NCBI GenBank assembly: GCA_963702025.1
Contig: OY969699.1
Location: 576,001 to 640,000 of the forward strand
DNA from: an uncultured bacterium
GTDB lineage: Bacteria > Babelota > Babeliae > Babelales > Vermiphilaceae
Length of the DNA stretch: 64,000 nucleotides
Direction of reading: 5' to 3'
A program made the translations under genes and the position numbers. The notes under the pieces were generated by a model. It was given only the letters and a program-made list of their open reading frames with translations. It had not been told where the DNA came from and did no database searches. The number at the start of each line of letters is the position of its first letter. The stretch's first letter is position 1. This document shows positions 1 to 64,000 of this stretch, piece by piece.

Positions 1-1850
1 TCCGATGGTGAAAAATCAGTATCACTTTCTATAAAATCCTTAATAGAGGCATCTTCACTATCGCCGACCGGTGTTTCCAGTGAAATTGGCTCTTTAGAGA
101 TTTTGATAATATTCTTGATCTTTTTCTCATCAATATTAAGCTCTTTGGCCAACTCGGCATAGCTTGGTTCTCGGCCATGTTCTTGAATAAAGGTACGCTT
201 AATTTTATTGATTTTATTTAAGGTTTCTACCATGTGGACCGGTACACGAATAGTACGTGATTGGTCGGCAATGGCACGCGTAATTGCTTGGCGGATCCAC
301 CACGTTGCGTAGGTTGAGAATTTAAATCCTCGTTCGAACTCAAACTTTTCAACCGCTTTCATAAGACCGATGTTGCCTTCTTGGATCAAATCAAGGAAAT
401 GCAATCCGCGGTTAACATATTTTTTGGCTATATTTACCACAAGGCGGAGGTTTGCTTTTGCAAGATCATCTTTGGCGCGTTTATCTTTAATCTGTGCTGT
501 CATTAAAAGATTAAACGTTTTGAACATCTGATTTTGTGGCATGCCAACTTCTGTTTCTATCTTTTTAATGCTTTTGATAGAGCTGCGCAAGTTACGTTCA
601 AGCTCTTCCATCACCGAGTTATCTTCTGCGCTCAACGTGGTCATACCTTGGTATGCCTTAAGCTGGTCCTGAGAAAATCTGATAATATCTTCTTTTTCTC
701 TAATTTTCTTAATATATTTTTCAATTTTTTTGGCAAGCTTTTTAATAAGCTTGTTTGATAATTTGATGGTGCGAATGGTCTCGCCGATTTTTTCTTTATT
801 TTGGCGAACCTTCTTTAACATCTCGTCTTTTTTAGCTTCAGAATCGAGCTTGCCACGATAACTGTGATAGATCTTTTCTTCGTTAGAAATCAGATCTTTA
901 ATGGCATTGATGGTGATTAAGAGAGCCTTTTTTTCCTCTTCGATATTGGGGGAGTTTTCTTCATCAAATTCAGAGAACTGTATGATATCTTTGAGGGGCA
1001 TGCTATTTTGTTGGAGCTTTTCGCCAATGGTTACAAACTCTTTATGAATTACCGGGAAGCGCGAAAGCGAATCAATAGATTCTTTTTTACTGGAAGCTAT
1101 TTTTTCAGCGATTACTGTTTCTGTTTTTTTATTCAGTAGTGGAATTTTACCAATATCGCGCAAATAACATTTTACCGGGTCGGTAATTTGAGAATTGCCA
1201 ATTTCGCGGACCGTGTCTTTTTCATCTTCTTCTTCTTCCGATTCATCTTCATCGTATTGATCGGTTTGAAGATCCAAAGAACTTTCTAATTTTGTTTTGG
1301 CATCAAGACGTGCGCCTTCTGCTTCATCTTCCAATACTAAAGATCCGGCCTCAACATCAAGCTCATCTTGCATGATAAGATCAATATGTTCTCTTTCGAG
1401 CGTTTTAAGGATATCGTTGATCTCTTGTTCGCTCAGATGATTCTTATCACCAAATTCTATTATTTCTTCGTAGGTTAAGAAATTGGTTCGTTTTCCTTTT
1501 TCAATTAACTCTTCGGTTAATTCTTTCTTTAAATCAGTAATTTGTGCGCTTGTTGCGGTTGTTTTTTCGGTGGGCGGTGCCGCTTTTGGGCGCGCCTTTA
1601 CGGCCTTTACGGGAGCCTGTTTTTTTTGTGGTGCTGCAACGGGAGTAGCCGGGGCTGCCGCTTTGTGATCAACCTCTTTTTTTGGTGCAACAAAGGAAGA
1701 TTTTTTTTCAGTTTTTTCAACTGTTTGTTTAGGCTTTGCAGCTTTAGCTATCGGCTTTGGCTTTTTTTCTATTGTTTCTTTTTTAACGGGTTTTGCAACC
1801 GGTTTTTTACCTTTTACGATCTCAGTGATTTTTTCTAGTAATTTTCTCAT
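1..1850 (-). CDS. rpoD: RNA polymerase primary sigma factor (3' end beyond window edge)
   Basis: Missing from the ORF track because it runs off the edge. Manual translation from ATG 1850 (RBS AGGGGG) gives region 1.2 [11 protein letters not shown], region 2 [67 protein letters not shown] and region 3 [11 protein letters not shown]. Lies directly downstream of dnaG. Confidence 0.97.
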
Positions 1851-1859
1851 AGTACCCCC

Positions 1860-3626
1860 TTACTCAGGTAATAGATTTCCAATAATCTTTTTTTTCAAAG
1901 CGGCAAAATCATGCATAATGGTAGTAATCTGCGCATGATCACCCATCTGTTTTGCAGCCTCTAATTTTATTTTTATAGTATTTACAATCACTTTCCAATG
2001 TTTCTTTTGTAATTGTATTACCAACTGCTCAAACTGTGCAGATGAAATTTCCTCTTGAGTGGTCAAGAGTGTTTTGCTAACATACGTTTTTTCATGCTCT
2101 TCAAGCGATTCAAAGAATTGAATGAACCCTAATTCGGGAGCTCGTTTTTTTTCTTCCTGTAGTCGTTTAAGTATATCGTTTATTGGATAGGGAAGATAGG
2201 TTATCAGGAATTCTTCATTTTCTTCAGTTATCAAATGTATGTTATTTATTATACTAAAAAATATTTTATTTTCTAGTGTAGTTATTGTCTTCCCGAGGCT
2301 TTTACCATCCCCCAGGACAGGTTCCGGAGCCAGTTTTAGTGGTTTTGATTTGGTCAAGAGGCGATTGAGCTCATTTTTTAGGGATTCAACGGGAATTTGC
2401 AGATGTTTGCTGCTTTCCTGCAGTAGAATATCGTGCTTAAGGGGTTCCTCAACTTTACTGATCATTTCAAGTATTTTATGGGTAAGCTGCATCTTATGGC
2501 CAAGCCCTTTCTGGGCAAACCCAGTCCCCAATGTTTCAATGAAAAAGCTAAATATGTCTTTTGATTCAATTATCAGGGGGTTAAGATCCAACCCTTTTGT
2601 TAAATACGAGGCGGGATCCTCTCCCGAGGGCAAGCAAACTACTTGTAGATCAAGGCTAGCTTGCCAGGCTAACTGACCAATGCGCAGTATGGCCTGTTGG
2701 CCAGCGTTATCCCCATCATAGAGTACATACAAGCGTGATGTATAGCGCGCAAGAATCTCTAGGTGATCGAGGGTGCAGGCAGTGCCCAGGGTGGCCACCG
2801 TGTTGGCAAACCCATACTGGGCCATGGCAATACAATCGGTATAGCCTTCAACTAAAAATACTGCCTCTTTTGTTTGAATTTCTTTTTTTGCTCTGTCTAG
2901 CCCAAAAAGAAGCTTTCCTTTTAAAAATGACTCGTTTTCGTGCGAATTGTAATACTTGGGCCGAGTGTCATGAGCGGCAAAAGTTCTACCCCCAAAGCCG
3001 CAGTATCTCCCCAAATGGTCGGCTATGGGAAAAATAATGCGTTCTTCAAAGGGAGAAAAGAGGATATTCTTGCCCCGTGAAAGAATATGGGTTTCTAAAA
3101 GGTCATCCACTAAAATATTTTGTTTGCCCAGATCGGTGGTCAATTTTTTGATATTACTCAACCCGCCCGGCAGATAACCGATCATAAACTGTTCAATGCT
3201 TTTTTTGGAAAGACCACGTTTAGTGAGATACGATAACGCGGCAGTCGAATTTAACACCTGTTTGTTGCACCATTGGGCAAATGTTTGGCAAATCAGGAAA
3301 TAATGTTGATCATTTTTATGTGATGCGCCAAAATCGCTGGCCAGAGTTGAAGGTAGCTCGATTTGATATCGATCAATGAGCTGTTTTGCTGCTTCCATTT
3401 GCGAGCAATTCTCTTTGCGTGCAATAAAGGCGATAACGTCCCCGCCAACATGGCAGCCAAAGCAATAAAAGATTTCTTTGTGCGGGCTTACAGTGAATGA
3501 TGCGGTTTTTTCTGCGTGAAAAGGACATTGCCCTTTCCAATAGAGGCCCGCTTTTTTTAGGGTTGCATATTCACTGACTACATCAAGAATGGCTATGCGT
3601 GTCTTTAAATAACTAAAAAGGTTCAT
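1860..3626 (-). CDS. dnaG: DNA primase
   Basis: CHC2 zinc finger CPFHAEKTASF..CFGC, PKYYNS, TOPRIM EGYTD and YDGDNAG. Likely start ATG 3626 overlaps the lgt stop (ATGA). Confidence 0.97.
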   Translation of the reverse strand: MNLFSYLKTRIAILDVVSEYATLKKAGLYWKGQCPFHAEKTASFTVSPHKEIFYCFGCHVGGDVIAFIARKENCSQMEAAKQLIDRYQIELPSTLASDFGASHKNDQHYFLICQTFAQWCNKQVLNSTAALSYLTKRGLSKKSIEQFMIGYLPGGLSNIKKLTTDLGKQNILVDDLLETHILSRGKNILFSPFEERIIFPIADHLGRYCGFGGRTFAAHDTRPKYYNSHENESFLKGKLLFGLDRAKKEIQTKEAVFLVEGYTDCIAMAQYGFANTVATLGTACTLDHLEILARYTSRLYVLYDGDNAGQQAILRIGQLAWQASLDLQVVCLPSGEDPASYLTKGLDLNPLIIESKDIFSFFIETLGTGFAQKGLGHKMQLTHKILEMISKVEEPLKHDILLQESSKHLQIPVESLKNELNRLLTKSKPLKLAPEPVLGDGKSLGKTITTLENKIFFSIINNIHLITEENEEFLITYLPYPINDILKRLQEEKKRAPELGFIQFFESLEEHEKTYVSKTLLTTQEEISSAQFEQLVIQLQKKHWKVIVNTIKIKLEAAKQMGDHAQITTIMHDFAALKKKIIGNLLPE

Positions 3627-4408
3627 GATGGTGCAAATTTTTTGGAGAGTTTCAGATATATAAAAGTAACGCCGGATAAAATCATAATAATAAGTGCCAA
3701 AAGTTGCGGCACGGAAATTGATGATAGTAACCAAAGATGTAAAAATTCACGATCCGCGCGCCAGAAATCAATGATAAATCGTTCGGCACTCGAGAGCACT
3801 AGGTATAAACAGGCAAGTTGCCCCGGCACTTTGCATTGATATTGTGCGTAAAAAAACATAAAAAGAAAGATTACAAAAAGAGCGAAAGCGCTATAGAGTT
3901 GCGTGGGATGAAGCGGTTGATGGGCCAGTTCCTCAATGGGGCATGATGGATTGATGACCCCAATCCATAACCCGGTTGGCAGACCAAAACAACAACCGGC
4001 AAAAAAACAACCGACGCGTGATACTGATTGCAACAACGGAATATAAATTGCAGCAACATCCAAAAACGGAACAATAGGAATTTTAAGCTTTTTTAAATAA
4101 AATGGTGCCACTAGTAAAAGAGCAATAACTGCTCCCATTAAAGAAAAGCCACCTTCCCAGATCTTAAAAATTGCACTAAAAGATTCAAGAGATTGCCAGT
4201 TACTTGCCAGAAAGAGTAATCTGCCGCCGATGATGCTTGCGATTATTGCCAGCGATAACAGGTTAAAATACTCGTCAACGCTCATCATCTTTTTGATGCG
4301 GCGATCTTTAAGCAGGAGTGTGCTAAAGAGTATTATCCCGATAACAATAAAAACGCCGAAGCTTTTTATGGAAAAAGGACCATATAAATGAATAATATCC
4401 GGTCGCAT
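3623..4408 (-). CDS. lgt: prolipoprotein diacylglyceryl transferase
   Basis: GGRL, IWEGGFS, RVGCFFAGCCFG, HPTQLY and RFIIDFWR motifs; multiple hydrophobic segments. Confidence 0.93.
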   Translation of the reverse strand: MRPDIIHLYGPFSIKSFGVFIVIGIILFSTLLLKDRRIKKMMSVDEYFNLLSLAIIASIIGGRLLFLASNWQSLESFSAIFKIWEGGFSLMGAVIALLLVAPFYLKKLKIPIVPFLDVAAIYIPLLQSVSRVGCFFAGCCFGLPTGLWIGVINPSCPIEELAHQPLHPTQLYSAFALFVIFLFMFFYAQYQCKVPGQLACLYLVLSSAERFIIDFWRADREFLHLWLLSSISVPQLLALIIMILSGVTFIYLKLSKKFAPS

Positions 4409-4532
4409 ATTAGTCTCTTATAAAACGGTTGGGTGCTGTATGTTTCACTATAGACCAATTTATAGATTTTAACGAATATTTATTTATTTTTTTGTTGCTT
4501 TAGCGGGAAATAATTACGCCAGAGTGTAGTTC

Positions 4533-5282
4533 TTAGTTGGTTTCTGTGTTGTTGGTAAGTTTTGGCAAATGAATATAAACATCCGACCAGGTTGGCATAC
4601 TTTTTCTATGGGATAGCAAGAAACGGATAAAACCCATACATTTATCAACTACGCCGCATTCTTTAAATAACGGGTGCAATGCTTCTTGTTTATATACCAG
4701 TTCTGCCACCGCATGTTGACCTTGATGGTCAAGATCGGAAGCATTATAATGGCAATCATAGACAAAGTGGAGCGAAGGAAATATATTCAACATGGATTTT
4801 ATCCATTCGGGCATGCGCAATAATGCTGCAACAGTTCTTAAGCTTAGCTTGCCGTCAAAGGTGAATTTATCATTGTGAACCGGTACTTGATTAATGTCAT
4901 TGAAAGGAATTTTTTCGCCATTGATGTGGATGGTTAAAAATTCCAGGATCTCTTTTCTTGTATTTTCGTCTTTTTCTAGTTCGTTAATAAGTTTTAGCCA
5001 GTCTTCGATATCATTTTGGAAGACAACTTGTGATAATTTAGGGCGTTCTTGTGTTGCTGGCTTTTGATGCAACAATTGCTTAATTTTGTTTTCCAGCTGA
5101 TTAGAATATGCGCCTTCTTGCGTGTGATTTTCTTGCGAGTTGATCAATGATGTTGGATGTGTTTTGCCATTTGAATTTTTGGTTTCAATTGTTTGATCGT
5201 TGGGGGTTGCTAGGGTGATGCAGGCGCAGAATAACAGACTAAGACTTAATATTCTATATATAAAACTATCAGTTACTTTCAT
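4533..5282 (-). CDS. hypothetical secreted protein
   Basis: 249-aa ORF with an N-terminal hydrophobic signal-like segment and a GGAG-like RBS; no recognised domain. Confidence 0.7.
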   Translation of the reverse strand: MKVTDSFIYRILSLSLLFCACITLATPNDQTIETKNSNGKTHPTSLINSQENHTQEGAYSNQLENKIKQLLHQKPATQERPKLSQVVFQNDIEDWLKLINELEKDENTRKEILEFLTIHINGEKIPFNDINQVPVHNDKFTFDGKLSLRTVAALLRMPEWIKSMLNIFPSLHFVYDCHYNASDLDHQGQHAVAELVYKQEALHPLFKECGVVDKCMGFIRFLLSHRKSMPTWSDVYIHLPKLTNNTETN

Positions 5283-5478
5283 AATGGGTCTCCAGTGTTA
5301 AATAGAGATTCATGTATGTGATTATTTCTGTTCATTAACCCTATTATAGCATAATACGGGGAAATAACCAAAAATAGGACCCGTAATGCACAAATATTAT
5401 TGATAAATGTGCCATTTGTAAATATTAAATTGTCATGACCCGTGCCATTCAAGAGTTTCGGGAAAGGAGGGGATTCTT

Positions 5479-7329
5479 CTATTTTCTATCTGAATCGCAG
5501 AGGGGGCAGGATTGATGGTGGTCCCTGGCCTTAAAAATAAGTAGAGAAAGGGCAGCTGGCGTAATCCCCGGAATAAGCGCAGCCTGGGCAATAGTGCCGG
5601 GTTTGTGTCGTTTGAGTTTCTCTTGCAACTCTTTGGAAAGCCCTGGCATTGCATCATAATTGAGGCAGGAGGGTAGAATCAGTTCTTTATAAGTTTGTGC
5701 TTTTTGAGCTTCTTTTGCTTCGCGAGCAAGATACGGCTCGTATCTAATTTCGGCATGGATTGTGAGAGCAGCGCGATCGGGGATATCTTTTTGAGTGACT
5801 TCTTTCACTTTGGCAACGTCACATTCCAGGTCGCCAAAAAGCTTAAGCAGTGTTGCATTGTTATTGCCCGCGCGCAATTCTTGCAACGTGGTATCTATTA
5901 ATTCTTTTTCAGACTTAAAGTCATCGTAGAGTGTTTGTTCAATGAGGCCTAAATTATACGCTCGATCAGTTAATCGTAAAAACGCGTTATCTTGCCGCAA
6001 GGAAAGTCTGCGTTCAGCGCGGGATGTAAACATGCGATATGGCTCGTCCACGCTGAGCGTTACTAGATCATCAACCATGACGCCGATATAGCCCTCGGTT
6101 CTTTCAATAATAAATGGTTCTTGGCCAGCTTGTTTAAGATGAGCATTAATCCCGGCAATGATACCTTGTCCTGCTGCTTCTTCATAACCGGTGGTGCCGT
6201 TTATTTGTCCGGCAAGAAAAAGCCCGGGAACAGTTTTAAGTTCCATGGTGTGTTTTAATTGATTGGGTAAAATAAAATCATATTCGATGGCGTATCCCGG
6301 ACGCGTAATGATTGCCTGTTCAAATCCTTTAATGGTTTGTACATATGCTTTTTGCACATCGTAGGGTAATGACGTTGAGATTCCATTCGGATAAATTTCT
6401 TCTGTTGATGCTCCTTCGGGCTCAACAAAAATATGGTGTGATGTTTTATCGGCAAATCGGCCGATTTTATCTTCAATGGAAGGGCAATAACGAGGACCAA
6501 TGCCTTGTATGTTGCCGCTATACATTGCTGAAAGATGTAGATTTTTTCTGATTATTTCATGTGTTTTTGCATTGGTGTGCGTGATGTAACAAGCATGGGA
6601 ACTATTTACTTTATGGGGATAAAACTCAAACAAATAGTTTAAGTTATCAGGTTGCTGATATTCAAGGGCAGAAAAATCGATTGATGATTTTAAAAGTCGT
6701 GGCGGTGTTCCGGTTTTAAGGCGCCCCATGCGAAGACCCAAACTATGTAACACTGCCGAAAGATTGGTAACCGCCTCTTCACCCTGACGGCCGGCCGAAT
6801 AATTTACCTGCCCGATGTGCACTTTACCATTCAAAAAAGTACCGGTGGTTAAAATAACGTTTGGGGCTAAAAATTCTGCACCGTCTCTAGTGATTACGCC
6901 ACGCACTTGGTTAGTTGCCGGATCACGCAGGATATCTTGCACCATGCCCATGCGCAGGGTGAGATTGGGCATAGTTTCTAAAACTTGTTTGCTGAGTTTG
7001 TTATAGGCATATTTATCGATTTGTAAACGCAAGCCATGAACTGCTGAACCCTTGCTGGTATTGAGCATGCGGGCTTGGATGTATGTTTTGGTGCATAATT
7101 TAGGCATTAAGCCGCCCAAAGCACTAATCTCATACACAATATGCCCTTTGCCCACACCGCCAATAGCGGGGTTGCAGGGCATGAGCCCAATAGTATCGAG
7201 ATTGAGGGTGATCATGAGAGTTTTTGAGCCCATCTTGGCAGCGGCATGAGCGGCTTCTATACCCGCGTGCCCGCCTCCAACAACAATAACATCAAAATCG
7301 TGCGAAAAACTGTTTGCCATAACAACCAT
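5479..7329 (-). CDS. mnmG: tRNA uridine-5-carboxymethylaminomethyl synthesis enzyme MnmG (GidA)
   Basis: GGGHAGIEAA, CNPAIGG, RLKTGTPPRL, GPRYCPSIEDK, AGQINGTTGYEEAA, EPYRMFTSRAE. Start may be 7320. Confidence 0.97.
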   Translation of the reverse strand: MVVMANSFSHDFDVIVVGGGHAGIEAAHAAAKMGSKTLMITLNLDTIGLMPCNPAIGGVGKGHIVYEISALGGLMPKLCTKTYIQARMLNTSKGSAVHGLRLQIDKYAYNKLSKQVLETMPNLTLRMGMVQDILRDPATNQVRGVITRDGAEFLAPNVILTTGTFLNGKVHIGQVNYSAGRQGEEAVTNLSAVLHSLGLRMGRLKTGTPPRLLKSSIDFSALEYQQPDNLNYLFEFYPHKVNSSHACYITHTNAKTHEIIRKNLHLSAMYSGNIQGIGPRYCPSIEDKIGRFADKTSHHIFVEPEGASTEEIYPNGISTSLPYDVQKAYVQTIKGFEQAIITRPGYAIEYDFILPNQLKHTMELKTVPGLFLAGQINGTTGYEEAAGQGIIAGINAHLKQAGQEPFIIERTEGYIGVMVDDLVTLSVDEPYRMFTSRAERRLSLRQDNAFLRLTDRAYNLGLIEQTLYDDFKSEKELIDTTLQELRAGNNNATLLKLFGDLECDVAKVKEVTQKDIPDRAALTIHAEIRYEPYLAREAKEAQKAQTYKELILPSCLNYDAMPGLSKELQEKLKRHKPGTIAQAALIPGITPAALSLLIFKARDHHQSCPLCDSDRK

Positions 7330-7349
7330 TTAAGGAGCTTTTAACAATT

Positions 7350-7386
7350 AAAAAAAGATTACCAGATGCACACAGCACCTGGTAAT
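7350..7386 (-). terminator. intrinsic terminator after the 7430..8059 gene
   Basis: 12-bp stem attaccagatgc/gcacctggtaat followed by a U-run on the minus strand. Confidence 0.65.
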
Positions 7387-7429
7387 TAAGTTTATGTGAG
7401 TTTATAGTATTCAGCAAGAGTTTAAGAGC

Positions 7430-8059
7430 TTAACTACGGCTCTGCCAGAATTGAGACCAATTTTCACGCTCCTTGAGCAAAGACTCAAGAATTTCTTCAT
7501 GGCCATTTGGCTCTGCAAGTACATATTCTTGTTCCAATCGTTGAAAATGCTGTTGCGCGGCTTGCCCTGTTTGCTTCATGCAATTGCCATGAAAAATATA
7601 GGTGCCATCAGAATTTTTATAGGCGCTTTGTGCCAACCATGGATTGCGTGGATAGGTTTTGTGGAACGATTGGCTTTCTTTTGTTTGATATTTTATTAAT
7701 GCGGCGCCATCTTTTGTTTTAACTGCCGTTATCTCTTTGCTGGTATTATTTTCCGGTGATGACGCAGGAGAAATTGTTTTTACCAGGTCCATTCTCACGA
7801 CATATGGCTGCTTATCGATTATTGCCAGTAGGTCATCCAATGTATAATTTGTTTGCGCGGATATATCCCAAAGATTTGTTGTAGGATTAAATGTTGATTT
7901 GATGGTCTCAATGTTATCTAATTTTTTCCACGCTTCAATATCATTAACCAATACACGAAATCTTTGTTTTTCCCAGGGGATATAAGCGGGGGGCGGGTAA
8001 TCGGCTATGAGTGGAGTTATCAAAAACAGTATGAGTGAATAGGTAAGAATATTTTTCAT
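7430..8059 (-). CDS. hypothetical secreted protein
   Basis: Signal peptide MKNILTYSLILFLITPLIA; GAGG RBS. Confidence 0.72.
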   Translation of the reverse strand: MKNILTYSLILFLITPLIADYPPPAYIPWEKQRFRVLVNDIEAWKKLDNIETIKSTFNPTTNLWDISAQTNYTLDDLLAIIDKQPYVVRMDLVKTISPASSPENNTSKEITAVKTKDGAALIKYQTKESQSFHKTYPRNPWLAQSAYKNSDGTYIFHGNCMKQTGQAAQQHFQRLEQEYVLAEPNGHEEILESLLKERENWSQFWQSRS

Positions 8060-8092
8060 ATTTTAACCTCAAATTTATTGATCGTAATAAGG

Positions 8093-8126
8093 TTGTCAGA
8101 TGCGAATATTGAATCGCATCTGACAA
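8093..8126. terminator. 13-bp perfect hairpin, probable terminator
   Basis: ttgtcagatgcga-N8-tcgcatctgacaa between two minus-strand genes. Confidence 0.55.
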
Positions 8127-8189
8127 TATATTTCAAAAAAGTGTTCAAGATGATGCTTCAAAGCTACTTTTGGTAACCTCGATTTCCCC

Positions 8190-8900
8190 TTAGAGCGTTT
8201 TGAGCTTATTGGTGATTGCCGTTAAAGCGGCAAGTTTATCAAAAGCGGGCGGGTTGCTTTTAATATCTTTAATGAGCTTTTTAAGCCCTTCAACTTCTTC
8301 TTTAACTCGCACACCTTGTGCCGGAGTGATAAAGTTAGAAAGGGTGATTATTTTATTCTCAAGATCGGTTAAAGCTTTCGGTGAGGTTAAGCTTGAGAAT
8401 TGTTTTAACTTGTCAATAAACTTTGGTGCCTTTTTGGCATCAGGTGATGTTCTATGCTTATCAAGCAATTCAACAAGCTTTTCCATCTCCTCATACATTT
8501 CCTTGGCGAGTTTATAGGTCCCTTCCAACAATTTATGAAATGGTGAGTTGGGTTGGTTGGCTTGGATAATTTCAAGCTTTCTGCGTAAAGGTTTTAGGAT
8601 TTTGATTTCTAGGATAATGAGCCGATCTTTGCAGCGCTTGAGATAGGCCATATAGGTTTCTTTGCTGTTTTTATCAACAAAGCTGTCGATCAGATTGATG
8701 ACAGATTTTACCGCATCTTCTTTGACGCGCATAACTATGAACTCGAAAAATCGATTATCGTCAAGTGACATCAAATTATCAAGGTCATCACTGTTTTGAT
8801 GGTGAGAATCGGGGACTGCTACTAACTGATTTTGGCTGCCCAAACATACCAAACCAGCTGCGAGCATTACTACTTTGAGTTTCAATGTATCTGTTTTCAT
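8190..8900 (-). CDS. hypothetical secreted helical protein
   Basis: Signal-like N-terminus, Lys/Leu/Glu-rich helical body, GAGG RBS. Confidence 0.72.
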   Translation of the reverse strand: MKTDTLKLKVVMLAAGLVCLGSQNQLVAVPDSHHQNSDDLDNLMSLDDNRFFEFIVMRVKEDAVKSVINLIDSFVDKNSKETYMAYLKRCKDRLIILEIKILKPLRRKLEIIQANQPNSPFHKLLEGTYKLAKEMYEEMEKLVELLDKHRTSPDAKKAPKFIDKLKQFSSLTSPKALTDLENKIITLSNFITPAQGVRVKEEVEGLKKLIKDIKSNPPAFDKLAALTAITNKLKTL

Positions 8901-9082
8901 GTCAAAACCTCTTTGTCTATAGGTTTAATGGTTTTTTAGACATATTTCATCTTGACAATATTAAGTCTAGACGAGCCTTTTTTTTAGTCAAATGGGTGGT
9001 CAATATATTGATTTACTCGAGATATTGGTTATTCTGGGGAAGTTCGGTTAAAAGACCTTAAACCCATGCTGACATTTTAGGA

Positions 9083-10153
9083 TTGCTTATGTTTTATTTT
9101 TTATCAACATACCTTAAAGATACTCTATTTTTTGCAAATGTATTCCATTATACCAGTTTTCGAGCGATTGCAGCATTTTTAACAGCTCTTTTGGTTGCCC
9201 TTATCTTTGGTGACAGGTTCATTCGGTATTCAGGAACCCTTTTTTTCTCTGGACCCAGAGAGTTCACCCCCGAGACTCATCAAACAAAAAACAAGGTGCC
9301 AACGATGGGCGGAATATTTATTATTGCCTCATTCCTGGTTGCCATAGCCTTCTGGGCAGATTGGGCCAATCCGTTAGTATGGGCTTTTGTGCTTTGCATG
9401 ACAGGGTTCGGGGCTATTGGGTTTTGGGATGATTGGAAAAAAATTACGCAAGGAAAAGGAGTTTCGGCATTTCAGAAGTTTATCGCTCAATGGTCAATGG
9501 CGGCGCTCGTTTGTCTGGTTTGGATCTATTATGGCCATGCACAGACTACCATATCATTTCCCTTTTTTAAGCACATGAACATTGATATTGGGTTATTTTT
9601 TATCCTCTGGGCCATGTTTGTCATAGTGAGCTGCAGCAATGCGGTTAATTTGACTGATGGACTTGATGGGCTTGCTATCAGCTGCTTAATGCCCAATATT
9701 CTTCTATATTCACTTCTTGCATATTTAGCAGGACATTTTATAATTGCGCTTTATCTGCATATTCCCTTTGCTCAAAGCAGTGAAGTTGCTGTTCTTGGGG
9801 CTGCTTTGATAGGTTCAGCTTTTGGTTTTTTTTGGTACAATGCCTACCCTGCCCAAGTATTTATGGGGGACGTTGGTTCGCTCTCGCTGGGTGCCTGCCT
9901 AGCATTGATGGCACTGATGGCAAAGCAAGAAGTGCTACTTGTTATTTCTGGCGGCATTTTTATTGCCGAAACAGTTTCAGTGATGCTGCAAATATTCACT
10001 TATAAACGTTGGAAGAAAAGAATATTTAAAATGGCTCCGTTGCATCACCATTTTGAGTTGATAGGATGGCCCGAATCAAAAATAACTACTCGTTTTAGCA
10101 TTATTTCTGTGGTGCTTTGTTTACTTGCTTTGGTCACCATCAAGCTCAGGTAA
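9083..10153 (+). CDS. mraY: phospho-N-acetylmuramoyl-pentapeptide transferase
   Basis: PTMGG, GFWDD, NAVNLTDGLDGLA, FMGDVGS, MAPLHHHFE. Start 9083 (TTG) or 9089 (ATG). Confidence 0.97.
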   Translation: MLMFYFLSTYLKDTLFFANVFHYTSFRAIAAFLTALLVALIFGDRFIRYSGTLFFSGPREFTPETHQTKNKVPTMGGIFIIASFLVAIAFWADWANPLVWAFVLCMTGFGAIGFWDDWKKITQGKGVSAFQKFIAQWSMAALVCLVWIYYGHAQTTISFPFFKHMNIDIGLFFILWAMFVIVSCSNAVNLTDGLDGLAISCLMPNILLYSLLAYLAGHFIIALYLHIPFAQSSEVAVLGAALIGSAFGFFWYNAYPAQVFMGDVGSLSLGACLALMALMAKQEVLLVISGGIFIAETVSVMLQIFTYKRWKKRIFKMAPLHHHFELIGWPESKITTRFSIISVVLCLLALVTIKLR

Positions 10154-10765
10154 TTTTGATGTATAAAATAGTATTTTATGAAGTTGCTTGGCACAGACAT
10201 AAAGATGCGCCGCTTGAGGCATCTGTGCTATGGCTAAGATGTCTTGATAGGTAAGATTATCATTATTCTGCGCATCAGCGGGTATCCCAAAATCCTTTAA
10301 GTATTCTATTAATTCTTTATTTTCCAGACTTGCTGCTTCATGAAGTAATGTGTTGTTGTACATATCGGTGAGACTAAAGTCGGCATCATATTGTTTTAAT
10401 AATTCCAGCATGGCCAGTGTATTATCATTATTTGCCTGGACGGCTTTATGCGCTGCGGTTTTTCCATACCAATTTTGCACATTGGCCGGAGCGCCTGCCT
10501 GTAGCAAGATTTCTGCGGCCTTAAGATTGCCACAAAATGCAGCTCGGTGAAGGGCATTATTCCCGCACTCATCACCATGATAAAGTGTAAAATTGGTTTG
10601 ACACAATCGCGCAATAACTTCTCCCTCCATATCATGCTGGGCCAAAAAATAGAGACGATTGCGGCGGTATTCTTGAGAACGTTTTTTTGATACAGCAAGT
10701 TGATTCATTGCCACTACATTGCTGCCATAGAGAACAAGTAACACGGTCCATTTTAATGATTTCAT
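10121..10765 (-). CDS. secreted ankyrin-repeat protein
   Basis: GNNALHRAA, GKTAAHKAV and NNTLLHEAA ankyrin repeats; signal peptide ends VVA-MNQ; 33-nt convergent overlap with mraY. Confidence 0.88.
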   Translation of the reverse strand: MKSLKWTVLLVLYGSNVVAMNQLAVSKKRSQEYRRNRLYFLAQHDMEGEVIARLCQTNFTLYHGDECGNNALHRAAFCGNLKAAEILLQAGAPANVQNWYGKTAAHKAVQANNDNTLAMLELLKQYDADFSLTDMYNNTLLHEAASLENKELIEYLKDFGIPADAQNNDNLTYQDILAIAQMPQAAHLYVCAKQLHKILFYTSKLPELDGDQSK

Positions 10766-10785
10766 TGGTCTCTTTGATAAAGAGG

Positions 10786-12081
10786 TTAAGATTTGTTATT
10801 AGTGTAAATCAAAAGACCAAAAAGAAGTAAAGTGCCAAAACCAATCAGCGGTAAAATGCCTGTTAACAATAAGCTTCTTATGCAAAAAGCAATAAAAAGG
10901 GTGCAACTTGCAAGTGCTGCCCAGGGTATTAATTGTTTTTTTAAAGTGGAATGATTTTTTCTATACGCATAGACAAGTGCAACCACGCTGAGGGTATAGG
11001 TGATGGTTGTCCCCAGAGCTGCCAACGGTTGTAAAATGAGTTGGTTGCCGGCAGTAGTTATCAAATAGAGAATGCAAAACGCCCATTCGGCAAATAAGCA
11101 AAGATAGGGAATGGCATGTTTATTGAGCCGTGTGAATAATTGCCATCCACGCATTATTTTGTGATTGGCCAAGATGTAAAGATTCCAGTTGTTGCTGTAT
11201 AAAATGCCATAACAGCCACCCAGCGCAGAAGAGGCAATTGCAAGATGGAAGAATGCCTGAAATTTTAAAGCAAGCCCGGGGCTTGCAGGGAATAATTTTG
11301 CAAGAAGGGCAGGAAATGCGCACAAATAACTTGCTTGTTGGGCCAGCGTGTTGCCCAAAGAAGTATAAAAGAGAAACTGAAAGAGAAACACGAGCGCCAT
11401 CATGATGGCAAATGAGATAATCACGGCACGCGGACCGTTTTTTTGCCCGTCTTGAATTTTGTTGCTCAAGGCGCAGGTGGCCTCAAAGCCTGTTGCCGCG
11501 TAGAGTACAAAAGGCAAGCTGCCGGGAATGCCATCCCATAGAATTGGAAGTGAAATAATTTCTGACGGAGAAAACAGTAAAATGCCTGCCCCGATTACAA
11601 AAAGTACCGGAATTAATTTAAATCCTAAAAACCCAAACTGGATGCGGCTGCCCGTTTGCATATTCAAAAGATTGAGGCAAATAAATAATGTTAAAATTAA
11701 GATATCGTAAAATAATACTGGGCCCAAAGAAAGTAGTGCCGGAAAGATTTGTGTCAGTAATGACATTGAGACATGGATCATTAAGCTGGCCGAGGCGAGC
11801 TTTGCAATAAAATAACTCCAAGTGCTCACAAAGCCCACAAAGGGATTAATTTCTTTTTGCCCAAAAACGTAAAAACCTCCCGATGGATGCAACTCAATTA
11901 AACGGGAGATAGCAATAATGAGTGGCAAAATTAAAAGACCAACAAGCGGATACATAAAACCACTGAGTAAACCGGTTCGCTTGGCAAGCTCTACGGTATT
12001 AATAAAAATACCGCCGCCCATCATAATATTAACGTTAATAAGTATTGCTGTGGGAAGAGATAGTTTCTTTTCAGTGGTCAT
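10786..12081 (-). CDS. APC-family amino acid permease
   Basis: NIMMGGGIF (TM1), PSGGFY, YAATGFE; about 12 hydrophobic segments. Start 12081 or 12108. Confidence 0.85.
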   Translation of the reverse strand: MTTEKKLSLPTAILINVNIMMGGGIFINTVELAKRTGLLSGFMYPLVGLLILPLIIAISRLIELHPSGGFYVFGQKEINPFVGFVSTWSYFIAKLASASLMIHVSMSLLTQIFPALLSLGPVLFYDILILTLFICLNLLNMQTGSRIQFGFLGFKLIPVLFVIGAGILLFSPSEIISLPILWDGIPGSLPFVLYAATGFEATCALSNKIQDGQKNGPRAVIISFAIMMALVFLFQFLFYTSLGNTLAQQASYLCAFPALLAKLFPASPGLALKFQAFFHLAIASSALGGCYGILYSNNWNLYILANHKIMRGWQLFTRLNKHAIPYLCLFAEWAFCILYLITTAGNQLILQPLAALGTTITYTLSVVALVYAYRKNHSTLKKQLIPWAALASCTLFIAFCIRSLLLTGILPLIGFGTLLLFGLLIYTNNKS

Positions 12082-12146
12082 AGGTTTGCTTTCTTTATTT
12101 GAATTCAATGCAATAATGCCAGCATAGCAAAAAGTGCGGAGTTACA

Positions 12147-12902
12147 TCAAATGCAAAACGTAAGATACAATCCCAATGAACCGGCAACGGCAGCATTAAG
12201 GCTTTCTGCGTGGCCAGGCATTGGTATTGTCATAAAACCATTGCAATCGCGTAACCAATCTTTGGGAATACCGGTGGCTTCATTGCCTACAACCAATAAA
12301 ATATTTTTATTTTCAATCTCTTGCGGGGATTTGCCACCTTTGACCACGAGCGCATAGAGTTGGAAATCTTTTTTCCATTTTAATAGTGCCGGCCATGTTG
12401 GCGTTAATATGTTTACACTGCCAATCATTCCAGCGCTTGCTTGTACCACTTTGGGGCTCCAGATATCGGCACCGTCAACAATTACTACGCTTTTCACATT
12501 GAGTGCTGCGCAGCTACGAATCAGTGTGCCCATGTTGCCCGGATCGGTAATATTTGCCATCACCAAGCCCGCAGTTAATTCTGAAAATGATGGTTGTGAA
12601 GGGATCTCAAAGACCGCTAAGATGCCACTTGGTGTGGTTGCCGCGCTCATCTTTTGCATTACGTGGTCTTCGACGATCGTAATAAAATAGTTTTTAACAA
12701 ATTCTTGTACTTCTTCCAGATGTTCTTGGGTGGTATACATCTGCACCAATTTCATGCCTGATTTTGCCAGCGTGGAACAGGTGCGCAATCCTTCCGCGAT
12801 AAATCGCTTTTGCTCTTCACGGGCTTGTTTATCTTTTAGTGCTGCTACAAGTTTTATTTCTTCATTAGTTCGGGAGGTGATTGTTTTTATTGGCGTTGAC
12901 AT
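12147..12902 (-). CDS. TrmH/SpoU-family RNA methyltransferase
   Basis: DPGNMGTLIRS, VGNEATGI and IPMPGHAESLNAAVA SPOUT motifs. Confidence 0.93.
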   Translation of the reverse strand: MSTPIKTITSRTNEEIKLVAALKDKQAREEQKRFIAEGLRTCSTLAKSGMKLVQMYTTQEHLEEVQEFVKNYFITIVEDHVMQKMSAATTPSGILAVFEIPSQPSFSELTAGLVMANITDPGNMGTLIRSCAALNVKSVVIVDGADIWSPKVVQASAGMIGSVNILTPTWPALLKWKKDFQLYALVVKGGKSPQEIENKNILLVVGNEATGIPKDWLRDCNGFMTIPMPGHAESLNAAVAGSLGLYLTFCI

Positions 12903-12905
12903 AGT

Positions 12906-14036
12906 TTATATCTCATTATTAAGAATTTTTTGGCGGTAACCTGCCATTAATTGGACCATAAAATGAATGTTGTGAATGCTCGCTAAGCTATAACCGGTCA
13001 TCTCATTTGCTTTAAAAAGGTGATGCAGGTATGCGCGGGTATATTTTTGGCACACCATACAGCTGCAAGTGCGATCGATCGGTTCAAAGGAGGTGCGATT
13101 GGCGCTATTGAGTATTTTCATGTTGCCGGTATTGGTAAATAATAATCCATGGCGAGCACAGCGAGTTGGGTGCGAACTATCAAAAGTATCAATGCCCAGT
13201 TCGATGCATGTTTGCAAAGATTCTAAATCGCCAATCCCTAACAAATGATTGGGTTTATCAGTAGGGATTTGGGGCATAAGGTGCTTAAGCATTTCAAACA
13301 TCTGTTCTCTTGTTTTGCCGAGTGAACCTCCAATAGCAAAACCATCAAAGGGAAGGCTAGTGAGGTATTGGGCACTTTTTGAACGTAAAACCGGATCAAT
13401 GCCGCCATGAATAACAGCATACATAGCCTGATTATTGGGATTTGCCAAATGGGCATCGAGGGAACGCTTTTCCCAGCGATGGGTGCGTTCTAAGGATTCA
13501 ACAAGGGCTTTTTTATCAATGTGATAGGGGGGCAATTCATCAAAAGGAATGATTATATCTGCTCCTAGATCTTTTTGTGCCTGTACTGAAGTTTCGGGGG
13601 TTAATAGTACTTTTTGACCATCCCTATAGGATCGAAAAAGGACTCCTTCTTCAGTAATCTTTAATACATTCGTATCTGTCTTCTTTTTGCCCTTGCTTTT
13701 GAGTTCATCCTTAACTGTGCCATAGGCAAGACTAAAAACCTGAAATCCACCCGAATCAGTGATAATTGGAGCATTTCTATTGATAAATTTATGCAGGCCC
13801 CCTGCATTTTTTATTATCTGGCTACCGGGTTGGAGCATCAAATGATAGGTATTGCAAAACATGAGCTGCAGGCCCAAAGAATCGGTCATATGAGTGTCTA
13901 CCCCTTTTAGGGTGCCATTAGTGCCCACTCCGACGAAATTTGGGGTATCTATGACCCCATGGGGGGTATGGATCCGCCCAACGCGGGCTCTTGATTTACG
14001 AGATTGATGAATGAGTTCAAAGCGAAATTGGTTCAT
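12906..14036 (-). CDS. tgt: tRNA-guanine transglycosylase, Chlamydia-like subtype
   Basis: NTYHL, TDSGGFQ, PFDELPP, AIGGSLG, HLLGIG, DTFDS and Zn site CSCMVC..H. Confidence 0.97.
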   Translation of the reverse strand: MNQFRFELIHQSRKSRARVGRIHTPHGVIDTPNFVGVGTNGTLKGVDTHMTDSLGLQLMFCNTYHLMLQPGSQIIKNAGGLHKFINRNAPIITDSGGFQVFSLAYGTVKDELKSKGKKKTDTNVLKITEEGVLFRSYRDGQKVLLTPETSVQAQKDLGADIIIPFDELPPYHIDKKALVESLERTHRWEKRSLDAHLANPNNQAMYAVIHGGIDPVLRSKSAQYLTSLPFDGFAIGGSLGKTREQMFEMLKHLMPQIPTDKPNHLLGIGDLESLQTCIELGIDTFDSSHPTRCARHGLLFTNTGNMKILNSANRTSFEPIDRTCSCMVCQKYTRAYLHHLFKANEMTGYSLASIHNIHFMVQLMAGYRQKILNNEI

Positions 14037-14106
14037 ATTTTTACCTAAAAATGGCTATTTTACTAGTATAGCAGCTAACAGGTTATACAAAAAGCCATTT
14101 TTAATG

Positions 14107-14134
14107 TTGACAAATAGAAATTAATAGATAGAAT
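14107..14134 (+). promoter_or_regulatory. sigma70-like promoter
   Basis: TTGACA-16 nt-TAGAAT upstream of the gene at 14179. Confidence 0.5.
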
Positions 14135-14178
14135 TAAAGTTGAATAAATAGTTTTATTAATCAGAAATGGAGGAATTT

Positions 14179-15246
14179 ATGAATAAAATTAGTAAGTTAT
14201 TACTTATTTCAGTATTAGGTTCATTATCGCTACACGCGATGGAACAAGATGCATTTAAAAATTGGGTCAATAAAAAAAGAAAAGAAGTAACCCTTGCTGC
14301 TCCAAAGTCATTATTAACAAATGATCAGATATATAAAGAAGCTGAACAAAATGAGCACGCTGTGGCTATCATTAATGCAACAACACAAAGAAGTGCCAAA
14401 AGAACAAGAAAGTTTGCTCAAAGCGATCCGGGATCAGCAAAAAATATGATGACTTTTATTAACCAAAAACAAAAAAGTGTTGATTTTGAAGATCCTGAAT
14501 TGAATCGATTTGCAGCAGTCGTTGCTTTAACGGAATTTGCTAAGCCATCAAATGATTTAGTTCTTGCTATGTTGGAATATGCTAAGCTGGAAGAATCTAA
14601 AACTAATAATAAACCAATCGAAAAAACCGATGAAATCTCGGATAGTGAACCAGTCCAAGAGAGTAATGCGATCCCGGTTAAGGTAGCCGCACAAAATAGG
14701 TCGCCAGTTGTTGAAAAAGATGGTGATGAGATCATGAGCGTAATATCTGATGAAGAAGCGCCACTCTACGATTTTAGTAACTATGATGAAGATTTATTCA
14801 CTGCAGTTCCAACGATAGCAGAACCAAATTTTGCGGCGGAAATTGCTCAAATTGAAGAGATCAATCAAATCAAAGAAGCATCTCCAGTTAAGGCGGAAAT
14901 TGAGTTAGTTCTAGCTCCTATAGAAGCGATTGCACTAAATCCTCTTGAAGTTGCTCCTCGTCAGAAGCAAACTATTTCTCCAGCTGCTTTAGTTCAAAAT
15001 CCTATTGAAGAGATAGCGCCAAGCCCTTTTGAAGTTATAGCACCAAGACGACCTTTTCAAGGTGAAATTGACACATTTAATCAGGCATTGAAAAAACATT
15101 GCAGACTTAAAGGGAAAGAATTGCTTGATGCTCTTGCGAGTGAAATAACCTTGAATGATCCGACATCTTTCTTAAGTGTTGCACAGGCAATCAATTCGAA
15201 AGAGGCTGTTGATTTTGCACAGTATTGTATAGCAAAACAAAAATAA
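14179..15246 (+). CDS. hypothetical secreted low-complexity acidic protein
   Basis: GGAGG RBS precedes ATG 14179; signal ends SLHA-MEQ; Glu/Pro/Ala-rich middle with loose (P)xEV(I)APR repeats. Confidence 0.78.
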   Translation: MNKISKLLLISVLGSLSLHAMEQDAFKNWVNKKRKEVTLAAPKSLLTNDQIYKEAEQNEHAVAIINATTQRSAKRTRKFAQSDPGSAKNMMTFINQKQKSVDFEDPELNRFAAVVALTEFAKPSNDLVLAMLEYAKLEESKTNNKPIEKTDEISDSEPVQESNAIPVKVAAQNRSPVVEKDGDEIMSVISDEEAPLYDFSNYDEDLFTAVPTIAEPNFAAEIAQIEEINQIKEASPVKAEIELVLAPIEAIALNPLEVAPRQKQTISPAALVQNPIEEIAPSPFEVIAPRRPFQGEIDTFNQALKKHCRLKGKELLDALASEITLNDPTSFLSVAQAINSKEAVDFAQYCIAKQK

Positions 15247-15285
15247 GCTTAAAAGCTGATAAGTTAGCTATTTTTAATCAATAAA

Positions 15286-15357
15286 ATGGTTCGACAAGCT
15301 CACCACGAACGGTTTAAAGTTTCTTTATCCCCGTTCGTCCTGAGCTTGTCGAAGGAT
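15286..15357. repeat. palindromic REP-like repeat, family A (copy 1)
   Basis: atggttcgacaagctcaccacgaacgg...ccgttcgtcctgagcttgtcgaagga; inverted arms nearly identical to 56547..56616. Confidence 0.88.
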
Positions 15358-15430
15358 CTTTCTACCCCCTGGGCGCCAGGTATGCTCCAGGGGTAGATTC
15401 TTCTTATAGGAAACTTTCTTCGTAAAACCA

Positions 15431-15460
15431 TTGATTATAAAGGCTTTTTTGTCTTATAAT
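15431..15460 (+). promoter_or_regulatory. sigma70-like promoter
   Basis: TTGATT-18 nt-TATAAT upstream of 15528. Confidence 0.45.
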
Positions 15461-15527
15461 TAAATTACAGATAGAAATATATCATGGTGGTATATAGCTA
15501 CAGGATTCTGTAAAAAAGGAGAATATT

Positions 15528-16058
15528 ATGAAGAATATAAATATTTTATCAGTATTATTAGTGCTGGGCCTTTCAATGGGGCAAATGAATGCTGGTATTG
15601 CCGATTATTTTGGTTTAACAGATAATACCGCTAACACCGCAGCAGTTACTGCACCTTCGACTGCAGTAATGCCGCAAACAGACAGTCAAGCTGCTTTGAA
15701 TACCATTCAAAAAAACGTGCCGGTCATTCTTGAACAAGCGAAATTAATTGTTGCTGGCATTCAAAAATTGGCTGATACGGCGGCAACGGGTGGATTTTGG
15801 AGTTCATTAAAAACAGCTGTTAGTGATACTACTACTCGTGGTGCACTTACTACATTAATAAGCACCCTTGCAGCTACTGTTCCAGCAGTTACTACTATAG
15901 CTACGGCTGACCAAAGTATTAAAACAAAAGCATTTGCTGCATTGTCTGCTTTAAAGAATGACCCGAACGTTCAAAAGCTTTTAGAACAACTTCAACAATT
16001 GCCATTTGGTGGCAGCACGATATCTAGTGAACTTCAACAAGTAATGAACCCGAAATAA
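15528..16058 (+). CDS. hypothetical secreted Ala/Thr-rich protein
   Basis: GGAGA RBS; signal peptide MKNINILSVLLVLGLSMGQMNA. Confidence 0.78.
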   Translation: MKNINILSVLLVLGLSMGQMNAGIADYFGLTDNTANTAAVTAPSTAVMPQTDSQAALNTIQKNVPVILEQAKLIVAGIQKLADTAATGGFWSSLKTAVSDTTTRGALTTLISTLAATVPAVTTIATADQSIKTKAFAALSALKNDPNVQKLLEQLQQLPFGGSTISSELQQVMNPK

Positions 16059-16077
16059 TCTCCAGGTAGGACAAGGT

Positions 16078-16112
16078 AAAAATAGGGCAGGTAATATCCT
16101 GCCTTATTTTTT
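16078..16112. terminator. bidirectional terminator
   Basis: agggcagg/cctgcctt hairpin flanked by A- and T-runs between convergent genes. Confidence 0.6.
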
Positions 16113-16763
16113 TATGGATTTTTTGACTAACAAAAGCATTGGTGTTAAGAAGAGCATCGTTACCATTTTAATAGCAAAACTTACTATCATTATTTCTCCC
16201 AGATTTTCAATAATGCCATAAAGGCCTAAAAAGCTAAAAAGAATGGTATCAAATGCCTGCGAAACGGTGATGCTCATTACATTTCGAGCAAATAAATAAT
16301 GTCCATCAAATCGTTTTTTAAGCAGTCCGTAAAAGAAGGTATCAAAATGTTGAACAATCAAATAAACAATAATTGAAGCGCTTGTTAATCGGGGCATAAA
16401 GGAGAGCAGGGCATGATAATATGGCTGCGAAAAATCAGTGCTGGCGGGAATATAAAATAAATGTATCTGCGAAACAATAGTATAAAAAACGAGCATGCAA
16501 AAGCTTATCCATATAGCCTTACGTGCTTCATCTTTTCCATAATATTCTTGTAATAAATTCAAGGTTAACACCGAACCAACAATATAGATATCTGATGCCG
16601 TTGCAGTGAACCCCAGGAGCGTTATTTGTTTAATTACAAAAAGATTTGCAAGGATAGCCTGTACGCATAAAAACGAGCATAATGCCTGATTGCCGATTCT
16701 GAGCATTATAAGGGTGGTTATTATAATGCAAATAAGGTGAAATAAAAATAATAATTCATTCAT
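16104..16763 (-). CDS. yhhQ: queuosine precursor transporter (YhhQ/VUT family)
   Basis: ANLFVIKQI, LLQEYYGKDEARKAIW, QHFD and RNVMSITVSQAFDTILF family motifs; 2 kb from tgt. Confidence 0.88.
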   Translation of the reverse strand: MNELLFLFHLICIIITTLIMLRIGNQALCSFLCVQAILANLFVIKQITLLGFTATASDIYIVGSVLTLNLLQEYYGKDEARKAIWISFCMLVFYTIVSQIHLFYIPASTDFSQPYYHALLSFMPRLTSASIIVYLIVQHFDTFFYGLLKKRFDGHYLFARNVMSITVSQAFDTILFSFLGLYGIIENLGEIMIVSFAIKMVTMLFLTPMLLLVKKSIKK

Positions 16764-16845
16764 TTTCAAAACTCTTGTGCTTGGGCGGATCATAATATGA
16801 TAATGCTAGATTAGCAGAGTGCTTTTGTTTTAAAAAGAGGGTGCC

Positions 16846-17742
16846 ATGAATAAGAGAATCTTTACTCCATTAATATTAAATACGATTGCCATATGCGCAA
16901 TGGAAAAGCCATATGTTGCACCGTCAAAGATCCAGGATTTGGATGCAGTTAAAAAGGTGGTTGTTGATTATCTTAACAGAAATACGGCACCATTTTACAA
17001 AGTGGGGAGCCCTTATTGCCGACCAGAAGTTGATTTATCAAAGTCTCATGAAGAAGAAGTTAACAAAGGATTATTCTGCTTTTATGAAGATAAGGCTGTT
17101 GTATGTGCTCATGGCAGTGCCCATTTTGTAGATCTTTTTCAAAAAAAGGTAGTTAGAGTAATTCCGATTGGTAGGAAGCTTGAAGAAAGTGATAGAACAA
17201 ATCCCATGTTTACCAGTGCTGGCTGTGGAAAAATAGCAGGTTCGGATAAGGTACAAGTATTTTTAGGAGAACAAAGTGGAAGGATTTCAGCCTTCAGCCT
17301 TAAAAATGAATTTGAAGTAGATTCACCCAGAGAAATAGAAGCAACGCCGGAGATTCCTAAAACATTTGGCATTGTTCCTGGTAAAGTTCTTTCGTTCCAT
17401 TTTGCACCCGATGGTAAACAGGTTGCTGTGAAGTATGTAACTAATGTTCCGTGTATGGCACTCAGCGTTGCGTTTTTAAAGCTCTTATCGTCATCGCAAA
17501 AAAGTGGTTCATACTTAGCTGCCGAATCTAAAAAAAATAATCGCCGATCATGGATGCCATCTGCTACCAATTATGATTGGTCTGTTTTTGCAACCCGCGA
17601 ATGCATAAATGGCATTGAAGATATTCGGTTTGAGAATGAATTTTGCATAACAAAATGTGCACTTACCAAAAATGAAGAGAAATGGAAATTGATAAATCCA
17701 GAAACTACCCGTCCTGAATTAGTAAAAATAGAAGAAAAATAA
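16846..17742 (+). CDS. hypothetical secreted protein, possibly beta-propeller-like
   Basis: GAGGG RBS; signal ends AICA-MEK; SFHFAPDGKQVAV resembles a propeller blade. Confidence 0.72.
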   Translation: MNKRIFTPLILNTIAICAMEKPYVAPSKIQDLDAVKKVVVDYLNRNTAPFYKVGSPYCRPEVDLSKSHEEEVNKGLFCFYEDKAVVCAHGSAHFVDLFQKKVVRVIPIGRKLEESDRTNPMFTSAGCGKIAGSDKVQVFLGEQSGRISAFSLKNEFEVDSPREIEATPEIPKTFGIVPGKVLSFHFAPDGKQVAVKYVTNVPCMALSVAFLKLLSSSQKSGSYLAAESKKNNRRSWMPSATNYDWSVFATRECINGIEDIRFENEFCITKCALTKNEEKWKLINPETTRPELVKIEEK

Positions 17743-17825
17743 GAATAATTTAGGTATAATTGGCAGCATATAAAATAACGGACCTTATGCGTAATTAGCT
17801 GCATAAAAAATGAATTCGCCAGAAA

Positions 17826-17936
17826 CCGCTCATGGTGAGTGATTGCGAAGCAATCGTATCGAACCATAATTTGAAAAATTTAAATCATAAGAACCCTTCG
17901 ATACACCGCTCTGCGAGCGGCACTCAGGGCGAGCGG
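17826..17936. repeat. palindromic repeat family A (copy 2)
   Basis: ccgctcatggtgag-[gattgcgaagcaatc]-gtatcgaaccat...cccttcgatac-[ccgctctgcgagcgg]-cactcagggcgagcgg. Confidence 0.85.
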
Positions 17937-18005
17937 GCTAAGCGTACTTTTTTGTTAAAATAATTACGCATAAGGCCTAATGGACCATACGCAGTGAGGG
18001 ATTAT

Positions 18006-18317
18006 ATGAAATTCTTAGCACTTTCTATTCTTATGAGTACACCAATTATCGTTTCGATGGAAAAACATCCATCATTTGAGGAACTTCAACAGGTAGTTTA
18101 CCCAAGTAAACTCGTTAAAGTTCCGTCTTTAAATGGCTATATTACTGAAGTTGAGATTCCTACGGAAACGGAAGAATATATTTATAAGGGTAAAGATATT
18201 GGTTTTGAATTAGTGAAAATAAAAGAAATCAAAACCAGATATCATCTTACTCTTGACCAGAAGCAACTTGTAGTGGCATGTGTTCAAATTTTTGATCGTC
18301 CTGTGTCACCATGGTAA
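18006..18317 (+). CDS. small hypothetical secreted protein
   Basis: GAGGG RBS; signal ends IIVS-MEK. Confidence 0.65.
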   Translation: MKFLALSILMSTPIIVSMEKHPSFEELQQVVYPSKLVKVPSLNGYITEVEIPTETEEYIYKGKDIGFELVKIKEIKTRYHLTLDQKQLVVACVQIFDRPVSPW

Positions 18318-18318
18318 T

Positions 18319-19260
18319 TTAAAGCAAGGGATTCTTGGCAAATCCAATTAGCCGACATTCGGGTTGTGGCAGAACGCCAAATTCTTTATAAACTAATTCT
18401 TGCATGGTTCGTGCAAGAGTGATGATATCGGTGCTGGTGGCATTGCCTTGATTAACGATCATATTGGCATGTTGATGTGAAACAATTGCATTGCCGATCC
18501 GTAAATGTCCTTTTACACCAATTTTATCCAGATAGTAGGCAACATAAATTATTTTTTTGTTATTGCTTACGAGCGTTACTTCATGGTCAAGAAAATTCCT
18601 AAAAAAACTTCCGCAGGTATTTTTTGCCGGATACCGTTTTTCGCGATGACGAATAATTTCTTTTCGTCGTCCGCGGGCAAATGCAGTTTCTAAATCGGTT
18701 GCCTTTTTTAAGATAAACGTTGCGTCAACTAAATAAAATTGTTCTTCTTGTAACTTAGATTTGTTGTAGCCAAATGCAAACCAATCCGGCGCAATGGTAG
18801 AATATTGATTGGTTTTTTTATCAAGCACCGTTGCATTAAACAAAAACTGCTCTAACAAAAATTCATAATAGTGGAGATTGATATACAAAGAACCGCCAAC
18901 CGTGCCAGGAATGCCGCTAAATTCTTCAAGTCCAATAATAGAATGATCCAAGCAAAAGAGAATGAGATCGTGCATAGATGCGCCGGCGCCAGCTTTTACT
19001 AATATATGTTCTTGCGAAGGCAAAATTGATATTTCATTTAACTGAGGTTGAATCACCAGTCCGTCAAAGCCCTCATCACTAATAAGAATGTTGGCGCCTT
19101 TTCCTAAAATAAAAATTGGTAATTCTTTTTGACTGGCATATTCAACGGCATACTGAAACTCTTGAGCGGTTTGAGGCTGCGCAAAATAACGGGCGCTACC
19201 ACCGGTGTTGAACCAATTTTTATCTTTAAGCGGAACATTTGTTTGAATGAGATGATTCAT
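18319..19260 (-). CDS. murB: UDP-N-acetylenolpyruvoylglucosamine reductase
   Basis: GKGANILISD, GIPGTVGG, CGSFFRN, HANMIVN. Confidence 0.95.
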   Translation of the reverse strand: MNHLIQTNVPLKDKNWFNTGGSARYFAQPQTAQEFQYAVEYASQKELPIFILGKGANILISDEGFDGLVIQPQLNEISILPSQEHILVKAGAGASMHDLILFCLDHSIIGLEEFSGIPGTVGGSLYINLHYYEFLLEQFLFNATVLDKKTNQYSTIAPDWFAFGYNKSKLQEEQFYLVDATFILKKATDLETAFARGRRKEIIRHREKRYPAKNTCGSFFRNFLDHEVTLVSNNKKIIYVAYYLDKIGVKGHLRIGNAIVSHQHANMIVNQGNATSTDIITLARTMQELVYKEFGVLPQPECRLIGFAKNPLL

Positions 19261-20161
19261 ATATTTTGGTTGGTTCAGGTCTTTTTTGAGCATGGCCACT
19301 CGTTATTAAATCCAAACATTGATTACTGCAAGTATTTTGATACTTTTCTAAGCATGCAGCGCAACAAATAAAATGTCTATTACAGGCTGCACGCAAACAA
19401 TTAGTGTAATCATCACACGGTGCACAGCAAATATAACAGCTGCCTAAAATGTCGTCAGTAACTTTTACTGTAATTCGTCCATCAAAAACATAATTTTTGC
19501 CTTTAAAAAATCCATTGGGAAATTGTTCAACATACCGGTGGATGCCACCCTTAATCTGATAAACTTTTTTTGTTACTCCTTTCAATGCAACGTAGGCCGA
19601 TGCGCGTTCACAACGAATGCCGCCGGTGCAAAACATGAGAACATCTTTTTCTTTCAGCTTATCGAGGTTGTTGTCTACATAGGTAGGAAAATCTCTAAAA
19701 TGGGTTATATCGGGCCTCAGTGCACCCGGAATGGTGCCAATAGCAGATTCATAAGGATTGCGGCAATCAATAATAACCAGATCTTTATTTTTTTGCGCAA
19801 GAAGTTCATGGGCTTGTGCCGGTTCTAAATGAATGCCTCCTTGATCAGCTGTTGCCGTTGCCGGATCGAGGCCAATATTTACAATTTCTTTTTTAACAAC
19901 AATACGAAGGCGCGGAAAGCGGCTATGTTCAGTGTTACTTTCTTTAAAATCTATTCCGTCAAACAACGGATGATTATTCATCGCTTTTTTGTAGAGCTGG
20001 ATATTTTCATTTTCTCCGCCCAGTGTTGCATTGATTCCTTCATGCGCAAGAATAACGCGCCCTTTAAGAGCGAGTTTGTAACAAAGATCTTTTTGCCATT
20101 GTAAAATTTTATTTGGATATTCTATGTAAACATATTTGTAGAATAAAATTATTGTTTGCAT
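19226..20161 (-). CDS. trhO: tRNA uridine(34) hydroxylase TrhO (UPF0176 rhodanese)
   Basis: FYKY, HEGINAT, FCTGGIRCERAS, GGIHRY, GKNYVFD and Cys-rich C-terminus. Confidence 0.9.
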   Translation of the reverse strand: MQTIILFYKYVYIEYPNKILQWQKDLCYKLALKGRVILAHEGINATLGGENENIQLYKKAMNNHPLFDGIDFKESNTEHSRFPRLRIVVKKEIVNIGLDPATATADQGGIHLEPAQAHELLAQKNKDLVIIDCRNPYESAIGTIPGALRPDITHFRDFPTYVDNNLDKLKEKDVLMFCTGGIRCERASAYVALKGVTKKVYQIKGGIHRYVEQFPNGFFKGKNYVFDGRITVKVTDDILGSCYICCAPCDDYTNCLRAACNRHFICCAACLEKYQNTCSNQCLDLITSGHAQKRPEPTKIYESSHSNKCSA

Positions 20162-21066
20162 TGTTGCTGCTCTTGTATACCTGAGCTAAGAGTTATTTTC
20201 CGATTGTTTTTAGTTTCAACTTTACAGCCCAGTGCTTTTAAAATTTGTTGCTTCTTTTCCGATATATTTAATGATATCCCATAGGCAAGTGGGGTCAACT
20301 TCTGTGTATTCAAACAATTGAACCCCAGATCATTGTGAATCAAAAAATGAGAAACAGTTTCAAATTCTATGTCGTCGAGCTTTTGCTCGCAGAGAGCATG
20401 AAGTAAAGAGTTGCCATTATTCTTTTGTTTATAGTTTTCATTTAACATAATGAGCGAATAAAGGGATAAACTGCGAGACAGTTCTTTATTTGTTTTTTTT
20501 GAAAGTTCTTTGATGTGTTCAAATGGTTGGGCCTCAAAGGCTTCAATGCTATCATGGTGCGAACATATTTTAATGCCATGTTGGGCAATTTGTACATAGG
20601 TATTTATGCAATCAACGTAATTTTTAAACGTTTGATTGTTTTTGTCACCTTCATCCATAGTTTCTTGTGCGTCAGTAAGAAATTCGTTAATGGTATTCAA
20701 TGAACAGCAATGTTGCTCTAATTCTTGAATAACAGAAATGAGCACCCATTTTTTTTCAAATTCATCTTTATTTATAGCGCATAATGAGAGCTTGCCATAG
20801 TTTGAAATTTTTTTTGATAGAGTAGCTAGCGAATTTGGTGGAATCATTGATGAGGGACGTTCATAAAAATAGGTGTGTGCTCGTTGCAACAGGCGCACCG
20901 GGTTATTGTCGTCACAAATGGCCAGTAAAAATTTATTAATTTTTAATTCTTTAAACAACGAGTTTGTATAGCTTAAGATTTGCTTCACTCGGCCCGACGC
21001 TTTTTCCATGGGCTGGCACGTGCAAGAGATTAATAACAATAATGAAAAAACAAAAGATAGATTCAT
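20149..21066 (-). CDS. secreted protein with degenerate C-terminal ankyrin repeats
   Basis: Signal ends CQP-MEK; NGNSLLHALC and LTPLAYG ankyrin-like motifs. Confidence 0.7.
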   Translation of the reverse strand: MNLSFVFSLLLLISCTCQPMEKASGRVKQILSYTNSLFKELKINKFLLAICDDNNPVRLLQRAHTYFYERPSSMIPPNSLATLSKKISNYGKLSLCAINKDEFEKKWVLISVIQELEQHCCSLNTINEFLTDAQETMDEGDKNNQTFKNYVDCINTYVQIAQHGIKICSHHDSIEAFEAQPFEHIKELSKKTNKELSRSLSLYSLIMLNENYKQKNNGNSLLHALCEQKLDDIEFETVSHFLIHNDLGFNCLNTQKLTPLAYGISLNISEKKQQILKALGCKVETKNNRKITLSSGIQEQQQCKQ

Positions 21067-21081
21067 AAAAATCTCGTGAAG

Positions 21082-21339
21082 TTATTTTTCGCTTGGAATA
21101 TAAGGACGTTCGTAAAAGCTTTTGAGTAAGTATTTAGGATCAACCTCTGTTACTTGTTGGAGTGGTTTATCTTGTTCGAATTGCTTTTTTATGCTGGGAT
21201 CTTGCGTGCCATCATACTCATCTTGCAAAAAATAAATAAAATGCGAGTGGTATGAAAGGGCAGGGATGGAATTTAACATCCCGTTGGCAGCACAAGCGGT
21301 AAGTAGGCTCAATATCGGTATAAAAAATAGTTTCTCCAT
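21082..21339 (-). CDS. small hypothetical secreted protein
   Basis: Start overlaps the stop of the upstream permease; signal ends AANG-MLN. Confidence 0.6.
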   Translation of the reverse strand: MEKLFFIPILSLLTACAANGMLNSIPALSYHSHFIYFLQDEYDGTQDPSIKKQFEQDKPLQQVTEVDPKYLLKSFYERPYIPSEK

Positions 21340-22133
21340 TAGACATGATCCATCTTTTTTTTAAAAAAATACAACGCCACTATATTAAATACACCAGAAA
21401 AAAATATTAAGGCAAGGATACAAATTGGATATGCAATAAATTGATCATTGCCAACGAGGGCAGAACGTAATCCTTCAGTAATATAGGTATATGGATTCAG
21501 GAGCGCAAGCCATGAATAGATTTTAAAGCGTGAATTAAGCAACGCCCATGGCACCCAAAAACCGCCAAGGACTACCAATGGCCAGTTGATACGAATCCAG
21601 AAATAACGCACATTAAATGAACGTTTAATGAAACACATTACCGTAAGCACATATGAAGCAAAAAAATATGAGCTTACTACATTCATGAGCACTAAACCTA
21701 ACCAAGATGTATTGAGCGCATCAAAATATGAGGGCAATAAAAACCGCGCTAATGGAAAAAATGGCATAGCAATTATGAAACTAAATAATGCCGGAAATGC
21801 GAGCAGTTCAAAAAATAAAACTCGAGGGGGCAAGAGCATCATTTGATAATCGATAAAACGATCGCCCTCAATATCATACATAAGTGGTGAAATAAGCGAG
21901 AAGCAAATTTGAACGCTGTTCAATGCAAAAGTTCCCACCATCAAAATAATACTCGCCTTTGCACTTCCTGCGCCGAAAATTACTCCTGGTTGCATATAGC
22001 CAAAAATAAGAATCGCAAGTAACGGATAAATAATTAAATAATTGATGCCGTAGGTTTTTAGGCGCTTACCAAAAATATAAAAATCACGATGTAATAACTG
22101 AAAAAAAGTTTTACAAATCTCAAGGTTAAACAT
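21339..22133 (-). CDS. ABC-2 type transporter permease
   Basis: About 6 TM segments; LNPYTYITEGLRSAL. Confidence 0.85.
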   Translation of the reverse strand: MFNLEICKTFFQLLHRDFYIFGKRLKTYGINYLIIYPLLAILIFGYMQPGVIFGAGSAKASIILMVGTFALNSVQICFSLISPLMYDIEGDRFIDYQMMLLPPRVLFFELLAFPALFSFIIAMPFFPLARFLLPSYFDALNTSWLGLVLMNVVSSYFFASYVLTVMCFIKRSFNVRYFWIRINWPLVVLGGFWVPWALLNSRFKIYSWLALLNPYTYITEGLRSALVGNDQFIAYPICILALIFFSGVFNIVALYFFKKKMDHV

Positions 22134-22141
22134 TATTATTC

Positions 22142-22924
22142 CTAAATGGGATCAAGTCGGCGCCTGATTGCGCGCTGTAACAAAACGATCAATGCTGCGC
22201 TGCAGCTTAAAATAACGGTAACACAGATCCAGAGTGGTAAGTAATTGCTTTGGCCCAACATAGCAGCGCGCATACCTTCGTGAACATACGTGACGGGGCA
22301 TAATAAAAATAGTTTTGCAAAAAATGGAGAAAAAGCATACGCCTGTTTCCAGGTAAAGAATGTGCAGCCTAATAGAAACATTGGTCCTAAACGGCGAACC
22401 CAAACGTTATCTAAAAACCAAAAATAATTTAAAGAAAATGCAAAATAAATGAATATTAGCGAATAGAAGAAGACCATTAAAACAAACATTCCAATGCTTG
22501 GTATTATACGCATTTGATCTAATGGAAAGGAAGTTCCTAGAAGTAAGGTTCCTATACAAAATACCGGGATTAAGATACTAAAAATTTCTAGCATAAAGGT
22601 AAAAATATATTCAGCAAATAATAACGTTTTAGGTAACGGTAGACTCATTTGATAACGAAAGAATCTCACTTTTTCAATGTCATAGACATATCTAAATGCC
22701 ACTGCGAATGAAGTAGAAAAAATTACTTGCGTAGTAGTCCCGATGTATAGTGGTGCAATCATTGAGATAGGCATACCGAGTAACGGCAAAAATTGCCCGA
22801 TTGCAAGTGTTTGCAAAAAGACAATGATGCATCCATCAATTAGGCGCCCTGTAATATTAGCAGTGATTAAGCGAAGGTCACGATGCGCTAAGACACAAAA
22901 CGTTTGAAAATATTCACTATACAT
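22142..22924 (-). CDS. ABC-2 type transporter permease
   Basis: About 6 TM segments; CPVTYVHEGMRAAM; paralog of the downstream permease. Confidence 0.85.
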   Translation of the reverse strand: MYSEYFQTFCVLAHRDLRLITANITGRLIDGCIIVFLQTLAIGQFLPLLGMPISMIAPLYIGTTTQVIFSTSFAVAFRYVYDIEKVRFFRYQMSLPLPKTLLFAEYIFTFMLEIFSILIPVFCIGTLLLGTSFPLDQMRIIPSIGMFVLMVFFYSLIFIYFAFSLNYFWFLDNVWVRRLGPMFLLGCTFFTWKQAYAFSPFFAKLFLLCPVTYVHEGMRAAMLGQSNYLPLWICVTVILSCSAALIVLLQRAIRRRLDPI

Positions 22925-23666
22925 TTTCAGCTTCCTTAGTAAGTGTTAGAAAGATATCTTCAAGCGAAGCCATGGCATGTTGCGCTTTGAGTTCTTTTAC
23001 AGAAGCTATTAATTGAATTTTGCCTTTATTCAAAATGCATACGCGATCAGAAAGATGTTCTGCTTCATCCAGATAATGGGTGGTGAGAATAATAGTGACA
23101 CCTTGTTTTTTTAATTCTTTGATAATCTGCCATAATTTTCGTCTGATATCAGGATCCAATCCAACGGTTGGTTCATCGAGTAATACGAGTTCAGGGCTAT
23201 GCATAAGTGCACGCGCAATGAGAACACGTTGTTTTGTGCCACCTGAAAGTTGATCAATTTCAAAGGAGGCATAACGTGTTAGTTCAAGTTTATCCATTAA
23301 GACAGCTGCACGTTCTTGAATTACTGATTCGGGCAATAAAAAGTATCTGCCGGCAAAAATAAGATTATCTTTGACATTTAAGTAGGTATCAAGATTTTGT
23401 TTTTGGGGGCAAAAGCCTAATGAGCGGCGATAATTGATAATATCTTCGTAGATTGATTCACCCTTGAAAAGAATGTCACCAGCAGTTGGCGGATGGAGGG
23501 TAGCAATAATAGATGAGAGGGTGCTTTTGCCTGCACCATTGACCCCTAAAAGGCTAAAAATTTCACCATGATGAATGTCAAAGCTGACATCATCCAAAGC
23601 GCGGACAGTATTATTTCTATCAGTATAATATTTACTGATATTTTTGATTTGAAGAAAGTGGTGCAT
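22917..23666 (-). CDS. ABC transporter ATP-binding protein
   Basis: Walker A GVNGAGKS, signature LSGG, Walker B LLDEPT, TTHY. Confidence 0.95.
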   Translation of the reverse strand: MHHFLQIKNISKYYTDRNNTVRALDDVSFDIHHGEIFSLLGVNGAGKSTLSSIIATLHPPTAGDILFKGESIYEDIINYRRSLGFCPQKQNLDTYLNVKDNLIFAGRYFLLPESVIQERAAVLMDKLELTRYASFEIDQLSGGTKQRVLIARALMHSPELVLLDEPTVGLDPDIRRKLWQIIKELKKQGVTIILTTHYLDEAEHLSDRVCILNKGKIQLIASVKELKAQHAMASLEDIFLTLTKEAENV

Positions 23667-23795
23667 GAAGATAATCCTCTTTGAAGAAGAAAAGGTACCT
23701 TCATAATTTATCACATTTTGTCAAAAAAACCATTGTTAAAAATATTTTTTACCTTAGACAGCGATTTTCTGAGCTCTTTTGAATGAGCATCAAGA

Positions 23796-24455
23796 TTATT
23801 TTTTCTTGATAATTAATGCGTCTAATTTCTGGTGTAAATCCACTGGTAATGTGCGTTTCGCTTCTTCCAGTTTCATGCGACCTTCATTTATTTCCTTGGC
23901 AATGCGAAGTAAGGCTTGCTCTCCAAGTGACGGTACTTGCGCAAGGGCAATCGTTAAGCGAATAGACTCACCCTGAGTATTTGGTGACAGTTGCGTAGAG
24001 ATTCTGTCGCTTTTATATGCAATTCGCAATCTATCATGGGGAGCAGCAGTGACTTTGAAAGATTTCTGGAGCTCGGCATTTTTTTGATTGCCTTCAAGGA
24101 TGATTGAGGAATTACTATCAGGAATCTCTTTATCATTGAGCAGTGCAAAGAGGGTATATTCGGCTTGCTTAGAATCTACATTTTTTACATTTGCATCATA
24201 TGTCACTTGGTAGTTGCCGCCCGTAAGAGCTTCAAATGTTTGATTTTTTGAGTTATAATTCCATCCATTTATTGATTCGATCTTATCAAATAGTATGTTT
24301 ACTGGTGTCTGTGGTATAACTGTCATCTGAGTGCTCCGTGAATATGCTTTTACACCCATTGGCTGTACTGTTTGCGCCATTGTCGTGCTGATAAATACTG
24401 CGCCGACACTTAAAAATGCTATTATCTTTATTATAAAAATATTCATTACTTTCAC
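23796..24455 (-). CDS. secreted protein with C1q/TNF-like (BclA C-terminal-like) domain
   Basis: Signal peptide; ILFDKIESINGWNYNSKNQTFEALTGGNYQVTYDANV resembles C1q strand motifs. Confidence 0.6.
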   Translation of the reverse strand: MKVMNIFIIKIIAFLSVGAVFISTTMAQTVQPMGVKAYSRSTQMTVIPQTPVNILFDKIESINGWNYNSKNQTFEALTGGNYQVTYDANVKNVDSKQAEYTLFALLNDKEIPDSNSSIILEGNQKNAELQKSFKVTAAPHDRLRIAYKSDRISTQLSPNTQGESIRLTIALAQVPSLGEQALLRIAKEINEGRMKLEEAKRTLPVDLHQKLDALIIKKK

Positions 24456-24596
24456 TTAAACAGCTCCTATTAAATCTCATTCGATATTTTATTTCTAATA
24501 GAATTATATCAAATGGGCATTTATTATGAAAGAATATTTATAAAAATGCGCAAAAACCTTTATTTTATGCTTTTTAGAGCAACTTCTCAGCGTGCT

Positions 24597-25754
24597 TCAT
24601 TTTTGTTTCTTTTTTTCAAACTTGGCATGTTTTGCCTTTTTGACTTTAAACTGTTTTTCAAGCGATTCAACTACATCTCTAAAGCCACTATATTCAAGTT
24701 CTGTATAAGGGAGCATTGCCGGGCCGGACCAACCTTGTGATCGCATTTCCAGCGCTTTTTCTTGTGCCTTAAGCCGAATTGCATCCCAAGCGGGATTATC
24801 AAAAAAATCAACATAAAATTCTGCAAATTGTCCCTTTTTATTCATTGAAAAGCCGAGTGCTGAAATAATCGGCAGGCAATAAAACCCCGTAACTGCCGTA
24901 TTTATCGGCACTGGCATAAGTGGCATAGTATGAGATCCGCGCGAATCTCCTCCTACATAGTGAGCTTTGGTAAACGGCATTAATAGTTCTTCAGGAGCGG
25001 GGAAAATGCCTTGATTGCGCACGCTAGCAATTGGATCATCTTTTCCACTATATTTTCCTGCTATGGTGTGAAGGCGATCGGTGGATATAGAAACAACCTG
25101 TTCATTGAAACTTCGTGAATGAATTGCTTTGATGCCAAAGCGTTCATTATCGCGCAAAAGCAATGCAATTTTATAGTAATCTTCCGGCGCATTAAGGGTG
25201 ATTACCAAATCTTCATGGGGATGATTCATATCAATAATTTCAAAGGAAAAGCCTTTGATAAGTTTGGGAAGCATAAGTCCAGCGCAATACATGGGATCTG
25301 CAAAAGCGAGAAAGAATGGTAAATTAAAACAGCCCGGATCAGTTTTATCACAGGCAAAAATCATAAAGGATTCAGCGGATCGGGGATCTTTAAGAGTGTG
25401 ATCAAAGGTAATTTCTGCTACACCGGGGCCTGCGCCGCGCACATTGCCTGATGGCGCATTGGCTAAAAGATCTTGTCCGGCTCCATAGCAGCCATATCCA
25501 TGAGCAATTTTAGTAATTTTTAAAAAAGTATCCCAAGCAAAATTATGTATAGCGGGGTTATCCGTGCCATGGGCATGAGACATAATGAGCGCAATGTCAT
25601 CACCCGTATGGGTTACTAAACCATCAATGAGAAGCCCCTTTTTTATGGCTGCTCTTACTTCATGGCGAGCCATATCGAGCATTTTTAAATTAGGGGTAGT
25701 GTGTCCGCCAATGGAACCTACATCTGCCTTAATTGCGGAAATTGTTATTTTCAT
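24597..25754 (-). CDS. bifunctional fructose-1,6-bisphosphate aldolase/phosphatase (class V FBPase)
   Basis: IKADVGSIGGH, GDDIAL, YGAGQDLL, DKT, GKYSGKDDP (Tyr and Schiff-base Lys), RGSH, ELEY. Confidence 0.95.
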   Translation of the reverse strand: MKITISAIKADVGSIGGHTTPNLKMLDMARHEVRAAIKKGLLIDGLVTHTGDDIALIMSHAHGTDNPAIHNFAWDTFLKITKIAHGYGCYGAGQDLLANAPSGNVRGAGPGVAEITFDHTLKDPRSAESFMIFACDKTDPGCFNLPFFLAFADPMYCAGLMLPKLIKGFSFEIIDMNHPHEDLVITLNAPEDYYKIALLLRDNERFGIKAIHSRSFNEQVVSISTDRLHTIAGKYSGKDDPIASVRNQGIFPAPEELLMPFTKAHYVGGDSRGSHTMPLMPVPINTAVTGFYCLPIISALGFSMNKKGQFAEFYVDFFDNPAWDAIRLKAQEKALEMRSQGWSGPAMLPYTELEYSGFRDVVESLEKQFKVKKAKHAKFEKKKQK

Positions 25755-25839
25755 TATGAAATCCTTTTTTTCTTCTACTTAATCTTTATATGGTGATACC
25801 AAGAAAACAAAATGCTGTCATCTTACTTTTGGTTAAACT

Positions 25840-26370
25840 ATGAAGAAAAAAATAACTATTTTTACTATAGGCCATTCAACGCATACCATTGACGATTTTG
25901 TTACGATTTTGCGTGCGCATAACATTCAGCAAGTTATCGATGTTCGCACTATACCAAAATCACGCCATAACCCACAGTTTAATCAAGCAGTAGTGCGGCA
26001 AGATTTAAAAAATAGGCGTATTGCTTATCGCCATATGAAAGGTCTTGGCGGATTGCGCCATGCGCACAAAGATTCAATAAATCAAGGATGGCACAATGCT
26101 TCATTTCGTGGTTTTGCTGATTATATGCAAACCGACGAGTTTAAAAAAAATATTGAAAAACTCATTGCTTACGCGAGAAAAAAAAGAGTAGCAATTATGT
26201 GTGCCGAAGCGGTGCCGTGGCGATGCCATCGTTCATTAATTGGTGATGCATTATTGGTTCGTGGAGTTAATGTTGAAGATATCATAAGTAAATCTGAAAC
26301 AAAGCCGCATACCTTAACTCCATGGGCACGAGTAAAAGGTGCTGCTATCATCTATCCTGAAGAAAATTAA
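25840..26370 (+). CDS. DUF488 family protein
   Basis: FTIGHST, DVRTIPKSR, LGGLR, MCAEAVPWRCHRSLI. Confidence 0.9.
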   Translation: MKKKITIFTIGHSTHTIDDFVTILRAHNIQQVIDVRTIPKSRHNPQFNQAVVRQDLKNRRIAYRHMKGLGGLRHAHKDSINQGWHNASFRGFADYMQTDEFKKNIEKLIAYARKKRVAIMCAEAVPWRCHRSLIGDALLVRGVNVEDIISKSETKPHTLTPWARVKGAAIIYPEEN

Positions 26371-26379
26371 GGAATAGAT

Positions 26380-26895
26380 ATGGAATTGAGATTTCATAAA
26401 GAACTGTTTTTCTTGATACTTTCCTTTTTCCCAACCGTCGGCATGAGTAGCAAAGACAAAGTGCTCGCGTTACTCTTAAAAAATGCCACACAAGGATCTT
26501 TGGGTATTAAATTGCATAATTCACAGATTCTGTCTCGCGAAAAAGCACAGTACGATAAAACAACAGATATTGCGTATCAAAAAATTCATTTATCTTGGCA
26601 TGAATTTGCTGAAGATGTTCAGACAATCCATTTTTCGTTGATTGAGCCAAATGATCAGGAAGAAAAAGCACCCATTAATATATCAGTTATTTTTTTTCGT
26701 AAATTCCTTTTGCAATCTCGAAATGACAGCCAAAAGTTGCGCATGCATGTTATGAATACAAAGGGCCCTCGAGATTTTAACAGTTTTGATATACCCATAT
26801 CAGAATCTGATGAAACTCGCTCGGCCCTCGAGCTTTTTGTTGATGGCCCACATCTAGATATGGCCAAAATTAAGGTTCAGCTGACATCAGAATAA
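26380..26895 (+). CDS. hypothetical secreted protein
   Basis: AGGA RBS; hydrophobic N-terminus ends TVG-MSS. Confidence 0.65.
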   Translation: MELRFHKELFFLILSFFPTVGMSSKDKVLALLLKNATQGSLGIKLHNSQILSREKAQYDKTTDIAYQKIHLSWHEFAEDVQTIHFSLIEPNDQEEKAPINISVIFFRKFLLQSRNDSQKLRMHVMNTKGPRDFNSFDIPISESDETRSALELFVDGPHLDMAKIKVQLTSE

Positions 26896-26904
26896 TAAAA
26901 ACTC

Positions 26905-26933
26905 TTGCAAAACCATTTCCCTTTTTATATAAT
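26905..26933 (+). promoter_or_regulatory. sigma70-like promoter
   Basis: TTGCAA-17 nt-TATAAT upstream of 26999. Confidence 0.55.
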
Positions 26934-26998
26934 TACAATTAGAAATATATTTTAACTGACAGCAAGCCAATAAAGTGCTTAGCTAAAAGGGATTTTTT

Positions 26999-27559
26999 AT
27001 GAAGAGAGAAGCTGTTACTCACTGTTTATTTTCAATTGTTGCGCTTGTTTTGGGCGCATCAAGCTTTGCAATGGAAAAGCCGCGACCCACTAGTTTAAAA
27101 AAACCGAATGACATAGTGGTTACCATCGATAACACTACCGGCAAAAAGAACTATGTGTTAATCGGCAAAAAGAACTATGTGTTAATTCCAAAAAATTTTC
27201 CGCCAGATTATAGAGGTGGAGACAAAGTGTTGTTGGAGATTCCTGCGGGCCAGATTGCCAATACAGAAGTTGAATGGGCGTCACGTGTTCGAGGTCCTGC
27301 CACTACGGGTGTCTGGGAAATAGTGGATCAATCAAATAGGTCTCGTGAATTGATAGGCATGAGATTAACTTTTGGGGTTTTTGGAGAGAATGTTGAATTG
27401 AGCATAGCAGCCACCCAGATCGATGAAATAGCAACCATTCCTGTTGCAAAACAAGAAGATGCTACTTTTACTGTTGCTATAAAACTTAATAATGATGATC
27501 CTGCTCAAACAACAATTAAATTATCAACAACGATACACGAAAAAGAAAAACTAGAATAA
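26999..27559 (+). CDS. hypothetical secreted protein
   Basis: Signal ends SSFA-MEK; contains an in-frame 24-bp tandem duplication. Confidence 0.72.
   Translation: MKREAVTHCLFSIVALVLGASSFAMEKPRPTSLKKPNDIVVTIDNTTGKKNYVLIGKKNYVLIPKNFPPDYRGGDKVLLEIPAGQIANTEVEWASRVRGPATTGVWEIVDQSNRSRELIGMRLTFGVFGENVELSIAATQIDEIATIPVAKQEDATFTVAIKLNNDDPAQTTIKLSTTIHEKEKLE
27139..27186 (+). repeat. perfect 24-bp tandem duplication (GKKNYVLI x2)
   Basis: cggcaaaaagaactatgtgttaat twice, adjacent. Confidence 0.95.
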
Positions 27560-27583
27560 TTTTAGGAAATAAGGAAATATTCG

Positions 27584-28138
27584 ATGAATAATAATAAGAT
27601 GTTAAAAAATATTTTTGCCTCAATTCTCATTTTTTGCTTGCAGTGTAGCGCGATGGAACAGGGTCAAATTAGTCAACAATCAAGCTTTATGGCAACTATT
27701 GGATCAAATGATATTGCTGAGATTGAACAAGAATTGAAAGCGGGAATGAATCCCAATTTTGTTTTCTACGGCTATTCTCCCTTAACTTTAGCCGCAGATG
27801 ACGTTGCTGCTGATGATGCCGACGAAAAAGTAGTTGAATTACTTTTAAGATATAATGCGGACGTTAATATGCCTAATTGGGATACTATGACACCCTTAAT
27901 GTATGCTGCTAAAAGGGGCAATGCAAGCATGGTGCAATTACTATTGGCTCATAAAGCCAAAGTAAATATTGCAGATCAATTTAATAATACTGCGTTAACT
28001 TTTGCTGCACAAAATGGGGATAAAAAGATCTATAATATGTTAGTTGCAGCTGGTGCCACTCAAGATGCCAGAAGTAAGCAATTCCACCGAACGCCCCGGG
28101 AAATAATGCAAGAGCGGTCTGGCCGAAGTCGGGAATAA
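27584..28138 (+). CDS. secreted ankyrin-repeat protein
   Basis: SPLTLAA, TPLMYAA and TALTFAA repeats; signal ends QCSA-MEQ. Confidence 0.92.
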   Translation: MNNNKMLKNIFASILIFCLQCSAMEQGQISQQSSFMATIGSNDIAEIEQELKAGMNPNFVFYGYSPLTLAADDVAADDADEKVVELLLRYNADVNMPNWDTMTPLMYAAKRGNASMVQLLLAHKAKVNIADQFNNTALTFAAQNGDKKIYNMLVAAGATQDARSKQFHRTPREIMQERSGRSRE

Positions 28139-28288
28139 GTTTTAACCCCTCTTCTTTGCCAGGTTAGTACAGGTTCAAATCTCTATATAATTTATATCTG
28201 AACTTATATATTCCAATTTGATAGACAAAATTGCATATTTTGCTATTATTAGGGAGAAATAGCAAGTTAACCCTAAAATGACGTTTTT

Positions 28289-29188
28289 ATGAAATATACC
28301 TATTTATTATCATTTTTGATGGCGACATGGCTTGTTTTGCCCGTAATTGCAATGGAAATGCCCGAAAAAGAGCTGGCGCAAAAAGAATTACATAATAATT
28401 CAACACAATTAGCGATCATCCAAGAATCACCTAAGAGCAGATTAAAAACAGAAGATGGTGAAGATCTTAATGAGCAACTTCTTCAGGCTGTCGGCAGGGG
28501 TACGGTAAAGGAAGTTCGAAAGCTCTTGGCTCGAGGTGCTGACGTTAATACAAGGAATAGTTGTAAGGACACGCCACTTTACATAGCGATAAAACGTGAC
28601 AATCCAGAAATCATTAAACTGTTATTAGAGCAACCTGATATTAAGGTGAACTTAAAAGGAGGATACTCCAATACTACGCCGCTTGTTGAAGCAGTTTATA
28701 ATAATAAGCAAGAAATAGTTAAATTGCTTCTTGCTAAACAAGACATTGATGTAAATATGCTTCCAGATTATTATCAATGGGCGCCGCTGTATTGCGCAGT
28801 AATGAATAATAATCTTGAAATAGCAAATCTGTTGCTTGTTCGACCTGATATTAATTTGAATAAAAAATCTTCATATGGTTTTCGTGCTCTTGATCGGGCT
28901 CTAATCAGAAATAATCCAAACATGATTAAGTTGCTTCTCAACCATCAATCAACACCACCGCAAGTAGCCGCCGCATTGCGAACATTGCATAAAGACGGAA
29001 GTACCTATTTTTCATGTTTACCACGGGATCTTATTGAGATGCTAATGCTCTATCATCGCACTTATAGCATTAGCAAAAAACAGGCAAAAAAGCCATTTAT
29101 ACAAAACAAAAAAATGAAAGAATTAATCGCATCGGAATTGGCAAAACGATCACAGGATAATAAAAAAGATAAGTGTATAATTTCATAA
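28289..29188 (+). CDS. secreted ankyrin-repeat protein with F-box-like motif and C-terminal CaaX
   Basis: About 5 ankyrin repeats (TPLYIA, TPLVEA, APLYCA), YFSCLPRDLIEMLMLY, C-terminus KKDKCIIS; signal ends PVIA-MEM. Confidence 0.9.
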   Translation: MKYTYLLSFLMATWLVLPVIAMEMPEKELAQKELHNNSTQLAIIQESPKSRLKTEDGEDLNEQLLQAVGRGTVKEVRKLLARGADVNTRNSCKDTPLYIAIKRDNPEIIKLLLEQPDIKVNLKGGYSNTTPLVEAVYNNKQEIVKLLLAKQDIDVNMLPDYYQWAPLYCAVMNNNLEIANLLLVRPDINLNKKSSYGFRALDRALIRNNPNMIKLLLNHQSTPPQVAAALRTLHKDGSTYFSCLPRDLIEMLMLYHRTYSISKKQAKKPFIQNKKMKELIASELAKRSQDNKKDKCIIS

Positions 29189-29319
29189 ATACTTGTAGCG
29201 TCAAGACTGTTCAAGCCCGTCCCCATAAAATCGGCTAAATTGTTATAATTGCACCATTTTTAGTTTTGCCGTATTCTAAAATTCATATCGTCTTATTTTA
29301 ATCAAAGGTGCTGTTTACC

Positions 29320-31641
29320 ATGAAAATTTCCCTTTCTTGGCTTTTTGATCATATTGATGCTGATTGGCGCACAATCGATGTTGCTCAGTTGGTACGTTTG
29401 TTTAACAAAACCACTGCCGAGATTGAAGGATTTAGCACGCTCAAACTGGATCTTAAAAAAGTAGCTGCAGCACAGATAAAAACAATGAATGATCGCGCCA
29501 TTGTGGTTGATGTTCCTGAATGGAAGCAGACTATCGATATGCCACTGCGAGAAGGAATTGTAAAAGATCATATTTATTTGATTGCCAAAGATGGTGACGT
29601 CTATTCATGGGCCAAACTTTCCCATTTAGGTTCAGAAAAAGAAGGTCTGGTGCCGGCGTTGCATATTGCCCAAAAAGAGCTTGCTGGCGATTGGAAAAAA
29701 TTGATTGATGAGCATGATGTGATTCTTCACCTTGATAATAAATCAGTTAACCATCGCCCGGATATGTGGGGCCATCGTGGAGTAGCGCGCGAGGTTGCTG
29801 CGATGCTCAATCTACCGTTCAAAGCGATTGATCATCTTTTGGTGCCCCGTGACATAAAAGAATATGAAAAAAAATCAACGTTGGGCACAGAGCAGACCTT
29901 TACGGTTGCCGTGGAAAATCCTGCATCATGCAGACGCTTTACGGGGTTATATATTGAAAAAATTGATGCGGTTGCCAGTGTGCCCTGGATGGCGGCGCGG
30001 CTTGCAAGGGTTGATAGCAGACCAATCAATGCAATTGTTGACAGCACCAATTATGTGATGCTTGATATTAGCCAACCGATGCATGCATTTGATGCGGGCC
30101 ACTTAGCTGATAAATCGATAGTGGTGCGCAACGCAAAAAATAAAGAAACTATTACGGTGCTTGATGGGCAAACATTAGAATTGAGCGCTGATGATTGCGT
30201 GATAACTGATGGTAAAAAACCGATCGCTTTAGCCGGTATTATGGGTGGCAAAGAAAGCGGCGTGAGTTTCACCACGAAATCAATTTTACTTGAATCGGCC
30301 AATTTTGATCCGGCAGTGATTCGTAAAGCGGCGCTCCGATTAAAAAAGAGAACCGATTCTTCAGCCCGTTTTGAAAAAGATCTTGATCCTCATCAAACTG
30401 TTATAGCTATCGAGCGATTCTTACAATTAATTACCGATGCAAAAATTCCCATGACTGTTCAAGATCAGATTATTGCTATCGGCAAAACTGTTATGCAAAA
30501 AAAAGTGACCGTTTCTCATGTTTACATTGAACAACAACTTGGCGTGAGCATGGACCCACAATTTGTGACTCAAACATTACAAAAATTAGAATTTGCCGTT
30601 GAAAATAAAAATGGTGCATATCAGATTGTAATTCCCTCATTGCGTGCCACAAAAGATATTGGCATCAAACAGGATATTGTGGAAGAGGTTGGCCGCTTTT
30701 ATGGGTATGACAATATCCCCGAGCAATTGCCCGCGCGCATTGCGGCGCCATTTGATTTGACCGCTTTTAATAGATCCCGCCGCATCAAAAGGCTTTTGGC
30801 TTCAGCATGGAGCATGCAAGAAGTGTATACGTATGCTTTTTTTGATGAATCATTTTTGCATTCTTTAGGTTGGCAGCCGAACGCAACACTCAAAGTGCAG
30901 GAGGCCGTTTCAGAAAATTGGCAGCGCTTGGTTACCACGCTTGTTCCCAATCTTTTGAAGGCGGTTCACTCTCACGCGAGTGAATTTGATACGATGAACT
31001 TTTTTGAGTGGGCAAAAATCTGGCCATTGGGCACACCGGCAAGTGAACAATCGAGTTTAGCAGGTATTTTTGTTAATCAAAAAAAACCGGTCGATTTTTA
31101 CGAGATAAAACAAAAAATGTGCGCCATAGCAAAGATGTTGGGTGTTCATTTTGACTGGGTTCAAGTGCCGCCGGCGGAATTGCAGCCCTGGTATTTGCCG
31201 TTTCAGACTGCCTATTTGATGTGCCAAGGAAACAAGATTGGCATAGCAGGAAAAGCAAACCCGGCGATGCTTTCTAAAATAGTAACCGGTGACGCATTTA
31301 TTTTTGAATTGGATGGTAATTTTCTGCTTACGCATCATAAAGAAATTAAAAAATATGTGCCGGCCTCAAAATATCCGGCTATTTCTCGTGATGTGAGCAT
31401 GCTGATTCCATTAAGCATTACGGTGAAAGAGCTGCGAGATGGATTACAAGCAATCGATACAAAAATTACCGGCATTGATTTAGTTGATTTTTTCCACAAA
31501 GCTGAATGGCAGGATCAAAAATCATTAACCTTTAGAATCACGATGGCGGATCACACTGCAACGATGACCACGGCGCAAGCTGATGCCATTATGCACAAAG
31601 TTGACGCGTTTTTAAAAGAGCATAAAGCGGTGATCCGATAA
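29320..31641 (+). CDS. pheT: phenylalanine--tRNA ligase beta subunit
   Basis: MKISLSWL, NHRPD, B3/4 domain (PMHAFD, ESANF, SSARFEK), B5 (DIVEEVGRFYGY), C-terminal KYPAISRD. Confidence 0.95.
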   Translation: MKISLSWLFDHIDADWRTIDVAQLVRLFNKTTAEIEGFSTLKLDLKKVAAAQIKTMNDRAIVVDVPEWKQTIDMPLREGIVKDHIYLIAKDGDVYSWAKLSHLGSEKEGLVPALHIAQKELAGDWKKLIDEHDVILHLDNKSVNHRPDMWGHRGVAREVAAMLNLPFKAIDHLLVPRDIKEYEKKSTLGTEQTFTVAVENPASCRRFTGLYIEKIDAVASVPWMAARLARVDSRPINAIVDSTNYVMLDISQPMHAFDAGHLADKSIVVRNAKNKETITVLDGQTLELSADDCVITDGKKPIALAGIMGGKESGVSFTTKSILLESANFDPAVIRKAALRLKKRTDSSARFEKDLDPHQTVIAIERFLQLITDAKIPMTVQDQIIAIGKTVMQKKVTVSHVYIEQQLGVSMDPQFVTQTLQKLEFAVENKNGAYQIVIPSLRATKDIGIKQDIVEEVGRFYGYDNIPEQLPARIAAPFDLTAFNRSRRIKRLLASAWSMQEVYTYAFFDESFLHSLGWQPNATLKVQEAVSENWQRLVTTLVPNLLKAVHSHASEFDTMNFFEWAKIWPLGTPASEQSSLAGIFVNQKKPVDFYEIKQKMCAIAKMLGVHFDWVQVPPAELQPWYLPFQTAYLMCQGNKIGIAGKANPAMLSKIVTGDAFIFELDGNFLLTHHKEIKKYVPASKYPAISRDVSMLIPLSITVKELRDGLQAIDTKITGIDLVDFFHKAEWQDQKSLTFRITMADHTATMTTAQADAIMHKVDAFLKEHKAVIR

Positions 31642-32105
31642 TGGACAAAAAAAAGCTATTCTATTTCTCTTTGGTTGGTATAGGTATAGCAATTATAGTC
31701 ATTGATAGAATCACCAAATCCTGGGCATTAGGATTAACAAAGCAAGAATTCCTGAATCCTTATATTTCATTCGGCCTCACTTTTAATCGCGGTATTAATT
31801 GGGGATTTTTTAGCGCGGAAAATAGTCTGCAATATGTTATCATTAATGGATTGATCGCGCTGGTGATTGTCGGCATGGTTTATTACACGTATCTTTGCTG
31901 GCGCCAACAGCAATCAATAGTGCCCAATGTGTTGGTGCTTGCCGGTGCCGTTTCAAATTATTACGATCGCATTACGCACGGCGGGGTGATAGATTTTATA
32001 ATACTCTCTTATCAGCAGTGGAGTTGGCCAGCTTTTAATGTTGCTGATGTGGCTATTGTAACGGGCATTGGATTATTGTTGCTGGCAGCCATTAGGAACA
32101 GATAA
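31641..32105 (+). CDS. lspA: lipoprotein signal peptidase II
   Basis: DRITK, NRGINWG, SNYYDR, VIDFI, WPAFNVAD. Confidence 0.95.
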   Translation: MDKKKLFYFSLVGIGIAIIVIDRITKSWALGLTKQEFLNPYISFGLTFNRGINWGFFSAENSLQYVIINGLIALVIVGMVYYTYLCWRQQQSIVPNVLVLAGAVSNYYDRITHGGVIDFIILSYQQWSWPAFNVADVAIVTGIGLLLLAAIRNR

Positions 32106-32795
32106 ATGCATCAAGAGTTTGCGCAGCGGGTTACCAAAAAAATATCACAGTTATATACCGGCGTTATCGATCACATTATTGCGCCGCCATTTTGCGCGTC
32201 ATGCAAAAAATTTTTAACGCAGCGGATGATCTTTTGTTTGGAATGCCACGATTCAATTCAACCGATTGTCTCGGTGCAGCTGCAAGTTACCAAACTGCAT
32301 GCCATAACAGTGATGGCGATTGCCGATTATCAAGAACCGCTTAAATCATTAATCTTGGCAAAAGCGTGGCACGACATTATTGCCGCCGATCAGCTTGGAC
32401 AATTGATTTGGGATATGACCTGTTTTAAACATATGCCGTGCGATTATCTGGTACCTATTCCCCTGCACTGGATGCGGAGCATAAAACGGGGATACAACCA
32501 AGCAGAAGAGATTGCCCGGGTATTGGCGCACAAGAAAAATGCGCAGGTTACGCCCATACTTGCACGCGTAAAAAATACACCATTTCAATCATCGCTTGCC
32601 TTTGATAAACGTTTGGGCAACGTGAAGGATGCTTTTGTTTTAAAAAATGCCGATCGTGAAAAATATCAGAATAAACATATTGTTCTCGTTGATGATCTTA
32701 TGACCACCGGCTCAACATTGGCTTCCGCGACAAAAATACTCCTACCATTAAAACCGGCATCAATTACTGCTGTGGTTGCGTGTCGGGTTTGTTGA
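32106..32795 (+). CDS. comF: ComF family phosphoribosyltransferase-like protein
   Basis: CASC..CLEC, PIPLH, RGYNQAE, LVDDLMTTGST. Confidence 0.9.
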   Translation: MHQEFAQRVTKKISQLYTGVIDHIIAPPFCASCKKFLTQRMIFCLECHDSIQPIVSVQLQVTKLHAITVMAIADYQEPLKSLILAKAWHDIIAADQLGQLIWDMTCFKHMPCDYLVPIPLHWMRSIKRGYNQAEEIARVLAHKKNAQVTPILARVKNTPFQSSLAFDKRLGNVKDAFVLKNADREKYQNKHIVLVDDLMTTGSTLASATKILLPLKPASITAVVACRVC

Positions 32796-34221
32796 TTACG
32801 TTATTTACTAACTTCTCATAATTTTCTTGCGGCGAATTTTTTTCATAGCCGAGTTCTTTATTAATCATTGGATTTTGAGTGGGATCATTTTGCTTAATGG
32901 GTTTTGGTGGGATTGCCGGCAATGGTTTTAAAGCTGGTGTTTCGGTAGGTTTTAAAAGGTTTGAAACAAAAGAATTCTCTTCTTTTTCTTTTTTCTCTGA
33001 TTCGGCTTTTGCTGCGAAGCGTTGAGTGATTTCATCTTCTATTTTTTTACGAAGTGCATCTTCCTTTGCTTTTTCCTCAGCAAGTTTTTTTACGAGTTCT
33101 GCTGCGCGCTGCTCAATTTCTTCATCCATTTTCTTCTTATTTTCAACTTCGTTTTTTAACTTTTGCTCTTCGGCAAGCTTCCTTTGATTTTCTTCTTGGA
33201 TTCTTTGTTCTTCATGAGTCTTTGGATCATTGGGTAAATTGTTAATCTGATTAGCTTTGGAGAAGGCGAGAAAACCACTTGCCAATGAATCGGTAACTTC
33301 TGAGAAAATACCAACAGGGATTGTGGAGTTAGGAGTTTGGATTTTAGGTCTGCTTAGCTTCATAACCTGTTGAGGGTTATTTTTTATTAAATAAATATAT
33401 AGATTCCTGAGTAAAATATTTTCTCGATCAGTTACTTTTTTAACAAGCCAACGATGCCATTCTTTTTCAGGATCTAAAATCAGTTCTGGATCTGTATTAT
33501 GCTTGGGATGCATAGGATTAAAATAAAGCATTCCGGTACATAAATCGCGCGAGTCAGAACTAGTTAAATGATCAATAGGGAAAACATAGTGTTTACTTAG
33601 ATAATGTATTCCTTCCTTAAGAATTTCTAGAGGATTCCACCAATTATACTGTTTAAGAGCTAATGCTTTTAAATCTGCTACGCTTACTTCAAGCTTTGAC
33701 TGGTTATCTTTGATTTCTGATAATAACGATGCTGATTTATCTTTAGAAAGATTTTCATCAAACGCTTCATAATCTTCAAGATGTCTTTTATGAGTGTTAC
33801 GTTTCCAGTTTAATAATCCCAATAAAATTGCATCATCGCATTCTGAAAAAAGTTTTGGTATTTCATTTTTCGCTTTCAACATGGCGCGTAAATCAGGATG
33901 ATCAGGATTTTTTGATTCGACGATTTTATATAAGATGCTACGACTTGTTATCATGCGTGGTATAATTTTTTTTATAACTTTTTTAGAACGATCATCAAGG
34001 CAGAGTGGGTTTGTTTTAGAATGTGTGGAATTATAACTCAGGGCATCATGATAAACTTTTATGGCCTTATTATTTGTTGCATAGCCAACTTGATCAATAT
34101 GTTTATTCAGTTTATTTATTAATGCTGAGAGCAATGTATTCTCGTCCGGATCTTCCATTGATAAAGATACGCTTGGAATAGTGATTGTGAATAGGCAAAA
34201 TAATATTTTGTGAACACGCAT
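32764..34221 (-). CDS. hypothetical secreted coiled-coil protein with Pro-rich motif
   Basis: Signal ends SLS-MED; E/K coiled coil; PALKPLPAIPPKP. Confidence 0.75.
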   Translation of the reverse strand: MRVHKILFCLFTITIPSVSLSMEDPDENTLLSALINKLNKHIDQVGYATNNKAIKVYHDALSYNSTHSKTNPLCLDDRSKKVIKKIIPRMITSRSILYKIVESKNPDHPDLRAMLKAKNEIPKLFSECDDAILLGLLNWKRNTHKRHLEDYEAFDENLSKDKSASLLSEIKDNQSKLEVSVADLKALALKQYNWWNPLEILKEGIHYLSKHYVFPIDHLTSSDSRDLCTGMLYFNPMHPKHNTDPELILDPEKEWHRWLVKKVTDRENILLRNLYIYLIKNNPQQVMKLSRPKIQTPNSTIPVGIFSEVTDSLASGFLAFSKANQINNLPNDPKTHEEQRIQEENQRKLAEEQKLKNEVENKKKMDEEIEQRAAELVKKLAEEKAKEDALRKKIEDEITQRFAAKAESEKKEKEENSFVSNLLKPTETPALKPLPAIPPKPIKQNDPTQNPMINKELGYEKNSPQENYEKLVNNVINKPDTQPQQ

Positions 34222-34414
34222 GGATTTCCTTTTCTCTAAATGCTCTAACTTTGTTTGTCCAGTAGTCTAAGCAACTGTTTTGACTAAATCAAATTTTTTC
34301 TTAAGAATTCGTTTCTCTATGCTAACTGGCTTGATAGGCTGCGCATTTTCGGGTATATCTAAGGTAACGGTTCTTAATTGTTCAACTTTATTTCTGCATA
34401 GAAGGATTAATGCT

Positions 34415-35443
34415 ATGAAGACATTTTCATCCAAAATTGGTGCGCTCGCAATGGTTGGTTCACTTGCTTTTTTACCAAGTTGCCAATGGTTAAAAGATAA
34501 ACTTGGAATTACTAATCAACAAACAACCATCATGGCAGATCAAGAGGCCGGCTCCGGTGAAAAAGCGCTTGCATCGGCAGGGGGCAAAACATTAATTACA
34601 GTCCCTGAGTTTCAAAAACAATTTAAAAATCTTATTGAAACACATCCGTATGGTGACATGCTTGCTCAGATGGAAGGTTTAGAAAGAAAGTTCCTTGAAG
34701 GTTTAGTAAGTCAAAAATTAATGACTCGCTATGTTATAGAAAAAGGCATTAGAGATACTGAAGAATACAAAAAACAACTTGAGCAAATGACGCAAATGCT
34801 TGATATGCGTTTCTATCAAATGCAACATCAACCAAAAGTTACCGAATCAGAAATGAGAGCATTCTTTGATCAAAATAAAGAAAATATACCGGAAGCGGCA
34901 GTTTCTCGCGGCGGCGTTCCGGTCACGGCAGTTTCATTTAGCACAGAAGCTGATGCAAAAGCATTCTTAGAAAAAGCAAAAGGTAAGGGTGCCCAGATGG
35001 AGCAAGTGGCAAAAGATGAAAAACTCGCCGATAAGTTCCGTGATTTCAAAGTGGTTAATGCAAACAGCATTGGTATCGATCCGGTGTTGCGTGATAAAGT
35101 GGTTACGTTTAAAAAACTTCCAACTCTTGAACTGGTAAAAGTAAATGATAACAGCTACTTTGTTGTCTATGCCGGCCCTAAAGAAGAGGCAAAATATCGT
35201 AGCTTTGATGAGCTGAAGGGTTCAATAGAGCAACGCTTGACGGCTAAAAAACAAGAAGAAGAGCTTGAAAAAGCAGTTGAAAAGCTCAAAAAAGATTACG
35301 ATGTGGTGATTGATGAAGAGTATTTTGCCAAAAAAGACGGTAAAGCTGGGCAAGAAGAGATTGGTGAAGAACAATTAGAAATGGTAATGCCTGAAGCGCC
35401 GGCGCAAGAAGCCCACGCAAAACCAACAGCACGTGCTGCCTAG
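34415..35443 (+). CDS. PrsA/PpiC-like foldase lipoprotein
   Basis: Lipobox FLPSC; ITVPEF, VTESEMRAFFDQNK and RSFDELKGSIE pattern of SurA-N/PpiC proteins. Confidence 0.75.
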   Translation: MKTFSSKIGALAMVGSLAFLPSCQWLKDKLGITNQQTTIMADQEAGSGEKALASAGGKTLITVPEFQKQFKNLIETHPYGDMLAQMEGLERKFLEGLVSQKLMTRYVIEKGIRDTEEYKKQLEQMTQMLDMRFYQMQHQPKVTESEMRAFFDQNKENIPEAAVSRGGVPVTAVSFSTEADAKAFLEKAKGKGAQMEQVAKDEKLADKFRDFKVVNANSIGIDPVLRDKVVTFKKLPTLELVKVNDNSYFVVYAGPKEEAKYRSFDELKGSIEQRLTAKKQEEELEKAVEKLKKDYDVVIDEEYFAKKDGKAGQEEIGEEQLEMVMPEAPAQEAHAKPTARAA

Positions 35444-35472
35444 TATTTACACTAATAATTTTGTTATACTTA

Positions 35473-35496
35473 AAGGGGAACCATGAGGTTCCCCTT
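35473..35496 (+). terminator. hairpin, possible terminator
   Basis: aaggggaacc-atga-ggttcccctt. Confidence 0.5.
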
Positions 35497-35516
35497 ATTC
35501 ATTACTAGGAATTATC

Positions 35517-36416
35517 ATGAATACCATTAAATCAGCCGCTTTTTTCCTTTTTTTTCCCTTTTTGCTCATTGCTACTGGACCGCAAGATGTTAAGCCTAAA
35601 AAGCTCATTTTTTTGGATGGGATTGAAGTGGTGTTTCGTGGGTCGGAAGGCAACGTTGATTTGATTACTCATACGGAATTGCTGCGTATGGAACTGGATG
35701 GTTCTCGGCCGAATTTGGAAAAAAAGATTGCCGATTTAGCGTTTGCCCAAGAAGCCAAAAAATGGCGTTTATGGCCAAGCCCCGAAGAAATTGATAAACA
35801 AGTGCAGATGTTGGCAGAATCAAATAAGAAAACACCAGCTGAGTTTGATGATCTTTTGATGACGATAGGGTTCACTCCGCAAGAAGGCAGGATGGCTTTT
35901 GCCCAGCTAAATGCAGTTAATTCATTGATAAATTTCAAAGTTACGGCAAATCTTATTGTTCCTGAATCCCAAGTTATTGCCTACTATAATGATCACCCTG
36001 AAGTTGAGTTGGCCTCCTATTATGTCCAATATGTTTTTGTGCCATTTGCCCAAACCAAAACGCCGGATGAGCAGTTAAAAGCCCTTGAGCTTCTTGCCAA
36101 ATCAGGCGATCGCAATGATTCTCTTTCATGGGAAGATCCGTTTTGGATTAAAGAGGATCAGCTTGCGCAAGACAAACAATTTATCACGCAACTTGCCGTG
36201 GGCCAGATAAGTGAGCCCGTTAAAGTTTCGACCGGTTTTGAACTGTTTCGTCTAATGAATAAAAAAGAAGAGCGTCTTAAATCTCTTGATGAGCGTTACG
36301 GCGAAATTGCAACAATTTTGCGTAAGCCTAAATATTCCGAGCTGATGTCCAGTTTTCAAAAAGAACTATTGGATAACGCCTCAATTATCTATTTTGACCT
36401 TTCAAAATATCAATAG
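35517..36416 (+). CDS. SurA-like periplasmic chaperone/PPIase
   Basis: Signal peptide; SPEEIDKQV, VPESQVIAYY and LAVGQISEPVKVSTGFELF (parvulin C-terminal motif). Confidence 0.72.
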   Translation: MNTIKSAAFFLFFPFLLIATGPQDVKPKKLIFLDGIEVVFRGSEGNVDLITHTELLRMELDGSRPNLEKKIADLAFAQEAKKWRLWPSPEEIDKQVQMLAESNKKTPAEFDDLLMTIGFTPQEGRMAFAQLNAVNSLINFKVTANLIVPESQVIAYYNDHPEVELASYYVQYVFVPFAQTKTPDEQLKALELLAKSGDRNDSLSWEDPFWIKEDQLAQDKQFITQLAVGQISEPVKVSTGFELFRLMNKKEERLKSLDERYGEIATILRKPKYSELMSSFQKELLDNASIIYFDLSKYQ

Positions 36417-36620
36417 GGCATATAACGGCTTACTCAGCCTTAAATTTCTACCGTTTTTGAGCAACTTAAAGTGCCGTAAAAAGCCGTGAAATCAACGGTT
36501 TTTGCCCGCGCCGTGATATTTCTTTTTGAAAATATTGATTTTCAATTAGTAATTTTGTTATGGTGGAATTAGTAGGTATATGTTTAACCTTTCGTTCCGT
36601 CCTTAACTAAGGAGATTAGT

Positions 36621-36752
36621 ATGAAGAAAAGAACGACACGTAAAAAGGTAGCCGCTAAAAGAGGCCGCCGCAAATTCAGCCAAAAGCGTAATAAGCTTGG
36701 CCAATTTGCTTCCACAAAAAAACGTGGTAAATCAGCAAAACGTAGACGTTAA
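36621..36752 (+). CDS. 43-aa protamine/histone-like basic peptide
   Basis: Below the ORF-track cutoff. AAGGAG RBS; MKKRTTRKKVAAKRGRRKFSQKRNKLGQFASTKKRGKSAKRRR; followed by a strong hairpin. Confidence 0.8.
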   Translation: MKKRTTRKKVAAKRGRRKFSQKRNKLGQFASTKKRGKSAKRRR

Positions 36753-36779
36753 TTTAACGCTCTATGTTTTGGTAGATTA

Positions 36780-36818
36780 ATTGATATCTAGGGTCAGTGT
36801 TTGGCCCTAGATATCAAT
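36780..36818 (+). terminator. long hairpin after the basic peptide gene
   Basis: attgatatctaggg...ccctagatatcaat, 14-bp perfect stem. Confidence 0.65.
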
Positions 36819-36869
36819 AGTATTGTGATTAAAAGAGTATTAACCAGTAATTGCTGAAAGTTTAATGGT

Positions 36870-37229
36870 ATGAGAATTACACTCAATAAAAAGGCATTCG
36901 AATTTGCCAAAAAAATGATTCATGAACATAAATTTTCTGATAAGCATGGCCGGGCAGATCAAAAACATGCTCTTCCTACAACTGGTCAAGAGGAAGAATA
37001 TTTAAAGACTCATTCGTGGGAAGATTTTGGCCATTGGTATTTAGGTGCTTATGCCGATCGGCCCGAAAACAAACGGGAGCGCTATGATTTTCCTATGGGT
37101 GATTTTTCACTGATCCATCGCTCCGATTTACTGCATATCAAAAAAAAGGCTCATGAATACAATTATGATGATATAGCCGATGCGGCACAGCAATTAGTTG
37201 ATTTGATTGATAAAAAGACTGCGCACTAA
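36870..37229 (+). CDS. conserved hypothetical protein
   Basis: W(Y/H)LG...RY.FP.GDF..IHR motif that I recall from a widespread bacterial family of unknown function. Confidence 0.75.
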   Translation: MRITLNKKAFEFAKKMIHEHKFSDKHGRADQKHALPTTGQEEEYLKTHSWEDFGHWYLGAYADRPENKRERYDFPMGDFSLIHRSDLLHIKKKAHEYNYDDIADAAQQLVDLIDKKTAH

Positions 37230-37243
37230 AAAAGGAGAAGAGT

Positions 37244-37405
37244 ATGCCTCGCCGTGCAAGTATTAATAAAAGAAAAGGACGAATGTCCAAAAAACATAAC
37301 CGGCATGCGCGCAAAGCAACAAAAAAGGGCCTTGAAAAAGAAAATATGCCGATATTTATAATCACCTTAGAAGAATCACCACGAACCACCAAAAAGAAAA
37401 AGTAA
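37244..37405 (+). CDS. 53-aa basic peptide
   Basis: Below the ORF-track cutoff. AAGGAG RBS; MPRRASINKRKGRMSKKHNRHARKATKKGLEKENMPIFIITLEESPRTTKKKK. Confidence 0.72.
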   Translation: MPRRASINKRKGRMSKKHNRHARKATKKGLEKENMPIFIITLEESPRTTKKKK

Positions 37406-37415
37406 AGCAGAATTG

Positions 37416-37503
37416 ACTCATGGTGAGTGGCCCGGAGGGCCGTATCGAACCATGTTCAAATATCCTTCGATACGAAATCTTTCGATTTCTACTCAGGATG
37501 TGT
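37416..37503. repeat. palindromic repeat family A (copy 3)
   Basis: catggtgag-[ggcccggagggcc]-gtatcgaaccat...tccttcgatac-[gaaatctttcgatttc]-tactcaggatg; close paralog of 62687..62770. Confidence 0.88.
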
Positions 37504-37553
37504 AACTATTCTATTAAATACATTTTTTTGTTTATTTGAGAAAGGTACTCAAG

Positions 37554-37946
37554 ATGATGACATATTGTGTTGTATTGGCAGGAATCGGTTTCGGAATTTC
37601 ATTATATATGTATTTGCTCGAGCAAAAAGTTAAAAATGAGCCCACCTATAAACCGGTCTGTGATATTGATGATCGTATTTCATGTACTAAGGCAATGAAA
37701 AGTAAATATGCCAATATCTTCTATTTTTCTAATGCATTAACCGGTATGGGGTACTATCTAGTGGTAGGGATTTTAGCACTATTTAGTGCCAGCCATTTAC
37801 TGTTAATTGCAACCATAGCTGGATGCATTTGCTCAGCTGTTCTAGCTTATTTTCTTATTTTTAAAGTTAAATCGCTCTGCATTTTGTGTACCACGTTATA
37901 TATAGTAAATATTTTACTTCTGATTTTTGCCATAATGATGCGATAG
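37554..37946 (+). CDS. vitamin K epoxide reductase (VKOR) family protein
   Basis: Loop cysteines CDIDDRISC, active-site CILC, 4 TM segments. Confidence 0.88.
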   Translation: MMTYCVVLAGIGFGISLYMYLLEQKVKNEPTYKPVCDIDDRISCTKAMKSKYANIFYFSNALTGMGYYLVVGILALFSASHLLLIATIAGCICSAVLAYFLIFKVKSLCILCTTLYIVNILLLIFAIMMR

Positions 37947-38122
37947 GAACTTCTTTTATTTTTTTTAATTTTCTTAAAAAAAGATTATCTGGTACACCTC
38001 TTTCGGAGATCTCTTTCTTATTATATTCGATGAATGCTATATGTTTTTTAGACACGTTTTAGAAATATAATCGTGTCGGAACGCCAATGGTGCTGGTTGT
38101 CATTATAATAAGGGGGATACCA

Positions 38123-39427
38123 ATGACAGAAAGAGCCGTGCGCAATAATTCACTCGAATTTTTATGGGGAACAGCAATCAGTGAATATCAGGTATCGGGA
38201 GCCGTAGGGTGTCCTCACAGTAACTGGGCCGATTGGGAAATCTTACAACATATCAGTGATGGCCCGCAGGGTGCCGGTGGCCAATTTTCTGGTAGTGCCT
38301 GTGATTTTAAAAGCCGGTATCATGAATATATTGCTGTAATGAAAGAGTTAGGCACCAATGCATTTAGATTTTCTGTTGAATGGAGCAATGTTGAGCCACA
38401 AGAGGGAGTCTTTTGCGCAAAAGAACTTAATTATTATAGTGATTTTTGTGATGCATTAATTAATGCTGGTATTACCCCAATGATTACCTTGCATCATTTT
38501 ACCGATCCGCGGTGGTTTACCAAAAAAGGTGGTTTTGAAAAAGAAGAAAATATTCCCTACTTTGTGCGTTTCTCACAAAAAGTGTTTGAAAAGTTGGCAC
38601 ACAAAGTACATTTCTGGACAACTATAAATGAACCGAATATTTATATGTTCCAGGGATATTTACGCGGTGTTTTTCCTCCGGGCAAAAATAATCCATTTTT
38701 AGCGGTTAAAGTTATTAGAAATCTTTTGGAAGCCCATACCAACACATACAAAATTCTGAAAAATATGGCTTATGGTGTACAAGCACGTATTGGGATGGTG
38801 CACCAATATCTTATGTTTTATCCCTATACCTCTTGGAATTTAGTAGAGCGTATACCGGGTTTTATGTTTAATCATATTTTGAATGCCGCAATACTTAATT
38901 TTTTTAAAACGGGTGTATTCAAAATTAAAATTCCTTTTTTGATGAATTATGAATTTGCTGCGATAGAAGAGCAGCCATTAATCGATTTTGTTGGTTTGAA
39001 TTATTATTCTCGTGTGCTGGTAAAAGCGCAAATGAGTATAAAAAATCCTTTTGTTCCCTCCTGTTATCCAGGGGAAATTATGACCGACATGCCCTATGCA
39101 ATTTATCCTCAAGGTCTATATGATGCCATTGTGGAATTATCCGAACTCAATGTGCCCATTTACATTACTGAAAATGGAATACCTGATGAGAAAGATGATC
39201 GGCGGGAGAAATTTATAAAAGAGTATATCGCTGAAGTTCAGCGAGCTCTCAACCAAGGGTATGATGTGCGCGGTTATTTTTACTGGTCATTGATGGATAA
39301 TTTTGAATGGGATCTGGGTTATCTGAAAAAATTTGGACTGTGTCATGTCGATTTCGTCACAAAAAAAATAACTGTTCGCTCTGGTGCACGCCATTATGCA
39401 GAAATAATAAAAAAAAGCATCGCCTGA
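38123..39427 (+). CDS. glycoside hydrolase family 1 (beta-glucosidase-like)
   Basis: FLWGTA, FRFSVEWS, TLHHF, TINEP (acid/base), ITENG (nucleophile), WSLMDNFEW. Confidence 0.95.
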   Translation: MTERAVRNNSLEFLWGTAISEYQVSGAVGCPHSNWADWEILQHISDGPQGAGGQFSGSACDFKSRYHEYIAVMKELGTNAFRFSVEWSNVEPQEGVFCAKELNYYSDFCDALINAGITPMITLHHFTDPRWFTKKGGFEKEENIPYFVRFSQKVFEKLAHKVHFWTTINEPNIYMFQGYLRGVFPPGKNNPFLAVKVIRNLLEAHTNTYKILKNMAYGVQARIGMVHQYLMFYPYTSWNLVERIPGFMFNHILNAAILNFFKTGVFKIKIPFLMNYEFAAIEEQPLIDFVGLNYYSRVLVKAQMSIKNPFVPSCYPGEIMTDMPYAIYPQGLYDAIVELSELNVPIYITENGIPDEKDDRREKFIKEYIAEVQRALNQGYDVRGYFYWSLMDNFEWDLGYLKKFGLCHVDFVTKKITVRSGARHYAEIIKKSIA

Positions 39428-39495
39428 TTTTCTTTTTATTCGATAATCTTTTTTATTAGTCTTGATGAGTGGTATATTTTTTACCGTACTAAAAA
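39426..39495 (+). promoter_or_regulatory. duplicated upstream/promoter block (copy 1)
   Basis: About 70 nt nearly identical to 41341..41408, including gatgagtggtatattt (extended -10-like). Confidence 0.65.
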
Positions 39496-39519
39496 AATTA
39501 GTTGAAAGTAAGGCAAAGC

Positions 39520-40110
39520 ATGTTAAAAACGAATCGAAAAACGGCATATCCTGTTGAGCCGCTCATTCTCAATCGCTGGTCGGCGCGCGCATTTTCACAA
39601 GAACCAATTTCCGATGCTCAGTTGATGACAATCCTTGATGCCGCTCGCTGGGCGCAAAATTCTTTCAATAATCAACCGTGGCGCTTTATCTATTCACGTA
39701 ACGGTTCTGAATCTTGGAAAAAATTTCTCGATCTTTTAGAGCCCGGTAATAAAATATGGGCACAACAGGCGCGCGTTTTGGTTGTAGTAATTTCTAAAAA
39801 AACGTTTGATTATGATGGTAGTCCGAGTGTCACCCATACTTTTGATACTGGTGCTGCTGCACAAAATATGGCCCTGCAAGCTGCCAGTATGGATATTGTG
39901 TGCCATGGTATGGAAGGGTTTGATTATAGCAAAGCAAAAACGGTTCTTAAAATTCCTGATGATTATAAGGTTGAGGCGATGTTTGCAATTGGCAAGTTAG
40001 GTAATAAAGAAGGCTTACCGGAAAAACTGCGTGAGCGGGAAAAACCGTCTGATCGTAAACCGTTGCAAGATGTTGTTTTTGAAGGGGAATTTGGCACTCA
40101 CTCATCCTGA
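39520..40110 (+). CDS. nitroreductase family protein
   Basis: RWSARAF, AARWA.NSFNNQPWRF, FDTGAA, HGMEGFD. Confidence 0.93.
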   Translation: MLKTNRKTAYPVEPLILNRWSARAFSQEPISDAQLMTILDAARWAQNSFNNQPWRFIYSRNGSESWKKFLDLLEPGNKIWAQQARVLVVVISKKTFDYDGSPSVTHTFDTGAAAQNMALQAASMDIVCHGMEGFDYSKAKTVLKIPDDYKVEAMFAIGKLGNKEGLPEKLREREKPSDRKPLQDVVFEGEFGTHSS

Positions 40111-40164
40111 GCTGGTCGAAGGATGGTTCGATACGATGCCTTTGGCATCACTCACCATGAACGG
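40099..40164. repeat. palindromic repeat family A (copy 4), bracketed by a 16-bp direct repeat
   Basis: ctcatcctgagctggtcgaaggatggttcgatac-[gatgcctttggcatc]-actcaccatgaacgg; tttgaaggggaatttg occurs at 40078..40093 and 40172..40187. Confidence 0.88.
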
Positions 40165-40188
40165 AAAGTTATTTGAAGGGGAATTTGT

Positions 40189-40380
40189 ATGATGGATAAC
40201 GCAAAATATAACAAAGTAAAAGTATTATATGATCTGAGCGCACTCTGCTGGTTCATTGAAAAGCACGCACTTGCGGATGCAAAAAAGGCAAATGATAGTG
40301 AATGCATTAAAATGCTTGAGGAACTCAAAAAGGATCTTGAAAAGCAGATTGCTGCATTTGATAAAAATGCCTGTAAGTAG
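40189..40380 (+). CDS. small hypothetical helical protein
   Basis: GAAGGGGA RBS; 63 aa; operonic between the nitroreductase and the beta-barrel gene. Confidence 0.7.
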   Translation: MMDNAKYNKVKVLYDLSALCWFIEKHALADAKKANDSECIKMLEELKKDLEKQIAAFDKNACK

Positions 40381-41308
40381 TGGACATGAAAAGAAGTTCA
40401 TTTTTTTTGCATCTGTGCTCTTGCTCTTTCCTCATGCCGATCACGGCTACGGGCTTCCATTTGTAGCTCTTGGCTCATCAAGCTTCTTAGACGGCGGTCC
40501 ATTGCGGCAAATTCCCGGTTGGTATTTTCAATTTTTTAATCAAGTCTATACTACACATCGGTTTTTAAATGATGAAGGGGAGCCGCTGGGTGGTGTTCCT
40601 TCACCACGGTATACGGGTTGGTTAACTGCTTACCAGCTTATTTATCTTTCTAAAAAAGATTTTCTTGGTTTAGGAAATCTTGGTTTTGATATTGCGCTGC
40701 CAGTAGCATTTTATTCACGAGTTCAACCGAATCAGTTAGGCATAAAAAGCAGTGGCAGTGGATTTGGTGATTTGCTTGTTGGGGTGTTTGCGCAAGGACT
40801 GCCGATTTTTCGGGGTGATAAACCACTCTATGTGCAACGGCTTGAATTTTCTATCTCTATTCCATCCGGCAAGAATCAGCTACCAAGGTTTACGATCAAT
40901 CCAGGTAATGGTGTATTCTTTATGAATCCCTATTGGGCAGCAACGCTTTATCTTGATCGCTTTTCGGCATCATGGGAGATTCATTATCTGTGGGTAGCCT
41001 ATAACCATCGCATTAACTTAAAGGCCGGCGATGCGATTTATGGCAATTATGCCCTGGCATATCAAATGACTGAGCATCTATTTTTAGGCATTAACGGGTA
41101 TTTCTTGCAACAGATTAAAGATAACAAACTCAATAATATTATTATTCCTGATAGTCGCGAGCGAGTTTTTGCCACAGGGTTTGGCGGACTATATACTTTT
41201 AAGCGCCGTTTTGCAGAAGTTCTACTGGTTAACTTTTATTGGGAAATGGCTGTCAAAAACCGTCCACAGGGTTTCAGATTTCTCTTGCGCTACCTGAGAC
41301 ACTTTTAA
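40367..41308 (+). CDS. COG4313/SphA-like outer-membrane beta-barrel, paralog 1
   Basis: LGSSSFLDGGP, SGFGDL, PSGK, INPGNG, GINGYFLQQI, VKNRPQG; terminal Phe. Confidence 0.8.
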   Translation: MPVSSGHEKKFIFFASVLLLFPHADHGYGLPFVALGSSSFLDGGPLRQIPGWYFQFFNQVYTTHRFLNDEGEPLGGVPSPRYTGWLTAYQLIYLSKKDFLGLGNLGFDIALPVAFYSRVQPNQLGIKSSGSGFGDLLVGVFAQGLPIFRGDKPLYVQRLEFSISIPSGKNQLPRFTINPGNGVFFMNPYWAATLYLDRFSASWEIHYLWVAYNHRINLKAGDAIYGNYALAYQMTEHLFLGINGYFLQQIKDNKLNNIIIPDSRERVFATGFGGLYTFKRRFAEVLLVNFYWEMAVKNRPQGFRFLLRYLRHF

Positions 41309-41340
41309 TAATTTAAAATCGCTCAAAAATTACGCAAAGC

Positions 41341-41408
41341 GATTTTCATTTATCAATAATCTTTTTTATTATTCTCGATGAGTGGTATATTTTTTAGCGT
41401 ACTAAAAA
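41341..41408 (+). promoter_or_regulatory. duplicated upstream/promoter block (copy 2)
   Basis: Matches 39426..39495. Confidence 0.65.
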
Positions 41409-41425
41409 TAGGTCATTGATAAAAA

Positions 41426-42460
41426 ATGCTTGCGAATAAGAAATTCATGAAAATAATTTTAAAGTTTCTTCGAAAATTTTTAGCGGTTTGTTTTGGGCGC
41501 ACGGTTTTGCGAGTTGAGAAAGACAAAAGAAAGCGAACGGAGATCTCAATTTATTTTGCGACCCTGCTCATGCTTTCTCCTTGCGCAAATCACGGCTACA
41601 ATATTCCTTTTGTAGGGCTTGGTTCGTCAAGCTTCTTAGATGGTGGACCATTGCGGCAAATTCCCGGTTGGTATTTTGAGTTTTATAATTTTTTTTATAC
41701 CACGCATAGATTTTTAAATAATGAGGGAAAGCGGCTTGGTGGCATTCCCTCGCCACGCTACACGGCTTGGGGACCAGCCTTTGAACTTATCTACTATTCT
41801 CAAAAGGATTTTTTGGGGTTGGGCAACCTTGGTTTTGATATTACTCAGCCCGTAGTGTTTTATTCTCACATTCAACCAAATAAGCTTGGGATAAAAGACA
41901 GCGGTGGCGGATTGGGAGATTTGTTTGTTGGTGTTTTTGTGCAATCGCGCCCATTTTTTCGGAGCGATGGCGAACCATGGTATGTGAACCGGCTAGAATT
42001 CTCTGTTTCTTTACCGACGGGTAAATTTCGGGGTAGGGCAGACACTATCAATCCGGGCAACGGTGCATATTGGTTCACCCCGTATTGGGATGCAACGCTC
42101 TATCTCGGCAGATTTTCTGCTTCATGGGAACTTCATTATCTGTGGGTAGGCAAGAATCATCATACCCACATAAGGGCAGGCGATGCTTTTTATGGTAATT
42201 ATGCCTTTGCCTATGAGTTAACGGAAAAGCTATTTGTAGGTATCAATGGCTATTTTTTGAAACAGATTCACAATGATACATTGAATGGCGTCACTGTTCC
42301 GAGCAGCCGTGAACGCGTGTTTGCCACCGGAGTTGGCGGTCTTTATACATTTAATCCACATTTTACTGAAGTAATCTTGTGCAACTTTTTTTGGGAATTT
42401 GCAGTGAGAAACCGTCCACAGGGCTTTCAATTCTTGTTTCGGTATCTTAAGCACTTTTGA
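41426..42460 (+). CDS. COG4313/SphA-like outer-membrane beta-barrel, paralog 2
   Basis: Colinear and highly similar to 40367..41308; terminal Phe. Confidence 0.8.
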   Translation: MLANKKFMKIILKFLRKFLAVCFGRTVLRVEKDKRKRTEISIYFATLLMLSPCANHGYNIPFVGLGSSSFLDGGPLRQIPGWYFEFYNFFYTTHRFLNNEGKRLGGIPSPRYTAWGPAFELIYYSQKDFLGLGNLGFDITQPVVFYSHIQPNKLGIKDSGGGLGDLFVGVFVQSRPFFRSDGEPWYVNRLEFSVSLPTGKFRGRADTINPGNGAYWFTPYWDATLYLGRFSASWELHYLWVGKNHHTHIRAGDAFYGNYAFAYELTEKLFVGINGYFLKQIHNDTLNGVTVPSSRERVFATGVGGLYTFNPHFTEVILCNFFWEFAVRNRPQGFQFLFRYLKHF

Positions 42461-42490
42461 TGAAAATAATAGCTTTTAAGCCGTTCCCCT

Positions 42491-42515
42491 GTTCATCCTG
42501 AGCTTGTCGAAGGAT
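42491..42515. repeat. family A half-unit
   Basis: gttcatcctgagcttgtcgaaggat. Confidence 0.8.
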
Positions 42516-42658
42516 CGTAATCGTATTAGCGAAATAGAATAATTCAAAAAGAAATATGATATTGGAATTGTCTTTAAAAGTGGGCCTTTTGACCATTCTT
42601 CTTTTTTAGTTTATGGTAAAAGATGTACATCATCCCGTTATTCTAATTTGGAGGCAAC

Positions 42659-43432
42659 ATGCCCAAACGGCTTAAATTTTCTACTATTTTTGCAACGATC
42701 GCCCTCGGCATTTCTTTAATTCTGCCGGTAAATATCATTAATGCGTACCCCTTATCACCCGAATCAAAAAAATTCATTGCCATTATGGCTGCCCTTGGTG
42801 GCACTGCAGGCGGTTTGATCGGTTATCTTGCTTCAGATAAACCATACTATTATGATTACCAAAAACCAACAACTTTGTGGGGCAAAATAAAATCATTTTC
42901 CTGGAGTTCCGTGCTTATTCCAGCCGGATTTGGTGCCGCAGCCGCTGCTGGCATAAGTTATTTTTGTACGTATGAAAAAATTTTAGAGCGAGCAGTTACA
43001 GGTCTTGAAAATACCGAGCTTAAATTGGTAGTAGAAAGTTCCGATCTTGCTGAAGTAAAAAATTTGTCATTCAGAGAAAAATATTCAACGGCTGCTGCAT
43101 ACGATAGATTAAATCGCGTATATGACTCGCTGATATCGCTGAAAGATAGTTTGATTAAAGTAACTAAATCGGGTATTCCATTACTCGTTTCGGTGGCACA
43201 TGCATGTTTAGATCGTCTGGCCAATTACGAAGCTAAAGTAAGAGAATGGCTCATTGCGATGAAAAATGATCCGAAGTTGTTACAAGAAACAATGCAGAAA
43301 GCAACTATCGAGACACAACGGCAAATGGCATATGCCCAGCAACAACAAGCGTATGCACAACACCAATTAGCTACTGCAGCATTGGTCAATGCGTTTAAGC
43401 CAAATCAAGTTGTAGTTGTTCAAAACAAGTAA
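42659..43432 (+). CDS. hypothetical membrane protein with Gln-rich C-terminus
   Basis: GGAGG RBS, signal peptide, two Gly/Ala-rich TM segments, AYAQQQQAYAQ. Confidence 0.75.
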   Translation: MPKRLKFSTIFATIALGISLILPVNIINAYPLSPESKKFIAIMAALGGTAGGLIGYLASDKPYYYDYQKPTTLWGKIKSFSWSSVLIPAGFGAAAAAGISYFCTYEKILERAVTGLENTELKLVVESSDLAEVKNLSFREKYSTAAAYDRLNRVYDSLISLKDSLIKVTKSGIPLLVSVAHACLDRLANYEAKVREWLIAMKNDPKLLQETMQKATIETQRQMAYAQQQQAYAQHQLATAALVNAFKPNQVVVVQNK

Positions 43433-43459
43433 AACAATATTTCGTATTTGGAGGAATTT

Positions 43460-43954
43460 ATGAAATTATTACGATACTTATTTATTTTTCTATTGGTGCC
43501 GTTAACCACTGCTTCGATGCAGGTTGCTCTCTCTACGCATCAAGAGCTGCCGGCTCTCTTAGACAACTATTACCAAGAGCATAAAACAACATTCGAATCA
43601 AAAATTTCAGCCTTTAAGCAAATGCTTGAAACACTAGACTTACTCTTAGAGAAGGATGTTGAGCTTGCTCTTCTTGATGAGCAAGAAATTCATTACCTGC
43701 AAATCTGTTTAAAATTTATCACTGAACTTGCGCAACAGTATCCACAATGGAATGCTCGGCAAACAGCAGAATGCAGCGAAGAAGAATTATTTGCTCTCTA
43801 TGATGCAGGCTTTATAGGAGCTATGAATTATCACCAATTTAGAATATTGTTTTCTCTTTCATCATTGTCTGATGACGAAAGAATTGCATTTGAAAAAGAT
43901 TTAGCTGACTTTCTTTATAAGAAACTGGCGCATGAACAAATATCAATAAACTAA
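43460..43954 (+). CDS. secreted hypothetical protein (array type A)
   Basis: GGAGG RBS; signal shared with the 44707 gene. Confidence 0.72.
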   Translation: MKLLRYLFIFLLVPLTTASMQVALSTHQELPALLDNYYQEHKTTFESKISAFKQMLETLDLLLEKDVELALLDEQEIHYLQICLKFITELAQQYPQWNARQTAECSEEELFALYDAGFIGAMNYHQFRILFSLSSLSDDERIAFEKDLADFLYKKLAHEQISIN

Positions 43955-44000
43955 TCACTACTCTGAGGATTTATCTTCTACATACCAATAAAGGATCACC

Positions 44001-44681
44001 ATGAAAAAAACATTACTTTTATCACTGCTTATTTCTTTTTCAGCGTTAGCAAATGATAACTCCACGGTTCTCTATTTGAAAAATAATAAGCGATTTATCA
44101 CTAGCAATGAAGTGGCTCAGGTGCCGAAAGAATCTCTTTCAAAGTTGTTATTGTTTCCTGATGAGCTGAGCAAACAAGAAGCCTGTCTTTTTACTAAGCT
44201 CGTTGATCTTTATATGAATGATGAAGAGTGCGAAGAATCAATAATGGCTAAAGTTCTTGATACCTTAAATTCATTAAGTCTTCATACTTTAAATTCATTT
44301 TTAGCATTTAACAGTGCGTTTCTTATGCATTTTGCATTTAAAATGGATAGCGAGGACAAGCTTGATATTTCGGCATTTTGGGATTTATACCTCACGAGTG
44401 ATTCCGATATAGAAGAGAGTGAGTGTTGGCTACAAGAGATGGATATGGATATTTCAACAAGTCCAAATACTCCATTAATAGCTATTATTTCCTCATATAC
44501 GCCATTAATGGCTCGTTTTGATCCTGCATTGCCCGTAATACAAAAATATAAAGATTTTCATCGTAATGTAATGAGCTACGCCTTTGAATATTTAAAAACA
44601 AAGTATAACGTTCAAACGAAACCAGACGTGCCTAATTATCCTCCTGTTCGCACATATCATGATTTTGTTGTGCCAAAATAG
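44001..44681 (+). CDS. secreted hypothetical protein (array type B)
   Basis: AAGGA RBS; signal MKKTLLLSLL; C-terminal KPDVPNYPPVR. Confidence 0.72.
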   Translation: MKKTLLLSLLISFSALANDNSTVLYLKNNKRFITSNEVAQVPKESLSKLLLFPDELSKQEACLFTKLVDLYMNDEECEESIMAKVLDTLNSLSLHTLNSFLAFNSAFLMHFAFKMDSEDKLDISAFWDLYLTSDSDIEESECWLQEMDMDISTSPNTPLIAIISSYTPLMARFDPALPVIQKYKDFHRNVMSYAFEYLKTKYNVQTKPDVPNYPPVRTYHDFVVPK

Positions 44682-44706
44682 AATCAAATATATCTAATGG
44701 AGACTT

Positions 44707-45252
44707 ATGAAATCATTAAAATATTCAGTTATTTTTCTATTGGTGCCATTGATGGCCATTGCGGTTAATAGTGATATACCTTCGAATGACGAAGAATTAT
44801 CTGCATTGCTTGAGCGGCATTATGAGGGCCAGATATACCAGCAATTAATTAATGATCATTACCCGCTCATAAAAGAATTTTATATTAAGCGCGAATTGTA
44901 TAAATCATGGCGGTGCATTATATGGCGCGGTGAAGATATTACTTTTAAGGTGTTGGCCCATTTTGCTCACTCATACGTTGAACAAGATTCCAAAGAGTTT
45001 CATCGCATGTTGCAAAGTGCAGATGGTGACTACATTCTTAAGCAAGCGGAAGCTATTTTTAACCAAGCTAAAGATTTATGGCTCTGGGGTTATCCAAAAG
45101 TTACCTTAATTGAAGCAAAAATATTGGCTTGTTTTGTAGAATCATATAATGCATTGCGGTACAAAGATACCAATCTGAAAGAAAAAGATACTGCGCATCA
45201 TTTTGCATTAGCCTTAACGGACTATATGTGCTCTCAATTAAATAAAATCTAG
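44707..45252 (+). CDS. secreted hypothetical protein (array type A')
   Basis: GGAG RBS; IFLLVPL signal and ELxALL motif shared with 43460. Confidence 0.72.
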   Translation: MKSLKYSVIFLLVPLMAIAVNSDIPSNDEELSALLERHYEGQIYQQLINDHYPLIKEFYIKRELYKSWRCIIWRGEDITFKVLAHFAHSYVEQDSKEFHRMLQSADGDYILKQAEAIFNQAKDLWLWGYPKVTLIEAKILACFVESYNALRYKDTNLKEKDTAHHFALALTDYMCSQLNKI

Positions 45253-45361
45253 TTTTTAATCTTAATTTAACCTCAAGGGGTTTACTATGACTAAATTATT
45301 ATTACTTTCACTCTCACTGATTGCATTGCCAGCATTTGGCGATCCTTATAAAAAAATAGAT
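45163..45361 (+). repeat. about 200-bp direct repeat (copy 1)
   Basis: Repeated at 45711..45911; covers the 3' end of the 44707 gene, the intergenic region and the next signal peptide. Confidence 0.95.
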
Positions 45362-45712
45362 TTAACATATACTGCACAAACCGAGTTGACTGTTGAAGAG
45401 AATGAAGTTTTTGAAATTTGCGGATCACAAGGAAATTCCCCATTTCATTGGGAGATTTATGAGATTCCAGAAAATTTTAAGATTTTAAGCTCAAGAGAAG
45501 AAAATGATGCTCGTGTTTGGACGATTATTCCTCAAAATGTTGGAACATTTAAAGTAGTTATAAGTCGAAATGAAAATGTTCATGATGCTGAAGGTTTTCT
45601 TGATGAAAATTATATAGAGGATAGAAGCATCAAAGTTGTGGTAAAGCCAAAGACTCCCGATTATGAACCCCTGAGAATTAATTATTATCGTAGTTGGTCA
45701 CAATATCCATAA
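45287..45712 (+). CDS. secreted Ig-like protein, possibly chagasin (I42)-like
   Basis: Signal LPAFG-D; VEENEVFEI..PFHW..VWTIIPQNVGTFKV pattern; lacks the canonical NPTTGY. Confidence 0.65.
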   Translation: MTKLLLLSLSLIALPAFGDPYKKIDLTYTAQTELTVEENEVFEICGSQGNSPFHWEIYEIPENFKILSSREENDARVWTIIPQNVGTFKVVISRNENVHDAEGFLDENYIEDRSIKVVVKPKTPDYEPLRINYYRSWSQYP

Positions 45713-45911
45713 AGAGACCAATCTGAAAGAAAAAGGTACTGCGCATCATTTTGCATTAGCCTTAACGGACTATATGTGCTCTCAATTAAATAAAATCTAG
45801 TTTTTAATCATAATTTAACCTCAAAAGGGATTTACTATGAATAAATTATTATTGCTTTCACTTTCATTAATTGCATTGCCAGCTTTTGGTGATCCTTATA
45901 AAAAAATAGAT
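45711..45911 (+). repeat. about 200-bp direct repeat (copy 2)
   Basis: Matches 45163..45361. Confidence 0.95.
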
Positions 45912-46250
45912 GTAACGCATCTTGAAAAAGCGTGCATATGTGTAGAAATAGATGAGCCATTTGAAATTTGCGCTTCAAAAGGAACCTGGCCATTCCATTG
46001 GTGGATAAATAAATTTTCTGAGGGTCTTGAGATTAATGGCTTAAGGGTAGAAAATGATGCTAAGGTATGGACCATAGTTCCTCAAGAATTAGGGACTTTT
46101 AAAATAGTTTTAGGTAATAAAACTCGTGATGCTGGAATCTGTGACGTGTATTATGAAACTATTATTAAAGAAATAAAGATCACTGTAAAACCAAGAGCAC
46201 CGCGCTATCACCCAGAATTCCCCGATAATAACCATATCAGACCTATGTAA
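45837..46250 (+). CDS. secreted Ig-like protein, paralog of 45287..45712
   Basis: Near-identical leader; roughly half of mature residues identical. Confidence 0.7.
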   Translation: MNKLLLLSLSLIALPAFGDPYKKIDVTHLEKACICVEIDEPFEICASKGTWPFHWWINKFSEGLEINGLRVENDAKVWTIVPQELGTFKIVLGNKTRDAGICDVYYETIIKEIKITVKPRAPRYHPEFPDNNHIRPM

Positions 46251-46273
46251 TTAAACGCATAGCAAGAAATAAG

Positions 46274-46311
46274 AATAAAGCCCGCGGATTATTTTCTGTG
46301 GGCATTATTTT
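46274..46311 (+). terminator. intrinsic terminator
   Basis: gcccgcgga/tctgtgggc stem followed by a T-rich tail. Confidence 0.55.
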
Positions 46312-46462
46312 GAATTGTGTTTGTGTTAGATAAATTCCTCAACCGAACTCTTACTTGCTAACCTGCTTATACTTCAGAAATCTATGGCCTTTAGGCCTTG
46401 TGTTTTAATAATTAAGTTTTTTTGTTAAAAATCTAATGATCCCAGCAATTTTTTGTCTACTC

Positions 46463-47935
46463 TTAAGCATTCTCTATTTTACTTCTGCACAAGGGGCATG
46501 GCTGCTTTACTTCCTTTATACGATCAAGGCAATCGGAGCAAAAGTTGTGTTTGCAATGTGTCTGGATATTCGCAAAATTGTCATTGCAAATGGGGCATTC
46601 TTCATAGCCCAATTTCTTATAATCAATAGAAAAGGTTTTAACCAGGTTTTGCTTGATGGTAGGGTTTGAAAAATTTTTAAAAATATTTACAAATGTTGGT
46701 GATGAAAAAACTTTTTCGGAGGGTTCATCTTCTAACCGTTTAATAAGAAGAAGCTCTAAGGCGCTAATTGAATGTTCAGTTTTTTTAATATTAATTATAT
46801 AAGCACCATTTTCAGTTCCTGCTGCAATAGTATTGCCATCACTGCTTATGGCAACGGATTGAACAGATTTATTTGCCGGTGAAAATAATTTAAAACATGA
46901 GTTTTTTGTACGATCGAATAAAACTATACCTATATTGGTTCCTAAAATAAGATTATTGTTATTCCATGGGCTTATTCTTGCTGCATTTATAGAGAATGGC
47001 GCTTCATTTCGAAATCTTACAGAAATTGTATCATCGCTTGTTTTTATAAGATAGGTCATAGTGCCATCGCTAGCCAAGAATCTATGATTACCATCGGGAG
47101 AAATATCTATATCGGCAATATTTTGAAGATCAGGATTAATTTCAATGGCCTTTGTTTTATAAGTGTTATCTTGAACCTTAAGGTACATAATGACTATTTT
47201 TGAATCGGATGCAAAAATAAAATTTTCTCCCGCTGCATCGGCTGCAAATCTTTTGATCTGAGTAACAGCCGGGGATAAATTAAGAGGGAATTCAAACTTC
47301 TTAGTGAGATCAACTAAGACGCATGAAATTTTATCACCATTTGTCTCCTCAGTGAATCGCCACTTGCCATTGGGTGAGATGGTTGAGAGTAATGCTGCTG
47401 TATCGCGAGGTAACAGGGTTAAATCTTTGGTCTTTAACGCTAATTGATAGAAACCTTTATTGTGGGCACATACAAGCATGTCATTGCCGCTAAAAGCTAT
47501 TCCATTAAGTGGAAGGGGATAGGTATTTTCATATACATCATCACCCCATCCTTGTTTCTTTTGTAGTACTTTTAATTTATTTCCATAAGCGATTGCCACT
47601 GCCGTGCCATCGTGATTCAAGGCAATGTGGTGTGCCGCTTCGGGCAATGTAACAACCGTAGAGTTATCTTTGGACACAATTCTTTGTGTTAAAGGTAATG
47701 GCTTTGCTGCTTGCACCAGATCATCATGATCAAGTCTATGACCGAGTTTGAATAAAAGAAGCTTATTTTCTGCAACCAGGGTTGATCGAGTTTTTTCTTG
47801 CGTTTCTTTATCAGCTTTAGTCAGTTCGGTAACTTTTGTTTCCCATGGATCTTTTTGTTCTAGATTCTTATCCATGGCAGTGAGAGAGCAAATAGAGAAT
47901 GTAGCAATAATTAGTGCATATTTTTTTGGTATCAT
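46463..47935 (-). CDS. secreted WD40-like beta-propeller protein with C-terminal C3HC4 RING finger
   Basis: Blades IALNHDG, IAFSGND, ISPNGKW, ISPDGNH, ISPWNNN, AISSDGN; RING CPIC-x10-CKH-x2-CSDC-x10-CPLC; signal ends SLTA-MDK. Confidence 0.88.
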   Translation of the reverse strand: MIPKKYALIIATFSICSLTAMDKNLEQKDPWETKVTELTKADKETQEKTRSTLVAENKLLLFKLGHRLDHDDLVQAAKPLPLTQRIVSKDNSTVVTLPEAAHHIALNHDGTAVAIAYGNKLKVLQKKQGWGDDVYENTYPLPLNGIAFSGNDMLVCAHNKGFYQLALKTKDLTLLPRDTAALLSTISPNGKWRFTEETNGDKISCVLVDLTKKFEFPLNLSPAVTQIKRFAADAAGENFIFASDSKIVIMYLKVQDNTYKTKAIEINPDLQNIADIDISPDGNHRFLASDGTMTYLIKTSDDTISVRFRNEAPFSINAARISPWNNNNLILGTNIGIVLFDRTKNSCFKLFSPANKSVQSVAISSDGNTIAAGTENGAYIINIKKTEHSISALELLLIKRLEDEPSEKVFSSPTFVNIFKNFSNPTIKQNLVKTFSIDYKKLGYEECPICNDNFANIQTHCKHNFCSDCLDRIKEVKQPCPLCRSKIENA

Positions 47936-48257
47936 AGAGTCTCTTTTATTGTTTTTAAATTTTTTTTATAAAATTAATTCTTGAATAGAAGTAAACACTT
48001 CAACAAAATTACAAATAAAATTATCATGTTAGATTGGATGAGTCAAATGCTTCCTTTGGTGTGTTAATTATGAGAAAAAAAATTTTGTTAAAATTTGATT
48101 TAAAGGGCTTAATGTTGTGTGCCCAATTTTTTTTGATGTTATTTTTTATCGATATTTTAGCTATCAATCTTATTTAAAATGAATTACAATAAACTAAACT
48201 TTCAATTTATCCAGAAATATAACTACTAAGCAAACATCTTTTTAAAGGAATTTTGCT

Positions 48258-48596
48258 ATGCACAAGAATTCACTATCATTGTTATTGCTTCTTGTTGGCT
48301 TATCATGCCAAATCTCTATGGTTGGTAATACATTTCAAATAAATACCAAATTTTATATCAATGATGGGACTATTAAGGCTAGCACGATAAACATTAACAC
48401 AGAAACTATAAGCGGTTCCGGGGTTATTGAGGGAAAAAAGATAACTATAACCTGCGATAAATTTGACTTTCAAGGTTCAATTGTTTGTACTGAAGAGTGT
48501 AACATCTATGCAAAAGAAACCTTCGATCCTGATAAAGTAAAATGTTCCGGCGGCGGTAAATTTACTGCTTACATTTCTAATCTTAATGCTCAGTAA
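48258..48596 (+). CDS. small secreted beta-rich hypothetical protein
   Basis: AAGGA RBS; signal peptide; NDGTIKA/GSGVIEG beta-helix-like repeats. Confidence 0.65.
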   Translation: MHKNSLSLLLLLVGLSCQISMVGNTFQINTKFYINDGTIKASTININTETISGSGVIEGKKITITCDKFDFQGSIVCTEECNIYAKETFDPDKVKCSGGGKFTAYISNLNAQ

Positions 48597-48614
48597 ATTA
48601 CGCATCAGAAATTA

Positions 48615-49007
48615 TTAACGAAAAAAGAGATTGCCCGCAGAAATATGCGGGCAGTTTTTTGAATTCTTCATGTGTTGCCAGGCATCATATATAACAACCA
48701 ATCCGGCGGCAATATTGAATGATCCATACAAAATAGCTGATGATCGTAAAGAAGACGCAATTTGTTGATATTCATCAGCTAACGTTGAACCTTTAACTGC
48801 ATTTGCTAGTACGTCAAAATGTTGCGAGTTAATATTCCTTTCTTTTATCGTTTTAATTCCTACGGCAATAAGAGCGATGCCACAAATGCCGGTAAATAGT
48901 GCACGCTTTGGCGGCAGTTTTGATTTGAGATATTCAAGTTTGCTTGGGGCATTATTTTCTGCAATGATAGGGAATATACAAAGAAAAAGTAGAATGTTTT
49001 TTTTCAT
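48615..49007 (-). CDS. hypothetical membrane protein
   Basis: AAGGA RBS; signal plus two hydrophobic segments. Confidence 0.65.
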   Translation of the reverse strand: MKKNILLFLCIFPIIAENNAPSKLEYLKSKLPPKRALFTGICGIALIAVGIKTIKERNINSQHFDVLANAVKGSTLADEYQQIASSLRSSAILYGSFNIAAGLVVIYDAWQHMKNSKNCPHISAGNLFFR

Positions 49008-49030
49008 ATAAGTCCTTAAGGAGAATAGTA

Positions 49031-49693
49031 ATGAATAGCAAATTTCTTCTCTGTCTTTTTTTTAGTATACCATTATGTGCCATGAAACAATCTGATAATT
49101 ACAACCTTGAACTGCTCACCGGTAAGGATTTAGAATCAATATTGCCATTTGTTGCGCAACAACGCATTGAGCTCTTTCGAGAGTATCCATACCTTTATGA
49201 AGGTAATCTTACCGAAGAAATGAATTATTTAGAATGGTTTGCCAAACTACCTCACACGGCAATGGCCGTTGCCTATCATGATAAACAACCGGTTGGCTTT
49301 GTAAGTGGCACATCGTTTAAAGATTTTGATACTCATTTTAAAGGTTCGTGCGATGTTTTTCTAAAAGCCGATTTAAAACCGGAAGAATATTATTATATCA
49401 CTGAAGGAATTGTGGTGCCTGAACATCGTGGCAATGCATTGGCCCTGAAGCTCTCTGCGTTGATAGAGGGATATGCAAAAAAAATAGGATTCACCAAAGG
49501 CTGTTTCGTTGATGAAAGTCATGACAAACATCCCCTTAAGCCGGCCAATTATTATTCTCTCGAAACTGCATTTAAAAAAGCAGGATATATCAAATCACCC
49601 TTAAGTATAAAATTTAACTGGGTTACTCGGCAAGTAGCTGGCCAAGCCAGAGATCAGGAACATGAACTGTACTATTGGATGAAGAATATTTAA
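49031..49693 (+). CDS. GNAT-family acetyltransferase with signal peptide
   Basis: RIELFREYPYLYEG, YYYITEGIVVPEHRGNAL (motif A), HPLKPANY; signal ends PLCA-MKQ. Confidence 0.82.
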   Translation: MNSKFLLCLFFSIPLCAMKQSDNYNLELLTGKDLESILPFVAQQRIELFREYPYLYEGNLTEEMNYLEWFAKLPHTAMAVAYHDKQPVGFVSGTSFKDFDTHFKGSCDVFLKADLKPEEYYYITEGIVVPEHRGNALALKLSALIEGYAKKIGFTKGCFVDESHDKHPLKPANYYSLETAFKKAGYIKSPLSIKFNWVTRQVAGQARDQEHELYYWMKNI

Positions 49694-50931
49694 GAATCAC
49701 TCGATGTTTCCTTTTGTGATTCTTCATATAATCCGAGCGCTTTTTCAATCAGCTGATCTTTTTTATCTTTATATTCCGGTTTTGATAAAAAATAGGTGCC
49801 CAGCAATGTTGGCAGATCCATATCAACTTTGAGTGCCGAACGGCGGTCGCGCGATTCAGGTTTGCGAATCGGGATAATGGCAACCAGATACATTGCCTTG
49901 AGGCATGCGCGTTCGAGTGCTTTAATGTCAACGGTATCTTTTTTGCCTTGCGGCACGTGATAGACAATTTTTACCACCGCATCGGTAATATCATATTGTT
50001 CAAGTTCAGCAAGAATCTGTTGCGTTTGATCAAGGCCGGGCTGCAAATGCACCTCAATTTGAATAAATGGCCGCATTGGGACTTTAATAAACTGGTGCAT
50101 GGTGGTGCCTTTTTGTTCAATAGTTACTAAACAAAATCCTTTATCTTCTTTGCGTTCGCCAAAATCCACCCGCTCAATAGATCCCGAATAAATAATGGAT
50201 GGATAGCCATTGGGGTTTAAATCTTGATAGCGGTGCAAGTGGCCCAGGGCCACATAGTCAAATGGCTCAATTGCTAGTTGTGACGGTAAAAATGTAGGAT
50301 CATTGCCATAAATTGCCCGCTTTTCTGAACCGGAAAAAATACCGCTGCTCACGGTTAAATGCCCCGCGAGCACTGCGGGAATTTTTGGATCCAATTTTTT
50401 GGCAGCATCAGCAATAACGGCAGCAACAGCTTTTGAAATATGCGTGGTAATTTCTATGCCGGTTTTATACAGATGTTGATTAGAAATTGATATGGTGTTT
50501 CTGGTTGGCCAGGGAATACCAACAATATTAATCGGCCCATTTTTTGTAACGAGTGGCAGTATGGTTGGTTTTGCGATGACATAAAAACCGTCAAGCGGTA
50601 GATCTTGGAAGATATCAAGGCTGTTTGCTTTGCCAAAACTGAGCGGATTATCATGGTTGCCAACCACAATTACCACCGGAATTTTTGCCTGAAACAAGCG
50701 CATCAAGCAATTGAACAATAATTTCTGCTGCGTTGGACTTGGATGCGCCGTTTTATAGGCATCGCCTGAAAAAAGAAAAAAATCTACGTTGTGGCCGATT
50801 GCATGATCAATACAAAAATTGAATGCTTTTTGAAAATCGAGCAACCGGCTATGGATGCCGGTCTTTGGATCAATGCGGCCATAATTTTCCATGCCAAAGT
50901 GAATGTCGGCGGTATGTATAAATTTTATCAT
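49690..50931 (-). CDS. sbcD: SbcD/Mre11-family exonuclease subunit
   Basis: HTADIHFG, SGDAY, GNHD, ALGHLH, YSGSIERVDFGE. Confidence 0.93.
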   Translation of the reverse strand: MIKFIHTADIHFGMENYGRIDPKTGIHSRLLDFQKAFNFCIDHAIGHNVDFFLFSGDAYKTAHPSPTQQKLLFNCLMRLFQAKIPVVIVVGNHDNPLSFGKANSLDIFQDLPLDGFYVIAKPTILPLVTKNGPINIVGIPWPTRNTISISNQHLYKTGIEITTHISKAVAAVIADAAKKLDPKIPAVLAGHLTVSSGIFSGSEKRAIYGNDPTFLPSQLAIEPFDYVALGHLHRYQDLNPNGYPSIIYSGSIERVDFGERKEDKGFCLVTIEQKGTTMHQFIKVPMRPFIQIEVHLQPGLDQTQQILAELEQYDITDAVVKIVYHVPQGKKDTVDIKALERACLKAMYLVAIIPIRKPESRDRRSALKVDMDLPTLLGTYFLSKPEYKDKKDQLIEKALGLYEESQKETSSDS

Positions 50932-52409
50932 TATGTTGGCTCTGATGTCTCGCTCGGTTTGGATTTTAATGCACCGATAAATGAATGCAAGGTGGAGTTG
51001 GCATGTCGTGCCGCTTCAGCTGTTTTAATATCACGCAATTGGTTGGCGTATCCTTCTTTATTCACTTGGCGTGCACGGGCGATTGCCAAAGCATTAGCGG
51101 GCACATTTTCACTAATTACTGATCCTGCTGCCGTATAGGCATTTTGTTCAATAGTAACGGGTGCTATGAGCGTGTTATTGCTCCCGATAAACGCATTATC
51201 ATGAATAACAGTTTGATGTTTTCCCGATCCGCTATAATTGCACGTGATTGTGCCGGCGCCGATGTTAACATTTGCGCCAATACGTGCATCACCCAGATAA
51301 GCCAAATGTTTTGCTTTGGTGCCGTCACCAATGGTGCTTTTTTTAACCTCAACAAAGTTGCCGAGTGTCACATTTTGGCCAATGTGTGAATTCTCTTTAA
51401 CATGAGCAAATGGGCCAACACTTGAATTAGAACCAATCGTTGAATCTTTAATAATCGAATGGGGCAAAATTTCACACTCATCCCCAAGCCGGCTGTTTTC
51501 GAGTGATGCAAATTCATGAATTTTGCTATTTTTGCCGATTACCGTACCGGTTAAAATATGCGCGCCACAGCCAATATAAGTGCCGCTGCCGATAATTACA
51601 TCCAAATCAAGATGCACATTTTGCGCAACAGAAAAATGTACGCCTCTTTCCATCCAATATTTAATCAGTTCTGCTCGTTTTATCTGTTCGGCGACCCATA
51701 ATTCTTGCAATGTATTAATGCCACGAACGCGATCAAAGGGTGCAGAAAACATGGCGATGGTTTTTGATTTATCGCTGGCAATTTTCACCAGATCGGTAAT
51801 AAAAAATTCTTTTGCAGCTGCGTGCATGGAAACGCTATCGATGCATTCTTGCAAAAACTGTTTGCGGATTAAATAGATGCCGGCATTGATGCAACAATGT
51901 TCATTTGCATCACCGTCAAAATCCCGTGCTTCAACAATTTTAATAGAGCTATCATTTTTAACCACACGGCCGTAGCTGCCGCAGGCCGGATCGGCGTTAT
52001 GGGCAGTAACAAAACTAATGTCAGCATTTTTTGCAGTATGTGTTTCAAACAAACCATGAATGATATCTGTGGTAACCAGTGGCACATCGCCATTGAGAAT
52101 CAAAATATGATCACGTTCCCAAATGAGTTTGGTGCACATTAAGGCATGACCCGTGCCACATTGTTCTTCTTGTACCACAAATTTGATGCTATTGGTGTTG
52201 TGATGACGTTGTGAAATAGTTTGTTGAATTGCATCTTTTTGATAACCGACAACCACGGTAATAGGAACGCTCAATTGTTCTAATACGCGGGTGGTGTATA
52301 AAATCATTTCTTGGCCACAAATTTTTTCTAATAGTTTAGTACGTCCGGTATTAAACCGGGTCGATTTTCCGGCTGCAAGCACAATAGCTTGTACTCTATT
52401 GGAAAACAT
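50931..52409 (-). CDS. glmU: bifunctional UDP-GlcNAc pyrophosphorylase/glucosamine-1-phosphate acetyltransferase
   Basis: LAAGKSTRF, GTGHA, GDVPL, INAGIY, hexapeptide repeats, NFVEVKKS, HLAYLGDA. Confidence 0.97.
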   Translation of the reverse strand: MFSNRVQAIVLAAGKSTRFNTGRTKLLEKICGQEMILYTTRVLEQLSVPITVVVGYQKDAIQQTISQRHHNTNSIKFVVQEEQCGTGHALMCTKLIWERDHILILNGDVPLVTTDIIHGLFETHTAKNADISFVTAHNADPACGSYGRVVKNDSSIKIVEARDFDGDANEHCCINAGIYLIRKQFLQECIDSVSMHAAAKEFFITDLVKIASDKSKTIAMFSAPFDRVRGINTLQELWVAEQIKRAELIKYWMERGVHFSVAQNVHLDLDVIIGSGTYIGCGAHILTGTVIGKNSKIHEFASLENSRLGDECEILPHSIIKDSTIGSNSSVGPFAHVKENSHIGQNVTLGNFVEVKKSTIGDGTKAKHLAYLGDARIGANVNIGAGTITCNYSGSGKHQTVIHDNAFIGSNNTLIAPVTIEQNAYTAAGSVISENVPANALAIARARQVNKEGYANQLRDIKTAEAARHANSTLHSFIGALKSKPSETSEPT

Positions 52410-52506
52410 AAATCTCTCTCCTTGGTTATTAAAAGGAATTTCTCAGAAGATGGTGAAGGGGGGCAGAAAAATTCTATCACATATCGAGGCGAAGTCTATC
52501 TTGCTC

Positions 52507-52614
52507 ATGGTTCGATACCCAGCCGTCGCTCTTCGAGCTATGGCGGGCAAGCAATTGCGGAGCTCGTCCTGAGCGAGCGCAGTGAGTCGAGGGGCAATCA
52601 CTCACCACGAATGG
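52507..52614. repeat. nested composite of repeat families A and B
   Basis: Family A arm atggttcgatac...gcaatcactcaccacga interrupted by two further palindromic units. Confidence 0.8.
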
Positions 52615-52734
52615 ACCCCTGCCGGATGTTGATTTGGTTGCGATGAAAATGAATATAGATTTTGCAAAAAAATGAATGACTTATACACTATATAGAACAC
52701 AAACAGTGTAAATAATACGTATATGAATGTTTTT

Positions 52735-52826
52735 GGAGAGATGGCTGAGTGGTCGAAAGCGGCCGCCTCGAAAGCGGCTATTCCATGAAAATGGGATCGT
52801 GGGTTCGAATCCCACTCTCTCCTCCA
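52735..52826 (+). tRNA. tRNA-Ser(CGA)
   Basis: Acceptor GGAGAGA/TCTCTCC, anticodon arm gccgc-CTCGAAA-gcggc, long variable arm, GTTCGAATC T-loop, CCA. Confidence 0.96.
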
Positions 52827-52860
52827 ACCTTCGCTCTTACGAGCTACGGTTGGCACGGCC
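52824..52860. repeat. palindromic repeat family B at the tRNA 3' end
   Basis: ccaacc-ttcgctcttacgagctac-ggttgg; related to 52519..52552 and to the reverse complement of 62496..62526. Confidence 0.7.
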
Positions 52861-52978
52861 AGTACATTTAGGATTGATATTAAATAAAATTTTGGTAGAA
52901 AAAGCGTAGGCTGGGGGTATCCTACAACTGGCACGCTAACAAAAACTTAGAATTAAGCATAGGATGCGCGCATCAACA

Positions 52979-54259
52979 ATGTTAAGAAATCTAAAAATAT
53001 CTCACAGTATCATTCTCTTACTCATGGTTGGTGTTGCAGCATCAGGAATGGTATACGATAATCGCTACCTTCCCCTCATGCAATATCCTTATATTTCCGT
53101 TCCCGGTCGAGAATCTCATCTGACCGGTGACTTTTTTGTAACAACAGCCAGTAGAGCCATAGATGATCGTGAGCGAGAAATTGGCATTATCGAACTTGCC
53201 GGGCCACTTGACCAAGCGCAGCTGGCATACTCTTTTGTATTGGATGGAAAGCCAGACCCTCTTGATCCGGGCCTCTTGGCCGGAGAATTACCCTGGACCA
53301 TCAGAGGAAAATTGCAAACACAGGGTTTTGCGTTTTCCTATCGCCAATATCTGGGATGCGGTTTTTCTGCTGGTGTTTTAACATTGGCTATGCGATCCAA
53401 TTCGTACCTCGATTTTTTCTTTAATCCTCCCAAAACGTCATCAGAAACACCACCATTTTCTCCCGGTGAAGTTGAGGAGCTAGGGCGCGTGTTGCGCGGC
53501 ATGTTTGCCGATTTGGGACTTTCATGCAATCATGTGCAGCAGGGTGGTATGGGTGATATTGAGGCATACCTACGATGGGCAAATCGCTGTGAATATTCTT
53601 ATAAATTGCGATCGCTTGAATATGCCGGGCGTTTGGGAGTGCTTATTCCTACTGGAGTTACTCGTAATATTTTTCACCCTGCTTCTATTCCATTTGGTGG
53701 CAATGGGCACTGGGGAGTGTATGCAAGCGGCGATGCGGAACTTGAGGTAAAGGAAGATTGGAAAATTGGCGTGTTGTTGCGTTTGAGTAAACGATTTGCA
53801 CGCACAAGAATTGAACGAATGCCGGTCGCGCGTCCTTTGCTGCCGGGCCAAGCGTATCCTTCTCCCAGCGAGCCACAGGTATTTGGTGTTTTGGTGGGTC
53901 CAGCCCGAGTAAATCCCGGCTTATCTGAAATTTTTTCGATGTATGCTCAATGGGAAGGTATCCGTGAAGGGCTGGGTGTTCGTTTGCAATATACGCTCGT
54001 GAATCACAATCAAGATCATTGGACTGATCTTCGCGTGGATCAAACAGTAAAAGCTAATCTTGAGCAAGTTGAAAAACTTTCATCATGGGCATCAGAATAT
54101 GTAACACTGAGTGCTTTTTATGATTTTGACAAAGTTGCACCTATTCGTGGCTATAATCCTATTGTTCGTGTAGCTTGGGATATACCATATACTTTATTAG
54201 TGGCACATAAATCGGTGCATTCATATAAAGTAGTTTTAGGTTTGGAATTTAATTTTTAA
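52979..54259 (+). CDS. putative outer-membrane beta-barrel protein
   Basis: Signal peptide, alternating-aromatic strands, GGMGDIE, C-terminal YKVVLGLEFNF. Confidence 0.65.
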   Translation: MLRNLKISHSIILLLMVGVAASGMVYDNRYLPLMQYPYISVPGRESHLTGDFFVTTASRAIDDREREIGIIELAGPLDQAQLAYSFVLDGKPDPLDPGLLAGELPWTIRGKLQTQGFAFSYRQYLGCGFSAGVLTLAMRSNSYLDFFFNPPKTSSETPPFSPGEVEELGRVLRGMFADLGLSCNHVQQGGMGDIEAYLRWANRCEYSYKLRSLEYAGRLGVLIPTGVTRNIFHPASIPFGGNGHWGVYASGDAELEVKEDWKIGVLLRLSKRFARTRIERMPVARPLLPGQAYPSPSEPQVFGVLVGPARVNPGLSEIFSMYAQWEGIREGLGVRLQYTLVNHNQDHWTDLRVDQTVKANLEQVEKLSSWASEYVTLSAFYDFDKVAPIRGYNPIVRVAWDIPYTLLVAHKSVHSYKVVLGLEFNF

Positions 54260-55327
<1,068 letters not shown>

Positions 55328-55329
55328 CT

Positions 55330-56109
55330 ATGGCGCAGTCTCACGGTATTCCCATCAAAAAAAGATATGGGCAACATTTTTTACGCGACCAACAAGTTGT
55401 TGAGCATATGCTTGATAATGTGAGTTTATCTGCAAATAGCAGTGTTTTTGAGATCGGTTGCGGTGATGGATTTTTAACGCAAGAAATTGTAAAGCATCCG
55501 CTTGCCCGTTTTTGGGTTTTTGAAATCGATCCACAATGGGCAGGTTTTGTTAAAAACAGCATCCCGGACAAACGGATGACGATCTTTGAAGATAATATTC
55601 TTGATGTTGATTTTTCCCGATTTGAGCCGTATAAGCCGTGGACACTCTTATCTAATTTACCCTATCAAATTACGTTCCCCATTTTGCATTTGTTGCAAAA
55701 AAATAGACACCTCTTAAAAGAGGGTGTGGTGATGATGCAAGAAGAGGTTGCGCAAAAAATAATGAAAACATCCGGTAGGGGTTATGGCTATCCTTCATTA
55801 TTTTTTAACTATTATTTTGAGTGGAAATTGTTGCAAAAAGTACCGCCAGGCGCATTCTTGCCACCACCTAAAGTCTATTCACGATTACTCTATTTCAAAC
55901 CAAAAAAAGATGTTTCTACGATTCCTGATGAGCCAAAGTTTTGGGAATTTATCAAGCATTGTTTTGCCCAACCACGGCGCACGTTGCGAAACAACTTGAT
56001 GTCCACTCATTATGATTTAACCAAAATTTCGGCAGAAACTTTGGCACTGCGTGCGCAACAGATAAGTATGCAAGATTTTCTTGAACTTTGGAAATTAGTG
56101 AAAAGGTAA
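55330..56109 (+). CDS. rsmA: 16S rRNA adenine dimethyltransferase RsmA (KsgA)
   Basis: GQHFL, EIGCGDG, EID, SNLPYQI, FLPPPKVYS. Confidence 0.95.
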   Translation: MAQSHGIPIKKRYGQHFLRDQQVVEHMLDNVSLSANSSVFEIGCGDGFLTQEIVKHPLARFWVFEIDPQWAGFVKNSIPDKRMTIFEDNILDVDFSRFEPYKPWTLLSNLPYQITFPILHLLQKNRHLLKEGVVMMQEEVAQKIMKTSGRGYGYPSLFFNYYFEWKLLQKVPPGAFLPPPKVYSRLLYFKPKKDVSTIPDEPKFWEFIKHCFAQPRRTLRNNLMSTHYDLTKISAETLALRAQQISMQDFLELWKLVKR

Positions 56110-56116
56110 AATACTC

Positions 56117-56500
56117 ATGAAGTTTTTTGTATCTTTCCTTATAGTTTCACTTTGTTTATCCAACGCTGCATCCGGCATGCATGTATTTGCTGAACTTTTG
56201 AACAAGAAAGTGAAGCAAAGTAAAAATGGCAATCACAAATCAACTCGAATCATTAATAAAACGTTGAGAGAATTGAATGTTCCTTTAAATCCGGATCATG
56301 TTATTGGATTTAGCGTGGGATCATCACCAAACCATTTTAATGTTTATTTTCTTATCCAACATTGGCAAGGTGTTATTCCGGTGGTTTTAAAAAAGAAAGG
56401 CTGGAGGCCAAAGTGCCAAGAAAATAGGAATCAAGAAAGTAACGATAAGCAAGAGTCACTTGAAGAAAAAAATCCCCGTTTAAAACGGGGATTTTCGTGA
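56117..56500 (+). CDS. small hypothetical secreted protein
   Basis: Signal ends AASG-MHV; 3' end contains a 27-nt hairpin. Confidence 0.6.
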   Translation: MKFFVSFLIVSLCLSNAASGMHVFAELLNKKVKQSKNGNHKSTRIINKTLRELNVPLNPDHVIGFSVGSSPNHFNVYFLIQHWQGVIPVVLKKKGWRPKCQENRNQESNDKQESLEEKNPRLKRGFS

Positions 56501-56521
56501 AAAATAGTATCGATTAAATAT

Positions 56522-56654
56522 TAGACTTCTTCTGAAACTCGCTCGAATGGTTCGACAAGCTCACCACGAGCGGACAAAATAACTTCTCTACCGCTCGCCC
56601 TGAGCTTGTCGAAGGGTGCGAGTGGTAAAAAAATCTAGTTTCAGAAGAGATCTA
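56522..56654. mobile_element. MITE-like element with 18-bp terminal inverted repeats, containing family A copy 5 (56547..56616)
   Basis: tagacttcttctgaaact ... agtttcagaagagatcta (16/18 match); both ends are TA. Confidence 0.7.
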
Positions 56655-57329
56655 TTACTTATTTTCTAAATTAGCTTCGGGAATACCCAGATGATATGCA
56701 ACTATTTTTAAGTCATCCATATCAAGCGATTTATTGAGTGGTGCTGCTTCAGTAAGTTTCGCGGAAAGATTTTTTTGTATTTGGGTAATCCGTGTCTGTA
56801 AATGGGCCTGTTTTGTTAAGTGGAGTGCCATCTCTTGATTAATAATCTCTTTATTTCTGCTGTAGCATGCTTGAAGGCATAATAATAGTTCATCCGTTTC
56901 TGCGTATGAACGCTCTTCTAAAGGTATTTTTTCATTAGCAATAAGTGTTTCATAATCGTTAATTTCTTGCTCAGCATCAGCAACTCTCTCTTTATTTTTA
57001 TCTAATACTGATTTGAGTATTTTTTCTTCTTGGGTGGATGTGACCCAGGGTGCTTTTGAAAAATCGGTGTTTATAAAAAATACTCTAATAGCTTCTTCGA
57101 ACACCATATTATTCTTGTGTGCTTCTTGGACCAATTGTTTTAATTTTTCTGTGCGCTCTGGAGTGAGTTCGCGGTTTGGACCATTAAAAAGAGTAGGTTC
57201 AATAGGGCATATCACTGGACTTGTTTGGCACTTTCCATCCTTAACGGAAATAAGATGTGGTAATTCCATAGCAGGGAGTGCACTTATGGATAATGCACAT
57301 AAAGTTGAACAGGCTATTATTTTGTTCAT
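56655..57329 (-). CDS. secreted hypothetical helical protein (paralog pair)
   Basis: AGGA RBS before MNKIIAC; signal ends ALPA-MEL; PVICPI..LT.E..EKLKQL shared with the upstream gene. Confidence 0.75.
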   Translation of the reverse strand: MNKIIACSTLCALSISALPAMELPHLISVKDGKCQTSPVICPIEPTLFNGPNRELTPERTEKLKQLVQEAHKNNMVFEEAIRVFFINTDFSKAPWVTSTQEEKILKSVLDKNKERVADAEQEINDYETLIANEKIPLEERSYAETDELLLCLQACYSRNKEIINQEMALHLTKQAHLQTRITQIQKNLSAKLTEAAPLNKSLDMDDLKIVAYHLGIPEANLENK

Positions 57330-57372
57330 GCATGGATCCTTTTTTTTAAAATGAAAAAATTGTTTTTTAGTT

Positions 57373-58020
57373 CTATGGCTTACTATTACTCGCTTCATCA
57401 GAGTTTTTCTGAATGTGACGCTCCTTAAATTTTTTTTCAAGTTCATTGTGTGTGGTATGTAATTCTGATTGTGTTTCTAAATAGAGCGCCATTTGCAATG
57501 TGATAACCTCTTGGCTTGTATTGCGTAGCACATTGAGGAGATTAATTATGGTTAATTCTTCTTCATCGCGTGTTTCTTGTAATTCAGTATTGGCTATGCG
57601 ATTGTTACGCTGTGCAATATCATTCTCAATTGTAGCGACATTATTTTGTGCTTCCTTTAAAAATTTTTTAGCTACTTGCGCACACGACAATCCTGCATAT
57701 AAAGGAATGCCTCTCTTTGGAAGATCATCCATAAAAATACATTCTTGAATTGCAGCATTAAATAAATTGTCACAACGGTATGCGTGATGAGCAAGTTGCT
57801 TTAATTTTTCAATTTGTTCTTTAGTGAGCGTGCGATCAGAAAGATCAATAGGGCATGTTACCGGTTTTAACGCTGTCTCAGGCGGTTCGCGGAATATAAT
57901 TTTGGCAGGCATTGGCGGTTCGAGCAGTTTAAGGGCGTCAGGAGCTTGAGCTTTGTTCATGGTCAGGAGACTATTCATTTGAACTGTGCACAAGATTGAA
58001 TAAAAAACTATTTTGCTCAC
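57373..58020 (-). CDS. secreted hypothetical helical protein (paralog pair)
   Basis: GTG start with AAGGA RBS; signal ends SLLT-MNK; PVTCPI..LTKEQIEKLKQL, QMALYL. Confidence 0.75.
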   Translation of the reverse strand: MSKIVFYSILCTVQMNSLLTMNKAQAPDALKLLEPPMPAKIIFREPPETALKPVTCPIDLSDRTLTKEQIEKLKQLAHHAYRCDNLFNAAIQECIFMDDLPKRGIPLYAGLSCAQVAKKFLKEAQNNVATIENDIAQRNNRIANTELQETRDEEELTIINLLNVLRNTSQEVITLQMALYLETQSELHTTHNELEKKFKERHIQKNSDEASNSKP

Positions 58021-58085
58021 CGGTATTCCTTTTATTACGAGAGAGATTGCCGTTAGATTATTCCACTTATTTTATAAAAACAAGA

Positions 58086-58637
58086 TTATTTGTTGGTTCG
58101 TTTTTGCCGCTTATTTGGGGCATTATTTTCTGCCGGCGTTAAATCGAGGGTTTTCACACTAATGGGAACAGTATCAATTTGTTTTTGAAGTGTAGCAATT
58201 TGCACTAAACCTAGATTTGCTCGAGCAGACAATAACTGTTTAGTGACTTCTAGTTTTCTTACCAGCGGCGCTATTTCTTTATGAGCAATCTGTTCAACTG
58301 TTTGGCTTTTTTTGGGGCGCAAGTAGAGATCGGTGTCGCAGTCTTCTAATTCATATTCTAGTTTTGTAATTCTTTCAATCAAGAATTTCTCACAATTTTG
58401 TAGAGTATTATTTAAAAGATAAGGTTGTAACAGGTGTGGAAGGCTATTTAGTATGTCACTTGATTCTTGGTTACGTGCTTTATCGATACTATTATTTATG
58501 CCGTCTATCACAAATTGGCAGAATCTAACTTTTTTTGATTCACGTTCAATGAAGGAAGCTCGTTTCATGCCGTGTGCGGTGACTACTAGAGAACAAAAAA
58601 GAATTATTGTTGCATATCGTAGGGAGATCATTATCAT
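58086..58637 (-). CDS. secreted hypothetical protein
   Basis: Signal ends TAHG-MKR; basic C-terminus PNKRQKRTNK. Confidence 0.7.
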   Translation of the reverse strand: MIMISLRYATIILFCSLVVTAHGMKRASFIERESKKVRFCQFVIDGINNSIDKARNQESSDILNSLPHLLQPYLLNNTLQNCEKFLIERITKLEYELEDCDTDLYLRPKKSQTVEQIAHKEIAPLVRKLEVTKQLLSARANLGLVQIATLQKQIDTVPISVKTLDLTPAENNAPNKRQKRTNK

Positions 58638-58687
58638 ATCCGTGATGTTAGTGATATAAATATTATTGAACGTATATTAGTATATAA

Positions 58688-60007
58688 CTACTTTTTTGCG
58701 CAAACAATGGATTCATCAAGCTTTTTGCTGCATTTCTTTTCTTTGATGATAGCCACTGCCTGATCATAGGCTCGCGTAATATGTTTATGATATTCTTCTT
58801 GATTATAAGTTGCCTGGATGGGTTGATAATCAAGCGCCTGTTTTTGCAAAGATGCAAGATTGTTTAACCCGATGAAGGGGAATTGATAGGCTTCCGGACA
58901 TAAAAAATTATTTTTTATGATCATTGAATTGCGCTGGGCGTCAATAGTAACAACAAAGGGTGTTTTTGGATCACTGTGTGCCAACGAGTTAACCGAACTT
59001 AAAATATAAGGTAGAAAGCCGACAATTGGCAGCGGATATAAAGGGAAGGTTGCGCGATAATGGCGCGGCGTCCAACCAAAAAACCAGAGTTCCATGTGTC
59101 CGGGTGACACATTTCTGATTAACCGGGAACATCGCTTTCCGTCATAAAGCAAAGGTTCTTGATTATTGGCCACGCACACTGTTGTGCATTTCTCGCCTCG
59201 TTTTCGTATTACCCGTATTTCCACTTGTGTTAATTTATCGGGCAATTTCTCAAATCCACAGTGAGGTTTGAAGATTTGTTCCGAGAAAAATTCGCCACAG
59301 GAGAAAAAGTCCAATTTTTGTACGCGGTCGCCGCGAGAAAAAATATTATATACTTTTTCAAAGAGAGGATCATCGATAAGGTAATCGGTATCAAATTGGA
59401 TTGGCGTACCGATTAGAATTGCTTCATTAATCGTAAATTGTGGATTGAGCTGTTCATTTCGTTTTGCCATTGCCATTTTAAGAACAATTGTGCCGCCATG
59501 ACTATACCCTATAAGGCGCACTTTGGGATTTATCCCAAGGCTTCTGAGGCGTAACACTTCTTTTTCGATATCAAGCAAGCATTGTTTGGCGTCACAATAT
59601 CGCTCAGATCTACTAAGTAATCCCGACCAGCCATAGGTATAATACAAATTTTGTGTTGCCTGAGTGTCTTTTAGTTGATTTATTTGTTCATAAACGTTTG
59701 CCATGAGGCTGGCAGAAGCACCAGGTTTTTGTAAAGGATTGAGTTGAATAGGAATGAGACCGCGGCCTTGCATAGTTTGATTTTGATAAAAGAAAGGATC
59801 ATCGCGCATGCCTAAGACTGTTTCAGCATAGATTGATTCTTTTACGTTGTCAGTTAAAAATCTTATAAAATTGGTAACGGTAATATGAGGTTTTATACTG
59901 ATAATGCCATGAATATAGACATTCATCCATACTTGTGTGGCTTGCGTAGAAAAAGGCAGAGCTGCAAAGATGAAAAATATGGATAATCGAATTCGTGATG
60001 TTTTCAC
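58688..60007 (-). CDS. secreted alpha/beta-hydrolase-like protein
   Basis: YIHG, YGWSG, GYSHGG nucleophile elbow, LIGTP, D(R)VQ, PGH. Confidence 0.72.
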   Translation of the reverse strand: MKTSRIRLSIFFIFAALPFSTQATQVWMNVYIHGIISIKPHITVTNFIRFLTDNVKESIYAETVLGMRDDPFFYQNQTMQGRGLIPIQLNPLQKPGASASLMANVYEQINQLKDTQATQNLYYTYGWSGLLSRSERYCDAKQCLLDIEKEVLRLRSLGINPKVRLIGYSHGGTIVLKMAMAKRNEQLNPQFTINEAILIGTPIQFDTDYLIDDPLFEKVYNIFSRGDRVQKLDFFSCGEFFSEQIFKPHCGFEKLPDKLTQVEIRVIRKRGEKCTTVCVANNQEPLLYDGKRCSRLIRNVSPGHMELWFFGWTPRHYRATFPLYPLPIVGFLPYILSSVNSLAHSDPKTPFVVTIDAQRNSMIIKNNFLCPEAYQFPFIGLNNLASLQKQALDYQPIQATYNQEEYHKHITRAYDQAVAIIKEKKCSKKLDESIVCAKK

Positions 60008-60260
60008 GATACAGCCCTTTATCTTAGCCCTTTAACGTACTTTTCTAGTATACCATGCTCTTTATAAATGAGATGGTACATTTATTTTCCTTCTTAAATT
60101 CTAGCATATTTGTATATAAATTTCAAACTGAAAAATATTATTATATTAAAAACCTTGTATTTTAAATAAGAATTGCATGTATAGTATTGTTTTTGTGTAT
60201 TCCGAAATTATTTACATTCGGCCCCCTTGCAAGGCTATTCTGATAAAAAAGGAGATTTAT

Positions 60261-60935
60261 ATGATGTTTTTTTCGCGGGTGCGACGGTTTTTGATTCTAT
60301 TTTTTCATCTTTTTCATACTACGTTACAGATGCTCTATGGTGGATGGCGTATTTCTAAGCTTAAAGGGCATATTATTACTATTTTTGGCAGCTCTCGCTT
60401 AAAGCTTGATACTCCTTATGCAAAAAAAGCGCATGAGATCAGCACTAAATTTATACAGATGGGTGTTAGCGTATTAACCGGCGGCGGTACAGGAATTATG
60501 CAAGCAGCCGGGTGTGATCTTCCCCAAGGAAAGAATGCAGGCAAAAGTATTGGTATCGGGGTAAAAGGGCTTGAAGATAAACCCGAATGTATGCAAGAAT
60601 TCTTTGAACTGGATTATTTTTTTTCAAGAAAATGGTTGCTTACCGAGTTTTCTACAGGATTTGTTATATTTCCTGGGGGATTTGGGACACTTGATGAAAT
60701 GGCTGGGGTTTTAACACTAATTCAAACAAAAAAATTAAAACGGGTGCCGGTGGTGCTTATCGGCAAAGAATTTTGGGCTCCGTTGGTTGAATGGATAACC
60801 AAAGAAGCATTGGGGCATGGCACAATAGTAGCAGATGAACTGGAATTTTTTTATGTCACCGACGATCTTGATGAAGCTATTTGTTGGGTGTTGGGAAAAT
60901 GTGATTTATTGCCCCGGAATAAATCCGCTTATTAG
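60261..60935 (+). CDS. LOG family (TIGR00730) nucleotide phosphoribohydrolase
   Basis: GGAG RBS; TIFGSSR, TGGGTGIM, RK, PGGFGTLDE. Confidence 0.92.
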   Translation: MMFFSRVRRFLILFFHLFHTTLQMLYGGWRISKLKGHIITIFGSSRLKLDTPYAKKAHEISTKFIQMGVSVLTGGGTGIMQAAGCDLPQGKNAGKSIGIGVKGLEDKPECMQEFFELDYFFSRKWLLTEFSTGFVIFPGGFGTLDEMAGVLTLIQTKKLKRVPVVLIGKEFWAPLVEWITKEALGHGTIVADELEFFYVTDDLDEAICWVLGKCDLLPRNKSAY

Positions 60936-62329
60936 ACATTTCCGCAGTGTGCGGACTTTGAGGGTTTAAATACAACGAATTTTTTGAATGCCGTTTCGGC
61001 TATGCCACCAATATAAAAACCAATGCCCGAAAGTGCAAATGAAGCAATTTGCCCCGAAACAGGAAGCGATATGGTGTGAACGAGAATAAAGCCAGTAAGT
61101 CCCAGTAAAATAGCCCCGATTGCCGATCCTTTTTTTAAATCTGTCTGGAAATAGCTCATGAGTAACGGAACAATCAGGCAACTATCGTATAACTCGTAGC
61201 TATACAGTAAGACTTGCATAGCATTGGATGTTGTGCAATAACTGCCAAATGTTGCTACTAATCCCACAAAAACAAGCATGATTTTATCGATGGTTGAATT
61301 ATTTTTGAACAGACTATAACTTAACCCAAGCTCTTGGGTGATGCTCAAGCTAACCGACCATAAATAATAATCGATCATGGCAATTAAGGCTGCCGCCATC
61401 CCCAGTACTGCCAAAAATACCACCAGTTCATTGGTAAGTATTCGTAGCACAGGAATTAGCGGACTAATTGAATCGGGAACCGCCAAGTTAAGGGCTTTTG
61501 CTTTAATGCCAAAATAGATGGGCACCAGTGAAAAAATGAGCATAAAAGCGCTCGCGCCTGCGGCACACGCAGCGGCGGTATATCGATTAGAAACATTAAA
61601 TAAGGGACGAGCAAATTCTTGGTCGGTTAAATAATAGAGTGCTGGCATTACCAAGAGATTAAAAACAGTTGAGAAAGAAAGATCGGTTTTGGGAAAAGCA
61701 AAGGGATTATTTAACAATTGGGTAAAAAAAGAGGGAGGCTCCTTGAAAAGACAAAATCCAAAAATGCCACCAAAGACAATAACAGTGTAAACAAGTTGGA
61801 CGCTATAGGTTATACCGGCTGTGCGTAGACCGCCCAGTACGGCGTACAAAATAGCGCATATACTCAGAAACACAAAGAAAATTTCATTGGTAATCCCTAA
61901 GGCATGAATTAGGGACTTGCCGGCTATAATTTGACCCAACAATAAACCCCACGTGGTCAAAATTGATAGCAGCGAGGCGCATACGCGAATTAATGGGGAT
62001 TTATAGCGTATTTCAAATAAATCAATGGTACTTTCAACGTTCATGGCTTTTATTTTTTTTGCAAAACCCAATCCGAGTAAAATAAAGCCGATGCTAATGC
62101 CCACAACGTATAAAAGGCCATATATTCCTGTTGTATAAGCCTCTTCACAAGTGCCAAGCATCATGCTGCCACCTAATTCCAACGCAATAAGTGCAAACAC
62201 TATACTGGCAAACGTAAAACTTTTTTTAACGAAGACAGCAGCGGATGCTTTTTTGCGCAAAAAGCTGTTAACGCCATTTGCTACCACCCATGCAACAACA
62301 AGCGATGAAACATACAAGGGCATGCTCAT
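60932..62329 (-). CDS. sodium:solute symporter family protein
   Basis: ELGGSMMLG, FEIRYKS, YAVLGGLR; about 13 TM segments. Confidence 0.8.
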   Translation of the reverse strand: MSMPLYVSSLVVAWVVANGVNSFLRKKASAAVFVKKSFTFASIVFALIALELGGSMMLGTCEEAYTTGIYGLLYVVGISIGFILLGLGFAKKIKAMNVESTIDLFEIRYKSPLIRVCASLLSILTTWGLLLGQIIAGKSLIHALGITNEIFFVFLSICAILYAVLGGLRTAGITYSVQLVYTVIVFGGIFGFCLFKEPPSFFTQLLNNPFAFPKTDLSFSTVFNLLVMPALYYLTDQEFARPLFNVSNRYTAAACAAGASAFMLIFSLVPIYFGIKAKALNLAVPDSISPLIPVLRILTNELVVFLAVLGMAAALIAMIDYYLWSVSLSITQELGLSYSLFKNNSTIDKIMLVFVGLVATFGSYCTTSNAMQVLLYSYELYDSCLIVPLLMSYFQTDLKKGSAIGAILLGLTGFILVHTISLPVSGQIASFALSGIGFYIGGIAETAFKKFVVFKPSKSAHCGNV

Positions 62330-62448
62330 ACTTTTATCCTTCGCAATTTAAACACAATGGTACTGAGCATCGTATACAAGCTGGGGGGCTGTTTTGCAAG
62401 CATATTATAATTAAAACGCCTTTTAAGGATTTTAAAACTGTTTCCATT

Positions 62449-62585
62449 CTACTTCGCAAGGAAACCACAGTTTTTAAACTGTGGATGAATTGCAAGTAGC
62501 CCTTCGAAGCTTTAGCGAAGTAGGGTTTTTTGCTTCGAAGAATTTCAGCGCGATACAACGGCTTTTAAGCCGTTGTGCGCTTCAT
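62449..62585. mobile_element. IS200/IS605-end-like non-autonomous palindromic element with nested family B unit
   Basis: Hairpins ccacagtttttaaactgtgg (62465..62484) and acaacggcttttaagccgttgt (62555..62576). Confidence 0.5.
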
Positions 62586-62686
62586 TTAATTGTATTGAGT
62601 GATAATCAAAGTAATAAAATATAAATATAAATCAAGATAAATATTATAATTGCGAAATACAAAACTGCTTGAATATTTATTGATTT

Positions 62687-62770
62687 ACACATGGTGAGTA
62701 GCCCGAAGGGCATATCGAACCATTTCAGTATCCTTCGATACGAAATCTCCGATTTCTACTCAGGATGTGT
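62687..62770. repeat. palindromic repeat family A (copy 6), overlapping the HAD gene stop
   Basis: Near copy of 37416..37503. Confidence 0.88.
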
Positions 62771-63448
62771 GGCATTAGTTTCATAACTATAAAGAAGTTC
62801 ATCAAGAATTATCTCATGATAACCATTCACCTTGATATCCGCTTTTTGTATTTGCTCGGGCTTTCCACCACTATTGATGCCAATACAAAGCATGCCCGCC
62901 GATTGAGCGGCAAGAATGCCATGCGCCGAATCTTCAATAGCGATGCATTCCTTTGGGTCAACTTGAAGCTGTTTTGCAGCATATAAATAGATTGCTGGAT
63001 TTGGTTTTCCTATATTGTTTACGTGATTGATCGTATACACATGATGTTCAAAGTAATGGGTGAGGTTAAGATTTTTGTCAGTAACGATAACTGTTTGCAG
63101 GTTGGCATTGGTGGCGACTCCCATTTTGAGGGGAATGGCGCGTGCCTTTGCATGAAATTCGGTAAAGCCATCAATAAAACGAATGCCCCTTTCATAGAGC
63201 TGGCACGCTAGTGCCGTTTTTTCTTTCATCAATATTTCTATGCTGTCATCTGTTTGAATTAAATCTTTAATAATTTGGCAGCTTTTTAAAGTATCCAGGC
63301 CAGCCAATTGCTGATCGAGGTAGGCTTCATCTTCCAGAGTTAGTTGATAGCCCCTATTAATAATGATTTGTTTGCGTGCTTGGTGCCAGACATGGTTGGT
63401 ATCAATAATAGTGCCATCCATATCAAAAATTATAGCCTTGTATTTCAT
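62756..63448 (-). CDS. HAD-superfamily phosphatase (beta-PGM/CbbY-like)
   Basis: FDMDGT, VATN, KPNPAIY, IEDSAHG. Confidence 0.93.
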   Translation of the reverse strand: MKYKAIIFDMDGTIIDTNHVWHQARKQIIINRGYQLTLEDEAYLDQQLAGLDTLKSCQIIKDLIQTDDSIEILMKEKTALACQLYERGIRFIDGFTEFHAKARAIPLKMGVATNANLQTVIVTDKNLNLTHYFEHHVYTINHVNNIGKPNPAIYLYAAKQLQVDPKECIAIEDSAHGILAAQSAGMLCIGINSGGKPEQIQKADIKVNGYHEIILDELLYSYETNATHPE

Positions 63449-63575
63449 AAATTCCCTTTTGACTCCCTCTAACTTTGGTTGCGAAATCCATTATTATGAG
63501 TAACCTTATACCATGAGATTACTCTCACAATTCAGAAAATAACAGATTTATTCATTAATTTTCACGGTGGTTACG

Positions 63576-64000
63576 ATGACCAAAAAGAATTTATTACGTC
63601 CAATGCATAATGCAATTCTTTTTAACCTTATTATAAAAATATGTGCTTTTGCAAAAGTCAGCTTTATTGTGGGCTCCCAGTTTGCATTCTTTTCATTGGC
63701 GCAGACAATCACTCCCCTTGCGGGTGCCTTTGCCGGTATTGCTGGCTGTTTTGCTTTTTTTGGGGCTAAAGTAGCGATTACTTTGATGCTTTCATCACAG
63801 ATTCCTTTTCATTTTCTTGCCTATCATATACCCGGTCTTTTTGCATCTTTATATTGGGCAACTTCTTCACGATGGCTTAAGGCAAGCATTCCCTTGATTT
63901 GTATGGCATTGTTTCTTGTCCATCCTACCGGAAGTGGTGCTGCATTGTATTGTCTATTTTGGCTGATCCCCGTTGTGGCGACCTCTTTTATGAAAGAAAA
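63576..64000 (+). CDS. integral membrane protein, possibly ECF S-component-like (partial)
   Basis: Open to the window edge: MTKKNLL..KVSFIVGSQFAFFSL..PLAGAFAG..HIPGLFASLYW..FLVHPTG..FWLIP. Confidence 0.7.
   Translation, partial: MTKKNLLRPMHNAILFNLIIKICAFAKVSFIVGSQFAFFSLAQTITPLAGAFAGIAGCFAFFGAKVAITLMLSSQIPFHFLAYHIPGLFASLYWATSSRWLKASIPLICMALFLVHPTGSGAALYCLFWLIPVVATSFMKE

Follow-up and report, generated by a model that had tools for sequence, protein, structure and literature searches.

Leader-bearing genes of the window

The window is a stretch of 64,000 nucleotides from a genome whose lineage is Ca. Babelota (Dependentiae), a phylum of protist parasites. It holds 20 genes with a methionine 17 to 24 residues from the start, in every case behind a Sec leader of the n/h/c type (Table 1). 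An earlier sequence-only reading had listed these 20 motifs by gene start; all were recovered in the sequence, and ten of them do begin with Met and an acidic residue (nine Met-Glu and one Met-Asp). The Met had also been placed immediately after the signal peptidase site. A cleavage matrix blind to the first residue after the cut (+1) agreed for 17 of the 20 genes, some of which belonged to its training set, and disagreed for those starting at 34221, 48258 and 58020.

Envelope proteins had been said to lack the Met, and this holds for the PrsA-like, SurA-like and first COG4313-like products. It does not hold for the gene at 52979..54259, one of the 20, whose product is a predicted outer-membrane barrel, so that envelope proteins can carry the Met as well. 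Orthologues of this barrel keep the Met (as M-V or M-S) in 21 of 26 cases and, as modelled, it is a counter-example to a tag for effectors only. The leader of the short orphan at 21082..21339 contains a lipobox-like LTAC stretch (read by eye), which makes its cut site less certain. Several GNAT acetyltransferases with leaders occur in the genome.

Table 1. Genes of the window with Met behind a predicted Sec leader, and two control loci
Product	Position	Strand	Predicted cut, Met codon and remarks
Ankyrin protein (Pfam Ank), leader 19 aa	10121..10765	-	VVA|MNQ, +1 Met codon 10708
Orphan, no Pfam match, leader 20 aa	14179..15246	+	LHA|MEQ, +1 Met 14239
Orphan, leader 18 aa	16846..17742	+	ICA|MEKP, +1 Met 16900
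Orphan, leader 17 aa	18006..18317	+	IVS|MEK, +1 Met 18057
Orphan, leader 19 aa	20149..21066	-	CQP|MEK, +1 Met 21009; Pro at -1
Short orphan	21082..21339	-	ANG|MLN, +1 Met 21279
Orphan	26380..26895	+	TVG|MSS, +1 Met 26443
Orphan	26999..27559	+	SFA|MEKP, +1 Met 27071
Ankyrin protein (Pfam Ank)	27584..28138	+	CSA|MEQ, +1 Met 27653
Ankyrin-like (BLAST to ankyrin set; left out of Pfam batches)	28289..29188	+	VIA|MEMP, +1 Met 28352; C-terminal CaaX-type CIIS
Orphan	32764..34221	-	SLS|MEDP, Met 34158; blind matrix cut two residues earlier
Orphan	43460..43954	+	TAS|MQV, +1 Met 43517
WD40-like propeller and RING finger (Pfam zf-C3HC4, propeller)	46463..47935	-	LTA|MDK, +1 Met 47875
Short orphan	48258..48596	+	QIS|MVG, Met 48318; blind matrix cut one residue earlier
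GNAT acetyltransferase with leader	49031..49693	+	LCA|MKQ, +1 Met 49082
Predicted outer-membrane beta-barrel, FapF/COG4313 fold	52979..54259	+	ASG|MVYDNR, +1 Met 53048
Orphan	56117..56500	+	ASG|MHV, +1 Met 56177
Orphan	56655..57329	-	LPA|MELP, +1 Met 57269
Orphan, paralogue of 56655..57329	57373..58020	-	LLT|MNK, Met 57960; blind matrix cut three residues earlier
Orphan	58086..58637	-	AHG|MKR, +1 Met 58568
Control: PrsA-like (lipoprotein-like, no Pfam match) and SurA-like (Rotamase_2)	34415..36416	+	Leaders, no +1 Met
Control: two COG4313-like barrel genes	40367..42460	+	First (Pfam Phenol_MetA_deg) no +1 Met; second outside cut-site scan

The Met-first pattern in the genome and the phylum

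Met directly follows the predicted cut in roughly 30-45% of the export-signal proteins of this genome. An untrained heuristic, blind to +1, placed Met there in 199 of 712 leader-bearing soluble proteins; shuffling of residues +1 to +25 gave a mean of 22.9 and a maximum of 36, and the same heuristic found +1 Met in two of 126 leaders (72 loci) of unrelated bacteria. A lineage-tuned matrix, likewise blind to +1 (10-fold cross-validation, 144/182), gave 283 of 712 in the genome and none of 126 in the unrelated bacteria. From heuristic to matrix, 199-283 of 712 thus compare with a background of about 1.6%, bearing out the excess that had been proposed; all cut sites are predictions of purpose-made rules, not of SignalP or another standard predictor. 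The predicted mature start is M-E(-x-P), and the 331 Met-class proteins fall into 244 families, 203 of them singletons. As judged from predicted cut sites, the Met-first pattern is real and genome-wide in this Babelota bacterium; a literature search found no earlier description of such a rule.

When protein classes were taken from Pfam matches and tabulated by hand, the blind matrix placed Met at +1 in 91 of 122 eukaryote-like proteins (37 of 61 outside its training set; 94 of 122 by a Met-seeking rule), 170 of 416 orphans and 21 of 85 other enzymes, as against 1 of 33 envelope proteins, 0 of 13 surface proteins and 0 of 24 glycan enzymes. The selectivity persists at family level (about 52/106 versus 3/55, untrained rule). 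The anticipated contrast of eukaryote-like and orphan proteins with envelope proteins was therefore found, whereas the assertion that all ankyrin and RING proteins carry the Met is true of the window and not of the genome. The related suggestion of a eukaryote-looking N-terminus gains from this sorting, with exceptions that include the barrel. Eukaryote-like proteins without the Met show no preference for a small +1 residue in this genome (13 of 31, versus 11 of 32 envelope proteins), and some begin with D, E, Q or K.

C-terminal ends of the form C-x-[ILV]-x (CaaX-type) occur in 13 of 283 Met-class proteins versus two of 410 other leader proteins (p=3e-4), with a mean of 0.65 at shifted positions; the pattern was chosen after the data had been seen, and tests within classes were not significant (p=0.11 and 0.16). 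These ends may be an independent sign of a host destination for the Met class, a test partly confounded because nine of the 13 cases are eukaryote-like proteins.

The rule is patchy within the phylum. Pattern matches inside one genus number 1, 1, 9, 10 and 19, and the ankyrin-rich genomes G036, G040, G041, G043 and G048 hold only 0-3, although secretins are present in both high- and low-count genomes (two or three in each of four ankyrin-rich low-count genomes checked). Of the ankyrin proteins in two Met-poor lineages, 12 of 14 (G040) and 19 of 25 (G041) have M/A/S/T/G/V/P at +1, mostly Ala or Ser; the same residues open 19 of 54 cleavable proteins of the envelope, surface and glycan classes in the present genome and 43 of 126 in unrelated bacteria. 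Both ankyrin sets consist of tandem paralogues, and where the c-region is rich in Ala, a cut misplaced by one residue tends to yield Ala. The Ala or Ser alternative in other lineages and the Pro at +4 described below are additions to the sequence-only reading.

Leaders, cleavage and the origin of the methionine

Met-class leaders have the features of Sec and signal peptidase I substrates, namely a basic n-region, a hydrophobic h-region and small residues at -3 and -1. Genome-wide they are mostly 17-24 residues long; -1 is A, G or S at 248 of the 283 tuned-matrix Met sites, -3 is mostly L/A/I/S/V/T, and upstream of the cut there is only this -3/-1 pattern and no separate conserved motif. A prepilin-type layout (N-methyl-Phe/Met), with a hydrophobic helix after the cut, was looked for and not found: the hydrophobic stretch precedes the Met, and residues +5 to +25 are polar (mean hydropathy -0.51).

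The genome encodes one LepB, together with SecA. Proline at -1 is atypical for signal peptidase I, and its presence at 17 of 283 Met sites would make the enzyme unusual, as expected if the peptidase of this lineage favours Met at P1' or if these leaders have a dedicated paralogue to cut them. Such an explanation is very unlikely. Pro at -1 is equally common at non-Met sites (30 of 410, tuned matrix), and the lone LepB has to process the non-Met leaders of BamA, secretin and other proteins too. Genomes with many pattern matches (G001, G002, G003, G006, G055) have one LepB each, while those with two have 0-6 matches (both read by eye), and a peptidase preference gives no account of class selectivity.

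Still less credible is a second translation start at the ATG, bacterial or of a Kozak type for host ribosomes, that would yield a leaderless form. A-M-E does encode GCN-ATG-GA, the Kozak-like context pointed out earlier, and Ser at -1 is encoded by AGC more often than expected. However, Shine-Dalgarno motifs precede 236 of 331 leader starts and only 2 of 331 internal Met codons (282 of 7305 for deep Met), which points to translation of the leader from its own start. GTG and TTG are not in excess at +1, Ala codons lack a C-bias, and a purine at -3 is found in 26 of 55 Ser codons versus about 39% of deep Ser-Met pairs. The codons before Met mostly match genome-wide codon pairs, the deviation for Ser (p=0.011) being a single one out of three tests (Gly p=0.060, Ala p=0.057), and the idea of an internal start is not supported.

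The Met could also be historical, if leaders were grafted before old start codons or a founder module of leader plus MEKP was recombined, with little selection. Grafting is real: in a leaderless GNAT relative, P0015, the start falls no more than about two residues from the +1 Met position (aligned by eye), and many cytoplasmic-type enzymes carry leaders. The rapid turnover of the pattern inside one genus is compatible with founder effects. As a general cause, in the form proposed from the sequence, it is nevertheless improbable. At tuned-matrix Met sites, +2 is occupied by Glu in 161 of 283 cases, by Asp in 16 and by Lys in 10, unlike residue 2 of leaderless proteins (Glu 32/681, Lys 123/681). 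Enzymes with evidently grafted leaders, including members of the GT17 and GDP-mannose dehydratase families, mostly lack the Met (all 24 glycan enzymes do), so fossil starts are not supported. Unrelated Met-class proteins have leaders scarcely more similar to one another than other leaders are (identity 0.155 versus 0.147; same codon 0.243 versus 0.235), and the +1 Met is retained in 31 of 48 paralogue pairs versus 21 of 67 for internal Met (p=6e-4). Among GNAT homologues of 49031..49693 the +1 residue may be M, S, T, H or E, and in 10 of the 13 members with leaders it alternates between M, S and T.

Proposed host-compatible N-termini and export

The best explanation, to which we give about an even chance, is selection for host-compatible N-termini on proteins exported via Sec and type II secretion. 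Signal peptidase I is predicted to cut the leader just before the Met of Met-Glu(-x-Pro), and the Met-class proteins, hundreds of them unrelated, would likely be exported into the host protist through type II secretion. The sequence itself shows the motif, where it lies, its class selectivity, the single signal peptidase I and a set of type II secretion genes, while cleavage site, route and destination are inferred. In the host cytosol, the residues typical of bacterial +1 positions (Glu, Asp, Gln, Asn or Lys) would act as N-degrons, whereas a Met-Glu start would be taken for an ordinary, stable eukaryotic N-terminus and was likely selected for that reason. A Met with a large polar residue behind it would evade Met-aminopeptidase and the Met-hydrophobic degron and could be N-acetylated, M-E/D/N/Q starts being NatB substrates; Pro at +4 may, speculatively, protect against N-terminal exopeptidases. 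Envelope proteins never meet the host N-end machinery and are thus free at +1, and other Babelota lineages appear to satisfy the same constraint with Ala or Ser. If so, proteins probably bound for the host get a stable, host-looking front end.

The +2 position in the Met class avoids the residue classes that a eukaryote would process, as the Met-excision and N-degron rules are set out in sections of PMC8037982: E/D/N/Q account for 217 of 283, small residues for 29 and bulky hydrophobic ones for 12. Several observations count against host-compatible N-termini. Glu exceeds Asp about tenfold and Lys is avoided, though M-D and M-K should be stable too; a table in PMC8037982 gives ME 11.1% and MD 6.8% for Arabidopsis. 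Most N-acetyltransferases act co-translationally at the ribosome, according to part of PMC10038149. Glycan and nucleotide-sugar enzymes with leaders lack the Met throughout; they may depend on substrates from the host. Pro at +4 is tied to M-E (35 of 89 singletons, versus 11 of 85 for Met without Glu), a coupling that in these sequences looks like recognition by one binder.

The main rival, which is possible although we hold it only tentatively, is that M-E-x-P instead serves as a linear export tag. Once signal peptidase I had exposed it, a chaperone, the type II secretion system or a FapF-like barrel would recognise the tag in the periplasm and so sort host-bound from envelope proteins. The sharp class selectivity, the narrow +2 preference and the Pro coupling would fit such a tag, as would the finding of no export route in the genome other than Sec plus type II secretion: Pfam identifies two secretins, GspC, GspG and MshEN, synteny and N-termini read by eye add further gsp-like genes, and no TolC-family match was found in the genome. 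The barrel family of 52979 is present in 41 of 41 searched Babelota genomes and shows similarity to FapF, a transporter of polypeptides (E 4.5e-12, TM-score about 0.5, 10% identity), but it matches the small-molecule channel COG4313 almost equally (E 3e-9). The N-terminal peptide of curli CsgA is a precedent for export by a mature N-terminus. The Plasmodium PEXEL consensus is x-E/Q/D at the mature N-terminus, which is acetylated, and E/D/Q likewise stand at mature position 2 in 208 of 283 Met sites versus 20 of 102 after A/S/T. In the relevant parts of PMC10653839, mature N-termini confer export in Plasmodium and divide host-exported from resident proteins; the putative export role here would differ in relying on bacterial Sec, with no second protease and no upstream RxL-type motif. 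Against a tag stand the ankyrin-rich genomes with almost no matches despite their secretins, the variation within one genus, the quarter or so of eukaryote-like proteins here that lack the Met, and the free change of +1 among homologous GNATs; no receptor candidate was identified. More doubtful again is the fuller version, in which M-E-x-P would be a four-residue code that signal peptidase I uncovers and that has two roles, taking several hundred effectors across the outer membrane and mimicking a ribosome-born eukaryotic N-terminus. If true, bacteria would have an equivalent of the mature PEXEL N-terminus, and M-E-x-P would act as a linear sorting signal in type II or FapF-like secretion.

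The closest analogue is the Bacteroidetes Q-rule, which, in the parts of PMC5837995 and PMC10653852 drawn on, is also a lineage-wide +1 preference of signal peptidase I substrates derived from genome statistics, with a proposed role in stability through N-terminus protection. A dedicated periplasmic modifying enzyme, glutaminyl cyclase, goes with the Q-rule as well. The residue here is Met and not Gln (37 of 712 leaders have +1 Gln by the untrained heuristic), the motif is longer and its occurrence patchy; the Q-rule, as far as those parts go, did not appear compartment-specific, whereas the Babelota Met is selective for eukaryote-like and orphan proteins. A cleavable Sec leader followed by type II secretion into a host compartment is described in passages on Chlamydia CPAF (PMC6717882) and on secreted ankyrin proteins of Babela massiliensis (PMC4378268); those passages mention no +1 rule, while here hundreds of putative substrates share one N-terminus. 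By the eukaryotic rules in the same sections of PMC8037982, M-E/D/N/Q starts keep the Met and avoid the listed degrons, but the Babelota Met would be exposed by a bacterial peptidase and not by the ribosome, and Glu is far more dominant than among eukaryotic proteins at large.

Methionine at the predicted +1 position of Sec-type leaders

The sequence-only reading had listed 20 secreted proteins in the window in which methionine directly follows the apparent signal peptidase I site (+1 Met). All of these motifs are present in the window sequence (20/20), although the coordinates attached to them are those of gene starts, with the Met codon lying 17–24 residues further in. In the source genome a purpose-made gene caller yielded 1554 genes, and 712 of the products were classed by purpose-made hydropathy rules as soluble with a Sec-type leader (712/1554); leaders have been reported on ~44% of Babelota proteins (PMC6561590). 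An untrained heuristic, which is blind to +1 and scores only -3, -1 and the distance to the h-region, placed Met at +1 in 199/712 leaders, against a mean of 22.9 and a maximum of 36 in its shuffle control and a mature-region Met background of 1.6–1.8%. Independently of any cleavage model, the Met frequency of leader proteins reaches its maximum, 11%, at position 20, versus 3% in other proteins. A lineage-tuned matrix, also blind to +1 and trained on positions -13 to -1 of 182 M-E sites, recovers 144/182 held-out M-E sites and puts Met at +1 in 283/712 leaders. In 72 loci from unrelated genomes, from which three same-phylum loci and the pattern-selected genes had been removed beforehand, +1 Met stands at 2/126 by the heuristic and 0/126 by the matrix, and the excess over background that the earlier reading looked for is thus borne out genome-wide and against other bacteria (199–283/712 vs 0–2/126). 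The 331 cases returned by a small-x-small-Met search rule are an upper estimate, because the same rule yields 221 with Ala and 196 with Leu; they fall into 244 families, 203 of them singletons, which rules out paralogue expansion as the cause of the abundance. A start call at +1 Met can conceal a leader, an annotation hazard encountered in gene 1145 and at locus L350, where start calling had slipped onto this Met and masked the leader.

The motif extends beyond Met, its fuller form being M-E(-x-P). Among the 283 Met-class proteins the +2 residue is Glu in 161, Gln in 31, Asp in 16, His in 14, Lys in 10, Ala in 9 and Asn in 9, and Pro occupies +4 in 88. In single-copy proteins Pro at +4 is found in 35/89 after M-E, in 11/85 with Met but without Glu, and in 23/266 non-Met proteins. 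Pro was also seen at the predicted -1 position in 47/693 leaders genome-wide (17/283 Met sites and 30/410 non-Met sites), and in barrel orthologues (L355, L367) it aligns with Ala, Ser or Gly; the sequences would suggest that the P1 pocket of the signal peptidase I is relaxed.

Protein classes and the origin of the +1 methionine

All 712 leader proteins were scanned against Pfam (E <=1e-5 for the first two batches, <=1e-6 for the others) and then sorted by hand. By the matrix, +1 Met is carried by 91/122 eukaryote-like proteins (ankyrin, LRR, WD40, RING, Sel1, SET, UCH and similar; 37/61 outside training), 170/416 proteins without a Pfam match, 21/85 other enzymes, and 1/33 proteins of the envelope housekeeping class, which contains membrane-anchored and lipoprotein-like entries; the counts for surface adhesin-like proteins, glycan enzymes and mis-flagged cytoplasmic proteins are 0/13, 0/24 and 0/19. 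Manual removal of 16 such membrane-anchored and lipoprotein-like entries leaves a cleavable set of envelope, surface and glycan proteins in which Met stands at 1/54, and with one member per family the heuristic gives about 52/106 versus 3/55. The claim that all ankyrin and RING proteins carry the Met holds in the window; genome-wide it is true of most eukaryote-like proteins, but a RING protein and several ankyrin proteins lack it, as do a histone deacetylase and two phospholipases. The absence noted for the PrsA-like, SurA-like and COG4313 envelope proteins extends to nearly all of the envelope class, but not to the predicted barrel protein of the window. Dividing probable host-bound proteins from envelope residents, the +1 rule allows candidate effectors to be picked out among orphan proteins from sequence alone (170–208/416). 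Leaders without Met were also seen on adenylate kinase, NDP kinase, an ATP-dependent DNA ligase, a peroxiredoxin and thioredoxins.

The earlier reading had allowed that the Met might be an internal start, a Kozak-like context or a fossil start codon behind a grafted leader, and none of these is supported by the counts. A Shine-Dalgarno sequence precedes 2/331 internal Met codons, versus 236/331 leader starts and 282/7305 deep Met codons, and neither GTG nor TTG is enriched at +1. Against the codon-pair background, the Ala and Gly codons at -1 give p=0.057 and 0.060, and Ser gives p=0.011 through AGC with no clear purine excess. Residue 2 of leaderless proteins is Lys in 123/681 and Glu in 32/681, compared with 10/283 and 161/283 after +1 Met. 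Leader grafting is real, yet the grafted glycan enzymes have no Met: leaders are fused at the normal start of glycan and nucleotide-sugar enzymes, among them two GDP-mannose dehydratases, a UDP-GlcNAc 2-epimerase, five GT17 proteins and several methyltransferases. In the GNAT family of the window, the 13 leader-bearing members counted (leaving aside one leaderless relative and a fourteenth homologue whose N-terminus is doubtful) have M at +1 in 3, T in 4, S in 3, H in 1 and E in 1, with one uncertain site.

For a founder module, or recent common descent of the leaders, no signal was seen: among unrelated proteins, Met-class leaders hardly exceed other leaders in similarity. The +1 Met is kept in 31/48 paralogue pairs versus 21/67 for internal Met (p=6e-4, crude pairwise alignment); outside the barrel family, the orthologue comparison comprises just 4 usable Met-class pairs. 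A signal peptidase preference is very unlikely, since a single LepB serves Met and non-Met leaders and -1 Pro occurs in both classes. No dedicated second signal peptidase was found in the source genome, and its non-Met proteins display no small-residue preference at +1.

Coordinates of the features discussed, in the window and at other loci
Location	Strand	Feature	Remarks
Window 20149–21066		leader with Pro at predicted -1
Window 28289–29188		CaaX-type C-terminus
Window ~52600–52900	-	ORF resembling a translated tRNA gene	probably a tRNA there, as the ORF reads like one
Window 52979–54259	+	predicted outer-membrane barrel	fold model mean pLDDT 89; best matches FapF, then COG4313 channel
L238:4–8463		both secretin genes clustered with gspC	source genome
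L244:7159–12469; L331–L332		leader-bearing glycan/nucleotide-sugar enzymes	source genome
L276:2640–4469	+	ribonucleotide reductase large subunit	leader, then M-E-A-Q

Export machinery, proposed host compatibility and the predicted barrel gene

The window spans positions 576001–640000 of a single contig of 1,596,033 bases. Among named relatives, the MreB protein is closest to that of 'Candidatus Dependentiae bacterium Noda2021' (89%), then to those of 'Candidatus Babeliales bacterium' (84%) and 'Candidatus Dependentiae bacterium' (82%), all Dependentiae/Babeliales, which places the source genome in Ca. Babelota (Dependentiae, TM6). Babelota is a widespread phylum of protist parasites, whose described members are reported to be intracellular in protists (PMC6561590, PMC4378268, PMC12172432).

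The source genome encodes one LepB, SecA, two secretins, GspC and GspG, with adjoining gsp-like genes read by eye; gspF-G-H-I-J-K-like genes and an ATPase lie away from the secretin cluster. No OEP match of the TolC family was found in this genome (95% complete). This gene set agrees with what is described for Babela, where no secretion system other than type II has been reported (PMC4378268), and with the two gspD copies described across TM6 (PMC4776705). A precedent is Chlamydia CPAF, a host-directed protein that is exported by Sec and type II secretion (PMC6717882), and Met-class proteins may follow the same route into the host.

The CaaX prenylation signal needs host enzymes, as in Legionella AnkB and Salmonella SifA. 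C-x-[ILV]-x C-termini, which have the shape of this signal and were chosen as a pattern after Cys had been seen at -4 (15/283 vs 7/410), end 13/283 Met-class proteins versus 2/410 other leader proteins (p=3e-4; shifted-position expectation 0.65); 9/13 of these Met-class proteins are eukaryote-like, and the difference within classes is not significant. CaaX-type ends (CIIS, CSIS, CSIL, CIIQ and similar) occur in one window gene and 13 other genes of the genome, encoding ankyrin, WD40 and orphan proteins, which are by their sequences candidates for host prenylation. NLS-like clusters near the N-terminus give no clear signal (20/283 Met-class, 17/410 other leader and 58/681 leaderless proteins).

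N-terminal Glu, Asp, Gln, Asn, Lys and Arg are described as routes to degradation; Met is removed before small residues, and Met followed by a bulky hydrophobic residue is a context-dependent degron (PMC8037982). The Met class avoids these degron and processing classes, with a small residue at +2 in 29/283 and a bulky hydrophobic one in 12/283. Cleavage directly before Met would thus leave host-compatible N-termini, possibly acetylated, that escape the host N-degron routes. Host compatibility is the best reading of the rule, to which we give about an even chance, in view of the class selectivity, the avoided degrons, the CaaX-type ends, the M/S/T switching in one family and the Ala/Ser found elsewhere. 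The tenfold excess of Glu over Asp at +2, the avoidance of M-K and the coupling to Pro at +4 are unexplained by host compatibility and would suit a specific binder reading the M-E start as an export tag; for these features the tag keeps some standing, though we consider it rather unlikely. The two are not mutually exclusive. The sequence data establish the motif, where it lies, its selectivity and the machinery, from which cleavage, route, destination, acetylation and purpose are inferred. Short peptides could serve to address two general points: a possible influence of host N-degron surveillance on the N-termini that Sec-exported bacterial effectors carry, and the ability of a type II or FapF-like exporter to recognise a linear tag.

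The +1 Met rule is real, strong and class-selective, and belongs with the +1 rules after signal peptidase I; there is a live chance that it represents a new kind of export signal. The nearest published rule, the Bacteroidetes Q-rule (PMC5837995, PMC10653852), is described with a like logic, but concerns Gln and is compartment-independent and enzyme-coupled, and the PEXEL mature N-terminus (PMC10653839) is the nearest sorting precedent. The word 'methionine' is absent from the main text of PMC4378268, PMC6561590, PMC4776705 and PMC12172432, and a literature search that covered few subscription papers found no description of the rule.

The predicted barrel family is found in 41/41 phylum genomes searched, usually with paralogues, and has no Pfam match. 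Met is kept in 21/26 full-length orthologues (set L346–L373, 32–64% identity, a count by eye that omits three broken or uncalled loci), with V, S, I or G next to it and D4-N5 invariant; here the Met could belong to a structural plug motif. FapF, the closest fold match, is a polypeptide transporter. By its modelled fold the family is a candidate for a second route of export or for a channel that serves uptake.

Distribution within and beyond the phylum

Genomes were scanned for MKK-gap-[AG]ME irrespective of reading frame, and with the reversed pattern as control. The source genome has 16 matches and 200 other phylum genomes have 0–63, versus 0–2 for the control. At least 5 matches occur in 58/200 (related genomes being non-independent in all of these tallies), including 24/66 of the source family, 8/9 of family f2, 4/4 of f18, 8/27 of f8 and 0/14 of f4; members of a single genus (g41) have 1, 1, 9, 10 and 19. 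In 60–97 kb samples from 11 other families, matrix-assigned Met ranges from 12/27 (f2) down to 0/23 (f4). Ankyrin-rich phylum genomes with few matches exist, and in two of them the ankyrin +1 residue is M/A/S/T/G/V/P, mostly Ala, in 12/14 and 19/25 by the matrix, the sets being tandem paralogues, four Met calls in one of the two genomes (G040) lying probably inside the c-region, and site errors favouring Ala.

A GTDB-wide scan returned 120 loci, from 34/64 parts of the collection, mostly chance or single genes. Several Met-class genes lie together at L143, L176 and L147, which are probably of the same phylum, because their genomes are small, carry Tlc and have a median identity of 64% and 49% to the source genome; L147, recorded as 'uncultured Pseudomonadota bacterium', is at 49% and has 5/10 Met-class leaders, and its sequences point to probable membership. 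Among viral contigs, none of 29 pattern matches has a leader plus MEKP.

No Alphaproteobacteria genome among 301 has at least 5 matches (0/301). In-frame leader plus M-E matches, read by eye, occur in about a dozen small genomes of this class, and samples from nine of these give Met in 6/80 by the heuristic (including the selected gene) and 2/80 by the matrix; convergence is a possible weak parallel, not an established one. The leader plus M-E genes lie in small AT-rich genomes (G087, G214, G233, G257, G345 and others), with ATP/ADP translocases in 3/5 tested, and in G257 two ankyrin proteins appear to start S-E.

Follow-up and report, generated by a model that had tools for sequence, protein, structure and literature searches.

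What does a bacterial gene do that joins a signal-peptide-like start, a WD40-type propeller and a eukaryote-type RING finger in one chain? Such a gene lies on the minus strand at 46463..47935 of the window, by which we mean the whole 64,000-nucleotide stretch of contig OY969699.1 that was analysed, in the genome of a member of the Babelota (Dependentiae/TM6). A preliminary description of this DNA proposed that the product is a secreted, single-chain E3 ubiquitin ligase effector. Sequence comparison and a predicted structure support that reading through a canonical RING, conserved E2-facing residues, a propeller fold, and a parasite-like genome in which no E1, E2 or ubiquitin of its own was matched. 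We consider it probable (roughly 0.7) that the protein is exported by Sec and serves a Babelota parasite as a single-chain RING E3 effector that uses host E1 and E2; ligase activity, recruitment of substrates by the propeller and delivery into the host cytosol are what we infer.

Domain anatomy and family of the propeller-RING protein

The open reading frame is free of stops and encodes 490 amino acids (P0001): a signal-peptide-like start, a helical segment, the propeller, a helical linker and the C3HC4 RING, all given below by their coordinates on the minus strand. The RING (C447-C483 and the linchpin-position R484, 46484..46597) carries the eight zinc ligands that had been announced for it, C447, C450, C461, H463, C466, C469, C480 and C483, encoded from 46597 to 46487, and their spacing is canonical (C-x2-C-x10-C-x-H-x2-C-x2-C-x10-C-x2-C, then R484). 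Its scores exceed the curated Pfam cut-offs for zf-C3HC4_3 (33.5 bits, cut-off 27), zf-RING_2 (30.6, 27.3), zf-C3HC4_2 (30.0, 27) and zf-C3HC4 (28.8, 21), so that ligand order, spacing and score all place it among the C3HC4 RINGs (PF00097/PF13920). The best solved relatives in a sequence search are RNF4, RING2, RNF141, TRIM21 and RNF8, of which RNF4, RING2, TRIM21 and RNF8 are E3 ligases, and BMI-1 and COP1 are also among the PDB matches. As far as residues go, the finger resembles that of a RING E3, with I449, I473 and P481 facing the E2 and R484 as linchpin; these positions (loop 1 Ile, helix Trp/Ile/Leu, loop 2 Pro and the linchpin Arg) are ones that we take over from known RING E3s. The residue directly after the second Cys, N451, is polar; a hydrophobic residue is common here in active RINGs, though some do without it. 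Within the source genome an ankyrin-RING paralogue has the most similar RING (46% over 50 residues), a closeness that suggests module shuffling. In a quick RING tree of 111 rows and 49 columns, which left out four Babelota rows as duplicates or odd pattern matches, 69 of the 108 inner branches stayed open, and because most of the tree is open in this way neither a protist nor a giant-virus donor can be named.

The six or more WD40-like blades of the preliminary description hold as a predicted fold and fail as a sequence signature. All propeller matches in Pfam lie below the cut-offs, the best being to the THOC3 propeller (E 1.6e-7, residues 269-388), and PF00400 reaches 21.3 bits against a cut-off of 27; the repeats are degenerate, PF00400 being matched in 9 of 20 family members at E 0.001. 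An AlphaFold model built from a 20-row alignment (pLDDT 88, pTM 0.86), which replaced a poor one from four sequences (pLDDT 62), predicts the RING helix at 467-475 and a seven-bladed WD40-type propeller at residues of about 86-382 (46790..47680), with four-stranded blades and a closing strand, as the putative substrate-binding module. By our own reading of the strand list, blades 1-6 occupy 101-138, 145-174, 183-218, 229-266, 275-311 and 316-351, and the seventh lies at 358-382 and is apparently closed by the strand 92-96. Residues 1-24 are disordered in the model with low pLDDT, and helices are predicted on both sides of the propeller, as an N-terminal segment (residues 30-76, 47708..47848) and as the linker to the RING (residues 384-434, 46634..46786); neither gave a match in Pfam and Atlas searches. 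The pTM of 0.86 is consistent with a defined arrangement of these domains. Compared with WD40 propellers the model gives VIA Z scores of 27-29 at an rmsd of 2.6-4.4 over about 275-304 residues, no whole-chain match was found among solved or viral structures (TMq at most 0.49), and the matches in a BFVD fold search cover the propeller alone. The nearest Atlas clusters are algal or plant proteins with WD40 and RING or U-box (0.76-0.81), which serve as leads only.

The protein belongs to a family of some 20 divergent members. A word-indexed protein search returned a sole homologue besides the query (P0002, 55%), two further homologues came from the genomes of relatives (G006 and G007), and a four-sequence profile run over 1.84 billion representatives added 16 proteins whose match reaches past the propeller into the linker or the RING, among the best 150 rows considered; apart from the query family, the remaining rows belonged to long WD40 proteins of a generic kind and were left out. 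Identity to the query ranges from 16 to 56% in the 20-row alignment (A2), and the RING is present in 19 of 20 rows. The RING-less row, P0038, is 58% identical to the intact copy in genome G073 and diverges at the start of the RING, without zinc ligands. Among the 19 RING-bearing rows all keep the eight ligands, Ile or Val at 449, P481 and R484; position 473 is W, I or L in 16 and H, R or S in three, and the residue at 451 varies and is frequently polar (N, L, F, K, Y, R, S). By mean modal conservation the RING (0.57) exceeds the blades (0.31-0.54).

The full-length fusion occurs in at least 4 of 261 Babelota genomes (the source genome G000, G006, G007 and G073), a count for which five candidates were scored per genome and which may miss some copies. 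The first three belong to one genus and are in the profile by construction, and G073 comes from another family and is independent. The copies are not syntenic, those of G007 and G006 lying in unrelated neighbourhoods. The N-termini of the 16 metagenomic members resemble those of Babelota proteins. A metagenome scan gave 79 loci, one a fragment of the family (L099) and the others RING-only or propeller-only, and 14 genome-contig loci gave two family members and 12 propeller-only proteins; in viral contigs none of 145 pattern matches was confirmed. Two low-GC metagenome contigs (L115, L100), possibly giant-virus DNA, carry tandem arrays of large proteins with similar C-terminal C3HC4 RINGs, five such RING-ending proteins forming the array of L115.

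The linker bears a weak similarity to the C-terminal helices of some RING-less Babelota proteins: a linker profile matched 2 of 52 of them at E 0.0014 and 0.015, the best reversed control being 0.25. This hints, weakly, that the RING may have been appended onto a native Babelota chassis of WD40 plus C-terminal helix. Skp1_POZ was present in one of five N-termini tested, and one Babelota WD40 protein (L184:481-2688, genome G039) has a signal-like start and Skp1_POZ above the cut-off; it is possibly a cullin-ligase adaptor on a similar propeller.

Source genome and predicted export route

The gene sits in an ordinary bacterial setting. Its GC (0.363) and GC3 (0.287) deviate from the genome mean by no more than about 1.3 SD, and around it lie housekeeping genes of bacteria together with small orphans that have signal-like starts; the same single contig of 1.6 Mb (95% complete) carries bacterial glmU, an sbcD-like gene, mreB and tRNA-Ser. 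Promoter and terminator scans remained at chance level (11 versus 8.6 expected), and short pieces from four DNA sequencing runs of one study did not bridge the propeller-RING junction; a search of sequencing runs listed none of RNA that holds the gene. Nearby in the window, six small plus-strand orphan genes run from 42659 to 46250, most with signal-like starts and none with a significant Pfam match, and those at 45287-45712 and 45837-46250 resemble a tandem duplicate pair. Two similar genes stand in tandem at 40256-42460, the second of which matches Phenol_MetA_deg (PF13557), presumably an outer-membrane barrel-type family. A Cys/His finger at 19226-20161 was excluded as a RING and belongs to a rhodanese-family protein.

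The source genome resembles a protist parasite's, with three ATP/ADP translocase genes and two secretins; one TLC match (G000:C1:779661-780962) is reported as two pieces inside a single 516-aa frame. ThiF (E1-like), FHIPEP (type III secretion) and VirB4 gave no match in this genome, with controls positive in 12, 4 and 1 of 14 genomes, respectively, and E2 and ubiquitin gave none in searches run without a positive control. No E1, E2 or ubiquitin-like partner was found among the window ORFs scanned either, and the genomic partners of a Prok-RING operon were thus not found. The available text of PMC6561590 and PMC4378268 describes Babelota as a phylum of protist parasites, with Sec-type secretion and mimics of the ubiquitin system.

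The predicted Sec signal peptide (residues 1-20, 47876..47935) has a basic n-region with KK, a hydrophobic core (8-residue KD 2.55) and small residues before Met21, with Ala20 at -1, and no transmembrane segment follows downstream (maximal 19-residue KD 0.88). This call comes from a hydropathy heuristic rather than SignalP, and the heuristic picks out 733 of 1451 genes, which is probably too many. Near-full-length family members pass it in 10 of 17 cases; of the seven without a signal as called, six begin with Met-D/E/Q, and these may be late start calls from an internal Met.

The preliminary description had singled out a signal peptide with Met(+1), and the start is signal-like by this heuristic; the Met turned out to be a genome-wide trait and not peculiar to this protein. 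Met21 (47873..47875), the predicted first mature residue, is followed by Asp and fits a pattern of small residue, Met and E/Q/D/N. Across the 733 signal-like proteins 5.3% of the residues at positions 16-27 are Met, versus 1.7% internally, A/G/S precedes such a Met in 303 of 462 cases (background 21%), D/E/N/Q follows it in 262 of 462 (background 22%), and the full motif at positions 16-27 is present in 208 of the 733. In 81 other Babelota loci, with 134 signal-like proteins between them, a small residue precedes the Met in 47 of 86 cases and D/E/N/Q follows in 38 of 86; a small set outside Babelota had the full motif in 0 of 14. The genome-wide excess of small residues ahead of a Met at positions 16-27 supports the signal-peptide prediction. 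Met followed by D/E/N/Q is what we take to be the eukaryotic NatB signature, and the predicted mature N-termini would accordingly resemble eukaryotic NatB substrates; the pattern is a candidate for mimicry, for a sorting signal or for a cleavage preference.

How the protein might then leave the cell can be sketched from related organisms. Type II secretion components are reported in the accessible parts of PMC4378268 and PMC4776705, and those of PMC6561590 give 44% as the share of C. destructans proteins with signal peptides and also report outer-membrane vesicles. A VKOR-family gene at window 37536-37946 suggests a periplasmic disulfide pathway. Since the Sec route would expose seven zinc-binding cysteines to the periplasm of a bacterium with this VKOR-family gene, the protein faces an oxidation hurdle.

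Weighing the readings and the known systems

The mechanism that we favour would begin with Sec export and cleavage before Met21, leaving a Met-Asp N-terminus, and with passage of the outer membrane through a type II-like secretin system or in outer-membrane vesicles. The RING would load zinc and bind host E2~Ub through I449, I473 and P481, R484 stabilising the closed conjugate, while the fast-diverging propeller, kept close to the RING by the flanking helices, would choose the substrate. A host protein, or another effector, would thereby be ubiquitinated and then degraded or re-routed. What speaks against this E3 reading is the polar and variable position 451, the H, R or S at 473 in 3 of 19 members, the RING-less P0038, the oxidation hurdle and a signal-peptide call that probably overreaches and that 7 of 17 members do not pass.

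Some of these same points would suit a protein that transfers little ubiquitin. Inactive RING partners exist, such as BARD1 and BMI1, and a secreted decoy or adaptor whose RING binds E2s, or pairs with host RING ligases, could inhibit or redirect host ubiquitination; the polar 451, the few members with a non-hydrophobic 473 and the match to BMI-1 fit such a role. Inactive partners, however, often lose the linchpin Arg and the loop 1 Ile/Val, and all 19 RING-bearing members retain both R484 and Ile/Val449, which makes this reading unlikely in our view. The ligase could instead be a genuine one that acts on another Babelota effector, in the manner of Legionella LubX on SidH (PMC13720258, in the part available). 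Candidate targets for a meta-effector of this kind would be many because about half of the gene set (the 733 heuristic calls) looks exported, but the unrelated neighbourhoods of the G007 and G006 copies reveal no conserved neighbour gene, and we hold the idea to be rather improbable.

Two further readings take the finger out of the host ubiquitin system altogether. It could serve a ligase for SUMO or another ubiquitin-like protein, or be a lipid- or protein-binding zinc finger of the periplasm or bacterial surface with no E2 role; predicted SUMO-protease homologues in Babela (PMC4378268, as far as its available text goes) and a delivery past the periplasm that is itself a prediction lend this some room. 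Its matches are nevertheless to ubiquitin-ligase C3HC4 RINGs and not to SP-RING, and a periplasmic function leaves the conserved linchpin Arg unexplained, so we rate it as very unlikely. The finger could also belong to a bacterial ubiquitin-like conjugation system of the Prok-RING type, Prok-RING_4 being matched weakly and under its cut-off in 5 of 20 members, or the gene could be eukaryotic or viral contamination of the assembly, many RING-only relatives lying on contigs that by eye look giant-virus-like or eukaryotic. The missing ThiF/E1 match, with its controls working, counts against the former, and the 1.6 Mb contig with bacterial genes, the ordinary GC and GC3 and the full-length fusion in three other Babelota genomes count against the latter; both are largely refuted, and we give them hardly any weight.

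Among eukaryotes, COP1, RFWD3, PRP19 and WDSUB1 likewise hold a RING or U-box and a WD40 propeller in one chain. COP1, RFWD3 and PRP19 run from an N-terminal RING or U-box through a coiled coil to WD40, whereas in our protein the order is reversed (propeller 86-382, RING 447-483), with short helical stretches and a predicted export signal. On account of the reversed order and this predicted signal it is not an orthologue of these three; by analogy it may work like single-chain E3s of the COP1/RFWD3 type. The bacterial U-box effectors LubX/GobX, AvrPtoB and NleG are delivered by type III or IV systems. They are bacterial effectors that activate host E2s allosterically, as is predicted for our candidate, but they are zinc-free U-box folds and have no propeller in the account accessible in PMC13720258. 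That account lists bacterial RING/U-box effectors as U-box folds or one atypical zinc RING, and the accessible text of PMC11354881 has prokaryotic RINGs depart from the canonical C3HC4 arrangement.

SneRING (SNE_A12920) of Simkania negevensis resembles our candidate in being a zinc-binding RING of an intracellular, amoeba-infecting bacterium, and despite atypical ligands it is an active ligase with host E2s; what is available of PMC12591485 gives it an N-terminal RING, an alpha/beta domain and 25 kDa, in contrast to the canonical C-terminal RING, propeller and signal-like start found here. The RING/U-box-LRR protein NEX1b of Neochlamydia, an amoeba symbiont, likewise couples an E3 module to a repeat-type substrate-binding domain; it differs, in the part of PMC4209131 available, by its LRR, its N-terminal RING/U-box and an indicated type III secretion, FHIPEP being unmatched in our genome. 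Within the phylum itself, Babela massiliensis has one RING protein proposed as E3, with predicted Sec and type II export; its WD40 proteins are separate and a fusion goes unmentioned in the available text of PMC4378268, whose supplements may give the architecture. Bacterial E3 effectors are therefore already known as a kind, and the order of propeller and then canonical RING was not found in the literature searched. That search, over main texts with few subscription papers among them, gave no description of a Babelota WD40-RING fusion, of bacterial RBRs or of the Met(+1) pattern; domain architectures relevant to this may be given in the supplements to PMC4378268 and PMC4776705.

Ligase-like genes across Babelota

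The starting view that RINGs are rare in bacteria does not extend to this phylum: PF13920 is matched in 78 of the 261 Babelota genomes surveyed, all of one order, and in none of 14 control genomes. Of 30 RING loci fetched, 27 had an ORF with the RING pattern, 17 of these 27 with signal-like starts, and the partner domains vary. The source genome itself has four others (G000:C1:55805-56638, 398486-399250, 467848-468894 and 868969-869358), RING or RING-like and each with a signal-like start. One is an ankyrin-RING and one a RING for which other Babelota have a homologue-like gene; the remaining two are divergent RING-H2-like fingers, one of them giving no Pfam match at 1e-5.

Outside the window, the same genome encodes two tandem ankyrin-RING1-IBR-RING2 proteins with signal-like starts (G000:C1:73511-75217 and 75237-76745, that is 3512-5218 and 5238-6746 of locus L002). 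The first matches ARIH1 across the whole triad (E 2.9e-23) and aligns its C384/H386 to ARIH1 C357/H359, which we take to be the catalytic residues; in the second, C293/H295 occupy the same motif. Of the 261 Babelota genomes, 42 give a match to IBR_1 (PF22191), against 0 of 14 controls. From 30 such loci fetched, 27 yielded 32 ORFs matching a pattern that requires the catalytic-position Cys; the His two residues on is present in 26 of the 32, signal-like starts in 25, and four are clipped by the ends of their loci. An automatic database name, 'IBR domain-containing protein', already exists. According to the available part of a 2026 review (PMC13720258), HECT, RBR, RCR and RZ ligases are families for which no counterpart in bacteria has so far been identified, and the RBR pair is likely more novel than the propeller-RING protein.

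It is tempting to see both as parts of one system, in which Babelota would export through Sec a modular arsenal of genuine eukaryote-type E3s, the propeller-RING protein and Ariadne-like RBRs with intact catalytic Cys/His, many of them starting with Met-Glu/Asp/Gln/Asn after cleavage and persisting in the host cytosol by mimicking NatB substrates; we offer this tentatively, at somewhat less than even odds. If it is true, the RBRs of Babelota would be the first from any bacterium. With a substrate propeller of its own, a canonical C3HC4 RING would make a compact and testable E3, whose roughly 20 natural variants could map the choice of substrate, and for bacteria in which type III and IV systems were not found, how effectors of the Sec pathway reach the cytosol becomes a testable question. 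Together these genes indicate a phylum-wide and largely undescribed ligase arsenal, RBR-type enzymes included.
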